Shown: positions 1 through 64,000 of the stretch, piece by piece | Position numbering within the stretch: position 1 is the first letter of the stretch | Layout of the letters: every line of letters begins with the position of its first letter | Origin: a virus | Taxonomy: Duplodnaviria > Caudoviricetes | IMG/VR virus record: IMGVR_UViG_3300010882_000012 | Direction: 5' to 3' (one strand) | Length of the DNA: 64,000 bases | Notes under the pieces: model-generated | What the model saw: the letters and a program-made list of their open reading frames with translations, nothing else | What the model was told of the DNA's origin: nothing | The model's database searches: none | Program-made: the position numbers and the translations under genes

Positions 1-289
1 TTTCTATTTAAGATGTATTAAATCATCCCAAGCTTTTTGAATTGATTTCTTTATAACCATTATATAATCACCACTATGGTAATTTTTTGTAAGAATTTCT
101 TCAATATCCTCTTTTCTACAAAAGAAATCTGAATTTACAAAAAATAGTACTTGCATAACGATAAGTATCTCGTACTGTTTTCAAATAATCATAACGTCTG
201 TATCTATAATTATCTGCTAATTTTTCTAAAGTTTCCATAAATGGATTAAAATTGGTTAAATCTATTGTTCTTTTCATGCTTCTAACTAT

Positions 290-529
290 TTACATGGAAC
301 CATCATCCATTATATTATGAGATAAAACCGAAACTCCGGAATCAAATCCATAACAAAAAACCTGTCTAAATTTTTCTTCTATCATTCCCATTGCAACAGG
401 AAATTGTTTTTTATTAATTTTAAGTTTTTGACAAAGTTGATTAGCAAGAATTATTAAATCCGTTGCTATTTCTTTATTATCAACTGCTTCTCTAAAAGCT
501 CTGTCTGAATAAAAATATTCTTTTACCAT
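290..529 (-). CDS. hypothetical protein
   Basis: Tiled minus-strand ORF. Confidence 0.7.
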   Translation of the reverse strand: MVKEYFYSDRAFREAVDNKEIATDLIILANQLCQKLKINKKQFPVAMGMIEEKFRQVFCYGFDSGVSVLSHNIMDDGSM

Positions 530-534
530 AATTT

Positions 535-999
535 TTAATTTTTATTAAATAAAACATCCCCCATTTGTTTTGAAAGTAAAATAAGTGATTCATATATTTC
601 AATAGAAATTTCTTCTACACCTACACAACCAGAACAAGTTCCAAGTAACCAAGATTTTTGTACCGAACCTCTCGATGTAGTAAAATTTGCCGGCATTGCA
701 CCATTTTCTTTTAAATATGAAAGAATAGGTTTACCTGGAATAATATAATCTTGTACATCACTATCAAAAGTTTCTTTATCTATCCAAACTAAATTATAAG
801 AACTATTATTATGGTTAATCATAAAAACCTTTCCAACCATTGAACTTAATTTTCTATTTTGTTCAATTTGTTTTTGTTCTTTTGCTTCTCTTTGTTCTTT
901 AAGTGCTTGTTCATGATTTTCACAATATTTTTTTAAAGTAATATTAGGATTATTCTCATAAATATCTGAAAATACTGTAAGATTGTGTACCTGTCTCAT
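535..999 (-). CDS. hypothetical protein (start corrected to MRQVH)
   Basis: Track extension to 1110 runs through the promoter motif; ATG at 999. Confidence 0.75.
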   Translation of the reverse strand: MRQVHNLTVFSDIYENNPNITLKKYCENHEQALKEQREAKEQKQIEQNRKLSSMVGKVFMINHNNSSYNLVWIDKETFDSDVQDYIIPGKPILSYLKENGAMPANFTTSRGSVQKSWLLGTCSGCVGVEEISIEIYESLILLSKQMGDVLFNKN

Positions 1000-1020
1000 A
1001 TTTCTAAATTTTAATAATAC

Positions 1021-1086
1021 AAAAATACATCTTTTTTCTTTACCAAAAGCTTTAAAAAGAAAAAAGTTACTAACAATGTTAGTAAC
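1021..1086 (-). promoter_or_regulatory. Class-1 promoter with perfect palindrome GTTACTAACA-A-TGTTAGTAAC (also terminator)
   Basis: ATTGTTAGTAACTTTTT 1061-1077 and TATTTTT box 1021-1027. Confidence 0.8.
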
Positions 1087-1198
1087 CTTCTCTTGCCAAA
1101 GACCATCCAAATTAAACTATGTAAAAAAGGTAATTATACCATAGATTATTGTAACAGTTAAGCTACTATTAAAAGCTAAATTATACAAAATATTGTAT

Positions 1199-1645
1199 TC
1201 ATAAATTTTTCATTTTTTCAATAAATTCTTTCATTTCTTTTTCAGTAAATGGAAAACTTTGAGTACCAAAATTTACTTTTTCTAAATCCCAACAAGCACA
1301 TTTAACAGGATTTTCATATGTCCATCCACAATCATATCCTCCATGTTCCCAAAAAGCGCAATTCTTTGGTCTTTGTCCCGGTTTACAAACTCTATCTGGA
1401 TCTTCTTGATGTTCATTTCCACAAGTAAAAGCTGATAAAGAATAAATTTTATCTACTTCTTTTTGATTTATAAAACCATCATCTTCTTGTCCTTTTACAT
1501 ATTGAGAAAGACAATCATTATTCTCCGGATATCCTTCTATAAAAGCATATTCAAGATATAATTTTCCGTTTTCATCTTTTCTAAGATAAACAAAATTTTC
1601 TCCAAGACCTTTAAAATTTACAATTTCTTTAAGCAAATTTTCCAT
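1199..1645 (-). CDS. hypothetical Cys-rich protein
   Basis: Tiled ORF. Confidence 0.75.
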   Translation of the reverse strand: MENLLKEIVNFKGLGENFVYLRKDENGKLYLEYAFIEGYPENNDCLSQYVKGQEDDGFINQKEVDKIYSLSAFTCGNEHQEDPDRVCKPGQRPKNCAFWEHGGYDCGWTYENPVKCACWDLEKVNFGTQSFPFTEKEMKEFIEKMKNL

Positions 1646-1666
1646 ATTTTTATAATTTAAGTTGTA

Positions 1667-2410
1667 TTACCATATTTTATAATTTCTTGATTTGTATGGA
1701 TAAAAAATAAGTTTTGCTCTTATTTTTTCATTGGTAGTAACATAAGTATTTCCTTTATAAATAGGTTCTTCTAATATATCAATAGTTAAATCATTTCTTT
1801 TACAACCATAAATTCTTGCCGGCGCATTTTTCATTCCATTTATTGCTTTTTGTAAAGTACAATTTTTTCTATACAATAAATTTCTTATTAATTCAACTCC
1901 AGCATCAATTCCGATAGAATGAATTTCGTCCCAACCGATAACGACTTTAGCTCCTTTGTTTATAAAAGTTTTTGCAAAATGAGATTTATGTTTTAATCCA
2001 CAGCATGGAACAAAATAAATTAAAGAATTTTGTAATGAATTTTCTGGATAATATTTTTCAAAAAATTTATGAGATATTGCTAAAAATTTAGGTTTATTTT
2101 CTTTAGTTCCATAATCTGGTGAAATAAAATCATCTATACATTCTTTATCAATTTTATTTTTATTATGACAAAATAAAACTTCATTTGTTAAAATCCAACT
2201 TTTCTTATTAAAAACTTTTCCATGTGTAATCAAGAAAATAACATCATATCCTTGTAATCCAGTCTTAAAAAATTCAATATCAGCATAAGTAATAATTTTT
2301 ACTTCAAAATTATATTTTATAAAAGCTAATGGTAAAACATTCATACAATTTACTACATCTTTTCTATGTGGTAATCCAGCTTCACAATTTATAATAAGAC
2401 ATTTTTTCAT
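1667..2410 (-). CDS. putative caspase/gingipain/CHAT-fold peptidase-like protein
   Basis: DVIFLITHG (His-Gly), LIYFVPCCG (Cys), GAKVVIGW in expected order. Confidence 0.5.
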   Translation of the reverse strand: MKKCLIINCEAGLPHRKDVVNCMNVLPLAFIKYNFEVKIITYADIEFFKTGLQGYDVIFLITHGKVFNKKSWILTNEVLFCHNKNKIDKECIDDFISPDYGTKENKPKFLAISHKFFEKYYPENSLQNSLIYFVPCCGLKHKSHFAKTFINKGAKVVIGWDEIHSIGIDAGVELIRNLLYRKNCTLQKAINGMKNAPARIYGCKRNDLTIDILEEPIYKGNTYVTTNEKIRAKLIFYPYKSRNYKIW

Positions 2411-2607
2411 TAATAATCAATTAAATCTTTTCTTAAACAACCATATTTTCTCATCCATCCTTCAAGTGCTTTTTTAATATCCGCATTCATTGCTCTTTGA
2501 ACCGGACAACCTATGCACATACCCAATCCTTTACAACCGGTACAATTACCATGACAACCACAACATCCAAACTTTTTATAATCTAGGGGATCTATATTTA
2601 AAATCAT
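2410..2607 (-). CDS. small Cys-rich protein
   Basis: CCGCHGNCTGC...CIGC; overlaps neighbours. Confidence 0.65.
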   Translation of the reverse strand: MILNIDPLDYKKFGCCGCHGNCTGCKGLGMCIGCPVQRAMNADIKKALEGWMRKYGCLRKDLIDY

Positions 2608-3086
2608 TTTATTATTCCAAAGTGTTTTCTAAGTTCGTTTAACTCTTCTGTATATGGCATCTTATTTTTATTTTTTAATATATTTGCATAATTTTTTGCA
2701 CTTAATTTATCTTTAGGTTTGGAAACTTTTTCTCCAATCAATCCTTTTACATCTCTACCAACATGATAACCGTCACAAATTTTACAATAATATGCTACAA
2801 AATTAATACCATGTTTTTCAATCATTTTTAAAGCAGCCTTTTGTGCTTTCTTTAAAGTTTCAAATCTTTTCTTTTCTTTATTACCATGAAAATGATCTTG
2901 AATTTGTTGTTTTGTACATTCTATTGTTTTATTGCCAATATCAAAAGTTTTTACATGAGATTTCTTTTTCTTAACCTTTCTCGGAATTTTATTAAATTCT
3001 TGTTCTTCTAACTTAACTTGTTCTTCAAAAGAAAAATTAAAAATAAAATTAAAAAATTGAAAAATATTATAAAAAAACTTTTTCAT
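2604..3086 (-). CDS. Zn-ribbon (CxxCxGxH) protein
   Basis: AYYCKICDGYHVG; similar to N-terminus of 18894..20159. Confidence 0.7.
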   Translation of the reverse strand: MKKFFYNIFQFFNFIFNFSFEEQVKLEEQEFNKIPRKVKKKKSHVKTFDIGNKTIECTKQQIQDHFHGNKEKKRFETLKKAQKAALKMIEKHGINFVAYYCKICDGYHVGRDVKGLIGEKVSKPKDKLSAKNYANILKNKNKMPYTEELNELRKHFGIIK

Positions 3087-3275
3087 ACTTTAATCATCAT
3101 CTTCCATTGCCATTCCAGAAAAAACAATCATTAACATAATAGACATTTTTTCTTTTTCAGGAATATCTAATTTTTCAACATCATCTGGCCATTGTATATC
3201 TACTGTTTCACCAGTACTAAGTTTTACTTTCCATGTTTTTAGTGGTTTTGTTTCTTCACTCATATTTTTTAATTT

Positions 3276-3539
3276 TTAATAATCATCATCCCAATTACTA
3301 CTACAACATAAATATCCATCTTTATTTGTAGCATAAGTACATTCTAAACAATATCCAGTACTTTCATATACTTTCTTAACTCTTGGTTTTGGATATCCAG
3401 AATAATATTCTAATCCAAATGGACAAATTTTATCTGAAACCCATAATTTTACTTTATCTCCATAAACATCTTGACCTCCTAAAATATCACTATTATGTGG
3501 ATGTAAGATACCTTCATGCCAAACTTTTTTCTCTTTCAT
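3276..3539 (-). CDS. hypothetical protein
   Basis: Tiled ORF. Confidence 0.7.
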   Translation of the reverse strand: MKEKKVWHEGILHPHNSDILGGQDVYGDKVKLWVSDKICPFGLEYYSGYPKPRVKKVYESTGYCLECTYATNKDGYLCCSSNWDDDY

Positions 3540-3796
3540 TATTTTATTAATTCAAAACTCCAAAATCCATAAACTGCTTGCCATTCATAACTATAGTCTC
3601 CACAAGCAATAGCTTTAGGACTTTGAATCTTACTATTATCAAGATTAATAGGTAATTTGAAACGTAATCTATCTTGATCATCTTTAATATAACATTCTCT
3701 CCATTCTTCATTAATTTCATAAACTGTAAATATTACAGGATCTGAAACCATATGGTACACATTAATTTTGTCATTAAGTTCTAATTTTTCTTTCAT
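3539..3796 (-). CDS. hypothetical protein
   Basis: Tiled ORF. Confidence 0.7.
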   Translation of the reverse strand: MKEKLELNDKINVYHMVSDPVIFTVYEINEEWRECYIKDDQDRLRFKLPINLDNSKIQSPKAIACGDYSYEWQAVYGFWSFELIK

Positions 3797-4149
3797 ATTA
3801 ATTCTTTTGTAATTTCTTTAATAATTTTTACATTTTTCAAAATAGGTTCACCATCACTACCAATTCCAATCTCTTCACCATCAATAAGATAAATTTTACT
3901 TTTATCTTTTGGATTTACTTTATACCATTCTTCTGTTACTTGATTAATTAAACTTTCTAAAGTTTGTATTGCACCAATTTTTAATGGATTTGGAATAATT
4001 ATATGCCATTTTCCTTTTAATTGAACACCATAATAACAACTAACTCCTTTTTCTTCTCCAATTAAAACTTCTCCTCGATATATTCTACTTATACCATCTA
4101 TTGGAATTTTACCAATTCTAATATAAAACAAGCCCTGCCGATCTACCAT
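3793..4149 (-). CDS. hypothetical phage protein
   Basis: YIRIG...EKGVSCY...GIGSDGEPIL pattern. Confidence 0.75.
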   Translation of the reverse strand: MVDRQGLFYIRIGKIPIDGISRIYRGEVLIGEEKGVSCYYGVQLKGKWHIIIPNPLKIGAIQTLESLINQVTEEWYKVNPKDKSKIYLIDGEEIGIGSDGEPILKNVKIIKEITKELI

Positions 4150-4360
4150 TTTTACAATTATATTTTACCATTCTTTTAATAAACTCTTCTTGTTCCTTTG
4201 TATTAAGAAATATAGACCAAATTCCACATCCGGATGCGACTAATAATGAAACTCCAAAAAGAATATCAAGTAAAAATATAGGAAAGAATATTTTACTAAT
4301 AAGACAAATTGCAATAATTGATATACTAATAAAAAATAAAATTTTTAATAACTTACGCAT
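4118..4360 (-). CDS. small membrane protein
   Basis: Two hydrophobic segments. Confidence 0.65.
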   Translation of the reverse strand: MRKLLKILFFISISIIAICLISKIFFPIFLLDILFGVSLLVASGCGIWSIFLNTKEQEEFIKRMVKYNCKNGRSAGLVLY

Positions 4361-4361
4361 T

Positions 4362-5414
4362 TTATTCAAATTTAGCATTTTGTAAATTATGATTAAGATA
4401 AATTAAACAATTATTTACTAACCAATAATTATTAAAAATTCGTTGTCTATATTTATCTAATTTAAAATTTTCAATATTAAATCCTATATCATTTGTTAAA
4501 TAAACTTCAATAGAATAATCATGGTTTTCATAATCAGGAACTGCTGGATAAACATCACCATCAAATTCATCTATTTCTTGATGACTACCTATTTGAACTT
4601 GTACTGCTTTAAAATTTTTAAAAATTCCAATATATTTTCCTCCTATTATAACTTTTTTACCTTTTAATATTTTTCTAAGTTTTTCTTTAATAGTATTTAA
4701 ATACTGAGGATTATATTTGTATATTTCAGAAACTAATAATTTGTCTTCTTCTGTTAATTCTATTGGAATTGGTGGCTTTTCAAATTCAAATTGAGGTTGT
4801 TTGCCCCATTTTGTACCAAAAGTTTTTTGACAATATTTATCACAAATTTTAATAACTTTAGCCCAATTTTCAACTCTTTGACTATCTTGATAAATCCAAT
4901 GATTTAATCTATGTTCAACACAAATAAATTCAGGTGATTTATATGTATTAAAAAATTCAATAGAATAATTTTCTAAAACAAATATTAAATCATCAAAATT
5001 AAATTCAGTACTTTCTTTTCCTTGATCCCAAATTGTTTCTTTATCTTCGTTTTTCTTTTTGGTTTTTGTGTTACAAACTAATCCATGAAATAGATGTGTA
5101 TCTAAATAATCAATTTCACCTTTTATTACTTTAATATACCATTCTAATTTCACTGAAATACGTTCTCTTTTTTGAGAATCTACAATAACATTCTTTTCTT
5201 TAAATTGAGACAACATTCCCATATTATAAAGTAAATTATTAATATTATCTTCCGGTTTAGTTAAAATTGTATATTCTTTTCCCGCCCAATTATAGACAAA
5301 TTTACATTCTTGTTTTTGTTTTAAACAATAATTTAAAATCTTTTCAATATAATAAACAACATTACTACAATTTGGTGCAATTTTATTTGCTTGTTTTTCT
5401 GTAATTATTTTCAT
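4362..5414 (-). CDS. hypothetical protein
   Basis: 350-aa ORF. Confidence 0.8.
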   Translation of the reverse strand: MKIITEKQANKIAPNCSNVVYYIEKILNYCLKQKQECKFVYNWAGKEYTILTKPEDNINNLLYNMGMLSQFKEKNVIVDSQKRERISVKLEWYIKVIKGEIDYLDTHLFHGLVCNTKTKKKNEDKETIWDQGKESTEFNFDDLIFVLENYSIEFFNTYKSPEFICVEHRLNHWIYQDSQRVENWAKVIKICDKYCQKTFGTKWGKQPQFEFEKPPIPIELTEEDKLLVSEIYKYNPQYLNTIKEKLRKILKGKKVIIGGKYIGIFKNFKAVQVQIGSHQEIDEFDGDVYPAVPDYENHDYSIEVYLTNDIGFNIENFKLDKYRQRIFNNYWLVNNCLIYLNHNLQNAKFE

Positions 5415-5416
5415 TT

Positions 5417-5737
5417 TTATAAATTTTGCTTCTTAATTCTTTCATATTGTTCAAATTCTCCTACTTTTAATGATCTTGATCCCGGACCTATTATTGTTAA
5501 ATAATTACAATCTTTCCATTCATTTGTTGTCGCCATAAAACCTCTTTTACAACAAATAGTAGGCGTACATCCTTCACAAACAGCAGGATTATGATATTTT
5601 ATAAAAGTTCTTACCATTATTTCACCATCTATCATATCAGCAAATCCCTTTATTCCAACTTCTTCAATTTCATAAGGTTGACTAACTATTTCTTGAAAAG
5701 TTTTACATTTTTGTAATTCTTCAAACTTTGTTTCCAT
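5417..5737 (-). CDS. hypothetical protein
   Basis: Tiled ORF. Confidence 0.7.
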   Translation of the reverse strand: METKFEELQKCKTFQEIVSQPYEIEEVGIKGFADMIDGEIMVRTFIKYHNPAVCEGCTPTICCKRGFMATTNEWKDCNYLTIIGPGSRSLKVGEFEQYERIKKQNL

Positions 5738-6260
5738 TTTCTAAATATTTTTTCCATTTATTTAAAAATTCTACTCTTAGTTTAAACCATTCTGTTTTCC
5801 ACCAAGCACCCAAATCCTTCTTTCCATTTTTACAATTCATACCATTTTGCCACCAATAATTTGTTTTCATTCCAAAATCTAAACATTTTGTACACTCTTC
5901 ACTATACTTTTTTAAATAACTATTAGTAGGACAATAACTACAATCTACAGAATCATCTGTTAAAATTCCATTATGTAAATATACAACTTTTTCACTTTCA
6001 TTTTCCCCATTATCTTGTAAAGATTCTAACAATTTATACTTTTTTATTATAAATTGCTTTATTTCTTTCATACAAGAATGATATAAACTTTTATCTTTTA
6101 AAATTTCTAAACAATATTTAATAAGATAATCACCAATACCTCCTGTATAAAAAGTAGCTTTACCTCTCATATAATCGGGTAATTTTCGAGTATCTTCTTT
6201 TGTTATTTGAATCATTTCAAGAGTCCAGTCGATAAAAGCATTAAGATCTTTATTTTTCAT
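5721..6260 (-). CDS. WxxxRx[ED]FL family paralog
   Basis: C-terminal WFKLRVEFLNKWKKYLE shared with 8657 and 52424. Confidence 0.75.
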   Translation of the reverse strand: MKNKDLNAFIDWTLEMIQITKEDTRKLPDYMRGKATFYTGGIGDYLIKYCLEILKDKSLYHSCMKEIKQFIIKKYKLLESLQDNGENESEKVVYLHNGILTDDSVDCSYCPTNSYLKKYSEECTKCLDFGMKTNYWWQNGMNCKNGKKDLGAWWKTEWFKLRVEFLNKWKKYLENGNKV

Positions 6261-6262
6261 TT

Positions 6263-6715
6263 TTAAAATTTCATAAATTGTTCTGCACCAGGACTAATAT
6301 AAATTACTTCATTATCTTTTGCTGATGTGCCAAGAGGAACTGAATCATGTGGAATATTTGGTAAAAGTATCATAATTTTATAAACTCTTTCTTCATAAAA
6401 TTTAACACTTTCTTTTTTCCATTCTATTATTTCATCATATAATCCTATAAATTTTTTAATTATAGTAATATAAGATATTTCTTCATGTAATTTATCTTTT
6501 TTCTTATATAATTTTCCCAATTCAGTAGTACTTTCATTTTTTAAAGATTGATAAAACTCTAAAAGTTGTTTATATTCTCTTAACATTTTATCATTCCACA
6601 ATAAATTTTCAATAGTTTCTTCGACTGTATATCCATAAAGACCTTCAAAATTTTTAACCTTTAAACGTTCTATAATAAATTTAGGATCTTCTCTTATAGT
6701 TTTAATTTGTAACAT
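6263..6715 (-). CDS. stand-alone seryl-tRNA synthetase N-terminal coiled-coil arm
   Basis: MLQIKTIREDP...LPNIPHDSVPLGTSAKDNEVI; no catalytic domain. Confidence 0.8.
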   Translation of the reverse strand: MLQIKTIREDPKFIIERLKVKNFEGLYGYTVEETIENLLWNDKMLREYKQLLEFYQSLKNESTTELGKLYKKKDKLHEEISYITIIKKFIGLYDEIIEWKKESVKFYEERVYKIMILLPNIPHDSVPLGTSAKDNEVIYISPGAEQFMKF

Positions 6716-6716
6716 T

Positions 6717-7034
6717 TTATAAAATTTCTTCTTTAATAACTTTCAAATATTTTTCCTCTTCTTTTTCTTGATTTTCTTTAGTTTCTTTAAGTTCTACAAA
6801 AATTACATCAAGATTATCTTTTCTATAATATTTTCTACAAACTGTATTATCACAACTTCCACTTTCTGTTCTATTTAAAAAACATTTTTCTGTTGGTTCT
6901 CCCGCTATCCATAATTTTCCACTACAAAAACTATTCCATGGATTTTCAACACATTGAACTCTAACTCCATTGACTTTTATAATTTCATTAAGTTCTAATT
7001 CTCCCACACCTGTTTCAAAAGTAAATCTTTTCAT
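6717..7034 (-). CDS. Cys-rich RxDxxxVxF family paralog
   Basis: CDNTVCRKYYRKDNLDVIF. Confidence 0.7.
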   Translation of the reverse strand: MKRFTFETGVGELELNEIIKVNGVRVQCVENPWNSFCSGKLWIAGEPTEKCFLNRTESGSCDNTVCRKYYRKDNLDVIFVELKETKENQEKEEEKYLKVIKEEIL

Positions 7035-7267
7035 TTTCCTATCTTAAAAAATTTTAAAATATAATACAACCATTTGAATGGCCAATCGAATTCTACATAA
7101 CTTTTTGTAAATTCTAAACGTAAAACATTTTCATGCCTAGATTTTAAACATTCTAAACAATAATCTACTTTTTCAAAATACTCTCCATATTTAAGTGGCG
7201 TTCCTTCTTTATTCATATTGATTAAGTGGTTTATTATTAATTTTAGATTTTGTTTGTTCCCATTCAT
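7031..7267 (-). CDS. hypothetical protein
   Basis: Tiled ORF; start uncertain. Confidence 0.55.
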   Translation of the reverse strand: MNGNKQNLKLIINHLINMNKEGTPLKYGEYFEKVDYCLECLKSRHENVLRLEFTKSYVEFDWPFKWLYYILKFFKIGK

Positions 7268-7532
7268 CTTCCCAACAAATCATATACTGTGCAATATCTC
7301 CACCCAAATCAGCTCTATATTTTGATCTCCATCCAAATTTAATTTTTGGTAGTTTATTAAGTTCTTTTAATGGAATTTTAGCATGTCCCATTGCATGAAA
7401 AAATTCAAGATAAAGTTGCAAATCATCAAATAAAAGTTTATCATTTTCTATATGAAATTTTTTACTTGTTATATTAAAATTTACATTTTCTACTTTCTTT
7501 GTGATTTTTTCAATTACTTTATTCATTATCAT
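7209..7532 (-). CDS. hypothetical protein
   Basis: Tiled ORF. Confidence 0.65.
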   Translation of the reverse strand: MIMNKVIEKITKKVENVNFNITSKKFHIENDKLLFDDLQLYLEFFHAMGHAKIPLKELNKLPKIKFGWRSKYRADLGGDIAQYMICWEDEWEQTKSKINNKPLNQYE

Positions 7533-7553
7533 ATTTAGTTATCCATTTAATAT

Positions 7554-7739
7554 CTAAAAACATAAAATTCCTAATGTAATTGAAAATATCATTCCAATAT
7601 GTAAAACCATTCGTCCTGTTTTTAACATATCAAAATTAAATAAAATTTCTGGAATAACTAACCATGTTAATATTGTATAAATACTAATAAGCCACCATCT
7701 ATTTTTAAGGATAAATTTTTCCATTATTTTTTCTTCCAC
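7554..7739 (-). CDS. small membrane protein
   Basis: Hydrophobic segments. Confidence 0.6.
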   Translation of the reverse strand: MEEKIMEKFILKNRWWLISIYTILTWLVIPEILFNFDMLKTGRMVLHIGMIFSITLGILCF

Positions 7740-8101
7740 CCCATTTCTTTTGTATATTGACTTTCAAATTCTCTTAAATCTTCTTCAGCTTTTTCTACAT
7801 TTTTTGTTAGATGTTCTCTTTTAGAATCTATCCAACTTTTTCTTTTCTTAATAGCATCTCCTTCATTTAAAAACCAAACTTTACCTTGTGTAGTCCAAAT
7901 ATTTTCATTTTTACCCAAACCTATTACCATCCAAGCATCGCTTCCGTTTCTAGGCCAAAATCTTACTGTATCAAAATCTTTTATCAAACTATTTGGATTT
8001 CCTTTTTCACCTATTTGATTTTCTTTAATTGTTAATGTATTCCAATCTAATTCCCAAATTACATCTCCAATTTCTAAATCTTGTGCTACTTTCTTTTTCA
8101 T
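7724..8101 (-). CDS. hypothetical protein
   Basis: Tiled ORF. Confidence 0.75.
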   Translation of the reverse strand: MKKKVAQDLEIGDVIWELDWNTLTIKENQIGEKGNPNSLIKDFDTVRFWPRNGSDAWMVIGLGKNENIWTTQGKVWFLNEGDAIKKRKSWIDSKREHLTKNVEKAEEDLREFESQYTKEMGWKKK

Positions 8102-8105
8102 ATCT

Positions 8106-8330
8106 TTAATATTTTCTATTTGTTCTATAATTTCTTATATCTCCTCCAGCATGTTCACATCTTATTTCACAAGAGCTACAAAATTCATCACTTACAAAAT
8201 TTTGTACATATTTACAATAATACTTCATTTCATCACAAAAAGATTTCTTTGGAATCCAATAAGCATCTATTGCTTCTTGTAATTTTTCATCACAAAATCG
8301 TGAATTTGTTGTTTTTAAATCTTGATTCAT
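8106..8330 (-). CDS. hypothetical protein
   Basis: Tiled ORF. Confidence 0.65.
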   Translation of the reverse strand: MNQDLKTTNSRFCDEKLQEAIDAYWIPKKSFCDEMKYYCKYVQNFVSDEFCSSCEIRCEHAGGDIRNYRTNRKY

Positions 8331-8336
8331 TAGTTT

Positions 8337-8684
8337 TCATCTTTTTTTTATCCATCCTAATGGTTTTCCAAGAATAAACCATCTCCAATCAATAAGATGT
8401 ATAATAAATTTCTTAAATGGAAATATTGGTATTTCATCTGGCAAATATCTATTACTACTTTCTGATAAAAATGCTTCTACCCATTCATAATAACTAAATA
8501 CACGTTTAAATTTAAAAACATATATTAAATAAATTATAGTTGTAAACAACCAAATAATTCCAAATACAATACTGTCAAGTATTCCAAGAAAAAATAACCA
8601 AATTAAGTAAATTAACTTAAAAATAGGATCAATAATAGGTTTCATAATATAATAATTTAATTTTCTAATAATTCTTTTTTCCAA
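8337..8684 (-). CDS. membrane protein
   Basis: Long hydrophobic stretch. Confidence 0.65.
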   Translation of the reverse strand: MEKRIIRKLNYYIMKPIIDPIFKLIYLIWLFFLGILDSIVFGIIWLFTTIIYLIYVFKFKRVFSYYEWVEAFLSESSNRYLPDEIPIFPFKKFIIHLIDWRWFILGKPLGWIKKR

Positions 8685-9028
8685 TTTTCTAAAAATTCAA
8701 TCCGAGGTTTAAACCATTTTTCTAATGAAATCATTTTTAATTTTCCAGTCGTTTTATCTCTAATAGTACCTTCTAACCATCCATAACTATCATTAAGTGG
8801 TTTACCCATTATTTTATAATAATATGTTTTAAATTGTCTATGAATATAGATATTTTCTTCTACTTCATCCTTTAAAATTTCTTCAACATATCTTTTAAAG
8901 AATAAACAAATACTGGGGCCTGAAATTCTAGATTTATTTGCTACGTAATAAGTACCATAATCTTGATCTTGAATTTTTTTAATTTCATCTAATGCAAAAT
9001 CAATCGCTTCAATAAGTTTTTTATTCAT
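8657..9028 (-). CDS. WxxxRx[ED]FL family paralog
   Basis: WFKPRIEFLENWKKELLE. Confidence 0.75.
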   Translation of the reverse strand: MNKKLIEAIDFALDEIKKIQDQDYGTYYVANKSRISGPSICLFFKRYVEEILKDEVEENIYIHRQFKTYYYKIMGKPLNDSYGWLEGTIRDKTTGKLKMISLEKWFKPRIEFLENWKKELLEN

Positions 9029-9040
9029 ATAATTTAATTT

Positions 9041-9235
9041 TTAAAAATATTCAGGATGTGTACTGCCATAAAATTCATATTCAGTAGATGTATATCTTTT
9101 ACTTTTATATTGGCTTCTTATTTTGTTTTCAAGTTCTTGCATTTCTTTTTTCTTTTTCCTTTCTTTTTCTATTAAACAATTATCTTGAACCCCTTCGCTA
9201 ATATTTAAAAAACTTTCAAATTCCCAATCTTTCAT
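9041..9235 (-). CDS. hypothetical protein
   Basis: Tiled ORF. Confidence 0.6.
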   Translation of the reverse strand: MKDWEFESFLNISEGVQDNCLIEKERKKKKEMQELENKIRSQYKSKRYTSTEYEFYGSTHPEYF

Positions 9236-9337
9236 AATCTTTCACTATTTAATGGATGTAAAAATTCTTCAACAGGTCTATTATATGATTCTCTCATATG
9301 ATAGTTTCCATCTCTGTGAAATTCATTACATTTTTCA

Positions 9338-9553
9338 TTACTTATTATTTTTAAATCGTTTAAGTGGGTAATCACAACTTGCCCATGCAAAATCACTTAA
9401 ATTTTTTATTTCTACATCTGAACTTAATCTACAACCATCTGTTATTTTCATACCAGTTCTTCTCGGCGCAAAACGAATATAATCTTGTATAAAGACTTTT
9501 CCGTTTTCAATATCTAATTTCCATTTTACTAAATTATTATATTGTATTGCCAT
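9338..9553 (-). CDS. hypothetical protein
   Basis: Tiled ORF. Confidence 0.65.
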   Translation of the reverse strand: MAIQYNNLVKWKLDIENGKVFIQDYIRFAPRRTGMKITDGCRLSSDVEIKNLSDFAWASCDYPLKRFKNNK

Positions 9554-9557
9554 AATT

Positions 9558-10205
9558 TTACCAAATAAAAATAAACAATAAACAAAAACAAACTACTTCC
9601 ATGAAAAATATCCAAGCTGAATCATTAGTGTCAAGCGCGGTATTTTTATTATAAACTCCTGGAATATTCAAACCAATTGCAATCATTAATGGATAAAAGA
9701 AAATAACACTTAACCATCCATACTTATTCATTATACAAATATAAACAGTACTTAAAATTATTGCCATTATACTGCAAACAAAATGAATAAACTTTGCTGA
9801 TCCATTTTTAGGATTAAAAGCTTTTAACATACTTTTTATCTTTTGCCAAAATGGTAACAATATTACTTCTTCTATATCTTCAACTTCATTACAACCTTCA
9901 CATTTACAACCTCCTTTATATCTACAACTGACTCCTGTAAATAATAATCCAAACATTACTAATAATGGAATCCAACATAAATATCCTGGCGCTAACATAA
10001 ACCAATAAATTCCTAATGGAACTGCAACCATTGTACACCAAGCTGAAAAAAGCCAATCTATTTTCTCTGGTAATAAATAAAAAGTTTCACTTAAACTCAC
10101 AGGAACACCATACTTAAACACAATAAAAATTATGTAAGCAATACAACAAATAAATGAAATAATCGGTAGTGCTATCATATCTCTTAACTTATTAAAGTTT
10201 GCCAA
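9558..10205 (-). CDS. multi-pass membrane protein
   Basis: About 6 TM segments; GVPVSLSETFY motif. Confidence 0.8.
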   Translation of the reverse strand: MANFNKLRDMIALPIISFICCIAYIIFIVFKYGVPVSLSETFYLLPEKIDWLFSAWCTMVAVPLGIYWFMLAPGYLCWIPLLVMFGLLFTGVSCRYKGGCKCEGCNEVEDIEEVILLPFWQKIKSMLKAFNPKNGSAKFIHFVCSIMAIILSTVYICIMNKYGWLSVIFFYPLMIAIGLNIPGVYNKNTALDTNDSAWIFFMEVVCFCLLFIFIW

Positions 10206-10411
10206 TAATAAATTTCTAAATTAGTAGGATCTATTGCATTATAATTACCATGTTTTTGCGAATATTGATTTTCATAATAGATGGTTTTAAGATTAACCAA
10301 TCCACTATCATTTATTGAAGCAATCTCACATTCTTGGCAATTATATCTGGCAAACATACCAACCTTAATTTCTTCACCCTTTTGTACAACTCTTTTAACT
10401 TTATTTTCCAT
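10184..10411 (-). CDS. hypothetical protein
   Basis: Tiled ORF. Confidence 0.6.
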   Translation of the reverse strand: MENKVKRVVQKGEEIKVGMFARYNCQECEIASINDSGLVNLKTIYYENQYSQKHGNYNAIDPTNLEIYYWQTLIS

Positions 10412-10623
10412 ATTTCTTAAAATTATTTATGTTCTTTTTTCCTATAAAACACATATTTCTTTTTTAGTCTGATTCAACTTTATAAATACAACTCAACTCT
10501 GTCATTATATCTTCTATACTTAATAACAATTTTGTATTCACTGCCAATAATTCTGGTCTTTGAAAAGCTTCTTCAATAAAAGCTTCTCTTGCTTCATTTA
10601 ATAAATCTTGTACTTTTTGCATA

Positions 10624-10833
10624 TTATCCTCCTATTCCCTCCCACATTTTCATACCATCTCTAAAACCTAAATTATAAATAAATTCTGTAAATTCACTTA
10701 AAGAATCTGCAAATAATTTATCAGTTTTCTTGTTTTTGGGTTTTGGAACAAATAATTCTGTTAATCCCATTACTAAGAGTCCAAAATATTCTTTGTCCTC
10801 TTTTGACATTTTAATTTCAGTTTTTATATTCAT
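10624..10833 (-). CDS. hypothetical protein
   Basis: Tiled ORF. Confidence 0.65.
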   Translation of the reverse strand: MNIKTEIKMSKEDKEYFGLLVMGLTELFVPKPKNKKTDKLFADSLSEFTEFIYNLGFRDGMKMWEGIGG

Positions 10834-11021
10834 ATTCTTTATTTAGTTTTTTCAATTAATACATAACAATAATGTAAACAATTTAACAGTGTACTTATAC
10901 CGCCGCTACTTATTTTAACTATTTCCCAATCATCATTTAATCTTCTTTCAAGTTCACAAGTATTATTACCTTTTACTAATATAAGTTCTTGTTTTTTCAT
11001 TTAATTTTTCTTTTTTCTTTT

Positions 11022-11360
11022 TTATATCATTTCAATCGGTCTCCATTCTATAATCTCGTCTGTAACTTCATCTTTTCCCTCAGGTGCTTTGTCTATAAAG
11101 AACTTATATTTGTTCTCCGGATTATTTTTTGAACCATACCCTGTATAAACATAACCATTAAAATTCTTTAATAAAACTAATTTATGCGGCTCCGGACGTT
11201 TATAATTTATACTAATCCATTCTAGAGCATATTCTATACCATTTTTAAATGAGAATTTTGCAATATCATATTCTTTAAATCCTTCTGCATATTCAGATGC
11301 TGCTACATTAATAGTTTTTAACTCTTTTAATAAAAGATCCGGACGTATCATTATTTCCAT
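11022..11360 (-). CDS. hypothetical phage protein (WIS...WRPI pattern)
   Basis: EWISI...P...VL...IIEWRPI, typical small phage domain. Confidence 0.7.
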   Translation of the reverse strand: MEIMIRPDLLLKELKTINVAASEYAEGFKEYDIAKFSFKNGIEYALEWISINYKRPEPHKLVLLKNFNGYVYTGYGSKNNPENKYKFFIDKAPEGKDEVTDEIIEWRPIEMI

Positions 11361-11426
11361 TTTTAATTTTTCTTTAATATTTCTGGATAATCTCTAACCT
11401 GTTCTGCTTGTTTGTGTATGATATTG

Positions 11427-11675
11427 CTAAGTATTTCTAAGTGTTTTTTGTTGTTGAGTTGGAATATCATAATGACCCATTGCATCAACTTCAATTGGGT
11501 TTCCTTCTTTTGAGTCTGTAATATAGTAGCCTTCATGTAAGTTGTCAACTATCTGCAATCTAAAGTCATCAAACTCAATTTCATTTGCTTCACCGATATA
11601 TCCATATTCTTTATGCCAAATATGAACCATTGGTATTGATATCTTGTTTAGTTTTGGTCTAAATCCGGTTTTCAT
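11427..11675 (-). CDS. VHxW...DFxxQI family paralog (possibly frameshifted; may extend to 11363)
   Basis: VHIWHKEYGYIGEANEIEFDDFRLQI; start corrected to MKTGF. Confidence 0.65.
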   Translation of the reverse strand: MKTGFRPKLNKISIPMVHIWHKEYGYIGEANEIEFDDFRLQIVDNLHEGYYITDSKEGNPIEVDAMGHYDIPTQQQKTLRNT

Positions 11676-11686
11676 ATTGTTATAAT

Positions 11687-11869
11687 TTAAAAAATTGACA
11701 AATAAAAAAGAAAATTCACTAATAACATACAAACAGTCATTAAAATTGTGATAAAGATTCCGACTGATGTGGCAGATATTATTAAAGCACAACTTATAAT
11801 GAATAGTAAAATGGCGGTTAGTACATTAAATAGAATAGCAATAAAGTTTCGTTTTAAAAAGTTTTTCAT
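11687..11869 (-). CDS. small membrane protein
   Basis: Two TM helices. Confidence 0.65.
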   Translation of the reverse strand: MKNFLKRNFIAILFNVLTAILLFIISCALIISATSVGIFITILMTVCMLLVNFLFYLSIF

Positions 11870-11882
11870 ATTTTTTTAATTA

Positions 11883-12518
11883 TTATTTTTTTGTTTTATA
11901 TTTTAATCCTCTACCGAATTTAAAATTCTCATCCACAATCATAAATATTTTTTCATTCAGTATAGCAAATTTCTTTATCATCTTAATTTTTTCAAACCAT
12001 TCAATATATTCTTTCATTTCTATATTGTATCTTTCCCATCCCATTTCACAAGTACTGTTTCGAGGAGGTAATGGTTTTTTTAATTTATAACTCGGTATTA
12101 TTTCTATTAAGTATTCATCTACCCACTCTTTACTTTTTATTTGAGCCCAATACTTAATTTTGTGTTTTTCTATTTCTTTATTTATAGGATTATTCCATTC
12201 TATCTCATATAATTCTATTCCCCACTTTTCTATAGTTTTACTTTCATCACAAAATTTTATCCATATTTTATCCCATGTATTTGTATAATATGGTTTTTCT
12301 TTATTAACATATTTTTTTATGTTTTTTAATTTATATGTTCCTTCCTTAAATGTACTTCCTCCGGGTTTTAAAAATTTATCATTATATGGACTTTGTCTCC
12401 ATTTTACTTTTTGTTTAATACCGGTATGATCTCCCCATTTTCTTTTAGGTATTTTGGAAATTGTATCATCTTTAATAGGATATTTTCTAGGTCTACCTCT
12501 TTTTCTTTTCTCTTCCAT
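11883..12518 (-). CDS. T4 gp4/TnsA-like head-completion nuclease homolog, apparently inactive, with N-terminal AT-hook
   Basis: KRGRPRK; KNIKKY...W....KFCD....IEKWGIE...NP...EYLIEIIP; PD and ExK residues replaced. Confidence 0.6.
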   Translation of the reverse strand: MEEKRKRGRPRKYPIKDDTISKIPKRKWGDHTGIKQKVKWRQSPYNDKFLKPGGSTFKEGTYKLKNIKKYVNKEKPYYTNTWDKIWIKFCDESKTIEKWGIELYEIEWNNPINKEIEKHKIKYWAQIKSKEWVDEYLIEIIPSYKLKKPLPPRNSTCEMGWERYNIEMKEYIEWFEKIKMIKKFAILNEKIFMIVDENFKFGRGLKYKTKK

Positions 12519-12993
12519 TTAGATTAGTAAGGCATTTTTATTTTATTTATTCAAAAAGTTTCATGTTTTGGTAGGAATTGGAAATTACATGTATTTTATG
12601 GTAGTATTTTGAGGGTATTTTGGAAAAAATCGGAGATTTTTGGAAAGTTATGGAAGAAGAGTAAAAGTATTTAGTTACTATAAGATTATTATAAGAATAA
12701 GTTTAAATTTAGTATTTTTACTGTAATGTAAAACCTTAAAACCTACATCATAAAATTCTGCAGACACTTAGTAAATTCTATAAAAACCTAGTTAAACAGG
12801 CTCGTTTTGACGAAAATTTTTAGGTCTCTATTCTAACTATCTCACACTAAGCGCTTTACACATCCTATCTACTTGGTTTGCTAGGTTTTTGCAAAAAATT
12901 AACAAATTGTTAGTATTTTCTTGCAAATTGTTAGTAACTTTTTTACTAAATTTTTACAAATCTTTCTAACTCACTTTTGCAAATTTTTTAATA
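12519..12993. other. 475-bp non-coding region with repeats and inverted class-1 motif (possible origin/terminus)
   Basis: GTATTTT repeats; IR 12782-12791/12881-12890; tandem AAATTGTTAGTA 12904 and 12925. Confidence 0.4.
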
Positions 12994-13146
12994 TCACCCT
13001 GGTCCAAAACTCCCGTCACTTCGTATCTTTCTGCTAATATTTTGCAATTCTTTTACAATTTCTTTTCCAAGTTCAGTTATCTTATCATTTTGTTTTTCAA
13101 TCAATCTTTTGATTTCTAAAAGTGTACCGTACTCTATACTACTCAT
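12994..13146 (-). CDS. small coiled-coil protein (50 aa, not in track)
   Basis: MSSIEYGTLLEIKRLIEKQ...GPG*. Confidence 0.6.
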   Translation of the reverse strand: MSSIEYGTLLEIKRLIEKQNDKITELGKEIVKELQNISRKIRSDGSFGPG

Positions 13147-13161
13147 ATTAAATCTCTTTTG

Positions 13162-13482
13162 TTATAATAAAACTCCTGTATTCTTTTCCCAAGCTTCATC
13201 TCCGCATCCTTCATTAAGTACTTCTTCAATTTCTCTCAGTGCTTGCATAAACTTTTCACCTGCTTCAATTGTTCCTTCTTGCTCTCTTCCATTGTGTTCC
13301 ATTTCTCCTCTAACACCTCCTCCTAAATAATTTCTGTAAGCACCAAATTTTCCAACCGGTGCATTCATCAATTCTCCTCTACAGTACAAACTCCAAGATT
13401 TAGTTTCATCTAAAATTACACTTCCTTCTGGTAATCCTAATTCAGATTCTAAGTTGTCAATAATTTCTTCAATACTTTCCAT
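13162..13482 (-). CDS. hypothetical protein
   Basis: Start corrected to MESIE. Confidence 0.7.
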   Translation of the reverse strand: MESIEEIIDNLESELGLPEGSVILDETKSWSLYCRGELMNAPVGKFGAYRNYLGGGVRGEMEHNGREQEGTIEAGEKFMQALREIEEVLNEGCGDEAWEKNTGVLL

Positions 13483-13553
13483 ACTATAATTTTTTAAATG
13501 AATACACAATTTCCCATTTTAACCATAAAAATATCTTCACTTAATAATTCTTT

Positions 13554-13946
13554 CTATTCTTCTTTAGTTGCCATAATATCTGCAAAAGTACTGACATTTT
13601 TCTCTGCATATTCACAAAGTTCATCAAGTGTTGTAAAAACCGGTGTACAAGGAGAACCTTCTGATGTAGTTTCCCATAATTGGTATCCTTCTCCTACAGG
13701 TGGTTCATAGTACCAAATAGCTCTGTGTTTTTCATTATGAACATAACAATGTTCTTGGTTTTCTTCACAAGGTAAATCACAAGCTGAACAATTTGCGCAA
13801 ATACTTCTAAGATCTAAATCTTCTTTATTAGCCCAAACAGGATTAAAAAGTTCAATTGCTTTTTCTGGTGTTAAGATGTAGCCAGGCCAAATTTGATTTA
13901 ATGGATGATTGAAATCCATTGGTACTCGTTTTACTGTTCTTCCCAT
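13554..13946 (-). CDS. conserved phage hypothetical protein (frame continues past TAG to 13494)
   Basis: MGRTVKRVP...GYQLWETTSEGSP.TPVF. Confidence 0.75.
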   Translation of the reverse strand: MGRTVKRVPMDFNHPLNQIWPGYILTPEKAIELFNPVWANKEDLDLRSICANCSACDLPCEENQEHCYVHNEKHRAIWYYEPPVGEGYQLWETTSEGSPCTPVFTTLDELCEYAEKNVSTFADIMATKEE

Positions 13947-14194
13947 TATGATGAAACTTTATTGTAAGTGTTTCTAGTTTCTCCTAGTATGATTTGACCA
14001 CAGGTAGGACATTTGAATTTAAGTTTGAATTGGTCTACGTCTTTCCCATCTGGTTTAAAATCTACTCTTTTTATAATTAACGGTTGTGTTGCATTTTCTT
14101 TGGCTGTAAACTTAGTTTTAGTTCCACAAACATTACAAAGTACATCTTCTGTAGTTCCAGAAGTTAAGTCAGTATAGTAAGCTAGATTTTCCAT
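13946..14194 (-). CDS. Zn-ribbon protein
   Basis: CNVC...CPTC. Confidence 0.7.
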   Translation of the reverse strand: MENLAYYTDLTSGTTEDVLCNVCGTKTKFTAKENATQPLIIKRVDFKPDGKDVDQFKLKFKCPTCGQIILGETRNTYNKVSS

Positions 14195-14580
14195 ATTATG
14201 ATTTAATTAGTAATTGTAACAGTTGATAAATTCTACCTGATTAGTATCTAATTGAGATTCTGTTTCTTCATAAGAGTGGCAGGAGAAATTTCCATGTACC
14301 AAATGATGTACTTGGAAAATGACAGGTTTTGACTGATCAACTCTTTTGTATGCTTGTTTTAGTTTTGAGAATTCATCCATTATTAAATAGTGTTAGATTC
14401 TTTGTACTGCAGATAAACATGATTTCTATTGCGATAAACAAAGTCGATGGGGAAAGCAAAACCTTCCTTGTTTGAAATTGCATACACTTCTATATCATCT
14501 CCTAAAAGTACCTTTGCTTCTTCTAACCTTGCGATAACTTCTGTAATTGTCATGATGTTTGAATTTTAATTTGATATTGT

Positions 14581-14637
14581 AAAAATACTAAAAATACTGA
14601 TACAAAACCTCATCATAAGAAAAAAGTTACTAACAAT
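14581..14637 (-). promoter_or_regulatory. Class-1 promoter
   Basis: Motif plus TATTTTT box at fixed spacing. Confidence 0.8.
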
Positions 14638-14696
14638 CTCAATTGTTATTATTTCATAAACCAACAATTTAAATAGCTAAAACTTTTTAAAAGTTT

Positions 14697-14708
14697 GGAA
14701 TAAATAGT
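14697..14708 (+). promoter_or_regulatory. Class-3 (late-like) promoter GGAATAAATAGT
   Basis: Identical to 63684-63695. Confidence 0.45.
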
Positions 14709-15014
14709 ATGAAAGTTCTTGTAAGAATATGCTCTTTGATATTTTGTTATAGTGTAATTAAGTGAAAACTATTAGCATTCGTAGAATAGGCCAAAGTAGG
14801 TACGAAACAGTCTGCCCAGTTAAATTGAACTTTAAAAAACTAAAACAAAATTTAGAAAGAAATGAAAAAGTACTTTTTGTAATTCTTTGACATGTTGCTA
14901 GATTAGACCAAATCAAACAGAAAGCCCTCTTCATATGATTAGCGCTGGAAAGTCCTGGAGACAAGTTCCTCTCAGGGCTAAAATATTTTTAAAATACTAT
15001 TTAATAGATTGGCT

Positions 15015-16730
15015 TTACTGCTTTACCACTTTAACCGTCCGTATCCCTATATCTGTATGAACTTTCACCATATAAACGCCAACGGATAAGTGGCTAATAT
15101 TCAAACTATTATTTCTTATCTCAGTTTGTAGGATTTTACGCCCTTCAATGTTAAATACCTCTACGAATTTGACAACCTCATCGGTTTGAATATAGAGTTC
15201 CCCATTTGTAGGATTGGGGTAAACTACCAATTTTTCGATTTCGTTCTCCGTTACGCCAACTCCTATTTTAAATACAGCTGAAATTGTGCCATTCGATTGC
15301 ACATTCGTAAATGTGTAGGTAGTTATAGCTCCTTTCGATTCACCGTTAACTAAAACGTTATCAATCACATAATTGGTTTTTGGAGCAATCGTAAATGTAA
15401 TATTGCCGCCTTCTTCAACTTTTGCATCGCCGAACGGATCTATCGTTCCCCAATCCGCATTATTTACGGTTGCTGTAATCGTATAAATATTGCCGTTTTG
15501 TTCATCCGTTTTGAATGTTGCCGAATTTGAAGGCGGTGATGCCAAATGTGTGGCGGTTTCCTTCTTTCGCTGTTTGAACGTATATGATGTGTTGGGCGTT
15601 AATCCGTTAAACACATTAGAGCTCTGCCAATTACCGTTATCCTTTTGATACTCACAACCTTCAACTGTATTCAATGTTATGGATGTAGGCGTTTTCGACT
15701 GTAATGTTGGTGTGGGCGGTGCTGTTTGGGTGGCTTTCGTAACTGTTGCTGTTGGTGATGAGGTCATACTGCCGATAACCTTTAAAGCCATATAACCGCC
15801 GCTATTATCATAAAAATCTCCAACATAAATTGTTACGGCGATTTCTTTTCCGATATCATCAGCTGTTAAAGTATAGGTTTTACTATTGCCGCCATCCACC
15901 GTAAGATAATAATCATCAATAATCGTACCATTACGTTTCCACCCATATTTTATTATTTCATAAGGCCACATTGAAAAATTGGAATGATTTACTGTTAATG
16001 TTTGACCGAAAACCGGATTGCCGCTAATTGACAAATTGGCACTGATTACGTTGATTGTGAAGTCTTTAACGAAATCGTTTGGAAATATAATATATGCACT
16101 ACCATCTTCATTAGGATATTGTATGGTTGCTCTAATTGTTGTGACTCCTTCATTTTCAGCCAAAAACCGATAAGCCAAACCACCCAAATGAGTTAGTGTG
16201 GCGTTTGCAGATCCGGGGTCAACCATTGACCACACTATTGATGGATATGACTGATTGGCTTCATAAGGAACAAATATATTATTATCAATCGGCATATACA
16301 ATGGTATATTGGCGACAGCAGTAGTTGGGATGTTGATGATGTCGGTGACTGAGAGGATGGCAGAGAAGTTTTGATTAGGCAGATTTTCGGTAAGTGGCTC
16401 TATATAAATGGATTCGGGTACAAACCGATAACCTTCTTTTTCCGGTATGAGATCTCCAAAACCACCCAGTGGAACTCCTAATACGTAATTCCCATTTGCA
16501 TTAGTTGTAGTAGATAATATATCACATCGTATGGTTGTGTTGGGTAGTGGTTGAGATGTTTGATAAATTCTAACAGTACCGGATACAGTTACCCATTGAG
16601 CATTCGCTTTCAACGGATTGACTATTGACATTATTATAAATCCCAAAACAACTATTATAAAAGCAATAGTTGAGGGAATTCCGGTACCCACTTCATTAGG
16701 GTAAGGTTTTAAATTTAAAAGATTTTTCAT
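15015..16730 (-). CDS. T9SS type-A C-terminal sorting domain protein (Ig-like/Fn3/InlB-B-like repeats)
   Basis: Signal peptide ending ANA-Q; FNGLTPNTSYTF; C-terminal VYPNP...LSVGVYMVK...KVVKQ. Confidence 0.88.
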   Translation of the reverse strand: MKNLLNLKPYPNEVGTGIPSTIAFIIVVLGFIIMSIVNPLKANAQWVTVSGTVRIYQTSQPLPNTTIRCDILSTTTNANGNYVLGVPLGGFGDLIPEKEGYRFVPESIYIEPLTENLPNQNFSAILSVTDIINIPTTAVANIPLYMPIDNNIFVPYEANQSYPSIVWSMVDPGSANATLTHLGGLAYRFLAENEGVTTIRATIQYPNEDGSAYIIFPNDFVKDFTINVISANLSISGNPVFGQTLTVNHSNFSMWPYEIIKYGWKRNGTIIDDYYLTVDGGNSKTYTLTADDIGKEIAVTIYVGDFYDNSGGYMALKVIGSMTSSPTATVTKATQTAPPTPTLQSKTPTSITLNTVEGCEYQKDNGNWQSSNVFNGLTPNTSYTFKQRKKETATHLASPPSNSATFKTDEQNGNIYTITATVNNADWGTIDPFGDAKVEEGGNITFTIAPKTNYVIDNVLVNGESKGAITTYTFTNVQSNGTISAVFKIGVGVTENEIEKLVVYPNPTNGELYIQTDEVVKFVEVFNIEGRKILQTEIRNNSLNISHLSVGVYMVKVHTDIGIRTVKVVKQ

Positions 16731-16920
16731 AAGATTAAATTTTTTTGATTATTGTTTGTTTGATTATTTTAATTTGTTGTAATCGAAATCAATGTATTGT
16801 TTTGGTTTCGCCGTTGTTATATCCAATTTGTGCAATATGATAAAGTAGGATAACAACATTAAACTGATGTGGACTGTAACTAAAGCTGCCATAAGATTAA
16901 AAATTGATTGAGCTTCCAAA

Positions 16921-17040
16921 CTATTCTGAATTGTCGCAAAAGGCAACTACCTTATCAAACTTACCATTTTGAGAAAGTTCTCTAAATCGAAAATCTGTTA
17001 TTTCCTTAATTTGTCTCAATTTTCTGTTTGACAGTTTCAT
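16921..17040 (-). CDS. short ORF (39 aa), possibly truncated
   Basis: TAATG-coupled to upstream gene; MKLSNRKLRQIKEITDF. Confidence 0.4.
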   Translation of the reverse strand: MKLSNRKLRQIKEITDFRFRELSQNGKFDKVVAFCDNSE

Positions 17041-17363
17041 TATGCTATTCTTAAAAAGTTTAATTTTTTAAAACATCTCCACTCATTTCTTTCTGTATCA
17101 AAGTAAGTAAAAACCTTGTCACTTCTATCATATCCTTTCGGTTGTTGCTCAATTGGTACTTTATCTAACATTAAGTGTCCATATGCTTCTCTTGTGGTAC
17201 CATCTATCTTCTGAAAATAGAATTTTACAATTTCCAACCTCATCCTTTTCTTTAGATAGTACAATTGCCAAGCTAACTTTAATGCTTCTGAGAGATTACA
17301 TCCAGAAATTTTCACAAACTTCCAGGTCTCATTCATGATTTGTCTTTTGTCCTCTGTCTTCAT
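17040..17363 (-). CDS. SH3/WYL_2-like (DUF2693-like) protein
   Basis: LSEALKLAW...VKFYFQKIDGTTREAYG...TYFDTERNEWRCFK. Confidence 0.8.
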   Translation of the reverse strand: MKTEDKRQIMNETWKFVKISGCNLSEALKLAWQLYYLKKRMRLEIVKFYFQKIDGTTREAYGHLMLDKVPIEQQPKGYDRSDKVFTYFDTERNEWRCFKKLNFLRIA

Positions 17364-17755
17364 TATGCAATATCAGTTTTGAAAGTTAAGTAGTTACCAT
17401 TTACTTTACAAGAAAGTGTTACAGTTTTGAAAGCTGGGCCGGCGGAAAGTTGCTTTGCAAAGTTTGGCCAAGTGCTCATATCTACACCTTCAAAAAAATC
17501 ATTGTCCAAACGGTAAACAATTCCAAATGGTCTTTTTTGTGCTTTCACAAAGCTAACACCTTTTGCATTTGCGCCCATAAGAGGCAAGCATTCTAAGAAC
17601 GCTTTTCTAAGTATTTTTTCATATTCTTTCCAATCTTCGTATTCTTTCTCGTCTTGCCAACGTCCCCAAAGATTAGCGATTAGACCTTCCATTTTTTCAT
17701 AGATAACCTTATGGATTTCTGTGATTTTTTCATTCGGATTTAAGACTTTTGCCAT
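17363..17755 (-). CDS. hypothetical phage protein
   Basis: LWGRWQDEKEYEDW...KRPFG. Confidence 0.75.
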   Translation of the reverse strand: MAKVLNPNEKITEIHKVIYEKMEGLIANLWGRWQDEKEYEDWKEYEKILRKAFLECLPLMGANAKGVSFVKAQKRPFGIVYRLDNDFFEGVDMSTWPNFAKQLSAGPAFKTVTLSCKVNGNYLTFKTDIA

Positions 17756-17791
17756 GATGTTTAAATTTTGATTTGATTGTTTTGATACTGT

Positions 17792-17861
17792 AAAAATACT
17801 AAAAATACTGATACGAAAGTGTTTAAAAAGAAAAAAGTTACTAACAATTTGTGCTAGTAAC
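17792..17861 (-). promoter_or_regulatory. Class-1 promoter with hairpin extension (terminator)
   Basis: Motif 17832-17848, second arm TAGTAAC. Confidence 0.8.
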
Positions 17862-17909
17862 CTCTTTCCTTCGCATTATGAAAAAGAAAAATTTAAAAAT
17901 ATCGATTTG

Positions 17910-18401
17910 CTATTCGTTAATTCGAGTATCTACAACCTCATCGGGCACATAACTCGGAGCTGATGTTTCTATTCTCTGTGTGGAACCTGCATTATTACCA
18001 AATGGATTAAAATTCCGGTCTAAAACTATGATATTATCGACAAAGTACTTTTGATCACCTCTGACACGCCATATGTTCTTGAGTCCCCAAACTTTATGAT
18101 ACACAACTTGCACTTTCCATCCATGAATAAGGGCGGAGTCCATAAGATTAATAATCTCCATACGCTTTTGTTTGGTAATAACGCGGTCAAATCGGTCGAC
18201 GGAAAAATTAAAAGCATCTGTGCCGGTGTTCATTCCGGTTTGCGTAACATTAAGTTCACCTTCGTAAGATTTGAAGATAACACCTTCTTCGTTGAATTTC
18301 GTAAGGAATCCAACACGGTTTCCGTTTGAATAGTTTTCTTTGCAGCTGGTAAACGCTAAAGTTGCGACCAGCAACATGATTAAAAATTGAAATTTTTTCA
18401 T
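17910..18401 (-). CDS. lipoprotein
   Basis: MKK signal with FTSC lipobox; YSNG.RVG...K....GVIFKSYEGEL. Confidence 0.8.
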   Translation of the reverse strand: MKKFQFLIMLLVATLAFTSCKENYSNGNRVGFLTKFNEEGVIFKSYEGELNVTQTGMNTGTDAFNFSVDRFDRVITKQKRMEIINLMDSALIHGWKVQVVYHKVWGLKNIWRVRGDQKYFVDNIIVLDRNFNPFGNNAGSTQRIETSAPSYVPDEVVDTRINE

Positions 18402-18432
18402 TTTGATTGGTTTTTTAATTGGTTAAAAATGA

Positions 18433-18771
18433 TTATTGGTTTGATTTTCTATCAAGAGCTCTTTTCATTGAACTCTCATGATTTTCTTTTGTAGTAACTT
18501 TGTAGCAAGGTTGTCCACCTTTTAATCCGTATTCTTCCAACCATCTACGATCATTGATTTGCTGATAAAGCAAAGATTGTTCACTACTTTTTTTACCATG
18601 TTTTTGGAACCAATGGCGAGAAACAACACCATTAACAACTAATCCGCGAGCAGTGTCAATAGGACGAATAATATCTTCAATTTGTTCACGAGTTAATGGT
18701 ACAATACGAGCTTCAATTTTATTTAAAATTTCTACCCTAGCTGCATTTTTGTTTACTGATAATACTTTCAT
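18433..18771 (-). CDS. hypothetical protein
   Basis: Start corrected to MKVLS, downstream of promoter. Confidence 0.7.
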   Translation of the reverse strand: MKVLSVNKNAARVEILNKIEARIVPLTREQIEDIIRPIDTARGLVVNGVVSRHWFQKHGKKSSEQSLLYQQINDRRWLEEYGLKGGQPCYKVTTKENHESSMKRALDRKSNQ

Positions 18772-18795
18772 GTCTTTGAATTTTGATTGATTAAT

Positions 18796-18865
18796 AAAAA
18801 TACCACTTTTTTCGATACGAGTTTCATTAAAAAGAAAAAAGTTACTAACAATTTGTGCTAGCAAC
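18796..18865 (-). promoter_or_regulatory. Class-1 promoter with hairpin extension (terminator)
   Basis: Motif 18836-18852. Confidence 0.8.
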
Positions 18866-18893
18866 TTTCTTCACTATCAAAATTCAAAATTCT

Positions 18894-20159
18894 CTAAAAT
18901 AATTTTTTCTGATCTTGTATTACAATATAACGATCTTCCATGCTGGATAATTTTGGTTTGGGAATCGGTACGATATACCGTGGATCTTTTTGTTGTTGAA
19001 AAAACAGACTACTTTTACTGTTAATAGGACCAATTGGCTGAAAATAATAACTGAAATCACTATTTTTATTACCATGTACTTTCTTTATAATCTGCATGAT
19101 TTCATCTTTTGATAAAGAATGATTTTTTAATTGCATCGTAGATAAAATCATACCACGTGCTGACATATCATGTGGACAACGACCTAATCCTTTACCACGT
19201 TGATATGGTTTTCTTTCTTTTGTTTCTACTACCGGAATTACTTTTTTGCAAGATTGTCTAACTTTTCCTTTTACAACAGGTTTTTCTACCGGAGCTTCTG
19301 TTACAAGTCTGAAAGTGGATTCCATTTTTGTAGCACCAGATTCTACTAATAGAAGAAAACGTTTATCAGTTTTATTCTGCTTCAAAAGAGAAGAAAATGA
19401 ACCTACACCATTTGTACTCGGTTTTTGAAAATAATGGATAAAGCAATTGCAATTATCGACAGTTTTTTCTAAAGTAGGATAAGAGGTACCAAGAAGAAAT
19501 TCAAGTACTTCTCTCATAGTAACATCTTTTCCTTGTGCTTGAATCCAATCTAAACCCAGAGTACGGAGAGATTTCTTTACAGGTTCTACTTTCTTAGATG
19601 TGGTTGCAACCTCATCTTCAATTGGTTGTGCTTGAACAGGCATCGGCGGAATATGACGACAAGCAAATCCATTTTTAAACATGAATTCTGCCAGTAAACC
19701 TTTTTGAACTAATTTAGAAAGCGATTCAGATAAAGCACCCAAGATAATGGATTCTTGCACATGTAACGGACAAGCTTTGTATGCATCTGCATTCACATAG
19801 TTATTGTAAAGATCTCGCATTGCTAACGCATCATTGTGATCTTCATAGATAAGACCATCTGCCATAGTATTGTCCTTTTTACTAAGGATGATTGTTCCAG
19901 TTTTCATTTTGATATTGTTTAAAGTTAATTTTTGTTTTACCTCAGTTTTAAGTACTTGATTCCACCGTGCTGCTAGCATACTGTGACCGATGTGAAATCC
20001 GTTACAAATAGGGCATTGGTATGCATCAAATGGAGCTCCCATACTAAGTGTTACACCTTCTGCTGCTTTTTGTGCAATTTCCAACGTTTCATATGCTTTC
20101 TTTACTTTGTTTCCTTTAGTAAAATGAGCATTTTTCTTTTGTTTTAGTGTTAGTTCCAT
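18894..20159 (-). CDS. multidomain protein: Zn ribbon plus two repeated putative winged-helix-like domains
   Basis: AYQCPICNGFH; two YFQ...SSL...D.R[FY] repeats. Confidence 0.7.
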   Translation of the reverse strand: MELTLKQKKNAHFTKGNKVKKAYETLEIAQKAAEGVTLSMGAPFDAYQCPICNGFHIGHSMLAARWNQVLKTEVKQKLTLNNIKMKTGTIILSKKDNTMADGLIYEDHNDALAMRDLYNNYVNADAYKACPLHVQESIILGALSESLSKLVQKGLLAEFMFKNGFACRHIPPMPVQAQPIEDEVATTSKKVEPVKKSLRTLGLDWIQAQGKDVTMREVLEFLLGTSYPTLEKTVDNCNCFIHYFQKPSTNGVGSFSSLLKQNKTDKRFLLLVESGATKMESTFRLVTEAPVEKPVVKGKVRQSCKKVIPVVETKERKPYQRGKGLGRCPHDMSARGMILSTMQLKNHSLSKDEIMQIIKKVHGNKNSDFSYYFQPIGPINSKSSLFFQQQKDPRYIVPIPKPKLSSMEDRYIVIQDQKKLF

Positions 20160-20160
20160 A

Positions 20161-21432
20161 TTAACGCTCTATAATTTCAACGATATAACGAATTGTTGAC
20201 TGTTCTGTAGAATAAACCATAAACTCATTATTACGAATTGAAGTGCCGGCATGAGCATAAACACTATCAAAACCTTCACGATCAAGTTGTTTTTTATTTA
20301 AATCATAACAAGCCGATGTATGATTATAGATATGTTTTTGATTGCCCACATGAACATCATAGATTGCTAAGAAAGCTTTTTTGCTACAACCCTTTGCCCA
20401 ATAAGAACCAGAAAGAGAAGTATATCCAATAGATTTTTGTGCTTTATCTGCAAAATAAACAGAATTTCCATACATTGCACCTGTAATTATTACACCCGCC
20501 GGACGTATTAAAAGTCCGGTTTGCAAGATGTTCATCCAATTTTCATTTCTGCTACCATGCCAAAACAGTTCGCATTTTTGGTTTTTGGCTTTTGCAACAT
20601 AGCTCTTAAAGTTTCCTTCTGTTTTTTTGTTTACCACAGAAAAAGCTCTTTTGTACTGACCGGAATTGTTTCCCATCATTTTCTTAATGAGTTCTGCTTC
20701 TTTAGAAGACACTTCTTTAACTTCTAGTCCAAGTACCTCAAGCATGTCCATAGTGCTCTTAGAATTGCCCGTTTGCGTCCTGGTGGCTTCTTTTTGTTTC
20801 TTTATTGCTTCAACCTGACCCGCCATAACGTCCAAAAGTTTTTGTTCATCATCTAGCATTCGTTGTAATGATGAGGTAGAGTATCCGCTTTCTACAAGAT
20901 GGTTTTTTACGTGAGCCATTTTTCTCGGTACTGTTCGATACAATTTCAACAAACAATCATTAATAGTTGTTGAAGTACTTTGATTTCTTAAATGACCAAC
21001 CAAGTTGTCAAGGATTTTTTGAGCCTCATCAACTTGTGCTTGTGTAACATCTTCTTGAGTTACAGAATAGTTTTCTTTAATGGTTTTGTTTGCATATGCT
21101 TGGAGTTCGTCAATGAGTTGACGCACCATAGCATTCTGGATGGCGGTTACTTGTGCTCCGGTTGTAGCATCTTTGATATCGGCCTCAATCTTTTCAGTAT
21201 AGAGGTGTGTGATATCATTGTAACCTTTTTTGGTTTTTTCACGATACTTTTTATCCCAATCCGACATAGGATAAGAGTGCTCTATGGAGGTAGATTCTAT
21301 CCTGCCATAAACCACTTTAAAATTTCCATCGTTCTGCTCGAACATATGGTAAAACTTGTTGTTATTGTCCCCTGTAACACAAACCAGTTTTTTAACTTGT
21401 TTGCCTGGTACCGAGTAATCTGATATTTTCAT
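20161..21432 (-). CDS. poly(ADP-ribose) polymerase (WGR + regulatory + catalytic domains)
   Basis: NNNKFY..YGR; LYRTVP; WHGS, MYGNSVYFAD..KSIGY, NEFMVY (H-Y-E triad). Confidence 0.9.
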   Translation of the reverse strand: MKISDYSVPGKQVKKLVCVTGDNNNKFYHMFEQNDGNFKVVYGRIESTSIEHSYPMSDWDKKYREKTKKGYNDITHLYTEKIEADIKDATTGAQVTAIQNAMVRQLIDELQAYANKTIKENYSVTQEDVTQAQVDEAQKILDNLVGHLRNQSTSTTINDCLLKLYRTVPRKMAHVKNHLVESGYSTSSLQRMLDDEQKLLDVMAGQVEAIKKQKEATRTQTGNSKSTMDMLEVLGLEVKEVSSKEAELIKKMMGNNSGQYKRAFSVVNKKTEGNFKSYVAKAKNQKCELFWHGSRNENWMNILQTGLLIRPAGVIITGAMYGNSVYFADKAQKSIGYTSLSGSYWAKGCSKKAFLAIYDVHVGNQKHIYNHTSACYDLNKKQLDREGFDSVYAHAGTSIRNNEFMVYSTEQSTIRYIVEIIER

Positions 21433-21455
21433 ATGATATTGAATTTTGATAGTAC

Positions 21456-21512
21456 AAAAATACCGCTTTTTTCTTTACGATGAGAACCTAGATGGAAAAA
21501 GATACTAACAAT
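21456..21512 (-). promoter_or_regulatory. Class-1 promoter (one mismatch) for PARP unit
   Basis: ATTGTTAGTATCTTTTT plus TATTTTTG box. Confidence 0.75.
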
Positions 21513-21532
21513 TTCATGATAAGGTTTAAACT

Positions 21533-21560
21533 AAAAAAGTCCTTGATTACTCAAAGACTC
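21533..21560 (-). terminator. intrinsic terminator
   Basis: AGTCTTTGA-GTAA-TCAAGGACT-TTTTT. Confidence 0.8.
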
Positions 21561-21621
21561 TTTTAGACGTTCAAAAATCATTATTCACAAAATCTTGATA
21601 AATGAAAAAATCAAAAATTGT
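21533..21621 (-). ncRNA. candidate ~85-nt U-rich sRNA
   Basis: Own class-1 promoter and terminator; at most a 16-codon ORF. Confidence 0.6.
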
Positions 21622-21626
21622 ACTAC

Positions 21627-21683
21627 AAAAATATTGTAATTCTAGATATGAAAGTTTAGTTACATGAAAAAGTTACTAACAAT
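21627..21683 (-). promoter_or_regulatory. Class-1 promoter
   Basis: Motif plus box at fixed spacing. Confidence 0.8.
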
Positions 21684-21690
21684 CTGTTTA

Positions 21691-21723
21691 AAAAGAAAAA
21701 CGCCCATAGATTCTTTCTGGGCG
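21691..21723 (-). terminator. intrinsic terminator
   Basis: CGCCCAGA...TCTATGGGCG-TTTTTCTTTT. Confidence 0.75.
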
Positions 21724-22068
21724 CTTCTCGTCAGATTTTTGGGCGAAGGTTCTGTAACACCTTTTCTGGCAGCCTAATGGACCTAGTTGAAATCAATTGT
21801 TTTCTGTCCCGGCAGCATGCCCCATAAACCAAGATTCATTTCATGTTCAGGTTCTTGGTCGACCTGATTGCCGGCAAGGTGTTTTCGCTTTCGCTACGGA
21901 TTACCTTCGGTGCCGGCAGGCATTCTAAAGACCTGACTCGCGATTCCCGAACGGTTCGCATTATAGCGGCGGGCTCGAGGAGGTCTGGTTTTTCCGAGTT
22001 GACGTTAGGATTCCGCGCGGAGATTCCTGGTTTCTGATCAGCCTACCAGGTAGTGTCAATCGGATGAG
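21691..22068 (-). ncRNA. candidate ~375-nt GC-rich structured ncRNA (RNA1)
   Basis: Own promoter and terminator, no minus-strand ORF in track, many nested stems, pseudoknot. Confidence 0.75.
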
Positions 22069-22073
22069 ATTGT

Positions 22074-22129
22074 AAAAATACTAAAAATATCAATGCGAAA
22101 ATTTAAAAAGAGAAAAAGTTACTAACAAT
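22074..22129 (-). promoter_or_regulatory. Class-1 promoter (spacing 1 nt shorter)
   Basis: Motif 22113-22129. Confidence 0.75.
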
Positions 22130-22152
22130 TTAAACAATTTTTGATGAGGTTT

Positions 22153-22190
22153 AAAAAAGAAAAGAGTCCTTAGATTACTCTAGGACTCTC
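22153..22190 (-). terminator. intrinsic terminator
   Basis: GAGTCCTAGA-GTAA-TCTAAGGACTC-TTTTCTTTTTT. Confidence 0.85.
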
Positions 22191-22415
22191 TTCACCACCC
22201 AAATTGCTATTTGATTCCCCAATAGGTTGCAACCCTCCCAAGATTTCGGCATAGGTTCTTGGTTGACCGTCTTCTAGGTTGCTGGCGGTAATACGCTTTA
22301 AAAGCTTCCGCATCTTGCATTAACCTAATCGTGATTTTTCACCCCGACCACACTATTTGGTTGTTTTCAGCCCGGTTGTGAACCTCCTCGATTACTCGTT
22401 CGAGTCGACAATAGA
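22153..22415 (-). ncRNA. candidate ~260-nt structured RNA in 3' UTR (RNA2)
   Basis: Shares GGUYRACCAAGAACCU...AAUCUUGG with RNA1; nested stems. Confidence 0.65.
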
Positions 22416-22417
22416 TA

Positions 22418-23245
22418 TTAAAACATGTCTGCTTTTAAAATACGGATACGAACATCCGGATAAGGAACTCCAGTATAACGAGAATAAGCAGCTTTTGCTT
22501 GATTTTTTGTCATTACAGCATCATAATAACGCTCTTCCTCATCCGGGAATTTAACAGGATGTCCAAAACAAACATAATCTCCTTTTTCAGGATATGTAAT
22601 ACCTGCATCCTTATCATCAGTATCATCAATATCATCTTCAAGACGATATTGAGAATTTGCAAGCGCGCAAGGTTCATCATCAACTGTTGAAAAAAGCTCT
22701 GGATGGAATTCTTCAAGTTCTTCTAACGTAATTTCACCATAATGGATATTGGCTAAGTACTTTTTCAAATTTTCGCGGGTACCGGTCAAATTTGCGGAGG
22801 TGTTTCCAGTTACTTCAATTTCCAAATTGTAGTTTTGCAACACCTCTAAGGCCTCATCAAGTTCTTCTTCATCACATACCCAATCAACATCAACAATGAA
22901 TTGGTCATTAAGTCCGTAAAGGTCTGTAACCATTGCATTTACGGCTTGGTCATGTGCATGATCTTCATCATTCATTGCATTCAAAATGGTAAGCGCACGG
23001 AGATCATCCATAGCTTGTGCATCACAAAGAGATTTGAAGTAAATCCGGTAGTCTCCATTGTGTCTCCAGTCTATAACACCCTCATTTTTGAGGTCTTGCA
23101 TGAAAGTTGAAACAATTTGCTGCGTTGCCCAAAAATCGTTGGCGCGTAATTCGTTTTTAACTTCTAAAGTTGTGGTTTCTCCGTTCAATTCGATTAGAGT
23201 TTGTGCAACCACTTGCACATCATTTTTTGTAGTTGTCTTTTTCAT
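22418..23245 (-). CDS. acidic hypothetical protein with possible N-terminal winged helix
   Basis: TTTLEVKNELR...TQQIVS; Asp/Glu-rich. Confidence 0.8.
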   Translation of the reverse strand: MKKTTTKNDVQVVAQTLIELNGETTTLEVKNELRANDFWATQQIVSTFMQDLKNEGVIDWRHNGDYRIYFKSLCDAQAMDDLRALTILNAMNDEDHAHDQAVNAMVTDLYGLNDQFIVDVDWVCDEEELDEALEVLQNYNLEIEVTGNTSANLTGTRENLKKYLANIHYGEITLEELEEFHPELFSTVDDEPCALANSQYRLEDDIDDTDDKDAGITYPEKGDYVCFGHPVKFPDEEERYYDAVMTKNQAKAAYSRYTGVPYPDVRIRILKADMF

Positions 23246-23291
23246 AGCTAACTTTTTAAATGGTTTTTAATTTTGGTTAATTATTTTGAGA

Positions 23292-23738
23292 TTATCCAAG
23301 CGGACAACCTTCTTTTCTGTAACAAGGGAATGTAGGACATCCGCCAATCATTTTTTCAGGTTCACGACAATACGCATCTTGTGGAAGCAAAGTTACACGA
23401 TCATTGTGGAATCGGTAGTAATCCGGATTTCTCTTGATATTATCAAGGTCAAAATACCACATTTTTGCAGGATTTCCATCTGTTCCTATCCAACCTTGAA
23501 AATCGGGGTGAATTTCAAAAATTTCAGTAGGGATGTAGTGCTTAAGCAACTCTTCATCCATAGAATCGGAATAACAATAAAGACCTTTTCTAACAGGTCC
23601 TTCTGACTCAGTACCCGCGAAAGTTCTCATATTACTGCCCATTTCGATGTCTCGGTCTACGTCAATAAAGTAAAAACCGCCCTCACCATTATGGTGCTGA
23701 AAGAAGATGTCTAAAAATTTAATTTCAAGTGATGTCAT
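23292..23738 (-). CDS. hypothetical protein
   Basis: First gene after promoter. Confidence 0.75.
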   Translation of the reverse strand: MTSLEIKFLDIFFQHHNGEGGFYFIDVDRDIEMGSNMRTFAGTESEGPVRKGLYCYSDSMDEELLKHYIPTEIFEIHPDFQGWIGTDGNPAKMWYFDLDNIKRNPDYYRFHNDRVTLLPQDAYCREPEKMIGGCPTFPCYRKEGCPLG

Positions 23739-23760
23739 GCTAATTGAATTTTGATACTGT

Positions 23761-23817
23761 AAAAATACTGCTTTTTTCTTTATAATGAGGCCCTAGATAG
23801 AAAAAGTTACTAACAAT
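23761..23817 (-). promoter_or_regulatory. Class-1 promoter
   Basis: Motif plus box. Confidence 0.8.
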
Positions 23818-24035
23818 TTAACTATTATGGTAAAGAAACAAAAATAGTCCATGTGTTATCCTCTAAATAGAGAATTTTTTGTTCTACTTTCACAATATTA
23901 TTAATAGCCGGTATTTTCAAACCATCTCCTTTATTAAGATATAGTAAACCTTGATTGTTTGATGTTACTATTAATCCGTCAGAAAGTACAGATGCAACAT
24001 TTTAATTGAAATATTGTGTTCCATATCAGTAAATT

Positions 24036-24299
24036 TTAATCGTTACGTTGAAAAACTATTGGAAATTCGTCAAAAACTCCGTCAATGAAGTAATTATTGG
24101 TTAAATCGTAAATTCCTCTCGGAAAGTACCGTAAATCTGGTAATTCATTGTATTCGAATCCCCATTTATCATTGAAAATCTCAAACATACGACGTCTTGG
24201 ATCTTCATCTGTTATTTTTACAAGGAGGTCAACATCAAAAGTTATATCATTGTGTCGATGTACGTGATGACCACAAAAACTAAAATAGGATGTTTTCAT
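24036..24299 (-). CDS. hypothetical protein
   Basis: Tiled ORF. Confidence 0.7.
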   Translation of the reverse strand: MKTSYFSFCGHHVHRHNDITFDVDLLVKITDEDPRRRMFEIFNDKWGFEYNELPDLRYFPRGIYDLTNNYFIDGVFDEFPIVFQRND

Positions 24300-24304
24300 A
24301 ATTC

Positions 24305-24673
24305 TTAAGATTGATGAGGTGAATTCACGTCTGCATTTTTCAAAAAGAGTTCCATAGCTTTCTTTTTACTGATATTGTCCGGAATTTTAAATCCGTTAGG
24401 ACATGTAACACCTACAACATTAGCTCCTCTAAATCTTTCTTCTACTGATTTTTGGTTTTTCATTTGTTTTTCCATCTTTTTCATCCATCCGGAAGTTCCT
24501 TTACGAATAGCTTTTTGCATGGGGCTCATTTTACGATATTTTAACCATTTTGGTACGAAATTGGCTGCCAGATACATTACTATAATAATGATACCAGCCC
24601 ACATTTCGAAAATTGCAAAAATGATAATGGTCAAAACCGCTAAAATTGCAAGGATAATTGATAATCTGTTCAT
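24305..24673 (-). CDS. membrane-anchored protein
   Basis: Two N-terminal TM helices. Confidence 0.7.
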   Translation of the reverse strand: MNRLSIILAILAVLTIIIFAIFEMWAGIIIIVMYLAANFVPKWLKYRKMSPMQKAIRKGTSGWMKKMEKQMKNQKSVEERFRGANVVGVTCPNGFKIPDNISKKKAMELFLKNADVNSPHQS

Positions 24674-24703
24674 GTTTTTAAATTTTGATTGGTTAATTTT
24701 TGA

Positions 24704-24940
24704 TTAAAAGTAGGATACAAAAGCATTATGTTGGATATCTTCTGCTTCTAGTCTTTCCATTCTGCGTAAACCTGCATCTATCATACGATCTTTTTCTTGT
24801 TCATAAAGATGATCTGCAATATCAGCAAGGGCATCATTTGTCAGCTCTTCAAACTGACAATTTTCTTCATCTTGATTGCATCTGTCAGCAAATGGACAGT
24901 CAAAACAAGAATCGGGGGTGAAAATTTCATCCGGATCCAT
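24704..24940 (-). CDS. small Cys/acidic protein
   Basis: CFDCPFADRC. Confidence 0.7.
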   Translation of the reverse strand: MDPDEIFTPDSCFDCPFADRCNQDEENCQFEELTNDALADIADHLYEQEKDRMIDAGLRRMERLEAEDIQHNAFVSYF

Positions 24941-24942
24941 AA

Positions 24943-25176
24943 TTAGTTGAATTTTTGATGTTTAACAATTTCTCTAAGTACCGGAATATCCTTGGTATAG
25001 ACCGGAAGAACTGTTGCACAAGAGATTTGACGTTTTTCTATCTGAGCTTTTGCTTGCTCTTCATTAGGATACAAAGTTTCCAAATCTATCTTACCTGATA
25101 GATGGTCTAAAATTGCATACCATTTTTGTCTACCGGATTTATCCGATTGTTTTTCGTTGATGTAAGTTAAAGCCAT
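24943..25176 (-). CDS. hypothetical protein
   Basis: Tiled ORF. Confidence 0.7.
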   Translation of the reverse strand: MALTYINEKQSDKSGRQKWYAILDHLSGKIDLETLYPNEEQAKAQIEKRQISCATVLPVYTKDIPVLREIVKHQKFN

Positions 25177-25226
25177 ATGATTTTGATTATTTTTAATTAC
25201 TTTTTTAAGGAACGGAATAGTAGTTT

Positions 25227-25613
25227 CTAATCCCTACCTTCTACCACTTCAAACTTGGTCTGAAAATTACCTTCATATGTGATGTTTACCAAGGTAGAAT
25301 TCTCTATGCAATGGTTGTAGAGTTTACGTTTTTTTGACATTTGGATAGACTCAAAAAAATAGCGACCATCATTGATTCTAGTTACTACAAAAATTTCCCC
25401 ATTATGGTTGTGCACAAAAAAGTGTCCTCTAGCACCCTTTAAATTAACAACTCGATTTCCATCGAGGTCAATACGGAAATAATAATTAGACGGAACTTGT
25501 GGTTCTATTGCTTTAAGAGATCCACAAAATTGTACAAAACCTCCTCCATCTTTATTTGGTCTTCCTTGAATTTCAGTGAACATAGCACCTTGTGCGATAA
25601 AGGTCTTTTTCAT
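25227..25613 (-). CDS. hypothetical protein
   Basis: Tiled ORF. Confidence 0.75.
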   Translation of the reverse strand: MKKTFIAQGAMFTEIQGRPNKDGGGFVQFCGSLKAIEPQVPSNYYFRIDLDGNRVVNLKGARGHFFVHNHNGEIFVVTRINDGRYFFESIQMSKKRKLYNHCIENSTLVNITYEGNFQTKFEVVEGRD

Positions 25614-25624
25614 AGTTTTAAATT

Positions 25625-25999
25625 TTAAAGTGAGTCTAACTTAGTTTGTGATTTGATTCCACCCGATTTGGTTACACTTGTATCATATGTTACTTTCACA
25701 CCTAAAAACGGAACAGCATACACTATACGAATGATGTTCTGGTTACGTGGTGCTTTTACAAATTCCATATCAAGAAGTTCGATAGCATACTCATCACCCT
25801 TAGGCATTTCGAGTTTACGGAAGTTTGTGCTGATTTTAAATTTTTTAAATTTCCAAGATTCCTCAAGGTCAGGAGTGGAGCTATAAGTAAGTTCCATCCA
25901 CGTGTTGGCTAATCTCCACTCTAATTGATTGTGAACTGCTTTCTCTATCTTCGAGAAGATGGGATTTCCCCATATTGCATTTAATTGTCCTGTTGTCAT
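25625..25999 (-). CDS. hypothetical protein
   Basis: First gene after promoter. Confidence 0.75.
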   Translation of the reverse strand: MTTGQLNAIWGNPIFSKIEKAVHNQLEWRLANTWMELTYSSTPDLEESWKFKKFKISTNFRKLEMPKGDEYAIELLDMEFVKAPRNQNIIRIVYAVPFLGVKVTYDTSVTKSGGIKSQTKLDSL

Positions 26000-26032
26000 A
26001 TCTGATAAATTTGAATTTTGATTTGATAGTGT

Positions 26033-26089
26033 AAAAATACAGAAAAAATCAATACGATGAGGTCCTAGATAGAAAAAGTTACTAACAAT
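26033..26089 (-). promoter_or_regulatory. Class-1 promoter
   Basis: Motif plus box. Confidence 0.8.
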
Positions 26090-26101
26090 CTGTTTAAAAT
26101 T

Positions 26102-26146
26102 AAAACATCCTCAGTCAAGAGGATGTTTAAACATCCTCAGTCAAGA
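26102..26146 (-). terminator. hairpin terminator with 18-bp direct duplication
   Basis: AAACATCCTC-N6-GAGGATGTTT; repeat 26103-26120 and 26129-26146. Confidence 0.6.
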
Positions 26147-26318
26147 AGATGAGTAGGCATTAATTGGATATTGTTAAAGTGACCGACAAGCGTGAGTATT
26201 AAACATCCTTTAGGATTTCCATTAAGTTTGTGAAAATTTCAAAACACTAAACCTTGTAACCGTCTCAATCCACCGGTAAGCCCATACTACCGTCAAAATA
26301 CGTTGAAATTATTACTAT
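26102..26318 (-). ncRNA. candidate ~200-nt ncRNA
   Basis: Class-2 motif upstream, hairpin downstream, only very short ORFs. Confidence 0.4.
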
Positions 26319-26320
26319 AC

Positions 26321-26346
26321 TAGTATGCGAAGGTTACAAAAAGTTT
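26321..26346 (-). promoter_or_regulatory. Class-2 motif AAACTTTTT-N11-ATAnTA
   Basis: One of four fixed-spacing intergenic copies. Confidence 0.5.
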
Positions 26347-26355
26347 CAGTTTTTT

Positions 26356-26384
26356 AAAAAGAAAAAGCTCTCATTTAAGAGAGC
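26356..26384 (-). terminator. intrinsic terminator
   Basis: GCTCTC-N6-GAGAGC-TTTTTCTTTTT. Confidence 0.75.
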
Positions 26385-26443
26385 CATACTTTTGCAACCA
26401 GTGGTGCTAAATCATTATTTCTGTGAACTTAGTGCAAAAGCTA

Positions 26444-26797
26444 TTAGTATGTTGCAAAAATTACTTCTGCATCAATGAGTACCAAATTGGTACCTGTGCA
26501 TTGTTTTGCCATTTTTACCATTTCATTTTCAAACTTATCCCATATTTTACTTGAAACACCGTCTCTTAAAAGAGGAAATCCCCAAGTGTATACTTCTCTT
26601 CCTTCTCTATTATTAATGAGAATTTGTCCTGAATCTGTATCTCCATCATCTGCATCTCTTCCTAATTCTTTTGATGATACATTAAGTTGGTATGCTACTG
26701 AAATAGCTCCTATGTTTGGATTGTCAAAAATTCCAAGTGTAAAACCTTCACTGTCCATAACAGATGGAAAATTGCTTAGATTAACTTTCTTTGTCAT
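26444..26797 (-). CDS. hypothetical protein
   Basis: Between class-3 motif and terminator. Confidence 0.75.
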   Translation of the reverse strand: MTKKVNLSNFPSVMDSEGFTLGIFDNPNIGAISVAYQLNVSSKELGRDADDGDTDSGQILINNREGREVYTWGFPLLRDGVSSKIWDKFENEMVKMAKQCTGTNLVLIDAEVIFATY

Positions 26798-26814
26798 ATA
26801 ATATACTCTTTTTT

Positions 26815-26828
26815 ACTATCTATTCCAG
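26815..26828 (-). promoter_or_regulatory. Class-3 (late-like) promoter CTGGAATAGATAGT
   Basis: Exact 14-bp match to 63626-63639. Confidence 0.55.
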
Positions 26829-26832
26829 AATT

Positions 26833-27222
26833 TTAATCAATTATTCCTTCGTCATTCAAATCATTAAGTAGTAAACCAAGATATTGGTCTCCTACTTTAA
26901 AATCATTAAGATTAGCTAATCCATATGCTTTGTACGTATGATCTATGAACCAAACATTACATTCAAAAATTGCCAATAATTCAAGTTCAGAAATTTTATC
27001 TGCATGTGTATTACCGATATAGTTGATAGACAATTTTTTCTCTTTTGCATACTTCTTAATTGTATTGGCCTCTGAAATTGAACGATCTTGAATTATCATA
27101 GGAGATAATGGTTGCATAGTTCCGCTATAAGGCCACGGCAAACCTTGCATTAAATGATCAACAATGGCTTTGTCTCCTATTGTATCATCTACTTCTAATT
27201 TGACTAAAATTGTTCTTTTCAT
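26833..27222 (-). CDS. hypothetical protein
   Basis: Tiled ORF. Confidence 0.75.
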   Translation of the reverse strand: MKRTILVKLEVDDTIGDKAIVDHLMQGLPWPYSGTMQPLSPMIIQDRSISEANTIKKYAKEKKLSINYIGNTHADKISELELLAIFECNVWFIDHTYKAYGLANLNDFKVGDQYLGLLLNDLNDEGIID

Positions 27223-27232
27223 GTTGGTATTA

Positions 27233-27736
27233 TTAACATTGATTTAAAATTTCTTCTTTTACTTGTTCAAATCTCTCCCATATTCTCTCCGCGTACCAAG
27301 TATGCTTATTGTGCAATCGGATTGCCTTATTAAGGTCCTTTTCTGGATTTCTGTGGTTTTGTACTATATCAAACATTTCTCTTGATTTCGTGATATCAAA
27401 AGCATCTTCATGTTTGTACTTCTCTTTTCCTAAGATTCGATTCACTTCCTTAACATAGATAGGTGTGATTTGAATTATTCCCCAATCTTTGTCCTTTCCT
27501 TTTAGTTTAGGATCATTTGCATAGTCCTTTTCTTGTTCATTAACACCCAAAATGGTTTTAGTCTCTACCCAACAAATGGTCTCATAAAGTAGCTCCCATT
27601 CTTGTTCTTTTGTGAGTTCTTTTTGCATAACTATTACCTCCTCGACGACAGGCTCTTCTTGATGAGGTTCTTCTATAGAAGAAATCAGTAATCCGGTAAA
27701 AACTGCTATTATTACATGATTGATGATATTTTTCAT
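27233..27736 (-). CDS. lysozyme-like/lytic transglycosylase with N-terminal membrane anchor
   Basis: ICWVET (catalytic Glu), GIIQITPIYVKEVNRI, AIRLHN. Confidence 0.75.
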   Translation of the reverse strand: MKNIINHVIIAVFTGLLISSIEEPHQEEPVVEEVIVMQKELTKEQEWELLYETICWVETKTILGVNEQEKDYANDPKLKGKDKDWGIIQITPIYVKEVNRILGKEKYKHEDAFDITKSREMFDIVQNHRNPEKDLNKAIRLHNKHTWYAERIWERFEQVKEEILNQC

Positions 27737-27757
27737 TACTTGAATTTTTGATACTGT

Positions 27758-27814
27758 AAAAATACGAAAAATAGGGACACAAAAGTCCCTATGTAGTCAA
27801 AAGTTACTAACAAT
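27758..27814 (-). promoter_or_regulatory. Class-1 promoter
   Basis: Motif plus box. Confidence 0.78.
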
Positions 27815-27821
27815 TTGAGTA

Positions 27822-28478
27822 TTAAGCTTTTCTATCTTCGGAGATTCTGTTGAGATAAAAGCTAATCATTTCATAGACAGGTTGAAGTTCTTTCGGAATA
27901 TCACCCTTTGTATGCTCTCTATCTACTAAGAGACGTAAAGCCTCTAAATGATAATTGATGAGGTTGAGACAATCATAGGATTGTTGCCCACGCGTAAACA
28001 TGCTGGTAAGATGTGCCATTTCTTGATATTGACCAAGTTCATCTATGATTTCAGCATAACGTGCATCTCCGGTTTTGTTTGAAAACGGATTTTCATGTCT
28101 CCACTCATCAAGCTTCTTTTTAGCTTTTTCGATTTCAGGCGTAACATCAGAACCGGGTGAACCTGATTTATCAGTAACTAAGATAATCTCCGGTTGTTTA
28201 GGATCCGGTTTAATTAAACGGCATTCGTAATAATGATTTGCACACAAATTCCAATGGATAAGTCCATCTTCTGTTTGCCAACATCCACCCGATTGATAGC
28301 GAAATGATTGATCGTTAAAGTGTGATAAATCAGCTTTGTGCCAATCTGATCTTTGGTAATCTACACTTGCATCAAAAGCATAATCATCGGTGTAGATTCC
28401 ATTGCATCTGATTTCAATATTACCGACATGGATTTGCTTTTTCAGCCAATCTCTTCTAATTGTTTTGATTTTTGTCAT
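27822..28478 (-). CDS. hypothetical protein
   Basis: YTDDYAFDA motif. Confidence 0.8.
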   Translation of the reverse strand: MTKIKTIRRDWLKKQIHVGNIEIRCNGIYTDDYAFDASVDYQRSDWHKADLSHFNDQSFRYQSGGCWQTEDGLIHWNLCANHYYECRLIKPDPKQPEIILVTDKSGSPGSDVTPEIEKAKKKLDEWRHENPFSNKTGDARYAEIIDELGQYQEMAHLTSMFTRGQQSYDCLNLINYHLEALRLLVDREHTKGDIPKELQPVYEMISFYLNRISEDRKA

Positions 28479-28496
28479 GATATTTTGAATTTTTGA

Positions 28497-28847
28497 TTAG
28501 TCTTCTACGATTTGAAAATTTTCATCTTCTAAAATTCCAAGGTTAATAGCCTCAGCTTTTGAAAGTAAGGTGCATATCATAATACCTTTAGACCATTCTG
28601 TAGTACCATAAAATTTGCAACCTTTACAACCGCCTTCACCACAATCTTCCGGACAATCGGTATGTTCTGAAGAGTAAAAGTCTTCAAACGCTAATAGCCT
28701 ATGATTTCCATCCGGCTCATTTAAAATTAAGTAATCTTCTTGTACTTCGAGTACAATACCCTCATAGACCTTACCATTAGGAAGATTGTTTGATCCTCTC
28801 ATGATGATTTTGATCCGGTCCTTAGGTTCAATTGGTACATTTTGCAT
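28497..28847 (-). CDS. hypothetical protein
   Basis: Start corrected to MQNVP. Confidence 0.75.
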   Translation of the reverse strand: MQNVPIEPKDRIKIIMRGSNNLPNGKVYEGIVLEVQEDYLILNEPDGNHRLLAFEDFYSSEHTDCPEDCGEGGCKGCKFYGTTEWSKGIMICTLLSKAEAINLGILEDENFQIVED

Positions 28848-28874
28848 AATATTGAATTTTGATTTTGATATTGT

Positions 28875-28945
28875 AAAAATACAGCTTTTATCCTTACGAA
28901 AGTGCATGAATCGGAAAAAGTTACTAACAATCATATGCTAGTAAC
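28875..28945 (-). promoter_or_regulatory. Class-1 promoter with hairpin extension (terminator)
   Basis: Motif 28915-28931. Confidence 0.8.
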
Positions 28946-28970
28946 CTTTTCACTATCAAATCAAAATTCT

Positions 28971-29279
28971 TTAATCGTAAATTTCTTGGCACATGGATTT
29001 CCATGTTTCTTCTTCTATTTCAGTAGAGTTGTTAAAATTAAGGTATGCAAAATTTCCATTTCTGGTATAGAACTTGCAACCAAACTTTTCAAATTCTCTT
29101 TCTATTAAACAGTCTCTATCTGAAAGTGATAAATTCGGCGATTGTTTAGAGATGAGATTATGCGCTAATCTAAGTGCTGCTGCATCCGTTTCTATTTCTG
29201 GTGTAGTCTCATCAAATCCTACTCTATGATAAAGTTTGAAAAAGACGGCTTCTGCTATTTGTTGATTTGAAACTTTCAT
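28971..29279 (-). CDS. hypothetical protein
   Basis: Tiled ORF. Confidence 0.7.
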   Translation of the reverse strand: MKVSNQQIAEAVFFKLYHRVGFDETTPEIETDAAALRLAHNLISKQSPNLSLSDRDCLIEREFEKFGCKFYTRNGNFAYLNFNNSTEIEEETWKSMCQEIYD

Positions 29280-29291
29280 GATGATAAAATT

Positions 29292-29723
29292 TTAAAGATT
29301 TTCGTAACCGCTTGCATAAGTAATTCCGAGTACTTTACTATGAAGATCTTGTTCGATTTTGCGGCTAGCATGAAGAACTTCCATTAATTCATCATATTCC
29401 GGTTGTAATCCGTCTTGAATCATTTGGTAGCTATAGTTAATAGTACCGTCTGACATGATATCAAAAGCATAAGAACTTTGTGTATCTTGCTCATTCCGAA
29501 ATTGTGTACCGAAATCAAAAGATTTGCGCACTTTGTAACCAGATGGAGGATTGCTTGCCGGCATTCCTTTGTATTGTAAAAGACCTTTTTTCCAAAGATT
29601 TTTGATTTGGAGACAAAAGTCAAAAAATTGCAAACTATTAACAGCTCCTAAATAGTTCTTTCCATGGAAAAGATGAACTGCCTGATGTGTGAGATGTTGA
29701 TTGATTTTTGGTTTTACTGACAT
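29292..29723 (-). CDS. VHxW...DFxxQI family paralog
   Basis: VHLFHGKNYLGAVNSLQFFDFCLQI. Confidence 0.75.
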   Translation of the reverse strand: MSVKPKINQHLTHQAVHLFHGKNYLGAVNSLQFFDFCLQIKNLWKKGLLQYKGMPASNPPSGYKVRKSFDFGTQFRNEQDTQSSYAFDIMSDGTINYSYQMIQDGLQPEYDELMEVLHASRKIEQDLHSKVLGITYASGYENL

Positions 29724-29734
29724 GATATTGAATT

Positions 29735-30064
29735 TTAATTAATTTCTACTATTTTCCAAACATTGCGATTACCAAGAAAACTCTTAAGAGAAATTTGGTC
29801 GACTGCCATATACTCATGGATATAACCCGCTTTATCTTGTACCCAATAACAATTAAGAACGTCTGAAAAGTCAAACTTCCATCCGAGCAATGGAATAGCT
29901 GTTTTAAAATAGGAGTTGGTATTAACTCCTTCAGTAATAAAACGGGCATCTTCTCTTGAAAGATCTTCTCCGTTGTTTACTTTTTCCATGATAGCATACA
30001 CTTTTGAGTTTTGAACGGCTGTAATATTATTTGCTGTTTCTGAGAATTTGGTTATATTTTGCAT
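29735..30064 (-). CDS. hypothetical phage protein
   Basis: IPLLGWKFDFSDVL. Confidence 0.75.
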   Translation of the reverse strand: MQNITKFSETANNITAVQNSKVYAIMEKVNNGEDLSREDARFITEGVNTNSYFKTAIPLLGWKFDFSDVLNCYWVQDKAGYIHEYMAVDQISLKSFLGNRNVWKIVEIN

Positions 30065-30131
30065 GTTCGTTATTATTAAACGGTTTGAAATTTTGAACGA
30101 ATTGAATTGATGTTGTTTGTGATTTTGAACG

Positions 30132-30383
30132 TTACAGTAATTCTAAGAAATTAGCATTACCCCAACCGTCTGCTCTTCTAATCCAAGCATTGTGGCTGGT
30201 AAATTCTTGATCTCCCCAATAAATGGTCCGATCTAAGTTAACTTTAACATTAATAGTATGGATATCTTTGGTCACCTCTGCTATAGTACCTTCTTCCATT
30301 TGTCCGAAAGTCATAGTTTTGCATTTTCTACCGATGAGGTCATTACGGAGGATTCCATTAGGTGCTAATTCTTGTACTGTCAT
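30132..30383 (-). CDS. SH3-like hypothetical protein
   Basis: Start corrected to MTVQE. Confidence 0.7.
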   Translation of the reverse strand: MTVQELAPNGILRNDLIGRKCKTMTFGQMEEGTIAEVTKDIHTINVKVNLDRTIYWGDQEFTSHNAWIRRADGWGNANFLELL

Positions 30384-30410
30384 GATGTTTGAATTTTGAT
30401 TTGATATCGT

Positions 30411-30482
30411 AAAAATACAGCTTTTATCCTTACGATAAGATTTAAAAAGAAAAAAGTTACTAACAATTTGCATGCTAGTAAC
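30411..30482 (-). promoter_or_regulatory. Class-1 promoter with hairpin extension (terminates NAD operon)
   Basis: Motif 30451-30467. Confidence 0.8.
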
Positions 30483-30534
30483 CTTTTCCACAATCAAAAA
30501 TTCAAAAAAGTTCTCTATTCAAGAGAATTTATTA

Positions 30535-31368
30535 TTAGATCCATTCTATTACAGTCGGATCATAGTTTTTGTACATCGGAGTTTTGTAATCCTTTTCTGT
30601 TAATTTGTACCATTGAAAGTGTTTTGCAAGTTCGTTAAATTCTTTCACAACTTCTTTTTTAATTTTCTTGTTGTCAAAACGATAGTGTGAAAAAGTCATA
30701 CCACAATCTGAATCAGTGTAAGAATCACATGCCGATTTTGTAATTTTAATAGCTTTTTCTATTGCTTCTAAAACAGTCTCTCTTGTTACTAATGGTATTT
30801 CTTCAACTGGTTCCGGTTCATTAATAACATTGATGTGATTAAGTTTTAAAATTGCAATTGCTTGACGATGAGATTCATCTGTAACACAAGCACAACAACT
30901 TGCATCTACAGTAATTTTGGCTTTACGATAGATTGCTGATAAGATAATAGCATTTTGTAAAACACAAATTCCGGTACACAATCCAAAAAGTTCAATTTCA
31001 TCAATATCCTCTTCATAGATATTATAGGATTCAAAAAACTCTTGCCATTTTACAGTACCATGTGCAAACTTTGTAATAGCACTTGAATTTTGTTCTAAGA
31101 GTTCTTTCAGTTCCGGATGTAATTCAGCTCCAGGAGTATCATAAACACAATGACATACACGTAAGTCTCTACCTTCTAAAGTATGCTCATACTTGTATGG
31201 ATCCATTGGATGATTATGGTTGTCAAAAGAATGTGCAATAAAATCTCCATTCTCTATGGCTTTTTCAATTTTAGTTTTACAGTTTGCTATGATAGCATGT
31301 GCATGTGGAGAACCTAAAGTTCCTGTAATAAAATCATTTTCTAAGTCGATTGCTAAAGTAATTTTCAT
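30535..31368 (-). CDS. pncA: nicotinamidase (isochorismatase family) with C-terminal extension
   Basis: IDLENDF, DNH, HCV, K, GLCTGICV. Confidence 0.85.
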   Translation of the reverse strand: MKITLAIDLENDFITGTLGSPHAHAIIANCKTKIEKAIENGDFIAHSFDNHNHPMDPYKYEHTLEGRDLRVCHCVYDTPGAELHPELKELLEQNSSAITKFAHGTVKWQEFFESYNIYEEDIDEIELFGLCTGICVLQNAIILSAIYRKAKITVDASCCACVTDESHRQAIAILKLNHINVINEPEPVEEIPLVTRETVLEAIEKAIKITKSACDSYTDSDCGMTFSHYRFDNKKIKKEVVKEFNELAKHFQWYKLTEKDYKTPMYKNYDPTVIEWI

Positions 31369-31380
31369 ATGATTAAGTTT

Positions 31381-32247
31381 TTAAAGTTGAACATTTTTAA
31401 TTAATTTGAACATTGGTATGGCTTTAAGTTTATGCTGCGACATCAGATTTCTTCCCATTACTGTTTTCACTATACCGGGTCGGATATTTTCATTTGCAAT
31501 AAATTCCGGTGTCGCATAAAGTATGAAATCATCAAGTTGTTCATATGAAAATCCAAGTTCTTCTTCATCAGATTGACCTTCCCAAAGATCAGCACTTGGT
31601 TTTTCATTGATGATAGATTTCGGAACACCAAGATATTCAGCAAGAACATAAACCTCTCTTTTTGTGCACCAACCGAGAGGATTAAGGTCACATGCACCAT
31701 CGCCCCATTTTGTAAAATAGCCACAATAACGTTCTGAAAGATTGCCGGTACCTATTACAAAACGACTCATGAGTTGTGCCATTTGATAAAGGTGATTCAT
31801 TCGGATACGAGCACAAACATTAGCTTTTGCCAGATTTGCTGCTTCTGGTGTAAAAGATTTATCCCAAAAAAGACTATTTTCTGTAACAAGCATAGAATTG
31901 ACTGTTTTGGTAATATTAAAAGTTTGCCATTCAAAGTCAAACTTGTCAACTAATTTCACACAGCGCTGCATAGAAGAGTTGTTTCCTCTTGACATGGATT
32001 CTCCATAAGGCATGGATATGAGTTGCACCGGTACATTTGCAATTTGACAAAGTCTTGCAACAACAGAGCAATCTACACCGCCTGACATGCCAAGTACAAC
32101 ACCTTTGCGATTTGCTTTTGCTACAGCATTTGCAATCCAATCTGACATAAGATTAGCATAATGTGCAACATTTTTACTATCAATAATTTCTTGTTTTAGT
32201 TGAGCCGGCATGGGACAACTTTTGTTTAAATTTTCAGTATTTTCCAT
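31381..32247 (-). CDS. nadE: NH3-dependent NAD+ synthetase
   Basis: LGMSGGVDC, ARIRM, GTGNLSE, GYFTKWGDG, PSADLWEGQSDEEELG; start at MENTE. Confidence 0.93.
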   Translation of the reverse strand: MENTENLNKSCPMPAQLKQEIIDSKNVAHYANLMSDWIANAVAKANRKGVVLGMSGGVDCSVVARLCQIANVPVQLISMPYGESMSRGNNSSMQRCVKLVDKFDFEWQTFNITKTVNSMLVTENSLFWDKSFTPEAANLAKANVCARIRMNHLYQMAQLMSRFVIGTGNLSERYCGYFTKWGDGACDLNPLGWCTKREVYVLAEYLGVPKSIINEKPSADLWEGQSDEEELGFSYEQLDDFILYATPEFIANENIRPGIVKTVMGRNLMSQHKLKAIPMFKLIKNVQL

Positions 32248-32257
32248 TTTTGTAATT

Positions 32258-33955
32258 TTAGAGGTTGTAAACACGTTTCATTTCTTTATTATAGAGAACT
32301 TTAATTTCATCCCATGAATTTAAGTAATAAAATTCTCCATCTTTGTAGAATTCTTTGAGTAAGTTTTTGTCTCCATATGCATCTGCTTCTTCAGGAGTCA
32401 AGTTGTCAATCATAGCATAGTTGTTTTTAGATTCATCCCAAATAACAACCGGTATACCGGTAGGAGATTTTTTAAAACTGTTCTTTTCAGATTTTACGAG
32501 TTTTTGAATTTTTTTGAAAACACCTGACATGATTTCTGCAATTCCTTTTAATGCAAAACCAAACGTATCTCTCGTAACATACTGATAAGTGAATGAACCA
32601 ATTCCAAAGCTAACGTTAATACTTGCAAATCCTTTGTCTCTAAGACGTTTGCAAATTTTGAAACATCTCTCAATTGTAATAGCATCACCGTAAGTAATTC
32701 CAATATGAGAATCATGTTCCTTAAAACCGTTTGCGTTTACAGTGCCACCGAATTCATTCCAAAGTGCTTCACACAATCCCAAATCTTCTACAGTCGGTGT
32801 GTACTCTTCATAGATATCTTTCCATGGATGATAAGCCGAAATCGAATGATCATCTTCTCTTGTTACTTTCCACCAGCTTCCATCTTTTAATCTGAAAATA
32901 ACGCCTAATCTCATTTCAGCAAAACCATTATTATGATAGTATTTCTTTGCTTCTGCCATGGTTAAGAAAATTTTTGTTTCTCTTCCACAAACAACTTCAA
33001 CCGGATCACCACTGTCAGGGCGGATGAAAACTTTTCCAGGTCTTGATAAAATTTGAGGTTTTATCTCCGGCAATACAGTAGAGATAACATTCCAAAAATC
33101 GTAAGTATCTGAAACAATTGAGATGTTGCCGCTTGGATACTTCTTTGTAATAAGAGTAAGAAATCCACGAACCTCATCAATTCCCCAACTACACATTACA
33201 GAATGTTCGGTTGACGGATTACAAGAAATAGCTCCTTTTGGTTTTTGATAAAAAGCTTTAAGATAATTACGGACAGGAACAGTAGCTGAAACATTAAAAG
33301 CAAGTAGATGTCCAGGACCTGTGCGATATGCTGCTTCCGGTTGATTCATGCCTCTCATTGAAAAGTCGCCGGCTTGATTATCAACTCGGACTTCATCTAC
33401 ACCTGTTTCTCTTGCAAATTGGATGAGAATTTTTTTGTAAACGGATGAGATAGTCCCGGATGTCATTGGACTCCAGATGTAAGAAGAAAGTTGAGTTTCG
33501 ATATAGCCAGGAATCCAGAAAAATCTTGGATCTGTATTCTCAATAGTAAACATTGCAACGCCAATAGGTACAAAAGTACCTTCCGCAAGTGCTTTTACCT
33601 TAATAGGAAGATATCCTAAAGCATGTAAAGCCCTAACATGTTCAGAACCATGATTAGCCGCCCATTCTGGATTTGTCTTTTTAAAGATATCTGTAATGGT
33701 CTCTTCGTATTCTGCAACTACATCTTCAACAGGTCTAGAGAAAAAGTAATCTTGGAAATTTTGTGTGATTTCTGCTAAAGCTCCTTGTAAAGAGTAAAAG
33801 CATACATGGTTAATTCCTTCTGCTCGTGACATCCGTGGAATCCAAGTTTCTAAAATCCATTCAATACCATCAGGATATTGGGACATGTGACAAATTTTGT
33901 AGACATCTGTCATGTCCATTGGATTTTTGATCATTCTGTCGTTTAATTGAAACAT
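32258..33955 (-). CDS. NAMPT/NadV-family phosphoribosyltransferase (Namat-like; Asp219 position is Ala)
   Basis: TDVYK..H...YP, DFSMRG, STEHS, VSDTYD, IRPDSGDP, YGDAIT, TRDTFGFA. Confidence 0.92.
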   Translation of the reverse strand: MFQLNDRMIKNPMDMTDVYKICHMSQYPDGIEWILETWIPRMSRAEGINHVCFYSLQGALAEITQNFQDYFFSRPVEDVVAEYEETITDIFKKTNPEWAANHGSEHVRALHALGYLPIKVKALAEGTFVPIGVAMFTIENTDPRFFWIPGYIETQLSSYIWSPMTSGTISSVYKKILIQFARETGVDEVRVDNQAGDFSMRGMNQPEAAYRTGPGHLLAFNVSATVPVRNYLKAFYQKPKGAISCNPSTEHSVMCSWGIDEVRGFLTLITKKYPSGNISIVSDTYDFWNVISTVLPEIKPQILSRPGKVFIRPDSGDPVEVVCGRETKIFLTMAEAKKYYHNNGFAEMRLGVIFRLKDGSWWKVTREDDHSISAYHPWKDIYEEYTPTVEDLGLCEALWNEFGGTVNANGFKEHDSHIGITYGDAITIERCFKICKRLRDKGFASINVSFGIGSFTYQYVTRDTFGFALKGIAEIMSGVFKKIQKLVKSEKNSFKKSPTGIPVVIWDESKNNYAMIDNLTPEEADAYGDKNLLKEFYKDGEFYYLNSWDEIKVLYNKEMKRVYNL

Positions 33956-33969
33956 TTTAAAATTTTTGA

Positions 33970-34173
33970 TTATTGTTTTAATTTGTCATGTTTTGATAAA
34001 GTGTGCATTGCAAGAATCCTAAGAATCTTTTGATAGAAGAAAATTGCTATAGGGATTAAAACCAACCATATAGAAATTTCAATAATAGTTGCAAGTTTTA
34101 AGACAAGCAAAATTATTGAAACTAAAATTAGTCCCAATCCGGGTAATAAAAATTTTCTTGCTTTAGTTTTCAT
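33970..34173 (-). CDS. small membrane protein
   Basis: LKLA..I..S.WLVLIP. Confidence 0.7.
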   Translation of the reverse strand: MKTKARKFLLPGLGLILVSIILLVLKLATIIEISIWLVLIPIAIFFYQKILRILAMHTLSKHDKLKQ

Positions 34174-34357
34174 TGAGTGATTCTATCATGTCAATTGAAA
34201 CTACAAGAAGGTTGTTATAATCACCACTCATAGCTTCTTTTCTGTAGTTGTTAATTTCTTCATTAGTCTTTTTCTCTGCTTTCATACAAGAAGAGACATA
34301 GCCCATAACGGAATAGGCATTACCATCTATTCCTACTAAATCATAAGGTTTTTTCAT
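34163..34357 (-). CDS. conserved small phage protein
   Basis: LVGIDGNAYSVMG...AMSGDYNNLL. Confidence 0.8.
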   Translation of the reverse strand: MKKPYDLVGIDGNAYSVMGYVSSCMKAEKKTNEEINNYRKEAMSGDYNNLLVVSIDMIESLNEN

Positions 34358-34373
34358 GTTTTTGATATTTTGA

Positions 34374-34613
34374 TTAAATTTTGTAGTCGTTTGGAATATT
34401 GAGGATAATGTAAATACCTCTATTAACTTGTGAGATATGACCAGCTCTAATTAAAGCATTAAATTCTTTAATAGCGGCTTGTTTTCCTGTTTCACTATAA
34501 TTACTTGTTCTCCATTGATAATTGAAGATAAAATTATGGCGTGTCATTGTTGCACCTATCTCTTTAAAAGATTGTAATACTTGAGTTGTTGTTTGTGAAT
34601 ATAATTTTGCCAT
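34374..34613 (-). CDS. small winged-helix-like protein
   Basis: LIRAGHISQVNRGIY. Confidence 0.6.
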   Translation of the reverse strand: MAKLYSQTTTQVLQSFKEIGATMTRHNFIFNYQWRTSNYSETGKQAAIKEFNALIRAGHISQVNRGIYIILNIPNDYKI

Positions 34614-34813
34614 ATCTTTAAATTTTAATAAGTGTCCTTTTTTGTGAGTATCATTATTTTAAATTTCGTTTATTGTACTGTTCTTGATAATGAGCAATAT
34701 TTTCTTCCATCTCTTCAATAGTTATCAAGTTTAATGCTTGTAATTCTTTTTGTCTTTCGGTGAGAAACTTTAGTAAAGTCTCACTCATTACGATATTGGT
34801 CTTTTCTGCCATA

Positions 34814-35002
34814 TTAAATCCTTTCTTTCATTGGTTCAACAATAATTTGTTCGCTGCAATTTGGACAAAAGATGTAATTAACTTGTGGATTACCTTCTCC
34901 AGGATATGCATGGAGTTTGTAGTCTTGAGTCATGTAACCGATTCTTTTATTACAATACTTGCACTTTGTTTCAAAGTGATGATTTTCTATTACGTGTGCC
35001 AT
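34814..35002 (-). CDS. Zn-ribbon protein
   Basis: CKYC...CPNC. Confidence 0.7.
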   Translation of the reverse strand: MAHVIENHHFETKCKYCNKRIGYMTQDYKLHAYPGEGNPQVNYIFCPNCSEQIIVEPMKERI

Positions 35003-35253
35003 GTTTCTAAAGTTTTTCTAAAATTACTGTTACTATTGACATAATGGAAATTATAATCCAAAAGCCGGTTGTGAGAAATCCCATAAGAAGTTTTGCATTA
35101 TCCCAAGCCCAAGATTTTGGTGTCCAATTTTTGTTACCTTTGCGATATTCACTACGATTAACTTAATCTGCTATAATAGCAACTAAAATTGTAATAACAG
35201 TGAAAATTGATATGGAGACTATTCCCCAAAAAGTGATGTTTACCATAGTTTTA

Positions 35254-35451
35254 TTATTTAAATAATGATGTGATATAAGCTGTGAGAACAAACATGATTA
35301 TGATAAGAGCAACAGTACATGCAAATTTTCCCATTCTTACGTAAAAAGATTCTAATCCATCAGGATTTACTGCTTCCCATCTTTGTTCTATGATTGTTGA
35401 AATTGTTGCTATAACAATTACTACAATTATTAAGGTAATCCAAAAAATCAT
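35254..35451 (-). CDS. small membrane protein
   Basis: Two TM helices. Confidence 0.65.
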   Translation of the reverse strand: MIFWITLIIVVIVIATISTIIEQRWEAVNPDGLESFYVRMGKFACTVALIIIMFVLTAYITSLFK

Positions 35452-35460
35452 ACTAACCTC

Positions 35461-35919
35461 CTATCTTTGAAAATAAACAACTACAGTAGGTATAGATTCT
35501 CCGAGTACATTAACATCACTTGCAAAAGTAACAAAAGTGACCGGATAAAACTCTTCGCCATCTTGAATTAAAACTGGATAATTTTCAGTTTTTTCTTCTT
35601 CTGAAAACCAACGATTGATAGAACGTGTAATTTCATTAGAAACAATAGGTTCTAAATTAGGTTCAGCAATAGCACCATGTTCTGGAATACAATAATTGTT
35701 TTCCATATCTACAGTGTTTAAAGTTTTTAAAACTAAAACGGTTTCATTGATTTGATTTCCTTCTGCGTCTTGTTTTGTGTGAAGATCGAAGATATCATAA
35801 TCAACAATCCATTCAGAAACTGCATCTTGTTCATCTGCATCAGCAAGTACTGCTTCTACTGGAGTTAATTTAGGTGCTTGTAAAGCTTCTAAATCTGATA
35901 AAAATTGTTTAGTATTCAT
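35461..35919 (-). CDS. acidic hypothetical protein
   Basis: Start corrected to MNTKQ. Confidence 0.75.
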   Translation of the reverse strand: MNTKQFLSDLEALQAPKLTPVEAVLADADEQDAVSEWIVDYDIFDLHTKQDAEGNQINETVLVLKTLNTVDMENNYCIPEHGAIAEPNLEPIVSNEITRSINRWFSEEEKTENYPVLIQDGEEFYPVTFVTFASDVNVLGESIPTVVVYFQR

Positions 35920-35940
35920 TTTGATTAATTTTGATACCAC

Positions 35941-36013
35941 AAAAATAGCATAATTTTCTTTACCATGTTGTTTAAAAAGAGAAAAGTTACTAACAATTTG
36001 TGATGCCAGTAAC
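35941..36013 (-). promoter_or_regulatory. Class-1 promoter with hairpin extension; drives unit containing NAD genes
   Basis: Motif 35982-35997. Confidence 0.78.
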
Positions 36014-36259
36014 TTTTACTCTATTTCCCATTCTCTTTCTTCTGTGGTTGCTTCCGACTGAACTACAAACTCTGGGAGAAGTTTGTTTCTCGTTTCACAA
36101 ATTCAAGATACGTCTCACCACCAGATATTACCTGAATCTCCACGAGCTTAAATTCGATATGTTCTATACCTACTCGTTCTCTTAGTACTAATTAGATTAA
36201 TTAAAGTTAGCGTTCTCATCAATTTCTCTGCTTAGTTATCATCAATCAAAATTCTATTT

Positions 36260-36285
36260 TATTATGCGCAAGTTTTAAAAAGTTT
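36260..36285 (-). promoter_or_regulatory. Class-2 motif
   Basis: AAACTTTTT-N11-ATAATA. Confidence 0.5.
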
Positions 36286-36479
36286 TAGAATTGTTGGAAA
36301 AAAATTGAAATTTTATCCGGTCTTTCATGTGCTTTACAAACTAAAGATTGACAACCGATTTCTTTTAGTGCACATTGTTGACAATCATTTAGTTGATATG
36401 ATTTTACTACTTTGTATCGATTTCCTTTAAATCGGCATGTAGTTCCTAACTCTATGAAAAACTTTTTCTTCTTTTTCAT
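36285..36479 (-). CDS. Cys-rich RxDxxxVxF family paralog
   Basis: CQQC...C....C....RPDKISIFF. Confidence 0.7.
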   Translation of the reverse strand: MKKKKKFFIELGTTCRFKGNRYKVVKSYQLNDCQQCALKEIGCQSLVCKAHERPDKISIFFQQF

Positions 36480-36495
36480 ATACTATCTATTTTAT

Positions 36496-36524
36496 AAAAA
36501 GAGCCTCAGATTTCTCTAAGGCTC
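36496..36524 (-). terminator. intrinsic terminator
   Basis: GAGCCTTAGA-GAAA-TCTGAGGCTC-TTTTT. Confidence 0.85.
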
Positions 36525-36623
36525 TAGATGGTGGACCATCATGATTGCCGGTCTAATTTAATCATCCGGATGATGGTCCTTCCTGCCTGGCGAGGACTGC
36601 ATTTCACCAGTCCGGAAAGTGTG

Positions 36624-36980
36624 TTATGATAACGGTTGTGAAGTTGTTGCACACCATGGACCTCTATTAGCTGCCCAGGACGTCTCACAACGGAGATTGA
36701 TACTTGGAATAGCATAACAAACTTTGAGGTCACCAAGGTGGTCATTTACGCCCAAAAATTGAGCATCACGATAACCATATGCTTTGGCATATTTTTCAAA
36801 ACGACTACGGATTGTTCTAACCGTACTTGCCCATTTTCTACGACCTTCTGAATTGTTGAGGGAGATAATGGTACTTTGAAGTGCACGATAAACACCGTCA
36901 CGACAATTTTCGTAAACTGCATTTGTACTTACAGCTTCTTCACGAGCTGATGTTGCTGGATTTTCTTTTTTTACTGACAT
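36624..36980 (-). CDS. hypothetical protein
   Basis: Start corrected to MSVKK. Confidence 0.75.
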   Translation of the reverse strand: MSVKKENPATSAREEAVSTNAVYENCRDGVYRALQSTIISLNNSEGRRKWASTVRTIRSRFEKYAKAYGYRDAQFLGVNDHLGDLKVCYAIPSINLRCETSWAANRGPWCATTSQPLS

Positions 36981-37014
36981 GATTTTAAATTTTGATTGAT
37001 TAACTTTGTAACGT

Positions 37015-37085
37015 AAAAATACAGCTTTTATCTTTACGATAAGATTTAAAAAGAAAAAAGTTACTAACAATTTTCATGTAGTAAC
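37015..37085 (-). promoter_or_regulatory. Class-1 promoter with hairpin extension
   Basis: Motif 37055-37071. Confidence 0.8.
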
Positions 37086-37117
37086 TTTTCTCCACTCATT
37101 AAAACAACTTACTGCCA

Positions 37118-37849
37118 TTAGCAAGTTAAACAATCTCCATTATGATCGGTCTTTTTGGTGTACATCTTACCATCACTCATGTCTTGTTCGGTAATTTCTT
37201 CTTCATAGATATCTCCGTCTTCTGTTTCATCTTCCTCTTCCTCATACTCTTCACCATTTGCAAGACATCTAACACGATATTCTTCTTTTGTTAAGAGTTC
37301 CATTTGTTCTACGTAGGTTTCTGTTTCCATTGCTAATGGTAATTGAAAAGTACCGAGTAAACGACAGGGACCATATCTTCCATCTTTTGTTTCTCCATAT
37401 CGGTTGCAACCTGATGGATCTTCATAATCCTGGAATCCTCTCCAAAATTCTAAAACATTATCATCTAAATTGATGATGTAAGCATACTCACAAAAAAGAC
37501 TATCTAAGATAAAATTATTGTGATTTGGCATGTAAGGAATTCCCTCTTTGTAAACTGCCAGATTTCCTTGTGCTTTTCTAAGTAAGCAATACCAATCTGA
37601 AGTTGATTGTTCAGAAACTCCCAAATCTGTCCAAGGTTCGCATTTTTTGATTTGTTCTGGAGTTGGTGTAGAATTATTAGTATCAATTAACTCAATTCTA
37701 TCGTAGATTTCATTAAGTTCTTTAATACTAACAGATTTGCAAAAATCCACCACTTCATTTCCTAACCATTCAGGATAAGAATCAAAGTGATTGTAGGTTA
37801 ATTTGTCTTCGTTGTTTTTACGAAAACCATAAGCACCGCGTGTTCCCAT
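37118..37849 (-). CDS. conserved phage protein (MGTR...YxHxDxYP family)
   Basis: MGTRG...YNHFDSYPEWLG...CEYAYIINLD. Confidence 0.8.
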   Translation of the reverse strand: MGTRGAYGFRKNNEDKLTYNHFDSYPEWLGNEVVDFCKSVSIKELNEIYDRIELIDTNNSTPTPEQIKKCEPWTDLGVSEQSTSDWYCLLRKAQGNLAVYKEGIPYMPNHNNFILDSLFCEYAYIINLDDNVLEFWRGFQDYEDPSGCNRYGETKDGRYGPCRLLGTFQLPLAMETETYVEQMELLTKEEYRVRCLANGEEYEEEEDETEDGDIYEEEITEQDMSDGKMYTKKTDHNGDCLTC

Positions 37850-37866
37850 TTTAATGTAATTTAAAG

Positions 37867-38154
37867 TTAGTTATTGTTTGATTTAAGATTAGAAACTTGA
37901 ATACAATACTGATTAACTTGAAAATCAGTTAGATAACCAAGAACATCGGAAGTGATATCTGTTTCATAACAAAGATTCCAATTTTCAGAATTTCCTTCTA
38001 AAATTGCAAGCTCCCAAAGTCCTTCTGTCCCGCCATAAGAGTAAGGATGCTGAACTACAGAAACACCATAGCCATTTGTCCAAAAATTGATGTATTGTAT
38101 ACCGCCAAAATCGGGTGTTGAAAATTCAAAATTTTTAAAATTCATCTCTTCCAT
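37867..38154 (-). CDS. conserved phage hypothetical protein
   Basis: NGYGVSVV...SYGG..GLWELAIL. Confidence 0.8.
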   Translation of the reverse strand: MEEMNFKNFEFSTPDFGGIQYINFWTNGYGVSVVQHPYSYGGTEGLWELAILEGNSENWNLCYETDITSDVLGYLTDFQVNQYCIQVSNLKSNNN

Positions 38155-38167
38155 ATTTTTTTTGTTT

Positions 38168-38584
38168 TTAGTTATTATAGTATTTAAAATTTACTCGAGG
38201 ACAAACATCACAAAGAAAAGTCCTGCCCATATTACACTTAATAAAAGAATTGTATTCACATCCTTTTGATCTTTTCTTTCCTTTGATATCTGGTAATCCA
38301 GATTCCCCATCTCTATCAAACCAAGTTGTCAACTCATAATATTGATATGGTTCTTCATTAGGACCTGCAAAGTATTCAAAGTAAACATCTTTATTATCAT
38401 CTCTATTTTGTGACTCACATGCTATCTGTTCACAAAAATCTTCACCATAACAATAAAAAACACAAAGACCTTTACAAGGTACATTAAAGTGATGTTCTGT
38501 AATAATAATTTTTCCCCAATTTTCTGTTTCTATGATAGAGCCTATTGCTAAGTCGTAATATTCTAGATTTTTCATTTTAGACAT
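38168..38584 (-). CDS. Cys-rich RxDxxxVxF family paralog
   Basis: CEQIACESQNRDDNKDVYF. Confidence 0.75.
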   Translation of the reverse strand: MSKMKNLEYYDLAIGSIIETENWGKIIITEHHFNVPCKGLCVFYCYGEDFCEQIACESQNRDDNKDVYFEYFAGPNEEPYQYYELTTWFDRDGESGLPDIKGKKRSKGCEYNSFIKCNMGRTFLCDVCPRVNFKYYNN

Positions 38585-38596
38585 CTCTTTTTAATT

Positions 38597-38622
38597 TAAT
38601 ATGATAAACTTTCAAAAAGTTT
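38597..38622 (-). promoter_or_regulatory. Class-2 motif
   Basis: AAACTTTTT-N11-ATATTA. Confidence 0.5.
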
Positions 38623-38652
38623 TAATTTTCCAATAGTAAAGAGAAGATTTTT

Positions 38653-38964
38653 CTAGAACAATTCAAAATTACATTTAGGATTTTCACAATATTTACAAGC
38701 ATGAAAATTTTCACAATTTTGATTATCTTTTCGGATATGATCGAAAAGTACTGCTTTAAAATCTACAGCATAATTACAGTGTTCAAAACAAGGCGCGTTT
38801 TCTAAAGTACAATTGATTACTTCTTCTACTACCATTTTTTCTGCAACATAGTTAGTTACAGTTTTTCTTTCCCGATAAGGACAAAGTGTTAAGTGTTGGT
38901 CTATTGCAAGTTTCGCAATTTTTGAAATCTTTTCTTTCAATAGATTACCATTTTCTACTTCCAT
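38653..38964 (-). CDS. Cys-rich hypothetical protein
   Basis: Tiled ORF. Confidence 0.7.
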   Translation of the reverse strand: MEVENGNLLKEKISKIAKLAIDQHLTLCPYRERKTVTNYVAEKMVVEEVINCTLENAPCFEHCNYAVDFKAVLFDHIRKDNQNCENFHACKYCENPKCNFELF

Positions 38965-38988
38965 TCTTTTGTTATTAATTTCTATTAT

Positions 38989-39621
38989 TTATTCCAACCT
39001 TTTAACTCTGTACCATATTTGCCATTTTCTATTATAGTCTGAACCACTATGTAAATGCTTTGTTAATTTTAATCCGGTTGCAACAATTTCTTTTTCATTT
39101 TGAATATAAATAGAACCTTTTGGAATTATTGCCTCATAAATTCTGTGAGGAAACCAAAGATGTGCTTTTTTATAATCTTCTTTAATAATGTCTTCTATTG
39201 TATTATAAGCATGTAAACCAGATTCAATAGTTGCTTCTACTCTTAAATCATCCACATTAAGATTTTTGCCTACAAGTTTGGCTTCTTTAAAAGAACTATC
39301 AAGTGCCATATTAAGAACTTTCATTTTTACAAAAGCTTTTTCTTCATCTAATTTTGATTTATCATTAGGTATGCAATTAGGACAATTAATTGATTCTTGT
39401 ATCTTAATAGATTTTTGATCATTTTCTAAAGACCATGTTTGAATCTCACACCAAATACTTGAAAATCTTATTTTACCTACTCTGTATCCGCTTCCAGGAT
39501 AATAAGGTCCTTGTAATTTTTCACCTTTTGGATTGTTCGCCACATACTCAATTACTTTGTAACATTTGATATCTTCTGTAGCAATTTTAAATCTTGAATT
39601 TTCTCTTATTGTAAAGCACAT
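38989..39621 (-). CDS. MC-family paralog 1
   Basis: MCF..EDIKCYK..GLHAY..IPKG..EIV. Confidence 0.85.
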   Translation of the reverse strand: MCFTIRENSRFKIATEDIKCYKVIEYVANNPKGEKLQGPYYPGSGYRVGKIRFSSIWCEIQTWSLENDQKSIKIQESINCPNCIPNDKSKLDEEKAFVKMKVLNMALDSSFKEAKLVGKNLNVDDLRVEATIESGLHAYNTIEDIIKEDYKKAHLWFPHRIYEAIIPKGSIYIQNEKEIVATGLKLTKHLHSGSDYNRKWQIWYRVKRLE

Positions 39622-39632
39622 AATATTTTGTT

Positions 39633-40211
39633 TTAAATTTCTTTAATTGGTATCATTTTTGTTGCTGCAATTTCTTTTCTACAAGTAACATAAAGTGCTC
39701 CTTTTGGAATAATACATTCTACTACAACAAAGAAAAAACTAAGTTTTTGAGAAATAGTACATTCTTTCCGTAATTTAGTTTTTCTCCTGTTTGCTTTCCA
39801 CTTTTTCGTAAATCCATGTAAACCGTCCATTACTGCAACATCTTCGAAAAAATCATTCCAAATTGATTCTTTATCAAAATAACGGTCAACTCTAATATTA
39901 TCCTCAAACTTAATTTCACCTTTATTTTTCCAACCTTCACATTTAAAAGTCCTTAATTCTTCATCATAAATGAAAGTTACTGCATCACAAATAAAACCAT
40001 TTAAATATCTTTGCTCTTTACCAAAACTCAATTTAAGATTAGAATTTTTAATATAACCTAAATCCCATTCTTCATCAAAATAAGGCGAAAAATATCCATT
40101 TTTTACTATACCAAAATCATTAAGATCACAAACGCGTTTAAAAACTTTGTAGCAAATAATATCTTCAGTTGCTATCTTAATTTTAGTTCTCTTTTTACAG
40201 TTTAAGCACAT
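39633..40211 (-). CDS. MC-family paralog 2
   Basis: MCL..EDIICYK..SPY..GLHGF..IPKG. Confidence 0.85.
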   Translation of the reverse strand: MCLNCKKRTKIKIATEDIICYKVFKRVCDLNDFGIVKNGYFSPYFDEEWDLGYIKNSNLKLSFGKEQRYLNGFICDAVTFIYDEELRTFKCEGWKNKGEIKFEDNIRVDRYFDKESIWNDFFEDVAVMDGLHGFTKKWKANRRKTKLRKECTISQKLSFFFVVVECIIPKGALYVTCRKEIAATKMIPIKEI

Positions 40212-40212
40212 G

Positions 40213-40300
40213 TTAAAGTTGTTTAATTAATTTTAATTTTGTTGTTACTATTTTACTTTTTCTTTCAATATAAAGTTCTTTCTGTTACAATTAAGCACAT
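40213..40300 (-). pseudogene. internally deleted MC-family remnant
   Basis: MCLIVTERT joined out of frame to LYIERKSKIVTTKLKLIKQL*. Confidence 0.6.
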
Positions 40301-40503
40301 TATTTTCTTTTCTTTTTCTTATTCTTCATATACCAATCATCAAGTCTATTAAAATGAGCTTCATTCTTAAAACATGTCAAATTCAAATCTTGACAAAGAT
40401 TATATGCACTAAAATTATGATCGGAATATTTTGTTTTCTTCCAATGACAATCTCTTTCAATATAGCACTTTTTACATTTTGTTTGATTTAAAATTCTAAT
40501 CAT
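40300..40503 (-). CDS. small Cys-rich protein
   Basis: Tiled ORF. Confidence 0.65.
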   Translation of the reverse strand: MIRILNQTKCKKCYIERDCHWKKTKYSDHNFSAYNLCQDLNLTCFKNEAHFNRLDDWYMKNKKKKRK

Positions 40504-40629
40504 TTGAATAGAAAGAAAAATTAAAGCACATATTGATCCGATTATTAAGAATCCACAAATATAGGCTCCTATTTTATTTGCTAAATCAATTCCAGATAAT
40601 TCAATTGAACATTATAATAATATTATCTC

Positions 40630-40971
40630 TTAATAATATTTTTCAAATATTCGGCACTTTTCTCCATCTGTGCCATTTGTATCATCACCTTTAAGACAAC
40701 AAAATCCTTCATAATCACCAGTATGTGATGGTGTATCAAAGTGTATACATTTTTTACAATTCTTTTGTTTTCTTTTTTCTTCTTTTTCCATGAATCTTAA
40801 TTGCTTTCCATAACCTGGCCAATATTTTAAAAGAAACATGATAACCTTAGGTATTGATCCGGAAACTAATTTTCCTTCAGGGTGTTTACTAGCAAATTTG
40901 ATTACATCATTGTAAAAAATTTGTTCAGAAGTTTTATTCTCTGCTAAGAAAGTAATTAAATAGTGTGTCAT
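40630..40971 (-). CDS. hypothetical protein, Cys-rich C-terminus
   Basis: CKKCIHF. Confidence 0.7.
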   Translation of the reverse strand: MTHYLITFLAENKTSEQIFYNDVIKFASKHPEGKLVSGSIPKVIMFLLKYWPGYGKQLRFMEKEEKRKQKNCKKCIHFDTPSHTGDYEGFCCLKGDDTNGTDGEKCRIFEKYY

Positions 40972-41008
40972 TATCTGATGTGTTTTAAATTATCTGATGT
41001 GTTTTAAA
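40971..41008. repeat. 19-bp perfect tandem duplication
   Basis: TTATCTGATGTGTTTTAAA x2. Confidence 0.9.
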
Positions 41009-41220
41009 TAGTTCCATTTTCTGATCATTATAATCATTGAAATTAAATTAAATATTGGTACAAAAGCCATTACAATAAAAACGGGTTTTACCCATCCTTT
41101 CAACGTCATCGTTTTCGCAGCTTTGCTAATTCCTTCTGGTTTTATGAACATGAAAAGAAAAGTCAAAAATAATGCAATTAAGTAAACTGTCAATAAGAAA
41201 AATCCAATTAATCCTGCCAT
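40990..41220 (-). CDS. small membrane protein
   Basis: Hydrophobic; FVPIFN. Confidence 0.7.
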   Translation of the reverse strand: MAGLIGFFLLTVYLIALFLTFLFMFIKPEGISKAAKTMTLKGWVKPVFIVMAFVPIFNLISMIIMIRKWNYLKHIR

Positions 41221-41223
41221 ATT

Positions 41224-41460
41224 TTAGTTTGTTTCTTGTTTTTCAAGTAGCACATAGCAAAATGAATATGCATCTTTTCTTGCTTCACACTGTCCTATTG
41301 TTCCTGGAGAATTTATTGCTGCACAAGCACTCATGGATTTTACAATCCATCCATTATTCAATAATTGAGATAAAGTATCAAAATCTCTTTCTTCTACTCT
41401 AAGTATTTTTTGTACTATTCTTGATTCTTTTAGTTTTTCTTTTTCCATTTTAATTTTCAA
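41224..41460 (-). CDS. hypothetical protein
   Basis: LLNNGWIV. Confidence 0.65.
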   Translation of the reverse strand: MKIKMEKEKLKESRIVQKILRVEERDFDTLSQLLNNGWIVKSMSACAAINSPGTIGQCEARKDAYSFCYVLLEKQETN

Positions 41461-41824
41461 TTAAAATTCCTGGTATTACTTTTAGTTCTTCAAAAATTTT
41501 ATCTGCATGTTCTTCATCCTCTATGAAATATCCTTGTCTCACTCCATAGGTTTGCAAACTTGTTTTATAATCTTTCCATTTTATCCAAGCATTAATTACT
41601 CGTTGTGCTTCCTTCTCTTCTATAATTGAAATATTTTTACTCGGCATTACAACTGTAACTGAACTAAATGAAAATTTAACATAATTAGCTGGCCCTACTT
41701 CTGAAAATTTCATGTTAGGATTTAAAGTCTTATTATTGAAAGTTTCAATTCTTTCAATTTTGTCAAGGTCGATATAATCACTAATCTGACCTTCACTGTT
41801 TTTAATTGTTAAAATCTGTTTCAT
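41450..41824 (-). CDS. hypothetical protein
   Basis: Start corrected to MKQIL. Confidence 0.7.
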   Translation of the reverse strand: MKQILTIKNSEGQISDYIDLDKIERIETFNNKTLNPNMKFSEVGPANYVKFSFSSVTVVMPSKNISIIEEKEAQRVINAWIKWKDYKTSLQTYGVRQGYFIEDEEHADKIFEELKVIPGILIEN

Positions 41825-41834
41825 ATTTTCTGTT

Positions 41835-42170
41835 TTAAAAATTGAATGTTGCAAAAAGTGGCATTTTACCATAACATGAATTCATTATCATTTTGTAATA
41901 TCCAATTTTTGCTTTTTGTTGTCTAAGTGTAACTTTTTGTGCAATGATAGTCATTAGGTCATCTACATTAGAATTTGGATGTACTGTAATTTCTCCATAA
42001 GAAATATCATCAAACCTAATTTCAACTTTAATAGATTTCTTTTCGGAAGTTGATTCAAGTCTCATCCTTCTTACTATATCATCCCATCTTTCTTTGTCAT
42101 CCTTTTGAAAACTTGCTTCATAACTTTTCGGAGTTCTACAAATACCACCGTAAATTCTTAATGTTGTCAT
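41835..42170 (-). CDS. hypothetical protein ending in PolB motif-B-like KxxxNSxYGK
   Basis: YYKMIMNSCYGK. Confidence 0.7.
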   Translation of the reverse strand: MTTLRIYGGICRTPKSYEASFQKDDKERWDDIVRRMRLESTSEKKSIKVEIRFDDISYGEITVHPNSNVDDLMTIIAQKVTLRQQKAKIGYYKMIMNSCYGKMPLFATFNF

Positions 42171-42184
42171 TATTTTTTAATTTT

Positions 42185-42718
42185 TTATTCTAATTCTTTT
42201 ATTAATTGTATTTTACTTGCTGCTATTAAAAATCCTTTTTGTACTATAATAGAACCTTTTGGAATTACACATTCGCATACAACAAAATGATTCCAGGAAT
42301 AACAACGGGGAATAATTGTATAATTCATCATCCATTTAGCACGCCAAATTTTAGTACAAGCATGTAATCCTTCATTAATTTCAATTTGGCTTAATTTTTT
42401 ATTAGTCAAACTTCTATTATTAGGATGTAAAAATGTAATGGCTTTTTGTTCTCCTTTTGATTCATCAAAAATAGTAGAAAGTTTAATTTTTTCTAATATA
42501 TCCCTCTTGTAACCTTTATCATGAAAAAATTCTAAAACTACTTCTGAAGATTTTTCTTCACCTAATTGCCAATTTGTCATAGTATACCAAGGTGAAATAT
42601 ATTCAAATTTTGATTCAGCACCAAGAACATGCTTTTCTCTTTTAAGAAAAATTTTAAAAACTTTAATATCTTCCTTTGCTATTTGAATTTTAGTTCTTTT
42701 CTTTATTACTAAGCACAT
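42185..42718 (-). CDS. MC-family paralog 3
   Basis: MCL..EDIKVFK..SPWY..GLHAC..IPKG. Confidence 0.85.
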   Translation of the reverse strand: MCLVIKKRTKIQIAKEDIKVFKIFLKREKHVLGAESKFEYISPWYTMTNWQLGEEKSSEVVLEFFHDKGYKRDILEKIKLSTIFDESKGEQKAITFLHPNNRSLTNKKLSQIEINEGLHACTKIWRAKWMMNYTIIPRCYSWNHFVVCECVIPKGSIIVQKGFLIAASKIQLIKELE

Positions 42719-42729
42719 ATTGTTAATTT

Positions 42730-42918
42730 TTAAATTGTAAAACGATATTCTATTAATTCATCTGTTCTTACTCTTCCTTTAGGATGTTTCTTTGTATATT
42801 TGCGATAATTTTTATCATCTAACTTTTTATGAATTTCAAAGTTTGAAAATAACAAAAAACTTAGAACAATTTTAACAAAAAGTAAAACTGTAATTAGTTT
42901 CTTTTTATCTTTTCCCAT
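42730..42918 (-). CDS. small membrane-anchored protein
   Basis: One TM segment. Confidence 0.5.
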   Translation of the reverse strand: MGKDKKKLITVLLFVKIVLSFLLFSNFEIHKKLDDKNYRKYTKKHPKGRVRTDELIEYRFTI

Positions 42919-42931
42919 TTTTCTTTTTGAT

Positions 42932-43381
42932 TTAATTATCTTTTGCATCAATTAATTTAAACATTTGCTGAATACGATATTTAAGACCTTCATAATCCGA
43001 TCTGTTTAATTTTTTCAACTCCCTACAATTTTGTTTTACAACATCCATTAATCTTGTAATACTTTTTTGACGTTCAGAAACTCGCATATTTTGAACCATC
43101 TTAAGATTTAAAGAACCATAAACATAACAAACAATTGGCTCTTTTGAAAATAGATCTTTTTCTGTAACAGTTAAAAAATCGTCTCCATTATAAGGAACTT
43201 TAATTGTGAATGTACTATAGTTGTTGTTCTTGTAAATATTTTTTTCTAATAACGTAATTTCCAATTCTTTATTATGAAGATTGGGATTTTTAATTCCCTC
43301 AATTTCAAGAGACTCAATAGTATTGGCTGGTGTTAAAAAATGGATTTTATCTCCTATTTTTAGTTGGCAAAATTTCTTCAT
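42932..43381 (-). CDS. hypothetical protein
   Basis: Tiled ORF. Confidence 0.75.
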   Translation of the reverse strand: MKKFCQLKIGDKIHFLTPANTIESLEIEGIKNPNLHNKELEITLLEKNIYKNNNYSTFTIKVPYNGDDFLTVTEKDLFSKEPIVCYVYGSLNLKMVQNMRVSERQKSITRLMDVVKQNCRELKKLNRSDYEGLKYRIQQMFKLIDAKDN

Positions 43382-44036
43382 ATAGTTCTAAGTTTTCGAT
43401 TAATTTTAATTGATTGGTTACTACTTCACTTCCATTTTTAACTATTATAGAACCAGCTGGAATAATACCTCGATATAGTTTAAAAGTTCCTTGATATTCT
43501 TTTTCTATTCTTAGATTCCATTCTTTGCAAAGATGTCTTGCCCAACTTTCTTCAACAAAAGCATGTAGTCCTTGATTAATTGCAATACTTTCTAATTTTG
43601 AAGAAACAGACTTTAAAGTTTTTAATCCACTAACATCATTCTTTGATGGTACTTCATCTCCAAAACTTTCTATTGTGTATTCCAATTTGTGAAAGTGTTT
43701 GTTCATGATTTCTTCTAAATTCAATCCGGCTTCATTTTTATCAAGTTGAACTGTTTTAGAAAAGTACTTGTAACTAAAAGTTGTTGGTCCTTCAGGTGGA
43801 TCTTTATGATTACATGTAGATTCTTCTAAAACATGGATGTAATAGGCAATTAATTTTGAATTTCTAACCTTATTTAATTTCCAACAAAATAATGGTTTTC
43901 TATGTGCTGGTGAAACTATTAATTTCTTTCCTTCTTTACCAATATGAAAATCATCAATTTCTTGAACTATTTTAAAAACTTCTCTATCTTGATCCAACAA
44001 AATTACTTTTGTTTCTCTATTACAATCTAAGCACAT
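43347..44036 (-). CDS. MC-family paralog 4
   Basis: MCL..QDREVFK..SP..GLHAF..IPAG..EVV. Confidence 0.85.
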   Translation of the reverse strand: MCLDCNRETKVILLDQDREVFKIVQEIDDFHIGKEGKKLIVSPAHRKPLFCWKLNKVRNSKLIAYYIHVLEESTCNHKDPPEGPTTFSYKYFSKTVQLDKNEAGLNLEEIMNKHFHKLEYTIESFGDEVPSKNDVSGLKTLKSVSSKLESIAINQGLHAFVEESWARHLCKEWNLRIEKEYQGTFKLYRGIIPAGSIIVKNGSEVVTNQLKLIENLELYEEILPTKNRR

Positions 44037-44048
44037 ATTACGAATTTT

Positions 44049-44588
44049 TTAATTTTTACAATCGTTAATATAATCAACATATTGTTTTTCATGTACACCT
44101 ACTATTTTTAATTTTGATGAAACGTAATCTCCTTTTTCATTTCTAATAAAAACAGCACCTTTTGGAATAATAGCATCAAAGAAAACATCACTACTATCAG
44201 TACACATTAAGTCTGATACTCTTTTAAAAGTATCTGAAGAATGAATTCCATCTCTTACCAACTTTCGACATACTTTTGACAAATGTTCATTTGCTAATTT
44301 GACACCCGTTTTAGTAGCTATAACCCGATAAATCCTTTGAAAACCTACTACATCTTTATTCTTTTGCCAATCATCATCATCCTTAAAGTGACTAACACGA
44401 ATTTCAGCTTTATTAGTACTTCCCAATTTCCATGATGTTCCTCTATAAACGGGAGAATACAAAATTTCATGTTCTGAAACCGGAGCTTTTAAAAAAGAAC
44501 ACCATGTTTCTCGAACTAAAAGTTTAACAACCGGAATATCTTCTATTGCGATTTGAAATTTGCTTGATTCTGAAAGTAATAGACACAT
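44049..44588 (-). CDS. MC-family paralog 5
   Basis: MCL..EDIPVVK..SPVY..GIHS..IPKG. Confidence 0.85.
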   Translation of the reverse strand: MCLLLSESSKFQIAIEDIPVVKLLVRETWCSFLKAPVSEHEILYSPVYRGTSWKLGSTNKAEIRVSHFKDDDDWQKNKDVVGFQRIYRVIATKTGVKLANEHLSKVCRKLVRDGIHSSDTFKRVSDLMCTDSSDVFFDAIIPKGAVFIRNEKGDYVSSKLKIVGVHEKQYVDYINDCKN

Positions 44589-44589
44589 C

Positions 44590-44907
44590 TTAATTTCTCC
44601 TATTATTAATTGTTGTTAAATTTGTTACAGTCCATATATGAATATCTTCCTCTATACAATCGCGGCTTTTTTCATTAAGCAATATTGTAATCTGTTTTCT
44701 TAAAACTTCAAGTAATTCATGTTCAACATATTTTGAACTACATGTAACCGTAATTTCAAATCTTCCATTTGGATAATTGCCTGAACACAAGTAACAAAAT
44801 TGTGATGGTTTTCCAAGTTGTACCGTTGTTCCTAAAATAATAAAATTAAGAAAAGAAAACAACGTAGCAAAACTAACTAAAATTATCATAACTGTAAAAA
44901 AGTTCAT
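44590..44907 (-). CDS. membrane-anchored hypothetical protein
   Basis: N-terminal TM segment. Confidence 0.7.
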   Translation of the reverse strand: MNFFTVMIILVSFATLFSFLNFIILGTTVQLGKPSQFCYLCSGNYPNGRFEITVTCSSKYVEHELLEVLRKQITILLNEKSRDCIEEDIHIWTVTNLTTINNRRN

Positions 44908-44926
44908 ATTTCTAAAATTTTAAGGT

Positions 44927-45159
44927 TTAACATTTTAAGCATCCAGAACCACTATAATTTCCACAACTATGGTAAGTAATTCCTAAGTAATTTTCATAAT
45001 AATCATTACAACATCCAGAACAATTTTCTTCTTCATCTTCATTTTCTAAATCTCTTACCGGTTTTACAGATTCTTTACATTTTGGACAATAAAAAAGTTG
45101 GTGCAATTTCATTATTAAGTTCAGTACCACACATTGGACAAAAGTACAATTTTTTTCAT
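44927..45159 (-). pseudogene. double Zn-ribbon gene broken by two homopolymer +1 insertions (or sequencing errors)
   Basis: Removing one base from each run gives MKKLYFCPMCGTELNNEIAPTFYCPKCKES. Confidence 0.55.
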
Positions 45160-45181
45160 ATCTTTAAATTTTGATTGATTA

Positions 45182-45592
45182 CTAAATTTCAATTGTTTCC
45201 ATACACCAAATTCTAATATCAGGACAACGATCAAGATCGAAAATTAACCTTTTACGATTTCTGTTTACATCATAACCTTGAAATTCATGATAATCTTCTA
45301 TGAAATATCCGGCATATTGAAAATTAGTACGATTAAGTCCATTGTAAACAGCAAGTAAAAATCTGTTAGGTCCTGAAAGTGAATTTTCATACACTTTTTT
45401 ATCCAAAGTATTTTGGTGTACAAAATATTGTGGAAATTCGGTTTTCCATCTACGATAAATCCTTGTTTTAATGTAATCCAAAAACTGAAACCAATTAAGA
45501 TTAGAAACAAAGTCTAATGCTTCTTTTCCTTCGAGATTGATTGCTATTTCATGTTCTTCTGATGTTAACTCTTTGTTGCAAGATTTTTCCAT
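45182..45592 (-). CDS. hypothetical protein
   Basis: First gene after promoter. Confidence 0.75.
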   Translation of the reverse strand: MEKSCNKELTSEEHEIAINLEGKEALDFVSNLNWFQFLDYIKTRIYRRWKTEFPQYFVHQNTLDKKVYENSLSGPNRFLLAVYNGLNRTNFQYAGYFIEDYHEFQGYDVNRNRKRLIFDLDRCPDIRIWCMETIEI

Positions 45593-45616
45593 TTCTGTAA
45601 TTTTGATTTATACTGT

Positions 45617-45673
45617 AAAAATAACATTTTTTTCTTTACTAAAAATCAAAAACAAGAAAAAGTTACTAACAAT
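45617..45673 (-). promoter_or_regulatory. Class-1 promoter
   Basis: Motif plus box. Confidence 0.78.
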
Positions 45674-45740
45674 CTATTGAGCATACAATTCTAATGAATA
45701 CCAATCAATCCCTTCAAATTCATGTTTAATATCTTCCATT

Positions 45741-46073
45741 CTAAAACTTCTTTATTAAAAATCTTTCAAATTTGTTTTTACTTCTTTTAGCTCTTGGTTT
45801 TCTCTTTATTAAGAACTCTTTATCATCATAAAACCAATTTTCAAAAAGTTCTTCTTTTAAAATTAATATCATTAATATAAAAACAAAAATTGCTAAGATA
45901 TTAATAACAGGAATCAAACAAGTAATTAAAACTAAAAGATAAAACCAAATGGGAAATTTAAAATTAATTGTAGTTTTTTCTTTCTTGTTTTCTAATATGA
46001 AACATCTTTTGTAAATCCAAAAGCAAACAATAAAAAGTAGTAGAGTAATTAAAAAGCTAATTAAAAATTTCAT
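45741..46073 (-). CDS. membrane protein
   Basis: TM segments; LIPVIN. Confidence 0.7.
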   Translation of the reverse strand: MKFLISFLITLLLFIVCFWIYKRCFILENKKEKTTINFKFPIWFYLLVLITCLIPVINILAIFVFILMILILKEELFENWFYDDKEFLIKRKPRAKRSKNKFERFLIKKF

Positions 46074-46666
46074 TATTCATCATCTCCTTCCTCTTCTTCG
46101 TCTTCATTAAGGAAAACAATTGTAACTTCAACTATTTCAGTATTTTCATCAATCATTACATAACAATAATAACTTCCATCTCCTATTCCCGATCTTGAAA
46201 CAACACCATGTGGAATTACACCAGCACCAGGTTCCAATAAAGTTATATCACAACAATGACCATACCATTGTTCTTCTAAATTTTCTTCATCTTCATGACC
46301 ACGGTAAAAATTACACTTTTTATCAAAAACTGAACCATCTTTGTAATATTGACTATCAAAAATTCCAGCTTGTCCAGAATCTACACCCACATCAAAATTA
46401 GCAAGTTTCATCTGTAATCCACCTTCGGGACAATTATGTCCATTTGATGCGTTTGTTTTTAAAGACTCAGATAAATGTTTTGCACTAAGAATCCAAATTC
46501 TTTCACCCCAATCTCCATATTCAGCTTTTTCAATTTCAGCTATCCATGTTCCTTTTTTCACATTTTCTAAAACGCCTCTACACCAAACATCTTTAGCATA
46601 ACATGGATCAGAAATATCAAAATTTCCCGACACACATTCAAAAGTTCCTAAGTTAATAGTTTTCAT
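46073..46666 (-). CDS. DUF4241-like protein
   Basis: ISDPCY, GVDSGQAGIFD, SGIGDGSY. Confidence 0.7.
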   Translation of the reverse strand: MKTINLGTFECVSGNFDISDPCYAKDVWCRGVLENVKKGTWIAEIEKAEYGDWGERIWILSAKHLSESLKTNASNGHNCPEGGLQMKLANFDVGVDSGQAGIFDSQYYKDGSVFDKKCNFYRGHEDEENLEEQWYGHCCDITLLEPGAGVIPHGVVSRSGIGDGSYYCYVMIDENTEIVEVTIVFLNEDEEEEGDDE

Positions 46667-46681
46667 TATAATATCAATTTT

Positions 46682-47008
46682 TTAACTGTTTTTAATTTCT
46701 TTAATTCGTTCTCTGACAAGTTCATCAAAATCATCCCAATAAGTAACCGAGTAATAATCTCCAAGTTGCTCTGCGAGAAATTCCATATCATCATTTAATA
46801 ACTCTATTTCAGAATCTTTCAAATCTAAATTCTCTTGCAAGTAATCTTTAGTAATATATGCATATTCACCGATATAAAATTTTTCCATCTCATACTTAAG
46901 TTCTGCAATAAGTGCTTCTCTTTCTTTTGCATCCACAAAATTTTGATCTGCAATTATATTAGTTTTTTGAATGAAATTTAATAATCTTCTCTTTAGTTGT
47001 TGTTCCAT
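46682..47008 (-). CDS. hypothetical protein
   Basis: Tiled ORF. Confidence 0.7.
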   Translation of the reverse strand: MEQQLKRRLLNFIQKTNIIADQNFVDAKEREALIAELKYEMEKFYIGEYAYITKDYLQENLDLKDSEIELLNDDMEFLAEQLGDYYSVTYWDDFDELVRERIKEIKNS

Positions 47009-47020
47009 AATTTTAATTGT

Positions 47021-47314
47021 TTAACGTTCTCTCATCATTTCTAAGTATTCATCCATCATACCGGCTTGCATGTAAGCCTCCATTAAGCTAAATCCGCTCA
47101 TCTGTTTTGCAAATTCCAAATTGTTTCTAGGACAACTGCAATTTGATAATCTTTCTTCTTCTGTTTCAAAGTGACCGATTACTCGACAATATCCATCATC
47201 TGTAATTTCACCAGGAATTAATTCTGCTTGATAACTAGTAGAAAATCTTCCACCTTCACTTTTACCTTTAATGTACTCAAAAACAGTACTTGTGTAATTT
47301 TTTGTTGTATCCAT
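47021..47314 (-). CDS. hypothetical protein
   Basis: Tiled ORF. Confidence 0.7.
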   Translation of the reverse strand: MDTTKNYTSTVFEYIKGKSEGGRFSTSYQAELIPGEITDDGYCRVIGHFETEEERLSNCSCPRNNLEFAKQMSGFSLMEAYMQAGMMDEYLEMMRER

Positions 47315-47327
47315 TTTGTTTTAAATT

Positions 47328-47675
47328 TTAATCAAATGATTGTGATTTTATTTTATCATAGAATCCTTCTTTAAGTAAAAATTCTACAGCTTGTTTAAAA
47401 TTGTGAATTTTCATACAAGCACCAGTACAGGTTTTATCTAACTGTTCTGAAATAGGAGGTATTGTACAAAATCCTTTTACTAATTCTGACTTATCAGTAT
47501 CTGGAAACTCTGCTCTAAAAGTACAAAGTCTTCTATGTGCTTCAATAGCAACTTCCATCATTTGTTCTTCTGCTTTTGCAACAGCTTGATTAACTTGTGA
47601 AAAATGCAAATCATACATAGAATCGATGTATGCTCTTGTATTTTGTGTCCTAGCATTTGATTTAGGTTTTTCCAT
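47328..47675 (-). CDS. hypothetical protein
   Basis: Tiled ORF. Confidence 0.7.
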   Translation of the reverse strand: MEKPKSNARTQNTRAYIDSMYDLHFSQVNQAVAKAEEQMMEVAIEAHRRLCTFRAEFPDTDKSELVKGFCTIPPISEQLDKTCTGACMKIHNFKQAVEFLLKEGFYDKIKSQSFD

Positions 47676-47686
47676 CTTCTTAGTTT

Positions 47687-48265
47687 TTAGTAGTTTGCTA
47701 TTATGATATCTGCTCTTTTTACTTTCAATTCTTGAAGGATTTGAGAATCTATCCTCTTTTGAATTTTTTCTTCTGACAAGTTAGGATTTCTTTTCTTAAT
47801 TCGTTCTATTCTAACCTCTAACGGCGCATCTACAACAATTACTTTATCAAAAAGTTTATCATGTCCTGCTTCAAAAAGTATAGCACTTTCAAAAAGTACG
47901 TATGGAACTTTATCCATCCATTTTCCATATTTTGAACCTCCTCTATCGCCTGTTCTAAATTCTCTGTATGTTTGACACCAATTTTCAAACTTTTGCATGA
48001 CTATTGGATGTAGAAACTTTTCTAGAGCTTTTTTCTTAACATCATCATTAAAGATAATTGTAGCCAAATTAGGAAATGAAACTTGTCCATTTTGGTAAGT
48101 TTGTTCTCCAAAATTTTTAATAACCCATTGTTTTACAGTACTTTCATCATACAATTTCTTGCATTCATCATCTGCATAAAAAACCGGAATTCCCATCTCT
48201 ATGAACTGTTTTGAGATGTAGGTTTTACCAACTCCAATTCCTCCTGTAATTGCAACTTTTTTCAT
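47687..48265 (-). CDS. coaE: dephospho-CoA kinase
   Basis: VAITGGIGVGKT, YAD, LHP, ESAILFE, RIERIKKR. Confidence 0.92.
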   Translation of the reverse strand: MKKVAITGGIGVGKTYISKQFIEMGIPVFYADDECKKLYDESTVKQWVIKNFGEQTYQNGQVSFPNLATIIFNDDVKKKALEKFLHPIVMQKFENWCQTYREFRTGDRGGSKYGKWMDKVPYVLFESAILFEAGHDKLFDKVIVVDAPLEVRIERIKKRNPNLSEEKIQKRIDSQILQELKVKRADIIIANY

Positions 48266-48266
48266 C

Positions 48267-48599
48267 TTAAAACAAATAAATTATTTGACAGAAAATTACA
48301 AAGAAACAACTTGCAACAACAGCATAACAAATTGTAATTGTATTAAAGTTATCACATCCTAATCTATCTTTTTCGATATATCTTCCTAATTTATTATCTC
48401 TTGTTGGTACTTTATTCCACTTTTGATAGATAATTGCCAAATAAACTATAATTCCTAAATTGACATAAGGGATAAAACTTCCTAGTAAAATTAACCAAGT
48501 TGAAAGTTTTACAAAACTAACTGTTTTGAAAGTTCCTATGTAAAATGCTAACAAAAGTATGCACATGGATGTTAAAATGATGTAACTAAGTAAACTCAT
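48267..48599 (-). CDS. membrane protein
   Basis: TM segments; FIPYVN. Confidence 0.7.
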   Translation of the reverse strand: MSLLSYIILTSMCILLLAFYIGTFKTVSFVKLSTWLILLGSFIPYVNLGIIVYLAIIYQKWNKVPTRDNKLGRYIEKDRLGCDNFNTITICYAVVASCFFVIFCQIIYLF

Positions 48600-48604
48600 T
48601 CTGC

Positions 48605-48826
48605 TTATTTTTTAGGCGTTAATAATAATTTGATTTCGTTTTCAAGAATTTGGATTTTGTTTTCCAAATCTTTTACTACAACAGGCATGTACTTTTCTAC
48701 CATTCCTTTTTCTGCTTCTTGCTGATAAAGAAGATATCCAGCACATCCTTTTGAGTATTCCATTTCTTCTAACCGTTTATTGTAATCCGGTAGTAGTCTT
48801 TTTACTATTTCAAGATTTTGATTCAT
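48605..48826 (-). CDS. hypothetical protein
   Basis: Tiled ORF. Confidence 0.65.
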   Translation of the reverse strand: MNQNLEIVKRLLPDYNKRLEEMEYSKGCAGYLLYQQEAEKGMVEKYMPVVVKDLENKIQILENEIKLLLTPKK

Positions 48827-48963
48827 TGAGTATTATTTTAATTTTATTAAGATCGTTTAAAATTTCTTCAGATAATTCTTGAATTCTTTGAACTGCTTTT
48901 TTAGAATAATTAGGACAAACCATTCTTTTAACTCTGCCATCAGATACATCGACCCATTGTCCT

Positions 48964-49617
48964 TCAGGAAATTCTGTCCAGTGTTCCATTATTGTTTACT
49001 TTATATTTTTTACAACTGTCACAATCTTCTATTAAACTTCTATCATAACCTTTCCAATTTGGACAATTTTCAAAATTTTTCTGTGCTAATTTTTTCTTAA
49101 ACTTGCGTAATCTTTTACGATCAAATATTTTTAAAAAATTATGGATAAAATTAAAAGTAGATAAATATCTTGGTCCAATTACAATTAATTCATTAGAAAC
49201 AATTTCACTTTTATCATTAGTAACATAGTATGCACCTTTTGGGATGTAAGCTAAGTGCATCTCTATATCTGACCAAATTCTATTGACTGGATTTGTATAA
49301 GCATGCAAACCTTGAAAAATTTCACATTCTGTAACAATTTCAATTCCTGGTCTTTCCATTTCTAAGAATGGTCTATCATTTAATAGATGATTAATTTTAA
49401 TGCTTTTAATTTCTTTAGCTGATTCTCTATTGAAAATAGCTTCCATTTCTGCTACAACTTTTTCTCCATAAGTGTAATCAAAATGTTGATATGGAGAACG
49501 TCCTTCTCCTTTTGGAATATCTTTACCTTGAAAATAACCGGTTGCTAACTGTTTGTAGACAATAATATCTTCTTTAGCATACGTGTATCTTGAATTTTTT
49601 GAACAATTAAAGCACAT
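48964..49617 (-). CDS. MC-family paralog 6
   Basis: MCF..EDIIVYK..SPY..GLHAY..IPKG..EIVS. Confidence 0.85.
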   Translation of the reverse strand: MCFNCSKNSRYTYAKEDIIVYKQLATGYFQGKDIPKGEGRSPYQHFDYTYGEKVVAEMEAIFNRESAKEIKSIKINHLLNDRPFLEMERPGIEIVTECEIFQGLHAYTNPVNRIWSDIEMHLAYIPKGAYYVTNDKSEIVSNELIVIGPRYLSTFNFIHNFLKIFDRKRLRKFKKKLAQKNFENCPNWKGYDRSLIEDCDSCKKYKVNNNGTLDRIS

Positions 49618-49882
49618 CTTCTGTTTCTATTTTGTTAAACAATTGAAAATTACAAAAAGTACAAGCTAAAGTAAAAGCTATTGTACCTCCTAAAATTACC
49701 CATCCGATGTAAGTAAAGTAAGTTGGTAAAGCATTGATAAACCATTTCCATGCTATATCAAAACTACAATAATACCAATCTATTAAAAATCCTAATCCTC
49801 CTATTACAATTAGATTTACTAAGCAAATTAAAACAGTTACAATAAGACTCATTACAAAATTTTCTACTAAAATCTTTTTCAT
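49607..49882 (-). CDS. membrane protein
   Basis: Two TM helices. Confidence 0.7.
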   Translation of the reverse strand: MKKILVENFVMSLIVTVLICLVNLIVIGGLGFLIDWYYCSFDIAWKWFINALPTYFTYIGWVILGGTIAFTLACTFCNFQLFNKIETEDVL

Positions 49883-49896
49883 TTCAATCTCCTTTC

Positions 49897-50259
49897 TTAC
49901 TTTGCAAGTTCATACTTACCTTGACTATTCTTTACCAAAAATCTTGGTTCTTTTCTAGATGGTCCCATTAAAGTACCTGGTTTGTATTCTCTATTAAAGT
50001 ATGATTCTGATTTAGACCAATCGGGTTTATCAGAAAAATAACTAGAATAATAACCACGAGTTGCATACTTTTCAATTCCTTGATTGTATGAAACTCCATG
50101 TTTTACTGCCATCATAAACTCTTTGAGTTCAGTCCAGTTCATTGGTCTATTCATAGATTCACAAAAATCCATTACTACAGATTTTAAAGAAACTTTGTTT
50201 TCTCTCATGTAATTCCTGATATCACTCCAGGTATTGAGATAACTGTAATCTTTTTTCAT
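49897..50259 (-). CDS. putative winged-helix-like protein related to repeats in 18894..20159
   Basis: MNWTELKEFM...SYFS...KEPRFLV. Confidence 0.7.
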   Translation of the reverse strand: MKKDYSYLNTWSDIRNYMRENKVSLKSVVMDFCESMNRPMNWTELKEFMMAVKHGVSYNQGIEKYATRGYYSSYFSDKPDWSKSESYFNREYKPGTLMGPSRKEPRFLVKNSQGKYELAK

Positions 50260-50287
50260 ATCTTTTTTTAAATTTTGATTGATTTTT

Positions 50288-50698
50288 TTACTTGTTGTTA
50301 AATTTCATGTATGCCGCTAAAGCATCCGGAAAATTTGGTCCGCTATAGTGCATAATAGTTTCTTTTACATCATCTTCATTTTTTGCACAACGGTTAACAT
50401 AGAACCGATGATAAAATGGCGAAAAAAGTAATTCCACATATTGACCATATCCTGCCATTGAACAAACTTGCATTTTGTAGTTTTGGATATCTTCATTCAT
50501 TTGATCCACAACTTTTTGATAAGTTGTATCATCTTTCCACTGAGAACAAAAAGCCATTACAGCCCAAGCTGATTCCTTCGAAATTGAACCATCAAAATGA
50601 AGATGTTCCACTCGTGTTTCAGCAATTAAGTTATTAATTGATTTTTCACGATTTGCTTTAATTTTTTGACCGATAGTCATTGTTTCTTGATTTTCCAT
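50288..50698 (-). CDS. hypothetical protein
   Basis: First gene after promoter. Confidence 0.75.
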   Translation of the reverse strand: MENQETMTIGQKIKANREKSINNLIAETRVEHLHFDGSISKESAWAVMAFCSQWKDDTTYQKVVDQMNEDIQNYKMQVCSMAGYGQYVELLFSPFYHRFYVNRCAKNEDDVKETIMHYSGPNFPDALAAYMKFNNK

Positions 50699-50733
50699 TG
50701 ATTTGAATTTTGATTAATTAATTTTGATACTGT

Positions 50734-50790
50734 AAAAATACCGCTTTTTTCTTTACGATGTGTTCTTAAATGAAAAAAGTTACTAACAAT
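50734..50790 (-). promoter_or_regulatory. Class-1 promoter
   Basis: Motif plus box. Confidence 0.8.
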
Positions 50791-51009
50791 TTAACTATTG
50801 AATTTTCTTGCTAATTCTCTTTGTCTTTTTCTTCTTTGACTCTTCCATGCTAATTCAGCAATAACTGTTCCATAAAGTTCTTCTGCACAACTTTCAATCA
50901 TACTACGAGTTGAATTAAATTCTTGATATCCTCTTGAATCTTTTGCAATACACTCTTTTAGATTAAAGTTAAAAGCTCTTCGTAAATTTTTTAATAGTCT
51001 AATTTTCAT
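50791..51009 (-). CDS. small basic protein
   Basis: MKIRLLKNLRR. Confidence 0.65.
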   Translation of the reverse strand: MKIRLLKNLRRAFNFNLKECIAKDSRGYQEFNSTRSMIESCAEELYGTVIAELAWKSQRRKRQRELARKFNS

Positions 51010-51246
51010 CTTGTATTAATTTAATAATTTCATTAATTGAATTTTGTAAAGCTTCTACATGTTCTTTAGTAAAAATAATTTTTTTCTAAAGTCAATTTTG
51101 TGTGAACATCACTATTAATCATAATTCCTGATGTATTATCTGCAACAATCCATCTTTCTATCATTGTAACAGTATTTTGAACCGGACCAAGTTTGTTCCT
51201 AAGCATTGCTTCTAATGTCTCTTTTTCCATATCTAAAATTTTTTAT

Positions 51247-51317
51247 AAAAATACTGAATTTTCTGTTACTAAATTACAATAAAAAGAAAAAGTTACTAAC
51301 AATTTTCATGTAGTAAC
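51247..51317 (-). promoter_or_regulatory. Class-1 promoter with hairpin extension
   Basis: Motif 51287-51303. Confidence 0.78.
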
Positions 51318-51373
51318 TCTTCCCAATCAAAATTCAAAAAGCCGGAGTTATCAATTCCGGTTTGCGAGTAATC

Positions 51374-51577
51374 TTAGTATGCTTGGTATCCCAAACTTTT
51401 TAGTAATTCAACTTGACAATTTGCGGCAAAAATAGCAAAATGTTCAACTGTTTCTTTTGGTAAAAATTTTACCATTGCTTGCATTTTTGGATCTACTTTA
51501 TCTAAAGCAACTTCTGTAGCTTTTAGAATTTGTTCATGATACTTGATGTAAATTGGATCTTTGTAAAGCTCTTCCAT
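51374..51577 (-). CDS. hypothetical protein
   Basis: Tiled ORF. Confidence 0.7.
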   Translation of the reverse strand: MEELYKDPIYIKYHEQILKATEVALDKVDPKMQAMVKFLPKETVEHFAIFAANCQVELLKSLGYQAY

Positions 51578-51752
51578 AATTTTAAATTTTACCAGTAATC
51601 TTCACCAAAATAATCATCAATAATATCTTCAATATACCTTTCATCTTCTCCAAATTCGGCTGCAACTTCTTCAATTGCCATTTCTTTGTCATAACATTGA
51701 TTTTCCATCAAGTCTTCGAACATTTCAATAATTTCTTGATCCATATCTTAAT

Positions 51753-52010
51753 TTAATTAGTTAATCGTTGTAATACTAAAAATCCATTTTCTCCATAGTA
51801 TTCCTTTACAATATCTTCCATACTTTTGTTTTCTTCCTCATAATTACCATGTACTTGATGTAAATAGTCATCAAATTTGATAATATCAATTACAATTCTT
51901 TTAAAAGCTACAGTAAGTAATCCATCATAAAATGGTTGTATTGAACATTTAAAAGCATCTTCAAAATCTTTTCTTACTTTAGACCATTCTCCTATTTTGT
52001 AATAACTCAT
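51753..52010 (-). CDS. hypothetical phage protein
   Basis: IDIIKFDDYL...SMEDIV...YG. Confidence 0.7.
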   Translation of the reverse strand: MSYYKIGEWSKVRKDFEDAFKCSIQPFYDGLLTVAFKRIVIDIIKFDDYLHQVHGNYEEENKSMEDIVKEYYGENGFLVLQRLTN

Positions 52011-52207
52011 GATTTTTCAATTTTAACATTTTCTTCTAATTCTAAGATAAAAAGTAAAGCATTTTTCGCGCCTATCAATTGATAGTAAATCATATCTTCA
52101 GATTTAGAATACTCAATTCCTTTAAATAATTCTCTATTTTTCTCTATTGCTTCAAGATGATCTGTAATTTGTTTTAAGACATCTTCTGTTTTTGATTCTG
52201 TTCTCAT
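52007..52207 (-). CDS. hypothetical protein
   Basis: Tiled ORF. Confidence 0.65.
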   Translation of the reverse strand: MRTESKTEDVLKQITDHLEAIEKNRELFKGIEYSKSEDMIYYQLIGAKNALLFILELEENVKIEKS

Positions 52208-52364
52208 AATACTAAAAGTAAAATTGGTTAACTATTGTATCTGTATCAATTTTCGTAACATAAAGCACAAACTTCTGAATTTTTTCTATCTTTTCTGAAA
52301 TTTTGCAAACTATTAAAAAAGTTGCATAAAGTACTCTTGTCATTATTTTGAATTTTGATATTAC

Positions 52365-52421
52365 AAAAATACCAAAAAATTCAATACTAAAGTTTAATCT
52401 ACTTCAAAAGTTACTAACAAT
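52365..52421 (-). promoter_or_regulatory. Class-1 promoter
   Basis: Motif plus box. Confidence 0.78.
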
Positions 52422-52423
52422 TT

Positions 52424-52789
52424 TTACTCTTCCTCTTCTAACTCTTCTTTCCAGGTATTCAAAAAATCAATTCTAGGTTGATACCATTTTTCAGGATCTG
52501 TAGTTGCAATTTTTTGATCATACCAAAAATAATGACCATTTGCATTAAACTGATTTTCAATTATTCCTTCAGATTCTGCTCTTTCAAAAAAATCTTCTTG
52601 AAACTGATTAATAATTTCAATTTCCATTCCATCTTCAATTTCTGGTAATAAATGACAAAGACCTTTGTTTGCTTCCATGTAACTTATTATTCCATACTCA
52701 TTTACTCTTTCATGATATAATTTGATTTTTTCATCAATTCTTTCAAGTAAGAAGTCAATAATTTCAATTTTTTCTATTGTTGTTATCAT
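52424..52789 (-). CDS. WxxxRx[ED]FL family paralog
   Basis: GLCHLL...WYQPRIDFLNTWKEELE. Confidence 0.75.
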   Translation of the reverse strand: MITTIEKIEIIDFLLERIDEKIKLYHERVNEYGIISYMEANKGLCHLLPEIEDGMEIEIINQFQEDFFERAESEGIIENQFNANGHYFWYDQKIATTDPEKWYQPRIDFLNTWKEELEEEE

Positions 52790-52832
52790 AGTATTATAGT
52801 ATTAAGTACAACTTGTTAAATCTCCTAAAGTA

Positions 52833-53378
52833 TCAAGAAAAAAACATCTTTCCAGACGGTTCATTTTGTGGTAATTCTGGGCTAGTATAGTAAACTACTT
52901 CTTTAACAATTAGATAGTTTGAAACATACTGATTAAAGTTTTCGATGTAAATACTACCCTTTGGAATGATCGCAATACAATTAACTTCTGGCCACCATGG
53001 CTTCATCCATTCTCCATTATTCATTCTTTTTAAATGACCTTTTGTTCCAATTTTGTAACTGTGTAATCCTTCTGTAACTGAAAGAGAATAATCAGGTTTT
53101 TCTATCCATTCATTAATGAATTCATTAAGAACTTTAATTTTATCTTTTGTGATTTCTGAATACTCATCATATGTTCGCCCATACATTTTAGCATCAATAG
53201 TAATTCTAGAACCATAAAGTTTTCCTAATTCGTAATTCATGTTTTGAAATGGTGACACAAAATTTGTTACACCTTCCATAGCGTGACAATTTTCGATATT
53301 TCTTGATAATTGCTTAAGAACTATGATATCTTTTTTCGCAATTTTAAATTTTGATTTTAATCCTACTTGAAAGCACAT
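52833..53378 (-). CDS. MC-family paralog 7
   Basis: MCF..KDIIVLK..SPF..GLHSY..IPKG. Confidence 0.85.
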   Translation of the reverse strand: MCFQVGLKSKFKIAKKDIIVLKQLSRNIENCHAMEGVTNFVSPFQNMNYELGKLYGSRITIDAKMYGRTYDEYSEITKDKIKVLNEFINEWIEKPDYSLSVTEGLHSYKIGTKGHLKRMNNGEWMKPWWPEVNCIAIIPKGSIYIENFNQYVSNYLIVKEVVYYTSPELPQNEPSGKMFFS

Positions 53379-53382
53379 GTTA

Positions 53383-53877
53383 TTATTTTTGAATTCTTTT
53401 AACCATTTTCATCTGTGTTGCAACTATCTCACCCGCCATCCAATTTTTCAAGTAAACAGAACCTTTTGGAATTATCATTTTAAAAACTTTGTGTTTTTTA
53501 GAATTACTATTAAAAACCCATACATTACTTTTTGCTCTTAATTTTCCAGTATAAGCATGTAATCCTTGATGTGCTTGTATTGAATTAAAATCTTTGTAGT
53601 AATTCCCAAAAAATTCAGAAATTGTAGTAGACTCTTTAATTTTAGATTTATCAAATTCATGAATTGTACCACTTAAATTTCCTATTCCAATTTTAGATTC
53701 TTTAATTTGATTTACTTCCCATTTAAAATCTCCTGCAAAAGAATAAGGTGACCTTGGAACTATTGGAGAACTGTCTAAATTTCTAATCCTAGAACATTCT
53801 ACACACAATACTTTGTAGACTGTAATATCTTTTTTAGCAATTCTAATTTTGCTTTTGTTTCTTAAAGTAAGACACAT
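53383..53877 (-). CDS. MC-family paralog 8
   Basis: MCL..KDITVYK..SPY..GLHAY..IPKG..EIV. Confidence 0.85.
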   Translation of the reverse strand: MCLTLRNKSKIRIAKKDITVYKVLCVECSRIRNLDSSPIVPRSPYSFAGDFKWEVNQIKESKIGIGNLSGTIHEFDKSKIKESTTISEFFGNYYKDFNSIQAHQGLHAYTGKLRAKSNVWVFNSNSKKHKVFKMIIPKGSVYLKNWMAGEIVATQMKMVKRIQK

Positions 53878-53892
53878 TATTGTTAGTTTTAA

Positions 53893-54099
53893 TTAATCTT
53901 TTACTGTAAATTGTTCTTCTATTTCAGATTTGCAAACAGGACATCTAAATTTTATTGTGTATTGCCAACTTGCTTCCATTGTTCTAAAACTTTTTAATGA
54001 TATGCACTCTTCAAATTCTGCATCAAGTCCAGTACTACATTGAAAACATTGCAATTTAAACTGTTTTTGATGAAATGGAGATTTTTTAGTTATTGTCAT
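53893..54099 (-). CDS. Zn-ribbon protein
   Basis: CFQC...CPVC. Confidence 0.7.
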   Translation of the reverse strand: MTITKKSPFHQKQFKLQCFQCSTGLDAEFEECISLKSFRTMEASWQYTIKFRCPVCKSEIEEQFTVKD

Positions 54100-54361
54100 T
54101 TTTCTTTAATTTTCTTCTTTTCTTAATTTCTGTACTCAACCAAAACAGTCCTTCTATTGCATTTCCCCAAATCCATAGCATTCCGCAAATTACCATCATC
54201 AAAAAACTCTTTCCCCAAATCAATTGAGCCCAACTATTATCGGGAGGATTGTATGCAAAATCTTCTTTTAGTATTCCTAATACTACACTAAAAATGAAAA
54301 AAATTATTGTAAATCCTATTGTTATTATTCCAAAAAGTTTTGTCCAAGTCATCTCTTTCAT
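54086..54361 (-). CDS. membrane protein
   Basis: Two TM helices. Confidence 0.7.
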   Translation of the reverse strand: MKEMTWTKLFGIITIGFTIIFFIFSVVLGILKEDFAYNPPDNSWAQLIWGKSFLMMVICGMLWIWGNAIEGLFWLSTEIKKRRKLKKNDNN

Positions 54362-54648
54362 TTTAGTTTTGGTTTTTCAATTGTTTCTAATTTCCAACAT
54401 GATGTTAAAGAATCTCCAACTGCTACATTGTTGTAAGTTTTGTTTCCTGTACTTATCCAACTTCCATCATTTGCAACCACAATACAATAGTGCACTGTTC
54501 TTGTTTGTACCATTTTTAAACTAACATTGTAGTATCTTTCTCTTTTCTTAAAATCATACTTACTTGCAACCATCTTAGTTTGTTTTTCACAACAAGATGA
54601 AAACAAAACTACAATAACTATTAAGAAAATTGTTAAAATCTTTTTCAT
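54358..54648 (-). CDS. putative lipoprotein
   Basis: MKKIL...FSSC lipobox. Confidence 0.7.
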   Translation of the reverse strand: MKKILTIFLIVIVVLFSSCCEKQTKMVASKYDFKKRERYYNVSLKMVQTRTVHYCIVVANDGSWISTGNKTYNNVAVGDSLTSCWKLETIEKPKLK

Positions 54649-55077
54649 TATTTTTCAATTTTAATTAGTTTAAGAAATCTTGTCAATTTGTTGTTTCTAA
54701 AGTTTTTCTTTTTAGCTTCAATGACAAAAAGTATTACACAAACTAACAAAGCTCCAACATTAAAAGATGGAATTAAACAAGCAACAAAAGAATACTATAA
54801 AAAGAAATTAGTCCATTTTACTATTGCATTAAAAACAGAAATAATGATAAGACAAATCAAAATGATAAAAACATGTAATCCAACCATAACTTTATTCTCC
54901 TATCATTATTTTTAATGTTCTTACCACAATTAGGACAACAAACATTGTATTCTTTAATTCGTTCTTAATTAAATCCACCATGTACTTTGGTATAAGAAGA
55001 TTCATCAAAACTCAAGTATTCATGAACTTTTTCACAGTGTTCACATTTAATGTAACAGTGATCATTAAATTTTGTCA

Positions 55078-55275
55078 TTATTTTAGTATTATGATTTCTT
55101 TTTGTTTTTCTATCAACTCAGTAATTTTTTCATCTATGGTTTCATAATCAACCCATAGTTCATATCTATCCCAACTAACACATTCAATTTCTGTTTGTTC
55201 AACTCCTATCCTTGCGGCTTCTTTCAATAAAGCAACTAACTCTTCTTTTGAAAATTTGAAAATCATCTCTTCCAT
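55078..55275 (-). CDS. hypothetical protein
   Basis: Tiled ORF. Confidence 0.65.
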   Translation of the reverse strand: MEEMIFKFSKEELVALLKEAARIGVEQTEIECVSWDRYELWVDYETIDEKITELIEKQKEIIILK

Positions 55276-55458
55276 TATTCTTTATCTTCTTCAAACTTAA
55301 ATCTCTTGTATTCTAAATCTGAACATTTGATGTTAATTTTAATATCTTCATTATTACAATTTTTACGGCGTTCTACATCAGTTTTGTAATACTTAACTCG
55401 TCCACCTTCTGAAACAAGTTTAAACACGATTTTAGTTCTTAGCATATCTTTTTGAATT

Positions 55459-56214
55459 TTAACAGTCTACGTAATCATTCCATAATTGATTTGCACTTGT
55501 AGCCTCGCTAGAAACTTGATTATCCCAAACAGGATAAAGTGTCCAACCATTTGAACTTTTCTTGATAATAATTTTATCACAAAATAGTTCTGGATCGTAT
55601 TCTCTTCTACCATTTTTGGTTGTCATTTTCATCCAAGTTAAATACTGTCTTCCATGACTCTGCACAAATTGTTTCCAAACTTCTTGCTTAAACTCTTCGG
55701 GATTAAGTTTGAGATATCTTCCATAATCTGTAATACCACCACAAAGCCCTATACCAAGATAAGACTCATTAAAAGTTTGCTTTCCTTCGTAAGTACCTTC
55801 AAAGTCAATAATTTCGTAAAGTATTGCAAGATCCGCTTCTATTGCACTATCATAAACTGAAACTTTTGTCTCATACAATTTTCCATTACACTTTGGACAA
55901 ACTCCTGTGATTATCGGTTTTTCAAACCAAATTCTACCATCTCCATTACAATGTTCACATTTTACTTTGCACATTTGCATTTTTCCAAATGCTTTCTTTT
56001 CTTTCTTGATGTAACCTTTAGCATCACATTCTGGACAAGGTTTGAAAATTTCAAAAGTTTTTCCTATGCACTCTTCGGTTATTCTATCATTATGTGCGAT
56101 GTAGGTACATCCACATCTTTTAGTAGCTCCAACTTCACTGTAAGTAATTTTTCCTGTTTTAGGATCTCTACTTAATCTCGATGTTGTCAGTTTGTTTAAT
56201 TGTTCTTGTGTCAT
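55459..56214 (-). CDS. DnaJ-type CxxCxGxG zinc-finger protein
   Basis: CPECDAKG, CEHCNGDG, CPKCNGK. Confidence 0.75.
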   Translation of the reverse strand: MTQEQLNKLTTSRLSRDPKTGKITYSEVGATKRCGCTYIAHNDRITEECIGKTFEIFKPCPECDAKGYIKKEKKAFGKMQMCKVKCEHCNGDGRIWFEKPIITGVCPKCNGKLYETKVSVYDSAIEADLAILYEIIDFEGTYEGKQTFNESYLGIGLCGGITDYGRYLKLNPEEFKQEVWKQFVQSHGRQYLTWMKMTTKNGRREYDPELFCDKIIIKKSSNGWTLYPVWDNQVSSEATSANQLWNDYVDC

Positions 56215-56235
56215 TTGATTGAATTTTGATAATAC

Positions 56236-56292
56236 AAAAATACCAAAAATACTGATACAAAACTATAATTTTGAAAAAAAATTACTAACAAT
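56236..56292 (-). promoter_or_regulatory. Class-1 promoter (one mismatch)
   Basis: ATTGTTAGTAATTTTTT plus box at fixed spacing. Confidence 0.72.
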
Positions 56293-56857
56293 TAAAATGG
56301 GATAATTTTTCTTTCAGTATTAATTGAGTACTAACTATTTCTAAATTTGGTAAAATTGTTTGTTGCTCTTTGATGTAAAAAGCACCTTTTGGAATAATGG
56401 CTTTAAAAACATAATGCCAATATTGATTATCTATCCAATCCATTGCATAATGTTCTGCATGTCTTTTATCTGCAAAACTATGTAATCCAGCATTTACTCT
56501 AAATTCTAAAACTTTTTCTGAACTACCCACCCAATTTCTCCAATATTCTTTAAATTCTATTCCGTCATTAGTTTCTAGAAACTTAGTTTCTTCAAGTATG
56601 AATCTACGCAATTTTTCATCATCATGAGTAAAAAGTTTGTAAAAAGAATTTCCACAAATTTTTTCTATACCCATTATTGAATTTTCTTCAATAACAGTAG
56701 CACACATATCTACTTGATAAAGTTTGTCTAAGTCCCAAATCATCTTTTTGTAGATAGGAGAATGAAATTTTTCTATCTTTTTAGTAAGTACTTTAAAAAC
56801 TTCAATATCTTCTTTTGCTACTCGAATTAAAGTACTACCATTTGCATACAGACACAT
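56285..56857 (-). CDS. MC-family paralog 9
   Basis: MCL..EDIEVFK..SPIY..GLHSF..IPKG..EIVS. Confidence 0.85.
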   Translation of the reverse strand: MCLYANGSTLIRVAKEDIEVFKVLTKKIEKFHSPIYKKMIWDLDKLYQVDMCATVIEENSIMGIEKICGNSFYKLFTHDDEKLRRFILEETKFLETNDGIEFKEYWRNWVGSSEKVLEFRVNAGLHSFADKRHAEHYAMDWIDNQYWHYVFKAIIPKGAFYIKEQQTILPNLEIVSTQLILKEKLSHFNC

Positions 56858-56858
56858 G

Positions 56859-57104
56859 TTAATTGATTTTACTTAGGTTAATAATATTACTGATATGAAT
56901 TCCATTACTTTCATAGTAATTTTCTTCTTTAGAAATTAAGTCTATTAATTTTAAGAACAAATCTTTATCTTGTACTTCTACCGGTATTTCATAATAATAA
57001 TTGAAAAAGCAATTTTCATACTTTTTGTCATTTTTCCATACATTAATAACTCTTCCTGCTACCATGTACCAATTTGTTGTTCTATTAATCTTTTTCATTT
57101 TCAT
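56859..57104 (-). CDS. hypothetical protein
   Basis: Tiled ORF. Confidence 0.65.
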   Translation of the reverse strand: MKMKKINRTTNWYMVAGRVINVWKNDKKYENCFFNYYYEIPVEVQDKDLFLKLIDLISKEENYYESNGIHISNIINLSKIN

Positions 57105-57252
57105 TTTCTTTATTAAATGATGGTAAGTAATTCATTATTATTAATCCAACCAATGGCCATCCCGATTGTAAAAACCAGCATGCTGCACCAATTAGTCCAA
57201 AAAATCCTAGCCAAACTAAGGTTCTTCCAATATTTCCCATAGTTTTGTGTTT

Positions 57253-57744
57253 TTAAAATTTTTCTAAAATCTGCTTTTCTTTTAAAAAGATTTTTACCGA
57301 GTATTTTTTAGGTAGTTTGAAATCTTCAATATCAAATGGAATGTAATTACAATAAGTACTAATTTTCATCCAACAAGTATCTGAAACAAAAAATTCTACA
57401 GTACTTGCTTGTGGATCTTTGTAATAAAATTCTAATCTTTCCCATTTAGAACCGCATTCACCAAAGTACGTAACTACATTAACTTGTGGAGAATTATCTT
57501 TAAAGATATCAATTGGTAGTAAAAAATTCTTCTTACCATCTAATCGAATTGTAAAGAGGTAGGATGTATTGTTTGTTCCTTTTGTTTCAAAACTTGGTTT
57601 CTTAGATTGTGAAAGCCATTCAATTTTTTCATAGTGTACAATAGGAACTTCTAATTGATAAAGTCTTGGTGCACAACTTGAAAAGAAAAGTACTATTATT
57701 AAAAGTACAGAACTTCGTTTGCAAAAATTTTGTAATGATGTCAT
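57253..57744 (-). CDS. putative lipoprotein
   Basis: LFFSSC lipobox. Confidence 0.7.
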   Translation of the reverse strand: MTSLQNFCKRSSVLLIIVLFFSSCAPRLYQLEVPIVHYEKIEWLSQSKKPSFETKGTNNTSYLFTIRLDGKKNFLLPIDIFKDNSPQVNVVTYFGECGSKWERLEFYYKDPQASTVEFFVSDTCWMKISTYCNYIPFDIEDFKLPKKYSVKIFLKEKQILEKF

Positions 57745-57763
57745 TATTCTTTAATTTTTATTG

Positions 57764-58033
57764 TTAAACGTCTAATTTTAATTGTTTTAATTTTTCTTTT
57801 TGGTTTTTAAGGAATTGTAATTCTCCTTGTAATTTTGCAATAACTTTTTCCATTAACTTTACATCTCCAATACAGTCTGGTCTTTTCTTTAAACTAATAC
57901 CAGCATAAGAAAAAACATCATACCATTTTCCTTTTTCTGTTTGCCAAACTGTTTTAATCAATCCACACTTTGTACACTGAAATTGATTTCCGCCTAAACT
58001 ATACCATTTGTGAAATTTGCTACTATCTCTCAT
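57764..58033 (-). CDS. hypothetical protein
   Basis: HKW...CTKCG. Confidence 0.65.
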   Translation of the reverse strand: MRDSSKFHKWYSLGGNQFQCTKCGLIKTVWQTEKGKWYDVFSYAGISLKKRPDCIGDVKLMEKVIAKLQGELQFLKNQKEKLKQLKLDV

Positions 58034-58580
58034 AGTATCTTGCTATTGTAATTTGATTTGGTTCTATATTTATCAGTTCTTCGCCGGTAGTCATATGAAT
58101 TGATTTTGTTACCAAATATCGAATTCCTGTTGATAATTCTGTTACATTGTAAATTACACTATTCCAAGTTTTTTGTATAATTTCTGCTGGTCCTAACTTA
58201 ATTTCAGTCTGCCAATAGTATTCTTTAATTTTCTTCAATATTGTACCATAAATTTCAGGCTTCCAATACAACCAATCTTTTAAAGGTGAATGCCAATAAT
58301 CAAGATAATCATTAAAATTTTCGATTTGGCAATCTTTTTTCATAATACAATTGTAAACCGCTAACATCCTTTCAATAGTTTGGATATGATCTTCCTCTTC
58401 TTGACAATAACAGTATTGGAAGATATCATTAATTATATCAATAGTAACTAACTCTTTTGCTTTAATAGATTCTTTTTTTACTTTTGTAATAGAGGTTAAA
58501 AATCTAATTTTATCACTAACCGGACTCGCAAAACTAAAAGTAGTCCAAAGTAAAATAAGAAAAATTGTAAATCTCTTCAT
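58023..58580 (-). CDS. putative secreted protein
   Basis: Signal peptide ending SFA. Confidence 0.7.
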   Translation of the reverse strand: MKRFTIFLILLWTTFSFASPVSDKIRFLTSITKVKKESIKAKELVTIDIINDIFQYCYCQEEEDHIQTIERMLAVYNCIMKKDCQIENFNDYLDYWHSPLKDWLYWKPEIYGTILKKIKEYYWQTEIKLGPAEIIQKTWNSVIYNVTELSTGIRYLVTKSIHMTTGEELINIEPNQITIARYYER

Positions 58581-58700
58581 TTTTAATAGATTTTAATTAA
58601 TGTCCATAATAATAAAAGAGTAAAACACAATAAAATAGTACCACTAAAAACTTCTCTCATAGTAACTCTTGGTTTAAAAACTCTATCGTATGGTTTCATT

Positions 58701-59660
58701 TTAAAAAATTTGAATAATGTTTGGTTTTCTACAAAGTCTGTTTTGATTTGATTTATCAAAACCATAATTTAAATTCATTCCTAAAATATCAAGTTCTTTA
58801 TCTGTATACTTATCCCAATCTTTAAATGAATTGGTAAAAGTAACTTCGTTGTAATTCCACAAAAGATTGTAGACTCCACCTTCTTGAATCATATGAGAAA
58901 CAATAATAGCTTTTGATTTAACACCAAGTTCATCAAGCTTTTCGGCAAGCTTTACAAAAGTACCTCCTAAATCACAAAGATCATCTACTACAAGTACATC
59001 TCTATTTTTTAAATCAATGTTAGTATTGACCTGTTTTAAAACAATTTTTTGTTGTGAACATTTTTCTGCTACTTGTATTATAATTCTTTCCTTTTCAAAA
59101 CAAACAATTTCTGGATTTAAAACTTTGTGTCCAATATCTTCTTTAAAATTATCTGCTGCACCTTTATCAGGAAAAACTAGCACCTTTTTATCAGTTGTAA
59201 TGGACTTTAAAAGTTTAGACAAACCTTTACCTCCATTTGCCTCAATAACTCCACAGTAACCAAAATATGGCAAAATATTGTCAAATTTTACAGGTACTTC
59301 CAAGTTGTCTAAAAGAGACTCTTTATTATGAGGTGTAAAAATTCGTACTAATCTTGGTTCTAATTCATTAATAGCTCTACAAATGATTTTCAAATTAAAT
59401 GCTGCATTGAAATTAAAAACTCTGTCATTTCTCATACACATGAGATATGGAAAGTAAATCTCTTCTATTACAACCTCTTGACGACGTAAAATATCACCAA
59501 CTTGTTCCATCAAAAATCTATCTTCCGGTGTAACCAACCTCATAATAATTTTCGCGCGATGTTTGCGATTTAAATCTTTAAGTTCAACTTGGATATCACC
59601 ATCGGGAAATCGGTGAATTTTTTTAATCCCTTGTCCTGTAATAAAGTTTATTGTATTCAT
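58701..59660 (-). CDS. PRPP synthetase-like protein (Adps/NARP1-type candidate)
   Basis: FPDGD, PYL...RNDRVF, PH, FPDKGA, VVDDLCDLGGTF. Confidence 0.88.
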   Translation of the reverse strand: MNTINFITGQGIKKIHRFPDGDIQVELKDLNRKHRAKIIMRLVTPEDRFLMEQVGDILRRQEVVIEEIYFPYLMCMRNDRVFNFNAAFNLKIICRAINELEPRLVRIFTPHNKESLLDNLEVPVKFDNILPYFGYCGVIEANGGKGLSKLLKSITTDKKVLVFPDKGAADNFKEDIGHKVLNPEIVCFEKERIIIQVAEKCSQQKIVLKQVNTNIDLKNRDVLVVDDLCDLGGTFVKLAEKLDELGVKSKAIIVSHMIQEGGVYNLLWNYNEVTFTNSFKDWDKYTDKELDILGMNLNYGFDKSNQNRLCRKPNIIQIF

Positions 59661-59671
59661 ATCATTAATTT

Positions 59672-60022
59672 TTAGTATGCTGGATTTAAAACTTCAATCC
59701 AAATAGTTGGATCATTTTCTTCTACTCTATCTTTGTGTTCTAATCTGAATTTTGTAATGAATCGTTGATCTTGATTTTCTTCCCAATCTTCAATTTTAAA
59801 TTTTTCAAATTCTGAAAAATTTAATGGATCAGTTTTAATTTTTTTAACAATCTTTTCATCATAAAGAATTGTTACAATAATCAAATCTCCCCACATGGAA
59901 TTTCTAAATTCAAGCAAATGAAAATGAGTAACTAAAGCACCAATTTTCTGTGCGATAAATTCCAAATGCTTTAAAGTTGATTGCCAATTTAATGGGCTTT
60001 GTGGTCCAGATTTCATTTCCAT
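59672..60022 (-). CDS. hypothetical protein
   Basis: Tiled ORF. Confidence 0.65.
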   Translation of the reverse strand: MEMKSGPQSPLNWQSTLKHLEFIAQKIGALVTHFHLLEFRNSMWGDLIIVTILYDEKIVKKIKTDPLNFSEFEKFKIEDWEENQDQRFITKFRLEHKDRVEENDPTIWIEVLNPAY

Positions 60023-60293
60023 AATTAATAGTTATTGCATTTTTACAATTTGGTTTGTGTGCAGGTCCACCTTGTCCAGAATTACCACTGTAATTACTAA
60101 CAAAGATGTACTCATGTCCTTCATAAGTGAATTCTCGTATTTTAAGATTATCACCATTAGAATCTTGCACTATTATAATACTTTGTTTTCCATTTCCTGT
60201 TTGTGAATTCATGCAACATGCAAAAAGAATTAAAGCAAGGAAAATTCCAATAAACCAAGGTAGAATTTTAAAAATAATTGAAAAAGTTCTCAT
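59910..60293 (-). CDS. putative lipoprotein
   Basis: LFAC; FTYEGHEYI...HKPNC. Confidence 0.65.
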   Translation of the reverse strand: MRTFSIIFKILPWFIGIFLALILFACCMNSQTGNGKQSIIIVQDSNGDNLKIREFTYEGHEYIFVSNYSGNSGQGGPAHKPNCKNAITINYGNEIWTTKPIKLAINFKAFGIYRTENWCFSYSFSFA

Positions 60294-60307
60294 AGTAATT
60301 TTAATTT

Positions 60308-60670
60308 TTAATTATCTTCTATTTCAGAAACAATAATTTCAAGTTTAATATTTTGTTGCTTTAAAGCTGCTTCTGTAAATTCTTGCCATCCTTCCATTAT
60401 TTTAATTTTCTTTTCCAACTTCATTACTTTTTTAGTTAATTCATGATTTGAATCATGATTTGCAATTATAATTAATTTCAAATTTGCAAGATCAAAAATT
60501 AAAACTACAAATAGTGCTACCATTAAAGCAATAGCTCCTACAAAAGTAAAACCTATTGTGAAAGCATGAAAAAGTGCTTGGTCAAATGGAAATGAAACAC
60601 AAGCCATAATAAAACAAAAAGAAGCGAATAATATCCATCTTCCTGCTCTTGATTTAAAAAGTTCTTTCAT
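60308..60670 (-). CDS. membrane protein with coiled coil
   Basis: Two TM helices. Confidence 0.7.
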   Translation of the reverse strand: MKELFKSRAGRWILFASFCFIMACVSFPFDQALFHAFTIGFTFVGAIALMVALFVVLIFDLANLKLIIIANHDSNHELTKKVMKLEKKIKIMEGWQEFTEAALKQQNIKLEIIVSEIEDN

Positions 60671-60688
60671 TATTTTAAATTTTTTTGA

Positions 60689-60871
60689 TTAATTTTCTTT
60701 AACATCTAACTGAATTATTTTGCTACTCCAGCCAATATCTGCAATTCCTATTACATTATAAGTAGTGTAAATTGGCCATGCTAATTTTTCATTATCTTCT
60801 CTGAGAGTCACTAAATTAACTTCAAAATCAGGATGTTTCATTAAAAGTTCTGCTAATTTTTTTGCTTTCAT
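60689..60871 (-). CDS. small phage protein
   Basis: MKAKKLAELLMKHPDFEV. Confidence 0.7.
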   Translation of the reverse strand: MKAKKLAELLMKHPDFEVNLVTLREDNEKLAWPIYTTYNVIGIADIGWSSKIIQLDVKEN

Positions 60872-61073
60872 TTTGTTAGTATTCGTAATCTTTGTATTGC
60901 TTTATAGTAGTCAATGGATCTCTAGAACGACGAATGAGACGAATTCTTTGTCTCTTAGCTTCTTTTTTAAATCTTTGTCTTCCTTTTGTTTCAGCACTGC
61001 CTAACTTTTGTGCAAGACCTGTTTCAATTTTTCTTGATGTGTTCGCCATTTTAAATGGTAATTTTAAGATTGT

Positions 61074-61143
61074 GAAAATACTAAAAATTTCAATACCAAA
61101 TTATTCTAAAAAGAAAAAGTTACTAACAATTTTAGTCAGCAAC
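61074..61143 (-). promoter_or_regulatory. Class-1 promoter with weak hairpin extension
   Basis: Motif 61114-61130. Confidence 0.75.
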
Positions 61144-61178
61144 TTTCTCTAATTAAAAATTCAAAGTATGAAAAATCA

Positions 61179-61658
61179 TCAAATTTCAATAGGTTTAAAC
61201 GGATTATTGTCTAATTCAAGAGGAACCATTACAAAATTGGTAGGTTTAAATGCTTCATCAAGGTTAACTTCTTCAATTACAGACTTTTGTGCTTGTTCTT
61301 CAGTGTACTTTTGATATGAAGATTTTGTTTTTACTTGATGTTGTGTTTTCGACAAAGACTGTTTTATCACTTTAAGTTCCTCATCAATTTTGCTGTTTTT
61401 CTCTAATTTTTCAGTTTTTTGTTGTTTTATCGGTTTTTGGTTACCAGAAATTTGAAATGGTTTAAAAAAGACATCTTGCTCATCATCTCTATTATCACTA
61501 CTACACGCAATTTTTTGACACTCTTCTCGAGTACAATCTTTGAAGATACAGATTTCACAAACTTTTTCTCCACCATTATTAGAGATATCAGTTACTATTG
61601 CATCTCCAAATTGAGTGCTTACTATTTCATCAATTTCAGAATTATAATACTTCTTCAT
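61179..61658 (-). CDS. Cys-rich RxDxxxVxF family paralog
   Basis: CEICIF...CQKIACSSDNRDDEQDVFF. Confidence 0.75.
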   Translation of the reverse strand: MKKYYNSEIDEIVSTQFGDAIVTDISNNGGEKVCEICIFKDCTREECQKIACSSDNRDDEQDVFFKPFQISGNQKPIKQQKTEKLEKNSKIDEELKVIKQSLSKTQHQVKTKSSYQKYTEEQAQKSVIEEVNLDEAFKPTNFVMVPLELDNNPFKPIEI

Positions 61659-61689
61659 TATTGTAGATTTTAAAAGGTTAATTTTTAGT

Positions 61690-61715
61690 TATTATTGCAA
61701 ACTTTCAAAAAGTTT
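61690..61715 (-). promoter_or_regulatory. Class-2 motif
   Basis: AAACTTTTT-N11-ATAATA. Confidence 0.5.
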
Positions 61716-61720
61716 TGATT

Positions 61721-62215
61721 TTAAGGAAAATGCATGACTTTCGGTTGACTTTTTAGACAATGAGTTTCACCAAACCATTTTTTAGCCTCTTCAATTTTAT
61801 TGTACTTAAACAATTCTCTAACAAAAGAAGATGAACAAATCGCATGTTCTGGTTTTGCTAAAAGAAAAACAGTCTCAATATCTCCTAATAATTTGTTGAT
61901 ATGGGCGAGGTCTTTCTCGTATTGAAAATCAACAGAATTTCTAAGACCTCGTACAACTACAAAATCTTTAGTTTCTAAAGTTTTGCAAAAATCTACTGTT
62001 AAAAGATCTGATGTTTTTACTGTTACTCTTCCATCATATTGAAAACATGTTTCAATTGATTTAATTCGATCATCTAAATTAAAGTATGATTTTTTTGAAC
62101 TATTAATAGCAATCAAAATGATAACTCTATCAAAAAGTTGCAAAGAACGTTCAACAATATCATAATGACCTATTGTAAAAGGATCAAAAGATCCTGGGAA
62201 TACAGCAATTTTCAT
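61721..62215 (-). CDS. coaD: phosphopantetheine adenylyltransferase
   Basis: AVFPGSFDPFTIGH, VRGLR...DFQYE, SSSFVRE. Confidence 0.92.
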   Translation of the reverse strand: MKIAVFPGSFDPFTIGHYDIVERSLQLFDRVIILIAINSSKKSYFNLDDRIKSIETCFQYDGRVTVKTSDLLTVDFCKTLETKDFVVVRGLRNSVDFQYEKDLAHINKLLGDIETVFLLAKPEHAICSSSFVRELFKYNKIEEAKKWFGETHCLKSQPKVMHFP

Positions 62216-62226
62216 TTTTTACAATT

Positions 62227-62796
62227 TTAAAACCAACCAACTTGATCTTTACCAAATTCTAAGAGGATACATCTTGGACAACCTAATGGATCTTGAAAAC
62301 TGTAATTTTCAAAAAATCTTACGTTAACTATATTGAAAACATTTCCATTATTATCAGCAAAAAGTACCGGAATTTCTTCATCTGATTTGTCAATACTAAC
62401 TTGGTATCTTAAAATGTTAAGTAATTCCATTAATCTGAATTCATCAGTTTCAAAAGCTGAAATTTCATCCGGAGTTTTTTCTGAGAAAGAACCGATTGAT
62501 TTTTCGCCTTGTACTATGAAAGCACACAATGGCATAGGTGGATTATCTATGCTAATGTGTTCTTCTTCTTCAGTAAAATAATAGCTAAAATCAAATTCTC
62601 TAAGAATTAAAGCATCAGTAGCAATTGTTGTATTACCGGCATCTAAATTTTTAAAAACTCCCGTTTTTGTAGCTTTTTTATCCCATTCACCAAGCCGGAT
62701 AACTAAATTATCATTCCATTTTTCATGCAAAAGTTCTAAGTTCTTTATCAAGACTTTAACTTTCATTCCCCAAGGTTCTTTTTGATTTTGTTCCAT
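62227..62796 (-). CDS. hypothetical protein
   Basis: Tiled ORF. Confidence 0.75.
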   Translation of the reverse strand: MEQNQKEPWGMKVKVLIKNLELLHEKWNDNLVIRLGEWDKKATKTGVFKNLDAGNTTIATDALILREFDFSYYFTEEEEHISIDNPPMPLCAFIVQGEKSIGSFSEKTPDEISAFETDEFRLMELLNILRYQVSIDKSDEEIPVLFADNNGNVFNIVNVRFFENYSFQDPLGCPRCILLEFGKDQVGWF

Positions 62797-62800
62797 AATA

Positions 62801-63082
62801 CTATTGATTTTGATTTTGTTTGCGAATTTGAAAAAGACGTTTAAATAATGGTAAAGTTGCCATCATTTTTTCAGGATAACCATCACAAAATTCTCCATTT
62901 TCATTAATAGGGAATGCCCTGGTATCAATTTCTTCTGTTGCATAATAGCCAATACTTTTAGTTTCAGCTATCTGGCACTGAAAATCCATTAATTCAAGTT
63001 CATTAAATTCTCCAACATATCCTTCACCATCAAGCCAAATGTGAACTTTTGGTTGTACAATTGTGTTTTTAGTAGGTTTCAT
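62801..63082 (-). CDS. VHxW...DFxxQI family paralog
   Basis: VHIWLDGEGYVGEFNELELMDFQCQI. Confidence 0.75.
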   Translation of the reverse strand: MKPTKNTIVQPKVHIWLDGEGYVGEFNELELMDFQCQIAETKSIGYYATEEIDTRAFPINENGEFCDGYPEKMMATLPLFKRLFQIRKQNQNQ

Positions 63083-63100
63083 GTCTCTTTAATTTTAAGC

Positions 63101-63169
63101 AAAAATAATGAAAATAATGATATGATGAAATTTAAAATGAAAAAAGTTACTAACAATTCATGTAGTAAC
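63101..63169 (-). promoter_or_regulatory. Class-1 promoter with hairpin extension
   Basis: Motif 63141-63157. Confidence 0.78.
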
Positions 63170-63198
63170 TCTTTACACTGATATGCAAGGGATTAAAA

Positions 63199-63579
63199 TT
63201 ATCTAGGAAAACCGATTCCTCTTTCGGTTATTTTAACAGAATGTTGACAATCACCAAAAAAGTTTTTTACGAATTCAATGATGTGTTCACACTCAAAAGG
63301 TTTGCAACTAAAAATGTCAATAAAACACCAGCCCTTCTCTTCAAAACTGTGAATTGACAAATGACTTTCAGCAATAATAGCAATACCGGTAATTCCCTTA
63401 TCTTCCGGAACTAATCCTTCATAAGGAAAAACATATGGTTGCGTTATTGGTGTCATTCCTATTAACTCGGGTAATGCTTTAAGGAATTTAAAGTGTAGTT
63501 CGTAATTAGAAAGTAATTCTTTCTTCACATCCCAAAGATCAATTGTGATGTGTGGGCCAAAAACTTCTTGATTCATCAT
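63199..63579 (-). CDS. speD: S-adenosylmethionine decarboxylase proenzyme (start may be 63609)
   Basis: GPHITIDL, GITG..IIAESHLSIHSF (E/S autocleavage), DIFSC, RG. Confidence 0.88.
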   Translation of the reverse strand: MMNQEVFGPHITIDLWDVKKELLSNYELHFKFLKALPELIGMTPITQPYVFPYEGLVPEDKGITGIAIIAESHLSIHSFEEKGWCFIDIFSCKPFECEHIIEFVKNFFGDCQHSVKITERGIGFPR

Positions 63580-63625
63580 CTTCCATACAAAATTCTTTTT
63601 AGTAGGCAAATTGGCGCCTGTTTTA

Positions 63626-63695
63626 ACTATCTATTCCAGTTTTCTGAAAACTTTTTGTTGAAAAAAGTTAGACTGAAAATCCTGGAATAAATAGT
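63626..63695. promoter_or_regulatory. divergent pair of class-3 (late-like) promoters
   Basis: CTGGAATAGATAGT on minus 63626-63639; CTGGAATAAATAGT on plus 63682-63695. Confidence 0.6.
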
Positions 63696-63713
63696 GAAAG
63701 ATATTGGACGACG

Positions 63714-64000
63714 TTGGCAAATTCACCTACTGATTTATTGGCAAAAATTCTTAATGTTGTAATCCAAACGGAAAGACATGTTACAGAATTGAACAAGAAA
63801 ATGGATGATAAAAAATCTGTTGATGTTAATGCTATTGTAGAAGGTAGTATGAACCAAAAGAAAAAAGAACAGTCAGGATTAGATACTAAGAGTATTGAGA
63901 AAAAATTGGACGGAATAATTTCCAGCATCAACAAGGGTGTAACGTTAATTTTAGATTCAAAACAAAAATCAGCGCCTACCGGCGCGCCAGTCCAACCAAA
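63714..64000 (+). CDS. 5' part of plus-strand gene running off the window (TTG start inferred)
   Basis: Open frame MANSPTDLLAKILNVVIQTERHVTELNKKMDD..., downstream of class-3 motif. Confidence 0.7.
   Translation, partial: MANSPTDLLAKILNVVIQTERHVTELNKKMDDKKSVDVNAIVEGSMNQKKKEQSGLDTKSIEKKLDGIISSINKGVTLILDSKQKSAPTGAPVQP

What the first reader, a model, noticed from the sequence alone, without database searches (positions are those of the whole stretch)
18873..52359. 3' tails are reverse complements of the 5' leader of the same transcription unit (mRNA panhandles)
Seen: PARP unit leader 21439-21453 vs tail 18873-18887, 15/15; leader 30391-30406 vs tail 28954-28969, 16/16; leader 52346-52359 vs tail 51326-51339, 14/14. 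Each tail (UUGAAUUUUGAU-type) sits just before the unit's terminator hairpin. The match is better to the unit's own leader than to the adjacent downstream leader (at 51.3 kb the adjacent leader lacks the motif), which argues against a local DNA inverted repeat. Weaker cases: 1177-1193 vs 1644-1659 (one bulge); 14911-14919 vs 16757-16765. Inference: end-to-end pairing that occludes the SD-less initiation region once the transcript is complete (a timer), protects ends, or makes an RNase III site. Caveats: AT-rich, leaders share a consensus, and not all units show it.
Basis: partly seen in the sequence, partly recalled or inferred. Interest (0 to 1): 0.78.

Follow-up and report, generated by a model that had tools for sequence, protein, structure and literature searches.

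The report
Anti-leader tails before phage terminators
In the early region of an uncultured termite-gut phage, five 3' untranslated tails mirror the short leader that starts most early messages, so four messages could pair their two ends, but the match is generic rather than clearly unit-specific and no RNA data test it.

Summary
The sequence facts hold. The three reported leader/tail pairs are exact (15/15, 16/16, 14/14), and each tail lies directly 5' of a terminator hairpin. The window carries 23 PeSL-like terminator-promoter-leader cassettes. The tail is a repeated 3'-end module whose core mirrors the shared leader core.

An unbiased scan finds five such anti-leaders: the three reported, one at 30488-30509, and an orphan at 36229-36254. 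Several decayed copies also exist.

Unit-specificity is only suggestive:
- The own leader ranks first or second of 23 in four of five cases and beats the adjacent leader in all four cassette tails with a strong own-leader match.
- In full-length leaders a foreign leader or start region always matches longer (19, 16, 15, 14 and 16 nt).
- One tail has no own-leader match.
- Permutation p runs from 0.002 to 0.15 depending on the null.

Folding whole units predicts the 5'-3' helix (probability 0.95-0.99). However, two tails sit behind an extra terminator-like hairpin, and the only relative found keeps the cassette and leader but no intact tail. No RNA data exist.

Verdict: a real, non-random anti-leader element. 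An mRNA panhandle is plausible in four units but unproven. A new variant of known kinds (PeSL cassettes; icaR/hbs/hok end pairing).

The parts
18872..18892 (-). Anti-leader tail T1. It follows the stop codon of ORF 18894-20159, the second gene of the PARP unit.
   Evidence: It has 15 nt complementary to its own leader (21430-21453) and 16 nt to leader 52341-52359.
18834..18872 (-). Terminator hairpin of cassette c18851, with an A-tract and U-tract extension. Its 3' arm is the conserved TTGTTAGTAAC box.
21430..21453 (-). Leader and start codon of the PARP unit (own leader of T1).
   Evidence: With the -7 box placed at -12..-5, only 12 of the 15 matched bases fall in the predicted RNA (PMC9723704).
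28951..28969 (-). Anti-leader tail T2, directly after the stop codon of ORF 28971-29279.
   Evidence: It has 16 nt with its own leader 30381-30406 and 19 nt with leader 26013-26031.
28913..28951 (-). Terminator hairpin of cassette c28930.
30381..30406 (-). Leader of the unit that ends at T2. It is also the adjacent leader of T3.
30488..30509 (-). Its core carries one extra U.
   Evidence: It has 8 nt with its own cassette leader 35917-35936, 13 nt with leader 27734-27752, 16 nt with the start region of the gene at 28478, and 11 nt with the NAMPT-like gene's start region at 33955.
30510..30527 (-). Small extra hairpin directly 5' of T3. The U-run of T3 could serve as its terminator tail.
30449..30489 (-). 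Terminator hairpin of cassette c30466 (17 pairs).
   Evidence: terminator scan.
51322..51340 (-). Anti-leader tail T4.
   Evidence: It has 14 nt with its own leader 52341-52359, 15 nt with leader 18769-18791, and 14 nt with three other leaders.
51342..51360 (-). Extra G+C-rich hairpin directly 5' of T4. T4 begins inside its U-run.
   Evidence: It was missed by the simple terminator scan because its loop is 9 nt.
51286..51324 (-). Terminator hairpin of cassette c51302.
52341..52359 (-). Leader of the unit that ends at T4.
36229..36254 (-). Orphan anti-leader T5 with a decayed hairpin arm, 30 nt after the stop codon of ORF 36285-36479.
   Evidence: It has 13 nt plus a G-U pair with its own unit's leader (cassette 37070) and 14 nt with leader 18769-18791.
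61135..61164 (-). Decayed copy of the tail plus 5'-arm module. It no longer complements any leader well (maximum 11 nt).
37076..37108 (-). Decayed copy of the tail module, 5' of the hairpin of cassette c37070.
18769..18791 (-). Adjacent downstream leader of T1. It is an example of the leader consensus that starts at the predicted +1.

Best explanation
Shown. The window is the early region of a large phage of a Bacteroidota-type host. It carries 23 repeats of a composite cassette. Each cassette has an optional 3'-end module, a terminator hairpin whose 3' arm is the box TTGTTAGTAAC, a -33/-7 promoter, and a short A-rich leader without a Shine-Dalgarno sequence. The leader core is AUCAAAAUUC and begins at the predicted +1. 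The 'tails' are copies of one repeated 3'-end module: a U-rich anti-leader with core GAAUUUUGAU, a short spacer, an A-tract, and the 5' arm of the hairpin. Five copies are intact and at least three are decayed. Each intact copy can pair with many early leaders.

Inferred. In a transcript that starts at a consensus-type leader and ends at such a terminator, the first 12-15 nt pair with the anti-leader. The resulting helix stacks on the terminator hairpin. The closed message would cover positions from about -3 to -20 of the first cistron's start region. That would lower initiation once the transcript is complete, and it would shield the 5' end. This geometry exists for four units, among them the PARP-like unit. 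The element is best described as a generic anti-leader that travels with gene 3' ends in a PeSL-like shuffling system. It is not a unit-specific code.
For: - Cassette anatomy and 23 copies.
- Host type: a T9SS sorting domain in ORF 15015-16730. The promoter matches the Bacteroidota consensus, which lies at -12..-5 (PMC9723704, PMC7366714).
- Structure-sensitive initiation without a Shine-Dalgarno sequence in this phylum: PMC6847099.
- Module homology upstream of the hairpin.
- Excess of the core motif.
- The five anti-leaders are the only long leader complements in 3' UTRs.
- Own-unit leader ranks first or second of 23 in four of five cases, p 0.002-0.04 against all leaders.
- Leader variants that differ by 4-5-nt insertions are mirrored in the tails of the same units (T2, T5).
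- Own leader beats the adjacent leader in all four cassette tails with a strong own-leader match (T1, T2, T4; T5 not compared).
- Whole-unit folds give a 14-16-bp 5'-3' helix abutting the terminator, with pair probability 0.95-0.99. The helix is still preferred when the downstream leader is included.
- In the one tail-less control unit (18851 to 17847) with no anti-leader on its RNA, the leader stays unpaired. In unit 37070 the leader finds T5.
- Precedents for 5'-3' UTR pairing in bacteria: icaR (PMC3868564), hbs (PMC5737220), hok (PMC9841398).
Against: - Only four of about 21 coding units have the geometry.
- T3 has no own-leader match.
- Every tail has an equal or longer foreign partner.
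- The slid control at offset +2 equals the own-unit score.
- With conservative nulls, p is 0.02-0.15.
- T3 and T4 lie behind an extra hairpin plus U-run, and T5 lies about 240 nt behind a strong terminator-like hairpin. The tail may therefore be absent from most transcripts.
- Decayed copies keep the hairpin but lose the anti-leader.
- The only relative found keeps the cassette and leader but has no tail with more than 10 nt of complement.
- Equilibrium folding ignores ribosomes and kinetics.
- No transcript ends or RNA-RNA contacts are known.
Confidence: 0.4

Rival explanations
1. A DNA-level legacy with no RNA-pairing role. The tail is the left arm of an extended imperfect palindrome centred on the terminator hairpin. 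In this reading it is an inverted copy of the leader side that lost the promoter core. It spreads and decays with PeSL-like recombination, and the complement to leaders is a by-product.
For: - The tail lies at a fixed distance from the hairpin arm, with a shared spacer and A-tract.
- The mirror order runs arm, T/A-run, leader on both sides.
- Intact and decayed copies coexist.
- The match is to the consensus, so many leaders fit.
- The feature is absent from the relative although the cassette is conserved.
- Left and right cassette halves have unrelated similarity patterns (Mantel r 0.007, p 0.49), as expected for recombination inside the conserved box.
- PeSL cassettes are known recombination substrates (PMC2839356, PMC4122927).
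Against: - It does not explain why own-unit leaders outrank adjacent ones in four of five cases, or why leader insertions are mirrored in the same unit's tail.
- In the four cassette tails the anti-leader core is kept exact, or with one added base, while spacers and loops differ.
- The inverted-duplication origin is an inference.
Confidence: 0.3
2. A discriminator for read-through transcripts. In RNA that reads through the terminator, the tail pairs with the adjacent downstream leader. This encloses the terminator and promoter in a long-range stem that hides the next gene's start region or creates a double-strand nuclease site. Transcripts started at the cassette promoter lack the tail and are translated. 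This is the logic of T4 genes e, soc, 49 and I-TevI.
For: - Minimum-energy folds of the four cassette RNAs pair the tail with the adjacent leader in three of them (10-17 pairs).
- By geometry the promoter lies between the two arms.
- The T4 precedent is reviewed in PMC3014915.
Against: - The adjacent matches are shorter and bulged: 13, 12, 10 and 6 nt.
- Adjacent pairs score no better than random (p 0.35-0.9).
- c51302 has no complement in the adjacent leader.
- When the own leader is on the same RNA, the fold prefers it.
- The arms are about 100 nt apart, unlike the compact T4 hairpins.
Confidence: 0.12
3. A trans-acting anti-leader. The tail plus terminator hairpin acts as, or is processed into, an sRNA-like 3'-UTR fragment. 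It pairs with the common leader of other early messages and helps shut early translation off. This would be a functional analogue of T4 RegB in a host without Shine-Dalgarno sequences.
For: - Each tail's longest partner is in another unit (19, 16, 16, 15 and 14 nt).
- Two tails match ten and nine leaders over 12 nt or more.
- A seed directly 5' of an intrinsic terminator is the usual sRNA layout (general knowledge; Bacteroides sRNAs in PMC7366714).
- The role of RegB is described in PMC3014915.
Against: There is no evidence of processing or of a stable fragment. The own-unit enrichment is not expected under this model. The feature is not conserved in the relative. No RNA data exist.
Confidence: 0.1
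4. Chance complementarity in A+T-rich DNA.
For: The DNA is 30% G+C. Matches of 9-11 nt are common. One 14-nt hit lies in a coding region.
Against: - The core occurs 13 times against 1.46 expected.
- Four of the five long hits lie at the same distance from the same hairpin arm, and the fifth lies beside a decayed copy of that arm.
Confidence: 0.03

Closest known systems
PeSL (promoter-early stem-loop) cassettes of T4-type phages (Arbiol et al. 2010, PMC2839356; Comeau et al. 2014, PMC4122927)
   Same: Both are repeated composite terminator/promoter/start-region motifs between small early genes on one strand. The cassettes are far better conserved than the genes they flank: only 6 of 133 ORFs are shared with the relative. 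The halves recombine independently.
   Different: Here the promoter is of the Bacteroidota -33/-7 type and the leader lacks a Shine-Dalgarno sequence. The hairpin 3' arm is a fixed 11-nt box that is present even without a hairpin. Some copies carry an anti-leader 5' of the hairpin, which the passages I read in the PeSL papers do not mention. Gene gain or loss at the cassettes could not be shown, because no close relative was found.
5'-3' UTR pairing in bacterial mRNAs: icaR of S. aureus (PMC3868564), hbs of B. subtilis (PMC5737220), tac/fbi of hok mRNA (PMC9841398)
   Same: A short 3'-UTR segment is complementary to the 5' UTR or start region of the same message. The length is similar (14 bp in hbs). 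The predicted effects are the same: a block of initiation, an RNase III substrate, or protection of the 5' end.
   Different: Those cases are single genes with experimental and, for hok, comparative support. Here the complement is to a leader shared by many units. It targets an A-rich start region without a Shine-Dalgarno sequence, it abuts the terminator hairpin, and it is untested.
Start-region sequestration in read-through transcripts of T4 genes e, soc, 49 and I-TevI (review PMC3014915)
   Same: The upstream arm lies 5' of a promoter and the downstream arm lies at the start region. Only transcripts started at the internal promoter are free.
   Different: The arms are about 100 nt apart and enclose a terminator. 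The adjacent matches are imperfect and are absent in one of four cassettes.

Membership tests
PeSL-type regulatory cassettes | A repeated composite motif that joins a stem-loop terminator, an early promoter and the start region of the next gene | tested here: met
   There are 23 copies on the minus strand. Ten have the full hairpin.
PeSL-type regulatory cassettes | Resides in the variable small-gene regions of a T4-type phage | tested here: inconclusive
   The region holds many small minus-strand ORFs. A T4-type gp32 family match is present. No Gp23 or gp19 match was found, but the record is estimated at only 56% complete. Earlier notes of this scan call the phage T4-like.
PeSL-type regulatory cassettes | Recombination between cassettes causes gene gain, loss or replacement between close relatives | tested here: inconclusive
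   Left and right halves have independent similarity patterns. No close relative was found. The one indel seen in other samples (33958-36286) does not end in cassette cores.
PeSL-type regulatory cassettes | Measured promoter and terminator activity | not testable with these tools
   No RNA run holds this phage.
5'-3' UTR-paired mRNA (icaR / hbs / hok type) | A 3'-UTR segment complementary to the 5' UTR or start region of the same transcription unit | tested here: met
   Met in four of five anti-leaders, with 13-16 nt (12-15 nt within the predicted RNA).
5'-3' UTR-paired mRNA (icaR / hbs / hok type) | Both segments lie on one RNA molecule (mapped 5' and 3' ends) | not testable with these tools
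   The start site is inferred from the position of the -7 box (PMC9723704). Extra hairpins precede T3, T4 and T5.
5'-3' UTR-paired mRNA (icaR / hbs / hok type) | The pairing is specific and maintained (covariation or conservation) | tested here: inconclusive
   Own-unit enrichment has p 0.002-0.15 depending on the null. Foreign partners are equal or better. The feature is absent in the distant relative. The DNA runs show no variants at the tails.
5'-3' UTR-paired mRNA (icaR / hbs / hok type) | Mutation and compensatory rescue change translation or stability | not testable with these tools
   This needs an experiment.
T4 e / I-TevI-type read-through sequestration | A helix between a segment 5' of the promoter and the start region 3' of it | tested here: inconclusive
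   Predicted in three of four cassettes, but bulged and no better than random pairs.

The most novel reading that the evidence does not exclude
The anti-leader tails and the leaders of the same units co-vary, including matched 4-5-nt insertions. Under this reading a subset of early phage messages in a host without Shine-Dalgarno sequences close into blunt 5'-3' panhandles stacked on their terminators. That would give a transcript-completion timer, or an end-protection device, for first cistrons such as the PARP-like enzyme. The device would be carried on modules that shuffle with PeSL-like cassettes.
Probability: 0.3. Interest if true: 0.7.

Novelty: new variant of a known kind. Interest (0 to 1): 0.45.

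Why it matters
If the end pairing is real, it would be a modular form of 5'-3' mRNA closure. It would act on an A-rich start region that lacks a Shine-Dalgarno sequence, in phages of Bacteroidota, where structure is thought to be a main control of initiation. It would also show that PeSL-like shuffling units can carry post-transcriptional signals at both gene ends. If the pairing is not real, the finding still documents a compact, highly conserved terminator-promoter-leader cassette shared by two phages that share almost no early genes.

Tried and rejected
- RNA evidence: no RNA holder was listed for this phage.
- Strain variation: DNA runs from termite-gut samples carry the same sequence, with no variant at any tail or leader. 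Their contigs simply break at the repeated cassettes.
- Relatives: scans of viral contigs with the box, the tail-plus-hairpin pattern and the promoter-leader pattern, and one metagenome scan, found only one related contig. It is G001 (217.7 kb), and the metagenome hit is apparently the same phage as a 219-kb contig.
- Orthologous 3' ends: protein-based searches with the last genes of two tail-bearing units found nothing. G001 shares 6 of 133 ORFs, so orthologous 3' ends do not exist there.
- Rfam: no family matched in the window.
- The simple sigma-70 and terminator scans are of little use here, because the promoters are of another type and several loops exceed 8 nt.
- Integron attC-like recombination sites: by eye the hairpin arms do not fit the core-site consensus as I recall it. 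I did not pursue this.
- A looping operator pair was considered. The two motif copies are about 98-106 bp apart by my count from the coordinates. I left it untested because no candidate binding protein is known.

Full report
**Context**

The window is bases 82407-146406 of a 146-kb virus record with 30% G+C. All ORFs of note lie on the minus strand. ORF 15015-16730 carries a type-IX-secretion sorting domain. ORF 20161-21432 has a PARP catalytic domain. The block 30535-33955 encodes NAMPT-like, NAD synthase and isochorismatase-family proteins. The genome has a T4-type gp32 family match. I found no Gp23 or gp19 match, but the record is estimated at only 56% complete. DNA runs that hold the sequence are termite-gut metagenomes.

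**The repeated cassette**

Aligning every copy of the box TTGTTAGTAAC shows 23 minus-strand cassettes in the genome, 21 of them in the window. Read 5' to 3' on the minus strand, each cassette has these parts:
- An optional inverted copy of the box, present in ten cassettes. Together with the box it forms a 10-17-bp hairpin that is flanked by an A-tract and a U-tract.
- The box itself.
- About 45 nt that hold a -33-like element and a -7 element. These fit the Bacteroidota consensus TAnnTTTG, which lies at -12..-5 (PMC9723704, PMC7366714).
- A short A-rich leader with core AUCAAAAUUC, which starts at the predicted +1.
- The start codon, 2-10 nt after the leader.

Two cassettes drive non-coding G+C-rich RNA instead of a gene. 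This layout is that of PeSL cassettes of T4-type phages (PMC2839356, PMC4122927), adapted to a host without Shine-Dalgarno sequences (PMC6847099).

**Checking the observation**

The three reported pairs are exact. The 10-mer core occurs 13 times against 1.46 expected. I then asked where the transcribed strand holds runs of 11 nt or more complementary to any leader. Runs of 13 nt or more against protein-coding leaders fall at five 3'-UTR places only, plus one hit in a coding region at 2282. By my own rough estimate, about one such stray hit is expected by chance.

The five places are:
- T1, 18872-18892
- T2, 28951-28969
- T3, 30488-30509
- T4, 51322-51340
- T5, 36229-36254, an orphan with a decayed hairpin arm

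An alignment of the regions 5' of the ten hairpins shows that the tail, a short spacer, the A-tract and the 5' arm form one homologous module. It is intact in T1-T4 and recognisably decayed at 61135-61164, 37076-37108 and 1103-1116. So the tails are paralogous copies of a DNA module, and the hairpin is the centre of an extended imperfect palindrome.

**Is the match unit-specific?**

I scored every tail against every leader by longest complementary run and by duplex energy.

| Tail | Own leader (nt) | Adjacent leader (nt) | Best foreign partner (nt) |
|---|---|---|---|
| T1 | 15 | 13 | 16 (leader 52341-52359) |
| T2 | 16 | 12 | 19 (leader 26013-26031) |
| T3 | 8 | 10 | 13 (leader 27734-27752); 16 (start region of the gene at 28478) |
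| T4 | 14 | 6 | 15 (leader 18769-18791) |
| T5 | 13 + G-U | not scored | 14 (leader 18769-18791) |

The own leader ranks first or second of 23 in four of five cases. It is never the single best when full leaders are used. When leaders are trimmed to the predicted RNA, the own leader ties for best for T2 and T5, stays second for T4 and falls to about rank 6-9 for T1.

Permutation of unit labels gives these p values:

| Test | Run length | Energy |
|---|---|---|
| Three reported tails, all leaders | 0.006 | 0.03 |
| Four cassette tails, all leaders | 0.01 | 0.064 |
| Five tails, all leaders | 0.002-0.004 | 0.02-0.04 |
| Five tails, motif-bearing leaders only | 0.017-0.027 | 0.09-0.15 |
| Five tails, 4-8 nearest leaders only | 0.015-0.06 | 0.04-0.15 |

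The values for the three reported tails are post hoc. A slid control, the leader two units downstream, scores 52 against 53 for the own unit and has the better energy. Adjacent pairs are no better than random.

My reading is that there is a modest own-unit signal. It is helped by the fact that leader variants with 4-5-nt insertions are mirrored in the tails of the same units (T2, T5). It rests on five elements and does not survive all nulls at 0.05.

**Folding**

The full predicted transcripts of the three reported units are 1.1, 1.5 and 2.6 kb long. All three fold with the first 14-16 nt paired to the tail, and the helix abuts the terminator hairpin. The mean pair probability is 0.95 and 0.99 for the two shorter units. 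The own leader is still chosen when the RNA is extended through the next leader.

In control units without a tail, the leader is unpaired in one and pairs only weakly in another. In unit 37070 the leader pairs with T5.

Cassette-only RNAs, which mimic read-through from far upstream, pair the tail with the adjacent leader in three of four cases.

These are equilibrium predictions without ribosomes or kinetics. They show feasibility only.

**Points against a general panhandle rule**

- Only four of about 21 coding units qualify.
- T3 fails.
- T3 and T4 are preceded by a small hairpin whose U-run is the tail itself. T5 lies about 240 nt behind a strong terminator-like hairpin. Many transcripts may therefore end before the tail.
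- Decayed copies keep the hairpin but lose the anti-leader.
- The one relative found is G001 (217.7 kb; loci L112-L119 cover positions 50001-210000). It has 20 cassettes with the same box, -7 element and leader core in the 160 kb examined. No tail there exceeds 10 nt of complement to any leader. G001 shares only 6 of 133 ORFs with the window, at about 42% median identity, so it is a distant relative.

**How the halves evolve**

Pairwise similarity of the left halves (tail plus 5' arm) is unrelated to that of the right halves (promoter plus leader). The Mantel r is 0.007, with p 0.49. For example, c37070 and c30466 share 85% of the right half but 70% of the left half. This fits recombination inside the conserved box, as proposed for PeSLs. 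It means the tail belongs with the upstream gene's 3' end, not with the promoter next to it.

**Conclusion and weights**

The anti-leader is real, non-random and part of a shuffling cassette system. I weight the explanations as follows:
- 0.40: it acts by pairing with its own unit's 5' end.
- 0.30: it is a palindrome legacy without an RNA role.
- 0.12: it acts on the adjacent leader in read-through RNA, as in T4 e and I-TevI (PMC3014915).
- 0.10: it acts in trans on other early leaders.
- 0.03: chance.

Known precedents for 5'-3' closure are icaR (PMC3868564), hbs (PMC5737220) and hok (PMC9841398). I did not check it.

Noticed in passing
window, 21 sites, e.g. 28920-28930, 52410-52420, 50779-50789; G001 loci L112-L119: The 11-nt box TTGTTAGTAAC sits about 60-70 nt upstream of the predicted start site even in cassettes that have no hairpin. 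It is identical in a phage that shares only 6 of 133 early ORFs. It may be a protein-binding or recombination site in its own right.
   Followed up: partly
window 33958-36286: In two other termite-gut samples (X4, X5), contigs join 36287 to 33957 with 32 other letters in between. A variant phage there appears to lack this 2.3-kb block, which includes cassette c35996, T5 and several small ORFs. The ends of the block do not lie in cassette cores.
   Followed up: no
window 21543-22128: Two full cassettes (boxes at 22118-22128 and 21672-21682) are followed by G+C-rich sequence without an ORF. These are probably non-coding RNAs. No Rfam family matches them.
   Followed up: no
window 28476-28503 and 33953-33980: Internal genes without a cassette promoter also carry leader-like start regions. 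The one at 28478 has a 16-nt perfect complement to T3. The NAMPT-like gene's start region has 11 nt complementary to T3 and, by eye, a G-U pair extending it, and it shares T3's extra base.
   Followed up: partly
window 36020-36284: This stretch of about 270 nt has no sizeable ORF. It lies between ORF 36285-36479 and the hairpin of c35996, and it holds the orphan tail T5 and a decayed hairpin arm. It could be a remnant of a lost cassette or a non-coding RNA.
   Followed up: no
window 17780-17861 (run X3): A contig in run X3 continues from the cassette box into sequence identical to the G001 cassette at position 198966. The distant relative therefore seems to co-occur in the same termite-gut sample.
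   Followed up: no

Follow-up and report, generated by a model that had tools for sequence, protein, structure and literature searches.

The question raised by positions 21533–21621 is why a phage should carry a promoter that runs into an intrinsic terminator within about 89 nt, with no credible gene between the two, and whether the short RNA predicted from this arrangement acts on other transcripts. The original prediction read the stretch as an anti-leader small RNA of about 85 nt, complementary to the leaders and start regions of phage genes and with candidate sites upstream of the ATG at 30064. The window, which is the whole stretch of 64,000 nt that was analyzed, corresponds to bases 82407–146406 of a 146,406-bp IMG/VR virus record (G000); the two agree at 63,999 bases, and the sole difference lies at position 11001 (T in the window, C in the record). 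The CheckV completeness estimate is 56%, and the record is therefore taken to be a fragment of a jumbo phage. The minus strand holds every credible gene of the window, and the packing is tight, with about 11.5% of the genome free of ORFs by a crude count.

A member of the Bacteroidota is the very probable host: a T9SS sorting domain occurs in a phage protein, the −7 box of the repeated promoter is of the σA type, and the leaders are A-rich and devoid of Shine–Dalgarno sequences. The sorting domain, Por_Secre_tail (T9SS C-terminal sorting), lies in a 571-aa protein encoded at 15015–16730 on the minus strand and comes from a precomputed Pfam match on an identical contig. The −7 box follows TAnnTTTG, the σA −7 consensus of the Bacteroidota (PMC6847099, PMC9723704), in which translation initiation relies on unstructured, A-rich leaders (PMC6847099). 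The features on which the argument turns are the following.

21667..21683, minus strand: upstream box of promoter P2, ATTGTTAGTAACTTTTT, an exact match scoring 26.8 bits with a leave-one-out PWM
21634..21666, minus strand: spacer of P2, 33 nt, of the family length and degenerate in sequence
21626..21633, minus strand: −7 box of P2, TATTTTTG, which fits TAnnTTTG, the G at −5 included
21567..21621, minus strand: predicted start and U-rich body (about 48% U), unstructured and single-copy in the genome
21531..21581, minus strand: 16-codon ORF, MIFERLKESLSNQGLF, by sequence reading, with codons 6–16 inside the terminator hairpin
21531..21566, minus strand: intrinsic terminator (termC), a 16-bp hairpin with a GUAA loop and U6 at 21538–21533, homologous to the terminator at about 22190–22155
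21455..21512, minus strand: promoter P1 (box 21512–21496; −7 box 21462–21455), assigned to the PARP gene 20161..21432
30120..30132, minus strand: claimed target site, ACGUUCAAAAUCA, 56–68 nt before the ATG at 30064 and overlapping the final base of the stop codon of the preceding gene
30091..30099, minus strand: second claimed site, CGUUCAAAA, too short to be given weight

P2 belongs to a family of repeated cassettes, termed class 1, that is defined by the upstream box, a gap of 32–34 nt (mostly 33), TATTTTT(A/G), a conserved proximal spacer (GTA followed by a T/A run ending in AG or GG), and an A-rich leader with an ORF within 15–45 nt. Searching the 146-kb record for the box followed by TATTTTT(A/G) yields 24 cassettes, 23 of them with a spacing of 33 nt and one with 32 nt; the window contains 22 class-1 copies, for example at 1077, 17848, 18852, 28931, 30467, 37071, 51303, 61130, and 63157. 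The ATG of an ORF of at least 43 aa is placed 15–35 nt past the −7 box in 22 of the 24. The only ORF-less cassettes are P2 and P3, the latter 446 nt upstream of P2 and at the head of a 380-nt GC-rich noncoding unit, and both reside inside one 985-nt ORF-free stretch. The box occupies −62 to −46, and about ten copies of it also supply the 3′ arm for the terminator hairpin of the preceding gene (GGTTACTAGCA..TGTTAGTAAC, then a U run). A canonical −33 TTTG is missing from the cassette as read from the sequence, so a phage factor may be involved at these promoters.

The same cassette recurs in a 217.7-kb relative (G001, IMGVR_UViG_3300010167_000012), where 17 of the 20 class-1 copies stand before ORFs, two at a tRNA-Asp/tRNA-Glu region, and one before a noncoding unit of about 210 nt that has a terminator. 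The copies at the tRNAs and at the noncoding unit imply that RNA-only modules, as predicted here, occur in this phage group. The tRNA-Asp and tRNA-Glu promoters lie at 153645 and 153421 of the relative, a jumbo phage that carries 11 tRNA genes (149729–153520). The class-1 cassette marks the start of predicted transcription units very reliably, and the terminator–promoter cassette with its invariant 33-nt spacing, by which transcription modules can be defined, is a more solid and reusable result than any function assigned to a single short RNA.

At P2, both boxes and the class-1 spacing of 33 nt are present, and the −7/start region scores well (16.3 bits with the leave-one-out weight matrix). 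The conserved proximal spacer is lacking: with −2.0 bits on the same matrix, the P2 spacer comes last among the 24 copies of the record, and it agrees with the GTATCAGTATTTTTAG type at 10 of 18 positions and is without the conserved GTA...TTTTAG features. The promoter had been described as a full class-1 promoter, which is accurate for the boxes and their distance but not for the proximal spacer. The total score of P2 ranks 38th of 44, and copies ranked lower also precede a gene or a tRNA. No ORF of at least 30 aa follows P2, and the initial transcribed sequence is AGUACAAUUUUUGAU in place of AGUAUCAAAAU; the presence of the most degenerate spacer at P2 fits relaxed constraint. Because the −7 element occupies −12 to −5 in Flavobacterium (PMC6847099), transcription should begin at A21621, and this σA rule gives the same start as the one originally proposed.

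The weak spacer also bears on whether the locus, hereafter unit C, is transcribed at all. It might be silent, either through the class-1 cassette being no promoter or through P2 having died by spacer decay, and this would accord with the status of the class-1 promoters of this phage as predictions from sequence, with the loss of the spacer features, and with the missing −33 TTTG. However, the box, the spacing, and the −7 box are intact at P2, with the full TAnnTTTG motif and the G at −5, and similarly low-scoring copies precede genes or tRNAs (G0-63157, G1-153645). A silent unit is accordingly regarded as an unlikely state of affairs.

On the minus strand, the order is the box, the 33-nt spacer, the −7 box, a U-rich body of 56 nt, the hairpin, and U6, and the predicted RNA of about 89 nt ends with the hairpin and U6 at 21533/21531. 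The whole unit folds with a z-score of −4.3, equaled by none of 200 shuffles, and the hairpin contributes about −19 kcal/mol; the 56-nt body alone has a z-score of +0.66, so that the fold signal comes wholly from the terminator hairpin. The pairing of a promoter with a terminator, as described in the original prediction, is beyond chance, as judged by cassette membership, by the invariant spacing, and by the fold, and the strings UUUUUGAUUUUUUCAU, GAUUUUG, and UGAUUUUUGAACGU that had been quoted from the body are all present in it. By its layout, unit C stands apart as an ORF-less unit in which a genuine copy of the repeated promoter is combined with a strong predicted intrinsic terminator, and a short U-rich RNA is probably made from it.

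The terminator and the body differ in their relationships. Together with the following TTTAAACC.. and the P1 box, termC is homologous to the junction at 22190–22113, at which the upstream unit A ends and P3 begins (termA+P3). This homology begins only at AGAGTC, within the 5′ arm of the hairpin, and does not extend into the body, which is unrelated; the terminator is therefore part of the P1 cassette and not of a conserved RNA body. For the same reason, the idea that unit C is a truncated copy of unit A was ruled out. No paralogue of the body was found in the 146-kb record or in the 217.7-kb relative, where only short chance matches occur. Unit C is thus bordered on both sides by a repeated terminator and promoter, termB+P2 upstream and termC+P1 downstream, and P2 and P1 are direct repeats 171 nt apart. 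A reading of the plus strand, with a σ70-like promoter at 21584–21611 and a 21-codon ORF, was also rejected: matches of this kind occur at chance frequency (9 against 6.3 ± 2.3 expected), the promoter is not of the Bacteroidota type, and all genes of the window lie on the minus strand.

This arrangement suggests that unit C, from 21621 to about 21533 on the minus strand, is an ORF-less class-1 module left by the shuffling of terminator–promoter cassettes, its RNA being a by-product; a probability of roughly 45% is assigned to this reading. The early-type gene modules of the phage would be built from a repeated composite terminator/promoter element similar to the PeSL elements of T4-like phages, and at this locus termB+P2 and termC+P1 would have come to stand nearly back to back, with only the unique U-rich stretch of 56 nt between them. 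Polymerase starting from P2 at A21621 would stop about 89 nt on, at the terminator of the termC+P1 cassette, and the functional parts would be the promoters and the terminator, which may shield P1 and the PARP gene from upstream transcription. We infer that transcription starts from P2 and terminates efficiently, and that the RNA is without function in trans. The regularity of the family supports the ORF-less module reading, as only P2 and P3 of the 24 regular cassettes are orphans. Against the by-product reading, recombination between P2 and P1 in such a compact genome would delete unit C, yet the unit is present. A clean single cassette at the position of unit C was found in none of the relatives, so no shuffling event is documented.

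PeSL elements are composite promoter/terminator cassettes through which the modules lying between them are inserted and deleted (PMC2839356, PMC4122927). As in PeSL (Arbiol et al. 2010, PMC2839356; Comeau et al. 2014, PMC4122927), a short terminator is joined to a strong promoter, many copies of the element are interspersed among small genes of a single strand, the modules would be transcriptionally isolated, and about 60–100 bp of homology would be available for insertion, deletion, and swapping. In contrast to PeSL, the sequence is unrelated, the −7 box of the phage is of the Bacteroidota type, and the distal box at −62 to −46 doubles as a terminator 3′ arm; moreover, the unit C module lacks any ORF, and no insertion or deletion between relatives is documented.

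A coding function for the short RNA would have to reside in the 16-codon ORF. Its product could be a 16-residue peptide, or its translation could modulate the terminator in the manner of a leader-peptide attenuator: an ATG-initiated ORF does exist at 21581–21531, it is preceded by a degenerate leader-like UAUCAAGAUUUUG, and it crosses the hairpin, so that a ribosome could prevent hairpin formation. However, the stop codon, UAG, straddles the end of the U-tract, and terminated RNAs would therefore mostly lack a stop codon. In addition, the ATG lies 44 nt past the −7 box, compared with 15–35 nt in the 22 gene-driving copies, and its upstream context is U-rich rather than A-rich. A peptide product is unlikely because of this distance, the U-rich context, the codons buried in the hairpin, and the stop codon at the end of the U-tract. 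Attenuation would find little to control, as the PARP gene is provided with P1 beyond the terminator, and the folds show no antiterminator alternative to the hairpin that the ORF overlaps. Both versions are considered very unlikely.

The proposal that the RNA targets other messages rested on its complementarity to the region upstream of the ATG at 30064. The reverse complement of the 14-mer UGAUUUUUGAACGU matches at 30132 with one deletion and has no other site, so that the 13-bp pairing with one bulge at 30132–30120 exists as described, but it is not singled out among 46 sites of equal quality. When all 14-mers of the body (60 nt) are combined, 46 distinct sites occur at an edit distance of at most 1 in the sense transcriptome, compared with 30 ± 10 for dinucleotide shuffles of the body, 6 of 60 of which reach 46; within −30 to +70 nt of start codons, the 19 sites of the body compare with 10.4 ± 5.1 for the same kind of shuffle (7 of 60 reach 19). 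The second site, 30099–30091, is also present, but as a mere 9-mer in AT-rich sequence. A location 56–68 nt upstream of the ATG is not the usual position for translational repression by pairing. Any RNA with U-tracts acquires dozens of apparent targets when the genome is AT-rich and its mRNAs are A-rich, and a 13-bp match with one bulge is weightless unless it is set against composition-matched controls.

Duplex energies lead to a similar picture. Against 266 start regions, the best duplex of the body has −28.5 kcal/mol (shuffles, −26.7 ± 1.75; 7 of 45 as good) and the mean duplex −17.0 (shuffles, −15.4 ± 0.6; 1 of 45 as low). When start windows of −35 to +20 are used, the mean is −13.83 kcal/mol, and 1 of 121 shuffles of the body, which average −12.29 ± 0.57, is as low; nevertheless, internal coding segments of the same genes give −13.88. 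Natural sense-strand windows matched for U and GC content average −11.77 ± 1.17, and 9 of 139 are as low, which places the body in the top 6.5%. The complementarity of the body to targets is not beyond chance, and the body, being rich in U-runs, is somewhat better than its shuffles at pairing with the A-run-rich mRNAs of the phage generally.

Leader identity was assessed with a profile HMM built from 39 class-1 leaders, which, on either strand, gave no match within 21533–21621 at E ≤ 100; on the antisense strand, the same run recovered the true tail elements at 51325–51340, 18873–18889, 30491–30507, 28959–28969, and 61156–61167. No 12-mer of unit C matches the tail motif with at most one mismatch. 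A generic 6-mer score of leader-likeness derived from all ORF starts was abandoned in favor of the leader HMM, being too noisy (unit C ranked 13313 of 94362). The body is neither an antisense copy of a leader nor aimed at the proposed target. The anti-leader identity is consequently not sustained, given the silent leader HMM and the equal pairing with TIRs and coding segments, and the suggestion of a trans version of the tail element fails on the same HMM result. A sponge for an RNA-binding protein, which had also been suggested, is likewise unsupported, the unit having only one degenerate leader-like motif and no repeats.

A more general trans-acting role can be separated from these specific claims. 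The U-rich 5′ part of the RNA could anneal to A-rich, Shine–Dalgarno-less TIRs of the phage or the host and lower their translation or stability; the layout is the classic one of a small RNA, with its own predicted promoter, an unstructured 5′ region, and a predicted Rho-independent terminator, and class-1 promoters drive RNA genes in the 217.7-kb relative. In principle, a U-tract RNA could block leaders that are A-rich and unstructured (PMC6847099), and the mean duplex energies lie below those of the shuffles. However, the pairing shows no preference for TIRs over coding segments, 9 of 139 composition-matched natural windows pair equally well, the best single target is reached by 7 of 45 shuffles, the leader HMM finds nothing, and the named target is one among 46; this role is thus held to be possible but doubtful. 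Were unit C a true riboregulator, it would stand out as a rare phage small RNA from the Bacteroidota, with their translation from Shine–Dalgarno-less, A-rich leaders, where phage RNA biology is almost unexplored. For the by-product reading, the body without structure, paralogue, or TIR-specific complementarity is supporting evidence, and its better-than-shuffled pairing with A-rich mRNAs (1 of 121; 1 of 45) counts against it.

Tail elements themselves are real. The sequence UUUGAAUUUUGAU(A/U)G(U/G)G, also written as the anti-leader motif UUGAAUUUUGAU ahead of terminators, stands directly before several terminator hairpins, for example at 28954–28969, and each cassette is flanked by an inverted repeat made of this tail and the leader of the next gene. 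The tails match the leader AUCAAAAUUCAA of many units and not specifically their own: matches of 14–16 nt to the own leader occur in 3 of 22 units (14, 16, and 15 nt), and other leaders match the same tails over 15, 19, and 16 nt. Since other leaders match equally or better, the complementarity is generic, and unit-specific covariation between leader and tail was rejected. By analogy with T4 gene e, the tails may sequester the start of the next gene in read-through transcripts. In T4 genes e, soc, 49, and I-TevI, an upstream arm sequesters the TIR, and the transcripts from an internal promoter are translated (PMC3014915).

Unit C has a sequence in the corresponding place, UGAUUUUUGAACG, which ends 1 nt before the hairpin. 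In the predicted fold of 21621–21405, 28 of 31 nt in the PARP TIR (−17 to +14) find partners, in collinear order, at body positions 7–51, and the pairing encloses the terminator and P1 (whole fold: z-score, −2.9; 2 of 200 shuffles as good). The body could thus act in cis, pairing with the PARP leader and start in read-through transcripts so that only mRNA initiated at P1 is translated. This would be in keeping with the extent of the pairing, with the position of UGAUUUUUGAA just ahead of the terminator, where other cassettes carry tail elements, and with the T4 precedent of genes e, soc, and I-TevI (PMC3014915). However, when 266 TIRs are ranked by the energy of their duplex with the body, that of PARP is only the 29th, its pairing is broken by several bulges and an internal loop of 13 nt, much of the z-score is due to the terminator hairpin, and most read-through would already be stopped by this strong terminator; a cis role is improbable on balance. 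The phage tail elements, and weakly unit C, resemble the T4 arms in being complementary to a downstream start from a position upstream of the promoter. They differ in that T4 uses a compact local hairpin with a late promoter inside, whereas the arms in unit C and PARP are about 150 nt apart with a terminator between them, and their pairing is imperfect and not PARP-specific.

The surroundings of unit C bear on the shuffling interpretation as well, as the cassettes mark the 985-nt region as an RNA-only array beside the PARP gene. Unit B (21691–22072, minus strand), which is placed under P3 (box 22129), is a noncoding stretch of about 380 nt with about 43% GC, compared with 33% for the genome; it ends in the terminator GCGCCCA..UGGGCGUUUUU, has no Rfam match, and folds with a z-score of −2.6 (1 of 100 shuffles as good), and is likely to be a structured noncoding RNA. 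Unit A (22153–22417, minus strand) is an ORF-free stretch of about 265 nt between the stop codon of the gene at 22418..23245 and the terminator, with a fold z-score of −1.5; its Rfam match, CsrC-like and full-length, is weak (22 bits, the gathering score being 61; E = 2 × 10⁻⁴). Units A and B have the hairpin ACCAAGAACCU..AAUCUUGG in common. In the window as a whole, no Rfam family reaches its gathering score and there are no tRNA or tmRNA genes, the 146-kb record also being without a tRNA gene; at a permissive E-value, 21533–21621 yields nothing credible (STnc230 and IS128 weakly, E > 7). The existence of an array with noncoding units A and B counts against a mere scar and suggests a dedicated RNA locus.

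Unit C could accordingly be the third member of a dedicated, promoter-driven array of noncoding RNAs (A, B, and C) that works with the PARP enzyme encoded downstream, although this is extremely improbable. The PARP gene (20161–21432, minus strand) encodes a catalytic domain of PF00644 (E = 2 × 10⁻²¹). One possibility would be that an A-initiated, NAD-cappable RNA is attached to proteins by the ADP-ribosyltransferase; RNAylation, the attachment of RNA to proteins, is known for T4 ModB (PMC10468400). Another would be that the RNA is a ligand that activates PARP. The predicted A at +1, the position of unit C next to the PARP promoter, and the status of the array as the largest ORF-free stretch of the window are consistent with such a link. 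The partner gene of PARP (18894–20159, minus strand) encodes 421 aa and matches no Pfam family. Relatives of the PARP protein number 2047 at E ≤ 10⁻¹⁰, on metagenomic and phage contigs with varied gene neighborhoods.

Comparison across contigs adds little variation from which a function could be read. The PARP protein itself is present on at least seven contigs, and the four loci fetched, from four samples, are 100% identical over 4–9.3 kb, the whole intergenic region included, and therefore carry no covariation information. Samples in which this phage occurs are represented by assemblies ERZ27257295 and ERZ27257297, run SRR10512950, and JGI 3300010162. Among the next PARP relatives, at 51–65% identity, one contig breaks off 19 nt ahead of the gene; in the others, genes are tightly packed upstream of PARP and the array is missing. 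Searches for the surroundings were negative: 5.8 billion proteins include no relative of the 275-aa protein encoded upstream of the array, no close relative was returned by megablast against the phage collection, and an exact 24-mer of unit C had no match in viral contigs. A metagenome scan with the termC-type cassette pattern gave no match; with the general class-1 pattern, it returned only contigs like the 217.7-kb relative, one like the 146-kb record, and one new 30.6-kb relative, none with a homologue of unit C, which is also absent from the 217.7-kb relative. The hairpin motif shared by units A and B was rejected as a search anchor, its 26 matches in viral contigs being nearly all coding, mostly in a terminase-like gene, and attributable to chance.

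Known phage small RNAs of comparable size provide a last point of reference. Lambda OOP is antisense to an overlapping gene, and prophage DicF has validated targets and a conserved seed. With these, and with T4 RNA C and RNA D, unit C shares a length of about 60–100 nt, the lack of a credible ORF, a predicted promoter and terminator of its own, and a location in a nonessential early-type region; unlike OOP and DicF, it lies opposite no gene, lacks a homologue, and has target complementarity at background level. T4 RNA C and RNA D are themselves phage small RNAs with their own promoter and a Rho-independent terminator, and their function is unknown (PMC3014915). Within the Bacteroidota, Rfp18 of Flavobacterium psychrophilum (PMC9723704) is similar in being an independent unit with a σA −7 box and a proposed pairing with mRNA in an organism without Shine–Dalgarno sequences. 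Bacteroidota small RNAs such as Rfp18 show conservation between species and, often, structure, whereas unit C has structure in its terminator only and no detected homologue.

Two further sets of loci were noted. In the 217.7-kb relative, the class-1-driven noncoding unit of about 210 nt with its own terminator precedes a locus (62096–65260; L066 2096–5260) in which a DUF2828 gene is interrupted, its N-terminal ORF encoding 175 aa and its C-terminal ORF 358 aa (DUF2828 and DUF7788). A gene for a GIY-YIG (SegE-like) endonuclease lies between the two halves on the opposite strand, and the locus could be an intron or a homing-endonuclease insertion together with an associated RNA. In the window, other ORF-free stretches of 365–475 nt on the coding strand are found at 12519–12993, 26000–26443, 54649–55077, and 35920–36284, and these four may contain further noncoding units.

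Follow-up and report, generated by a model that had tools for sequence, protein, structure and literature searches.

An orphan candidate non-coding RNA in a G+C-rich island of an uncultivated phage genome

Introduction

Phages rarely encode free-standing structured RNAs, and those that are known, pRNA, GOLLD and ROOL among them, are for the most part unexplained. Here we ask whether a short G+C-rich island in the genome of an uncultivated phage encodes another RNA of this kind, and what such an RNA might do. The window that we analysed is the last 64 kb of the 146-kb IMG/VR virus record IMGVR_UViG_3300010882_000012, which is 56% complete; its G+C content is 29.9%, and nearly all of its genes lie on the minus strand. 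At window position 11001, a single base differs from the whole-record sequence. A first-pass annotation of the window had described the island as a structured non-coding RNA of the minus strand (RNA1 hereafter) with its own promoter and terminator, a listed set of helices, and a possible tie to the adjacent PARP unit. The host of the phage probably belongs to the Bacteroidota, judging from a protein in the window that carries a T9SS C-terminal sorting domain and from the promoters described below, whose proximal boxes resemble TAnnTTTG, which we take to be the Bacteroidota -7 element. A host look-up by genomes gave a single genome match, which was not to a T9SS organism.

Results

A G+C-rich island without a usable reading frame

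RNA1 sits in a 985-nt gap without a called gene, between the gene for a 275-aa protein and the PARP gene (Table 1). The 275-aa protein has no homologue among 5.8 billion clusters and is hence listed as an ORFan. The body of RNA1 (21724-22070) is 50.4% G+C, compared with 29.9% for the window, and contains the highest G+C content of any 150-nt segment in the 146-kb record (0.573, about 4.9 sd above the mean of 0.30; sd 0.056). Four other islands in the record reach a G+C content of at least 0.48, all of them lying in or against long open frames; RNA1 is the only G+C-rich island in the record without a stop-free frame of at least 80 aa. Long G+C-rich intergenic regions are where structured non-coding RNAs are sought (PMC8723152), and RNA1, with the gap and composition given above, is a region of this type. 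Composition is the strongest signal for RNA1.

Table 1. Features of the RNA1 locus, in window coordinates; nt, position within RNA1.
Feature	Position	Strand	Description
275-aa ORFan	22418-23245		neighbour of the RNA1/RNA2 region
RNA2	22148-22417	minus	45.5% G+C; from the stop of the 275-aa gene to a strong terminator (22159-22190)
RNA1 distal promoter element, ATTGTTAGTAACTTTTTC	22112-22129	minus	class-1 promoter of the first-pass annotation
RNA1 proximal promoter box, TATTTTTAC	22072-22080	minus	resembles the Bacteroidota -7 element
RNA1	21691-22070	minus	predicted non-coding transcript, ~375-380 nt
Arm AGACCU/AGGUCU enclosing CUCG/CGAG, CCCG/CGGG and CGC/GCG	21929-21986	minus	nt 85-142
Arm of two UGCCGGCA palindrome copies (8 bp), AGGU/ACCU and a GC-GAAA-GC hairpin	21869-21918	minus	nt 153-202
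Hairpin UCAGGU/ACCUGA, whose loop ACCAAGA can pair with downstream UCUUGGU	21828-21867	minus	candidate H-type pseudoknot
RNA1 intrinsic terminator	21695-21729	minus	12-bp stem, 11-nt loop, U-tract to 21691
RNA3	21533-21621	minus	A+T-rich unit of ~85 nt, between RNA1 and the PARP gene
PARP gene (WGR-PARP)	20161-21432		bounds the other side of the 985-nt gap

The first-pass annotation had found no minus-strand ORF in the island, and our analysis agrees: no ATG frame on the transcribed strand is longer than 41 aa, and the one of that length (21836-21961) starts 110 nt after the promoter box. Read-through of TAG and TGA gave no convincing frame in RNA1, and none of the small frames it contains matches a Pfam family. 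The longest of these (63 aa, plus strand) has no protein homologue and is never called as a gene. Gene callers run on independent assemblies placed nothing between the 275-aa gene and the PARP gene.

RNA1 lies between a recurrent phage promoter and an intrinsic terminator

The promoter 18-mer ATTGTTAGTAACTTTTTY has 28 near-exact copies in the 146-kb record. Full two-part promoters account for 23 of these copies, all on the minus strand, and in every one of the 23 a TATTTT(T/C)-type (TATTTTTAC-type) box follows 25-45 nt after the 18-mer. The promoter of RNA1 (22072-22129) is one of the 23; further examples lie at 21455-21512 and 23760-23817. In 21 of the 23, an ATG frame of at least 43 aa starts 14-34 nt past the proximal box, usually preceded by an A-rich leader of the TATCAAAAT type. 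Only the promoters of RNA1 and of the adjacent short unit RNA3 (21666-21683) have no gene start within 34 nt. From the position of the box, we infer that transcription of RNA1 starts a few nucleotides past it, at about 22066-22072.

The terminator in the first-pass annotation is also present, as a helix with a pair probability of 0.97 followed by a U-tract. A simple consensus terminator scan did not pick it up, probably because the 11-nt loop exceeds the 3-8 nt limit of the scanner. The 18-mer of the RNA3 promoter directly abuts the terminator of RNA1, and RNA3 itself runs from that promoter to a terminator whose hairpin is the feature seen in its predicted fold. We conclude that RNA1 is, at the level of sequence, a real and separate transcription unit, non-coding and set apart by its composition.

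The regularity of the promoters bears on whether RNA1 is instead a gene for a small protein, namely the 41-aa frame on the transcribed strand. Such a frame does exist, but its start, 110 nt past the box, is far outside the 14-34 nt seen for all 21 coding units with their A-rich leaders. Moreover, the frame has no Pfam match and is not called on independent assemblies, and the sequence motif that RNA1 has in common with RNA2 (see below) falls in different reading frames in the two. We therefore give the small-protein reading the least credence of those we considered.

RNA1 matches no described RNA family

The first-pass annotation did not recognise RNA1 as tRNA, tmRNA, RNase P or a known ribozyme, and it proposed a search with Infernal against Rfam. 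No family reached its gathering score anywhere in the window. The Rfam 15 families tested include RNase P, tmRNA, 6S, SRP, group I and group II introns, self-cleaving ribozymes, GOLLD, ROOL, OLE, HEARO, pRNA and riboswitches. When the search of 21400-22400 was relaxed to E <= 10, only three matches touched RNA1, all of them sub-threshold. One, to ctRNA_p42d, lies on the terminator and scores 18 bits (threshold 50); the other two are on the opposite strand, to Afu_190 with 14.1 bits and, at the 3' end of RNA1, to IS128 with 13.2 bits (threshold 80). ARAGORN found no tRNA or tmRNA gene in the window or the whole 146-kb record, and none with thresholds relaxed to 80%. Its calls at 70% are spurious; one 'tag peptide' crosses the terminator of RNA1 and the next promoter.

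Several other identities were considered and rejected. A retron, DGR or group II intron RNA is not indicated, since reverse transcriptase (PF00078) is absent from the 146-kb record, itself 56% complete, and the neighbouring genes have no Pfam match of this sort. An IscB/TnpB omega RNA is not indicated either: none of the window's 84 ORFs matches a nuclease or OrfB family at E <= 1e-4, and there is no HEARO match. RNA1 has no tandem repeats and the gene downstream is PARP, which speaks against a type III antitoxin RNA. An attP site carrying a fragment of a host RNA gene was dismissed on the absence of a PF00589 integrase from the same 56% complete record and of any tRNA or tmRNA similarity. A MITE-like origin was dismissed because pairing of the ends requires G-U, no target-site duplication is present, and the element is single-copy. 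Candidate GNRA-receptor, K-turn and hammerhead-like motifs in RNA1 failed inspection by eye.

The predicted fold is well defined, with two competing closures

As sequence, every helix listed in the first-pass annotation is a perfect Watson-Crick complement at its place. As a secondary structure, the list held in part. Every model that we computed contains the arm at nt 85-142, the arm at nt 153-202, the hairpin at nt 204-224 and the terminator, with probabilities of 0.7-0.97; pair probabilities are 0.78-0.97 in the first arm and 0.94, 0.97 and 0.71 in the second, and both arms are found in the minimum free energy (MFE) fold as well as in the annotated model. In contrast, a fold of lower energy, in which the ends of the molecule are closed, competes with the annotated 5' hairpin, the AUGCC/GGCAU helix and the pseudoknot. 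At -116.6 kcal/mol, this MFE fold has four helices (28 bp) between nt 13-46 and nt 237-316, of which the three outer ones (19 bp, including four G-U pairs) join the 5' and 3' ends. The nested part of the annotated model has an energy of -109.9 kcal/mol, ~7 kcal/mol worse than the MFE fold; the extra pseudoknot stem, which the nested calculation omits, contributes -7.9 as a duplex and so roughly closes the gap. Hence, two incompatible folds of RNA1 have similar predicted energy. They differ in the choice between ACCAAGA/UCUUGGU and AAACCAGGA/UCUUGGUUU: nt 38-46 are the partner of UCUUGGUUU in the MFE fold, which does not form the pseudoknot stem. Both stems of the pseudoknot are perfect complements, and we regard the specific secondary structure, including the H-type pseudoknot, as a plausible model.

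The MFE z-score is -2.41 for the whole unit and -2.46 for the core, compared with +0.47 for the complementary strand. However, z <= -2.4 is also reached by 4 of 42 further segments of 304 nt sampled from this genome on the strand of RNA1 (~10%), so the energy evidence alone is modest. Two of the 42 sampled segments have stronger z-scores than RNA1 (-5.3 and -4.3) and may hold long terminator hairpins or other structured elements. The folding ensemble sets RNA1 apart from its shuffles: ensemble diversity is 31 (68 +/- 19 for shuffled sequences) and positional entropy is 0.48 (0.97 +/- 0.27), each below the value of every one of the 60 shuffles, whereas the opposite strand is worse than its own shuffles on both measures. 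In these models, RNA1 has a well-defined ensemble on the transcribed strand only, and RNA1 is probably a folded non-coding RNA.

The island is also rich in palindromes. The 304 nt at 21755-22058 contain five G+C-rich 8-nt palindromes (CTGATCAG, CCGCGCGG, TGCCGGCA twice, and GGTCGACC), with 1.07 expected, a count reached by 0.4% of 2000 shuffles. The same segment has an internal near-repeat, CUGCCGGCACCGAA / CUGCCGGGACAGAA. An excess of palindromes could mean that the island works as DNA, as a set of binding sites for a dimeric protein, a recombination or packaging site, or a transcription-primed replication origin. Yet 3% of genome windows contain as many 8-nt palindromes, there is no inflection of G+C skew at RNA1, the record has no integrase, and the exact promoter-to-terminator bracket together with the strand-specific fold points to an RNA product. 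We consider a DNA-level element highly improbable.

A motif of RNA1 recurs in the neighbouring segment RNA2

On the far side of the RNA1 promoter, RNA2 shares with RNA1 a 16-nt core, GGTCRACCAAGAACCT (15/16 identity, 22253-22268), and the 8-nt sequence AATCTTGG (22238-22245). In RNA1, these correspond to the core of the pseudoknot and its AAUCUUGG partner, and their joint recurrence mildly favours the annotated pairing over the MFE fold at that place. We rejected the idea that RNA1 and RNA2 form a two-member family of paralogues, since only the core and its partner are common to both and the other short matches are not collinear; a covariance model of RNA1 (nt 85-224) does not match RNA2 at E <= 1. 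RNA2 has no promoter of its own among the 18-mer copies of the record, includes a 47-aa ATG frame with no Pfam match, and has a weak match to CsrC (22.2 bits, threshold 61). Instead of being an RNA in its own right, it may be an element of a 3' UTR. Elsewhere in the window, at 36500-36624 on the minus strand, a G+C-richer tail runs from the stop of a 148-aa ORF to a terminator (hairpin centred near 36505), and this may likewise be a structured 3' UTR.

RNA1 has no detectable relatives

Identical copies of the PARP gene are found on seven contigs. The three spanning assemblies that we examined are 100% identical over the 985-nt gap, as is a fourth, shorter contig over the 301 nt that it covers. 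Since the four independent copies are 100% identical, they carry no covariation information.

The first-pass annotation had also proposed a search for homologues among phage contigs; this found none beyond chance in phage, plasmid, IMG/VR, metagenome or prokaryote sequences. Comparison of RNA1 by blastn with phage and plasmid collections gave no match, three scans of IMG/VR with RNA1 motifs gave chance matches or none, a motif scan of metagenome contigs gave nothing, and prokaryote genomes scanned with a 21-mer yielded a single chance match. When 30 phage records were searched with a covariance model of nt 85-224, it matched only RNA1 itself. To the extent that these sequence searches can tell, RNA1 falls outside all described families and lacks detectable relatives.

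The promoter was more informative. A scan of IMG/VR with a 17-mer of the promoter recovered one true relative, IMGVR_UViG_3300010167_000012 (G049), a record of 217.7 kb with at least 12 copies; the same 17-mer gave promoter matches only in a metagenome scan. G049 is a distant relative that was recovered by the 17-mer alone, protein searches having missed it. The whole G049 record has no RNA1, no PARP and none of the motifs of RNA1, and shares only the promoters. Two class-1 promoters in G049 lie directly upstream of tRNA genes, indicating that this promoter class also drives stable RNA genes. The G+C-rich islands of G049 are its tRNA cluster, in which 11-12 tRNA genes lie at ~149.7-153.5 kb, partly behind class-1 promoters, and a collagen-like gene, whose Gly-X-Y coding stretch at ~212.2-212.6 kb is 63% G+C. 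As the nearest relative that shares the promoters lacks RNA1, RNA1 is dispensable for this phage group.

These results bear on a rival account, in which RNA1 is a transcribed but functionless insert, either foreign G+C-richer DNA or a decayed cargo gene that has come to lie in a promoter-terminator cassette, and its helices are what any sequence of 50% G+C would give. Neither RNA1 nor its 275-aa neighbour has relatives, the region is a variable accessory block that is missing from G049, the MFE z-score is not exceptional for the genome, and an excess of G+C-rich palindromes (5 versus 1.07) might be expected of DNA that phage selection has not purged. On the other hand, there are no frame remnants, no Pfam match or protein homologue, no match in the phage or plasmid collections, and no visible target-site duplication at the ends of the core. 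A DNA-level origin also does not explain the strand-specific ensemble or the fact that 4 of the 19 end-closing pairs are G-U, and the sequence is identical across independent samples. We rate a functionless insert as unlikely, but as a possibility that deserves weight.

RNA1 does not travel with phage PARP genes

RNA1 lies 260 nt upstream of the start of the PARP gene in the same orientation, and this proximity had suggested a functional tie. An RNA partner of WGR-PARP could activate the enzyme by binding to its WGR domain, be a substrate ADP-ribosylated at its end, or act as an inhibitor resembling a type III antitoxin. The surroundings are suggestive in that genes related to NAD metabolism lie in the same window: a Pfam search of 84 ORFs identified NAD synthase, NAPRTase/NAMPT, a cytidylyltransferase-like candidate NMNAT and an isochorismatase-family candidate nicotinamidase. 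The window also encodes a dephospho-CoA kinase, an AdoMet decarboxylase and a WYL_2/Sm-like protein (17040-17363).

The PARP gene has its own promoter, and the complete unit RNA3 lies between it and RNA1. Homologues of the phage PARP are common (2027 proteins at E <= 1e-20, and 249 loci in IMG/VR), the nearest non-identical one being 65% identical, and the relatives that we examined, all at or below this identity, have no upstream RNA. In 80 PARP phage loci examined, we saw no island within 3 kb that was comparable in being G+C-rich and free of ORFs. Over these 80 loci and two more, no ORF-free window at this distance exceeds the local G+C content by more than 2 sd, compared with ~4.9 sd for RNA1. 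BLAST over 47 whole PARP-phage records gave chance matches only, of at most 24 nt, and the covariance model did not find RNA1 in such records either. Because the 80 loci lack a comparable island, the proposed link to PARP is unsupported; RNA1 also lacks the tandem repeats that an antitoxin of type III would have. We regard a PARP partnership as quite improbable. The negative result matters in itself: PARP genes are common in phages, and an RNA of this kind does not accompany them.

Discussion

We suggest that RNA1, at ~375 nt, is a separately transcribed non-coding RNA that is specific to its lineage, folds into G+C-rich arms and acts in trans, most plausibly by binding protein, and we hold this reading at about an even chance. 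In outline, a class of phage promoter that drives 21 protein-coding units would here fire into a G+C-rich body without a usable frame, and the transcript would end at the intrinsic terminator. It would fold into several G+C-rich arms connected by A-rich linkers, of which three arms and the terminator are predicted whichever fold model is chosen. The folded RNA may then accumulate as a stable molecule and act as a scaffold or a decoy for protein, rather than by base-pairing.

A riboregulator that base-pairs with host mRNAs or other host RNAs would be an alternative, and in its favour RNA1 is an independent small transcription unit beside a second short one, RNA3. However, at 375 nt and 50% G+C RNA1 is long and structured for a small RNA that pairs through a seed. 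Matches of 11 nt to the transcripts of the phage itself number 19, with 11 expected and a maximum of 23, and the longest complementarity to them is a 15-nt A+T-rich site. Complementarity to phage transcripts is thus at the level of chance, which argues against an antisense role within the phage. We judge a base-pairing riboregulator improbable.

A bolder version of the non-coding RNA reading makes RNA1 the first representative of a new phage RNA class, either working with the adjacent NAD/PARP module or forming a self-assembling ornate RNA; we think this very improbable. In the first case, RNA1 might be a nucleic-acid activator bound by WGR, or its end might serve as the acceptor of ADP-ribose; in the second, its palindromic segments might make homo-oligomer contacts.

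RNA1 is a credible orphan candidate non-coding RNA. As a single sequence from one uncultivated phage lineage, without relatives, its value is that of a well-delimited candidate and not of a discovery. If it is a new structured RNA, the clean promoter-terminator bracket makes it easy to test experimentally.

Among known systems, type III toxin-antitoxin loci of the ToxI type resemble the RNA1 locus in their order of promoter, non-coding RNA, terminator and then a potentially toxic enzyme. They differ in that RNA1 has no tandem repeats and that the downstream gene has its own promoter and encodes a PARP instead of an endoribonuclease of the ToxN type.

The species 1 and 2 RNAs of phage T4 are stable phage RNAs made alongside tRNAs. 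Like them, RNA1 is phage-encoded and non-coding, and its promoter class drives tRNA genes in G049. Unlike them, RNA1 comes from a 146-kb record without tRNA genes, has no tRNA-like fold (ARAGORN, to 80%), and is two to three times longer.

The pRNA of phi29, which is among the families in Rfam, is likewise a phage RNA with its own promoter, and its role in a protein machine is the kind of scaffold role that we propose for RNA1. RNA1 nevertheless matches no Rfam model, no packaging genes were identified near it, and phi29 is unlike the RNA1 phage in type and in genome size.

Further parallels are ROOL and GOLLD, large structured phage-borne non-coding RNAs with free-standing genes. Both are Rfam families and often occur in phages and prophages; ROOL is roughly 580 nt and GOLLD roughly 800 nt, so that RNA1, at ~375 nt, is shorter. 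Their covariance models do not match RNA1 even at E <= 10, and they are families of many members with covariation, whereas RNA1 has no relatives. Homo-oligomer contacts are reported for ROOL, GOLLD and OLE (PMC12286853), and the palindromic segments of RNA1 could in principle mediate contacts of a similar kind.

Follow-up and report, generated by a model that had tools for sequence, protein, structure and literature searches.

Two GC-rich non-coding segments on the minus strand of a large phage genome, here called RNA1 and RNA2, have in common a 16-nt block followed by an 8-nt block. The shared motif is real, and the way in which its letters have been kept while the sequence between them has changed suggests that it is probably selected. 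We tentatively propose that it acts as a sequence-specific recognition hairpin or pseudoknot, selected in and common to two phage non-coding transcripts, a reading that we regard as possible, though short of probable.

Transcription units at the locus

The phage is IMG/VR virus record IMGVR_UViG_3300010882_000012 (146,406 bp, 30% GC, completeness estimate 56%), and the window analysed is a stretch of 64,000 nucleotides corresponding to bases 82407-146406 of that record; positions given below are those of the window. One protein of the phage carries a type IX secretion sorting domain, which indicates that the host probably belongs to the Bacteroidota. With few exceptions, the ORFs of the window are small, stand close to one another and are encoded on the minus strand. 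Neither ARAGORN nor Rfam detected a tRNA or tmRNA in the window or in the whole 146-kb record, and the same tools detected 11-13 tRNAs in a related record (G002). The layout of the locus is summarized in Table 1. Both copies of the shared motif lie on the transcribed (minus) strand of the main GC-rich non-coding island (about 50% GC vs 30%), and three terminators and three promoters follow one another ahead of the operon that begins with a PARP gene. A second NAD-related gene, NAMPT-like, is found at 32258-33955. The record holds two non-coding stretches with at least 45% GC in a 120-nt window, namely this locus and positions 35920-36623; within the latter, the GC-rich, non-coding 120 nt or so (36500-36623) that follow ORF 37070..36624 contain a long hairpin and a terminator, without the core motif. 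With regard to a possible replication origin or R-loop, the skew has no inflection at the locus.

Table 1. Features of the locus in the order in which the minus strand is read (window positions)
Feature	Position	Strand	Description
Promoter copy	~23816	-	Precedes the 148-aa ORF
148-aa ORF	23292..23738	-	Orphan; first gene of the operon
275-aa ORF	22418..23245	-	Orphan; its mRNA carries RNA2
RNA2 body	22201..22417	-	Non-coding GC-rich tail, from the stop codon of the 275-aa ORF to the terminator
RNA2 arm	22275..22327	-	Irregular hairpin 5' of the core; outer 6-bp helix (22275-22280 with 22322-22327), inner 4-bp helices
RNA2 16-nt block	22253..22268	-	5' flank, 5' strand of the 6-bp helix and first four loop bases
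RNA2 8-nt block	22238..22245	-	Two A's and 3' strand of the helix
RNA2 terminator	22153..22193	-	Intrinsic; stem of about 15 bp and U-tract
RNA1 promoter cassette	22069..22131	-	Upstream box 22114-22128, -7-like box 22072-22081
RNA1 body	21736..22066 (5' end approximate)	-	Candidate stand-alone non-coding transcript, about 370 nt with terminator
RNA1 arm	21869..21918	-	7-8-bp GC helix of a palindromic 8-mer, inner 4-5-bp helix, GNRA-capped tip; in MFE and centroid
RNA1 16-nt block	21849..21864	-	Same shared block as in RNA2
RNA1 8-nt block	21829..21836	-	Same shared block as in RNA2
RNA1 terminator	21689..21725	-	Intrinsic; repeat family D5
Promoter, 85-nt unit and terminator		-	Follow the RNA1 terminator
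Promoter		-	Precedes the PARP gene
PARP gene	20161..21432	-	
421-aa ORF		-	Follows the PARP gene

The promoters of this phage are copies of one cassette (an upstream box, about 35 nt, a -7-like box, and then an A-rich leader with the ATG). The record contains about 25 of them, almost exclusively on the minus strand (e.g., at 22128, 21682, 21511, 23816, 26088, 30466 and 37070), and the upstream box is often preceded by its own inverted copy. The same cassette, at about 80% identity, is repeated dozens of times in G002 (IMGVR_UViG_3300010167_000012, 217.7 kb), a record found via the promoter box in which 14 of 226 ORFs are detectably similar. RNA1 has a full copy of this promoter and a minus-strand terminator, and that it is a stand-alone non-coding transcript, as the preliminary description had suggested, is credible. 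In place of the usual A-rich leader and ATG, its promoter is followed by about 330 nt of 48-53% GC with no credible ORF. The 5' end of RNA1 (22036-22058) is complementary to positions 21755-21778, before the terminator, over a 19-bp helix of -23 to -24 kcal/mol, and this leader-trailer helix ranks first when compared with mismatched leader/trailer pairs. Such pairing is absent from the RNA2 unit. Leaders that are likewise complementary to the stretch before the terminator were seen in the PARP unit (21448->18865) and in the unit 30403->28945, both at rank 0 versus mismatched pairs; the complementarity amounts to -20 to -24 kcal/mol in some units and to nothing in others, on terminator calls that are crude.

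RNA2 lacks a promoter of its own, no copy of the cassette being present between it and the 275-aa ORF; it follows the stop codon of that ORF and is closed by a terminator, which agrees with its earlier placement in an mRNA 3' tail. RNA2 is thus a GC-rich mRNA tail (GC 0.41-0.46 vs 0.30 in the genome, with short ORFs that have no Pfam match), and a separate structured RNA is putative here. Its terminator is related to those of RNA1 and of the 85-nt unit (repeat families D3 and D5, pair I6), and the terminator U-tracts downstream of both RNAs are specific to the minus strand. The neighbouring intrinsic terminators (22153-22193, 21689-21725, 21528-21564 and ~36490-36530) have a common loop motif and 70-81% identity. 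At 21533-21621, a full promoter copy fires into a terminator about 85 nt away, which makes this unit a candidate AU-rich small RNA; it shows many short complementarities to A-rich leaders, none of which stood out.

A search of 5.8 billion proteins gave no relative of either protein encoded upstream of RNA2, and in G002 a match was seen only for the N-terminal 67 residues of the 275-aa protein, at 39%. The 148-aa protein yielded nothing in the ESM Atlas. For the 275-aa protein, whose C-terminal half is acidic, the Atlas gave a winged-helix lead in residues 1-80 with scores below the tool's own reliability level. Other contigs carrying both genes are 100% identical across both RNAs; the contigs stem from several samples (ENA ERZ27257295 and ERZ27257297, JGI 3300010162). 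Neither the vicinity of the RNAs nor the record as a whole showed a recognisable RNA-binding protein: CsrA and RRM are absent, and the neighbours of the RNAs are orphans.

The shared blocks and their predicted folding

The 16-mer (15 of 16 positions identical) and the 8-mer could be read directly from the sequence exactly where they had been reported. When up to two mismatches were allowed, the degenerate 16-mer had two sites in the window, compared with 0.04 expected from shuffles, and the search of the whole 146,406-bp record gave these two, on the same strand, and no others. The longest word common to the bodies of RNA1 and RNA2 (at most one mismatch) is 16 nt long; in 100 dinucleotide shuffles the mode was 10 and the maximum 14. 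Once the collinear, perfect 8-mer is added, the joint chance expectation is, by our own estimate, near 1e-5. The pair of 16-mers was also listed by a repeat search (family D8). The two copies of the module are placed about 45 nt (RNA2) and 100 nt (RNA1) upstream of the terminator. Over both blocks, 23 of 24 positions are identical, whereas the spacer between them (13 nt in RNA2 vs 18 nt in RNA1) cannot be aligned, a pattern that speaks in favour of selected blocks and against recent copying.

The preliminary description had suggested that the two RNAs form a paralogous family. The shared blocks are indeed beyond chance, but the rest of the two RNAs is no more alike than shuffled sequences: outside the core, the alignment score was 8 for the upstream parts (202 and 149 nt; shuffles, 8.8 +/- 1.2) and 6 for the downstream parts (shuffles, 7.2 +/- 1.3). 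With no similarity beyond the core, the family assignment comes down to about 24 nt. A coding explanation of the blocks was rejected because the short ORFs of the region have no Pfam match and the copies of the 16-mer fall in different frames of them, and recoding (TGA=W or TAG=Q) produced nothing credible. No antisense target of the core with two mismatches or fewer was found on either strand of the 146-kb record, which weighs against a simple seed, and a short-BLAST search for antisense matches returned none that was notable. The 5' parts of RNA1 and RNA2 are perfectly complementary to each other over 10 nt (21975-21984 and 22382-22391, repeat pair I8), one side being Shine-Dalgarno-like and the other anti-Shine-Dalgarno-like; we estimate that such a match would arise by chance about once in ten at such sizes.

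Folding statistics did not bear out the label "structured" that both RNAs had been given. When the terminators were left out and energies compared with those of shuffled sequence, the body of RNA1 had a z-score of -1.67 (4 of 100 shuffles were as good) and that of RNA2 one of +0.46, no better than shuffles; the opposite strands gave +0.20 and -0.87, respectively. For the core domains, z was -1.32 in RNA1 (127 nt) and -0.57 in RNA2 (113 nt). The many helices come from the GC-richness of the island and are no more than composition predicts. Within these limits, an extended, irregular hairpin arm immediately precedes the core in both RNAs, as had been described, and the arm named for RNA2 is present in the MFE and centroid structures of its body, its 3' strand having an iso-energetic alternative pairing with 22230-22236.

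The core helix itself (CCAAGA with UCUUGG) fared poorly in nested folding, with a probability of 0.001 in RNA1 and 0.27 in RNA2. In RNA1, the 3' block is predicted to pair with nt 35-44 (window ~22023-22032; p 0.95), a segment that resembles the core, while the 5' flank and the start of the loop form a hairpin (p 0.96) and nt 207-212 are 96-100% unpaired. When the 6-bp helix is imposed on the local domains, the penalty is 2.5 kcal/mol in RNA1 and 0.7 kcal/mol in RNA2, and the resulting layout is the same in both, i.e. a three-way junction made of a closing stem, the arm and the core hairpin. This common junction, modelled on two sequences with freely chosen helices, is therefore within 0.7-2.5 kcal/mol of the MFE. 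RNAalifold found no convincing consensus for the pair. An H-type pseudoknot in which the pairing of the 5' flank with the loop start is crossed by the 6-bp helix would be geometrically reasonable; as drawn, its first stem has 5 bp in RNA1 and only 3 bp in RNA2.

Search for relatives

None of the 4227 models of Rfam 15 matched the 64-kb window at gathering thresholds. At E values up to 10 on positions 21400-22600, the best match was CsrC at 22.2 bits (threshold 61), all others being at 21 bits or less. BLAST searches, near and distant, of GenBank phages found nothing. In four pattern scans of IMG/VR (the 16-mer, the core plus its partner, loosened flanks, and the promoter box), matches to the RNA motif were coding or due to chance; the candidates turned out to be an ORF start (L018 and L045), terminase genes (the L065 group) and an unrelated hairpin (L077). 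The strict core-plus-partner pattern had no match in GTDB genome contigs and none in metagenome contigs. A covariance model built on the two copies, a check that the preliminary description had suggested, recovered nothing beyond its own training sequences (62 and 49.7 bits) in 491 kb of the phage and its relatives, the next best match having 16 bits. As no homologue was present in any collection searched, there is no covariation to draw on.

The related records G001 and G002 and six PARP loci are without the RNA island. The PARP-type protein has more than 2000 relatives, mostly on large phage-like contigs, with 45-65% identity among the best 120. The genes around its relatives at L046 and L091-L096 are tightly packed, and at the six PARP loci examined there is no non-coding island upstream, so the link between the RNAs and PARP is not conserved. 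The PARP relatives often stand beside Pyr_excise, PNKP/HAD, NT5C, AMMECR1 and metallophosphatase genes (L092, L093 and L095), which suggests a neighbourhood of DNA repair or nucleotide metabolism.

The GC-rich island of G002 is a tRNA array and has no match to RNA1 or RNA2. The array (L233:9700-13550) comprises at least 13 genes and is interrupted by several tRNA-like fragments and by an ORF (~11920-12740) with CxxC pairs that, judged by eye, suggests a homing endonuclease. On its minus strand, at 151289-151307 of G002 (L233:11289-11307), a 5-bp hairpin has a 9-nt loop with the same letters as the loop side of the RNA2 core, where they make up the linker and the 5' helix strand; it has no downstream partner block and is unmatched by the covariance model, and chance alone would yield one such 9-mer per 218 kb.

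A retron RNA was rejected since no reverse-transcriptase gene is adjacent: RVT_1 was absent from the record at E values up to 1, and the neighbouring ORFs have no such domain. At the same E limit, CsrA (PF02599) had no match in the 146-kb record either. A literature search on jumbo phages, PARP and non-coding RNA returned only unrelated cancer papers.

Possible roles of the shared module

Our proposal is that RNA1 (~22066 to 21690) and RNA2 (22417 to 22153) would be two minus-strand non-coding transcripts or transcript segments, the former made from its own copy of the standard phage promoter and the latter being the 3' tail of the orphan two-gene mRNA. Both would contain a module of 35-40 nt in which CCAAGA pairs with UCUUGG in a 6-bp helix whose flanks are invariant. 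A contact between the GGU immediately 5' to this helix and the ACC at the start of the loop may give a compact pseudoknot of the H type, the third loop of which would be A-rich. In both RNAs, a closing stem, the long arm and the core hairpin may make up a three-way junction of about 110-125 nt, with the module as one of its branches. The surroundings have diverged, yet the letters of the flanks and of the two helix strands have been retained throughout, from which we infer that the module would be read sequence-specifically, most likely by a phage or host protein. RNA1 and RNA2 would then be alternative carriers (scaffold, decoy or processing substrate) of one recognition site, provided that the RNAs accumulate, fold as modelled and have such a binding partner, as we suppose.

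Several known systems resemble this arrangement in part. The CsrB/CsrC model (RF00084), the best if weak match, was aligned over its full length up to the terminator end and across several GGA-containing stretches, which fits the concept of a protein-titrating RNA; however, its 22.2 bits stand against a gathering threshold of 61, the alignment comes mostly from the terminator and A/G-rich runs, and the record has no CsrA gene. The stable RNAs C and D of T4 (species 1 and 2) are a pair of phage non-coding RNAs whose function is not known. Like them, the two RNAs predicted here would be encoded side by side in a non-coding cluster, but the T4 pair belongs to a tRNA cluster and is processed with the tRNAs, whereas this record lacks tRNA genes. 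In the T4 gene 32 leader pseudoknot and in small pseudoknot riboswitches, a similar topology is found to that which may be drawn here, i.e. a 5' flank paired with the loop start, no second loop and an A-rich third loop. What sets the putative topology apart from those H-type operators and aptamers is a first stem of 5 bp in RNA1 vs 3 bp in RNA2, the lack of an Rfam match and a location outside any gene 5' leader. A bolder version of our proposal, which we hold to be improbable, is that the module defines a new, lineage-restricted class of phage ribonucleoprotein or aptamer RNA, with a sequence-specific pseudoknot in a three-way junction recruiting a phage or host factor. Candidates for this factor would be the two orphan proteins encoded next to the RNAs (148 and 275 aa), or the PARP-type ADP-ribosyltransferase if it acts on RNA or together with it, and RNA1 and RNA2 would be two differently expressed carriers.

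Among the explanations that compete with a recognition module, one would dispense with function altogether: the GC-rich islands could be foreign or decayed DNA carried along with the 148-aa and 275-aa genes, and the blocks could result from local duplication or gene conversion. We consider this unlikely, although it is, with the next two explanations, a serious competitor of our proposal. The unit formed by both genes, RNA2 and RNA1 is lineage-specific (neither 5.8 billion proteins nor any DNA collection searched contained a homologue), related phages carry PARP without the island, fold energies lie near those of shuffles, and similarity ends with the core, all as debris would have it. However, RNA1 retains a complete promoter, a terminator and the first-ranked 19-bp helix closing its 5' and 3' ends, identical blocks (23 of 24 positions) around a scrambled loop are not what neutral decay after duplication produces, and all contigs from several samples are identical across the region. 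The layout of a stand-alone RNA plus a 3'UTR-embedded member with one conserved stretch is that usual in families of sibling sRNAs, and the 16-nt block might accordingly be a common seed against host or phage mRNAs, with the 8-nt block as an anti-seed or part of a presenting hairpin. As in OmrA/OmrB, Qrr1-5, LhrC1-5 and CpxQ, two RNAs of one genome have a short invariant stretch in common and differ elsewhere, one with its own promoter and the other an mRNA tail, each with an intrinsic terminator, and nested folding leaves some of the block single-stranded (RNA1 nt 207-212). We nevertheless find base-pairing regulators rather unlikely. The bodies, of about 220-330 nt up to the terminator, exceed typical seed RNAs by far in length and also in GC content, the invariant stretch has an invariant and perfect internal complement that would sequester the seed, and there are two members only, with no orthologues in the collections searched. 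Complementary sites with up to two mismatches and notable antisense matches are missing from the phage record, which is the sequence that was searched.

A role in cis is about as doubtful as that of base-pairing regulators. The module could be a nut/put-like polymerase modifier ahead of terminators, or it could set the limit of a stable 3' fragment as a site of processing or stabilization. Like lambda nutL/nutR and HK022 putL/putR, it combines a short hairpin with a conserved flank and occurs twice, in otherwise unrelated transcripts and upstream of terminators, and the succession of terminators and promoters before the PARP operon would suit such a signal. Against this, neither boxA/boxB nor the two-stem put architecture was recognised by eye, no N-like or Q-like factor was identified, the downstream units have their own promoters and thus need no read-through, about 25 further units with a promoter have no such module, and some 300 nt of additional GC-rich RNA would be left unexplained. 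The inverted 6-mers present at both copies could also be read in DNA, as operator half-sites bracketing the RNA1 promoter (relative to the RNA1 start, the two copies lie at about 110-140 bp upstream and about 200-240 bp downstream), e.g. for the 275-aa protein, if the winged-helix lead in its residues 1-80, below the tool's reliability level, is correct. The half-sites, however, are spaced by 13 vs 18 positions, a difference of 5 that an RNA loop would tolerate and a dimeric DNA operator would not. Conservation is asymmetric, as it reaches 6 nt further on a single side, the distance of 404 bp between the copies corresponds to about 38.5 helical turns and puts them out of phase, and neither copy is near the promoter of the candidate regulator; we therefore judge a DNA site very unlikely. 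Small pseudoknot aptamers, finally, are H-type structures of about 40 nt with an A-rich third loop and sequence-conserved stems and loops. By analogy, the module, which would share this size, topology and letter-for-letter conservation of helix strands and lies near NAD-related PARP and NAMPT-like genes, might be a new class of small-ligand aptamer duplicated in two transcripts. We give this next to no weight: no Rfam riboswitch model matched even at E 10, neither copy is followed by a regulated ORF, riboswitch classes are widespread whereas the module was seen nowhere else in the collections searched, and the first pseudoknot stem has 3 bp in RNA2.

To our knowledge, the non-coding RNAs of large Bacteroidota phages are almost unexplored. 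The negative results obtained here matter in this respect, as the link with PARP is not conserved and the description of the RNAs as structured is not backed by folding statistics, and an orphan of a single genome is a candidate for the bench rather than a discovery. If the proposal of a common recognition module is true, this phage would encode an RNA pair, made of a stand-alone RNA of about 370 nt and its sibling in an mRNA tail, that adjoins an unusual PARP-type enzyme and NAD-salvage genes, and the module would be a handle for finding the binding partner.
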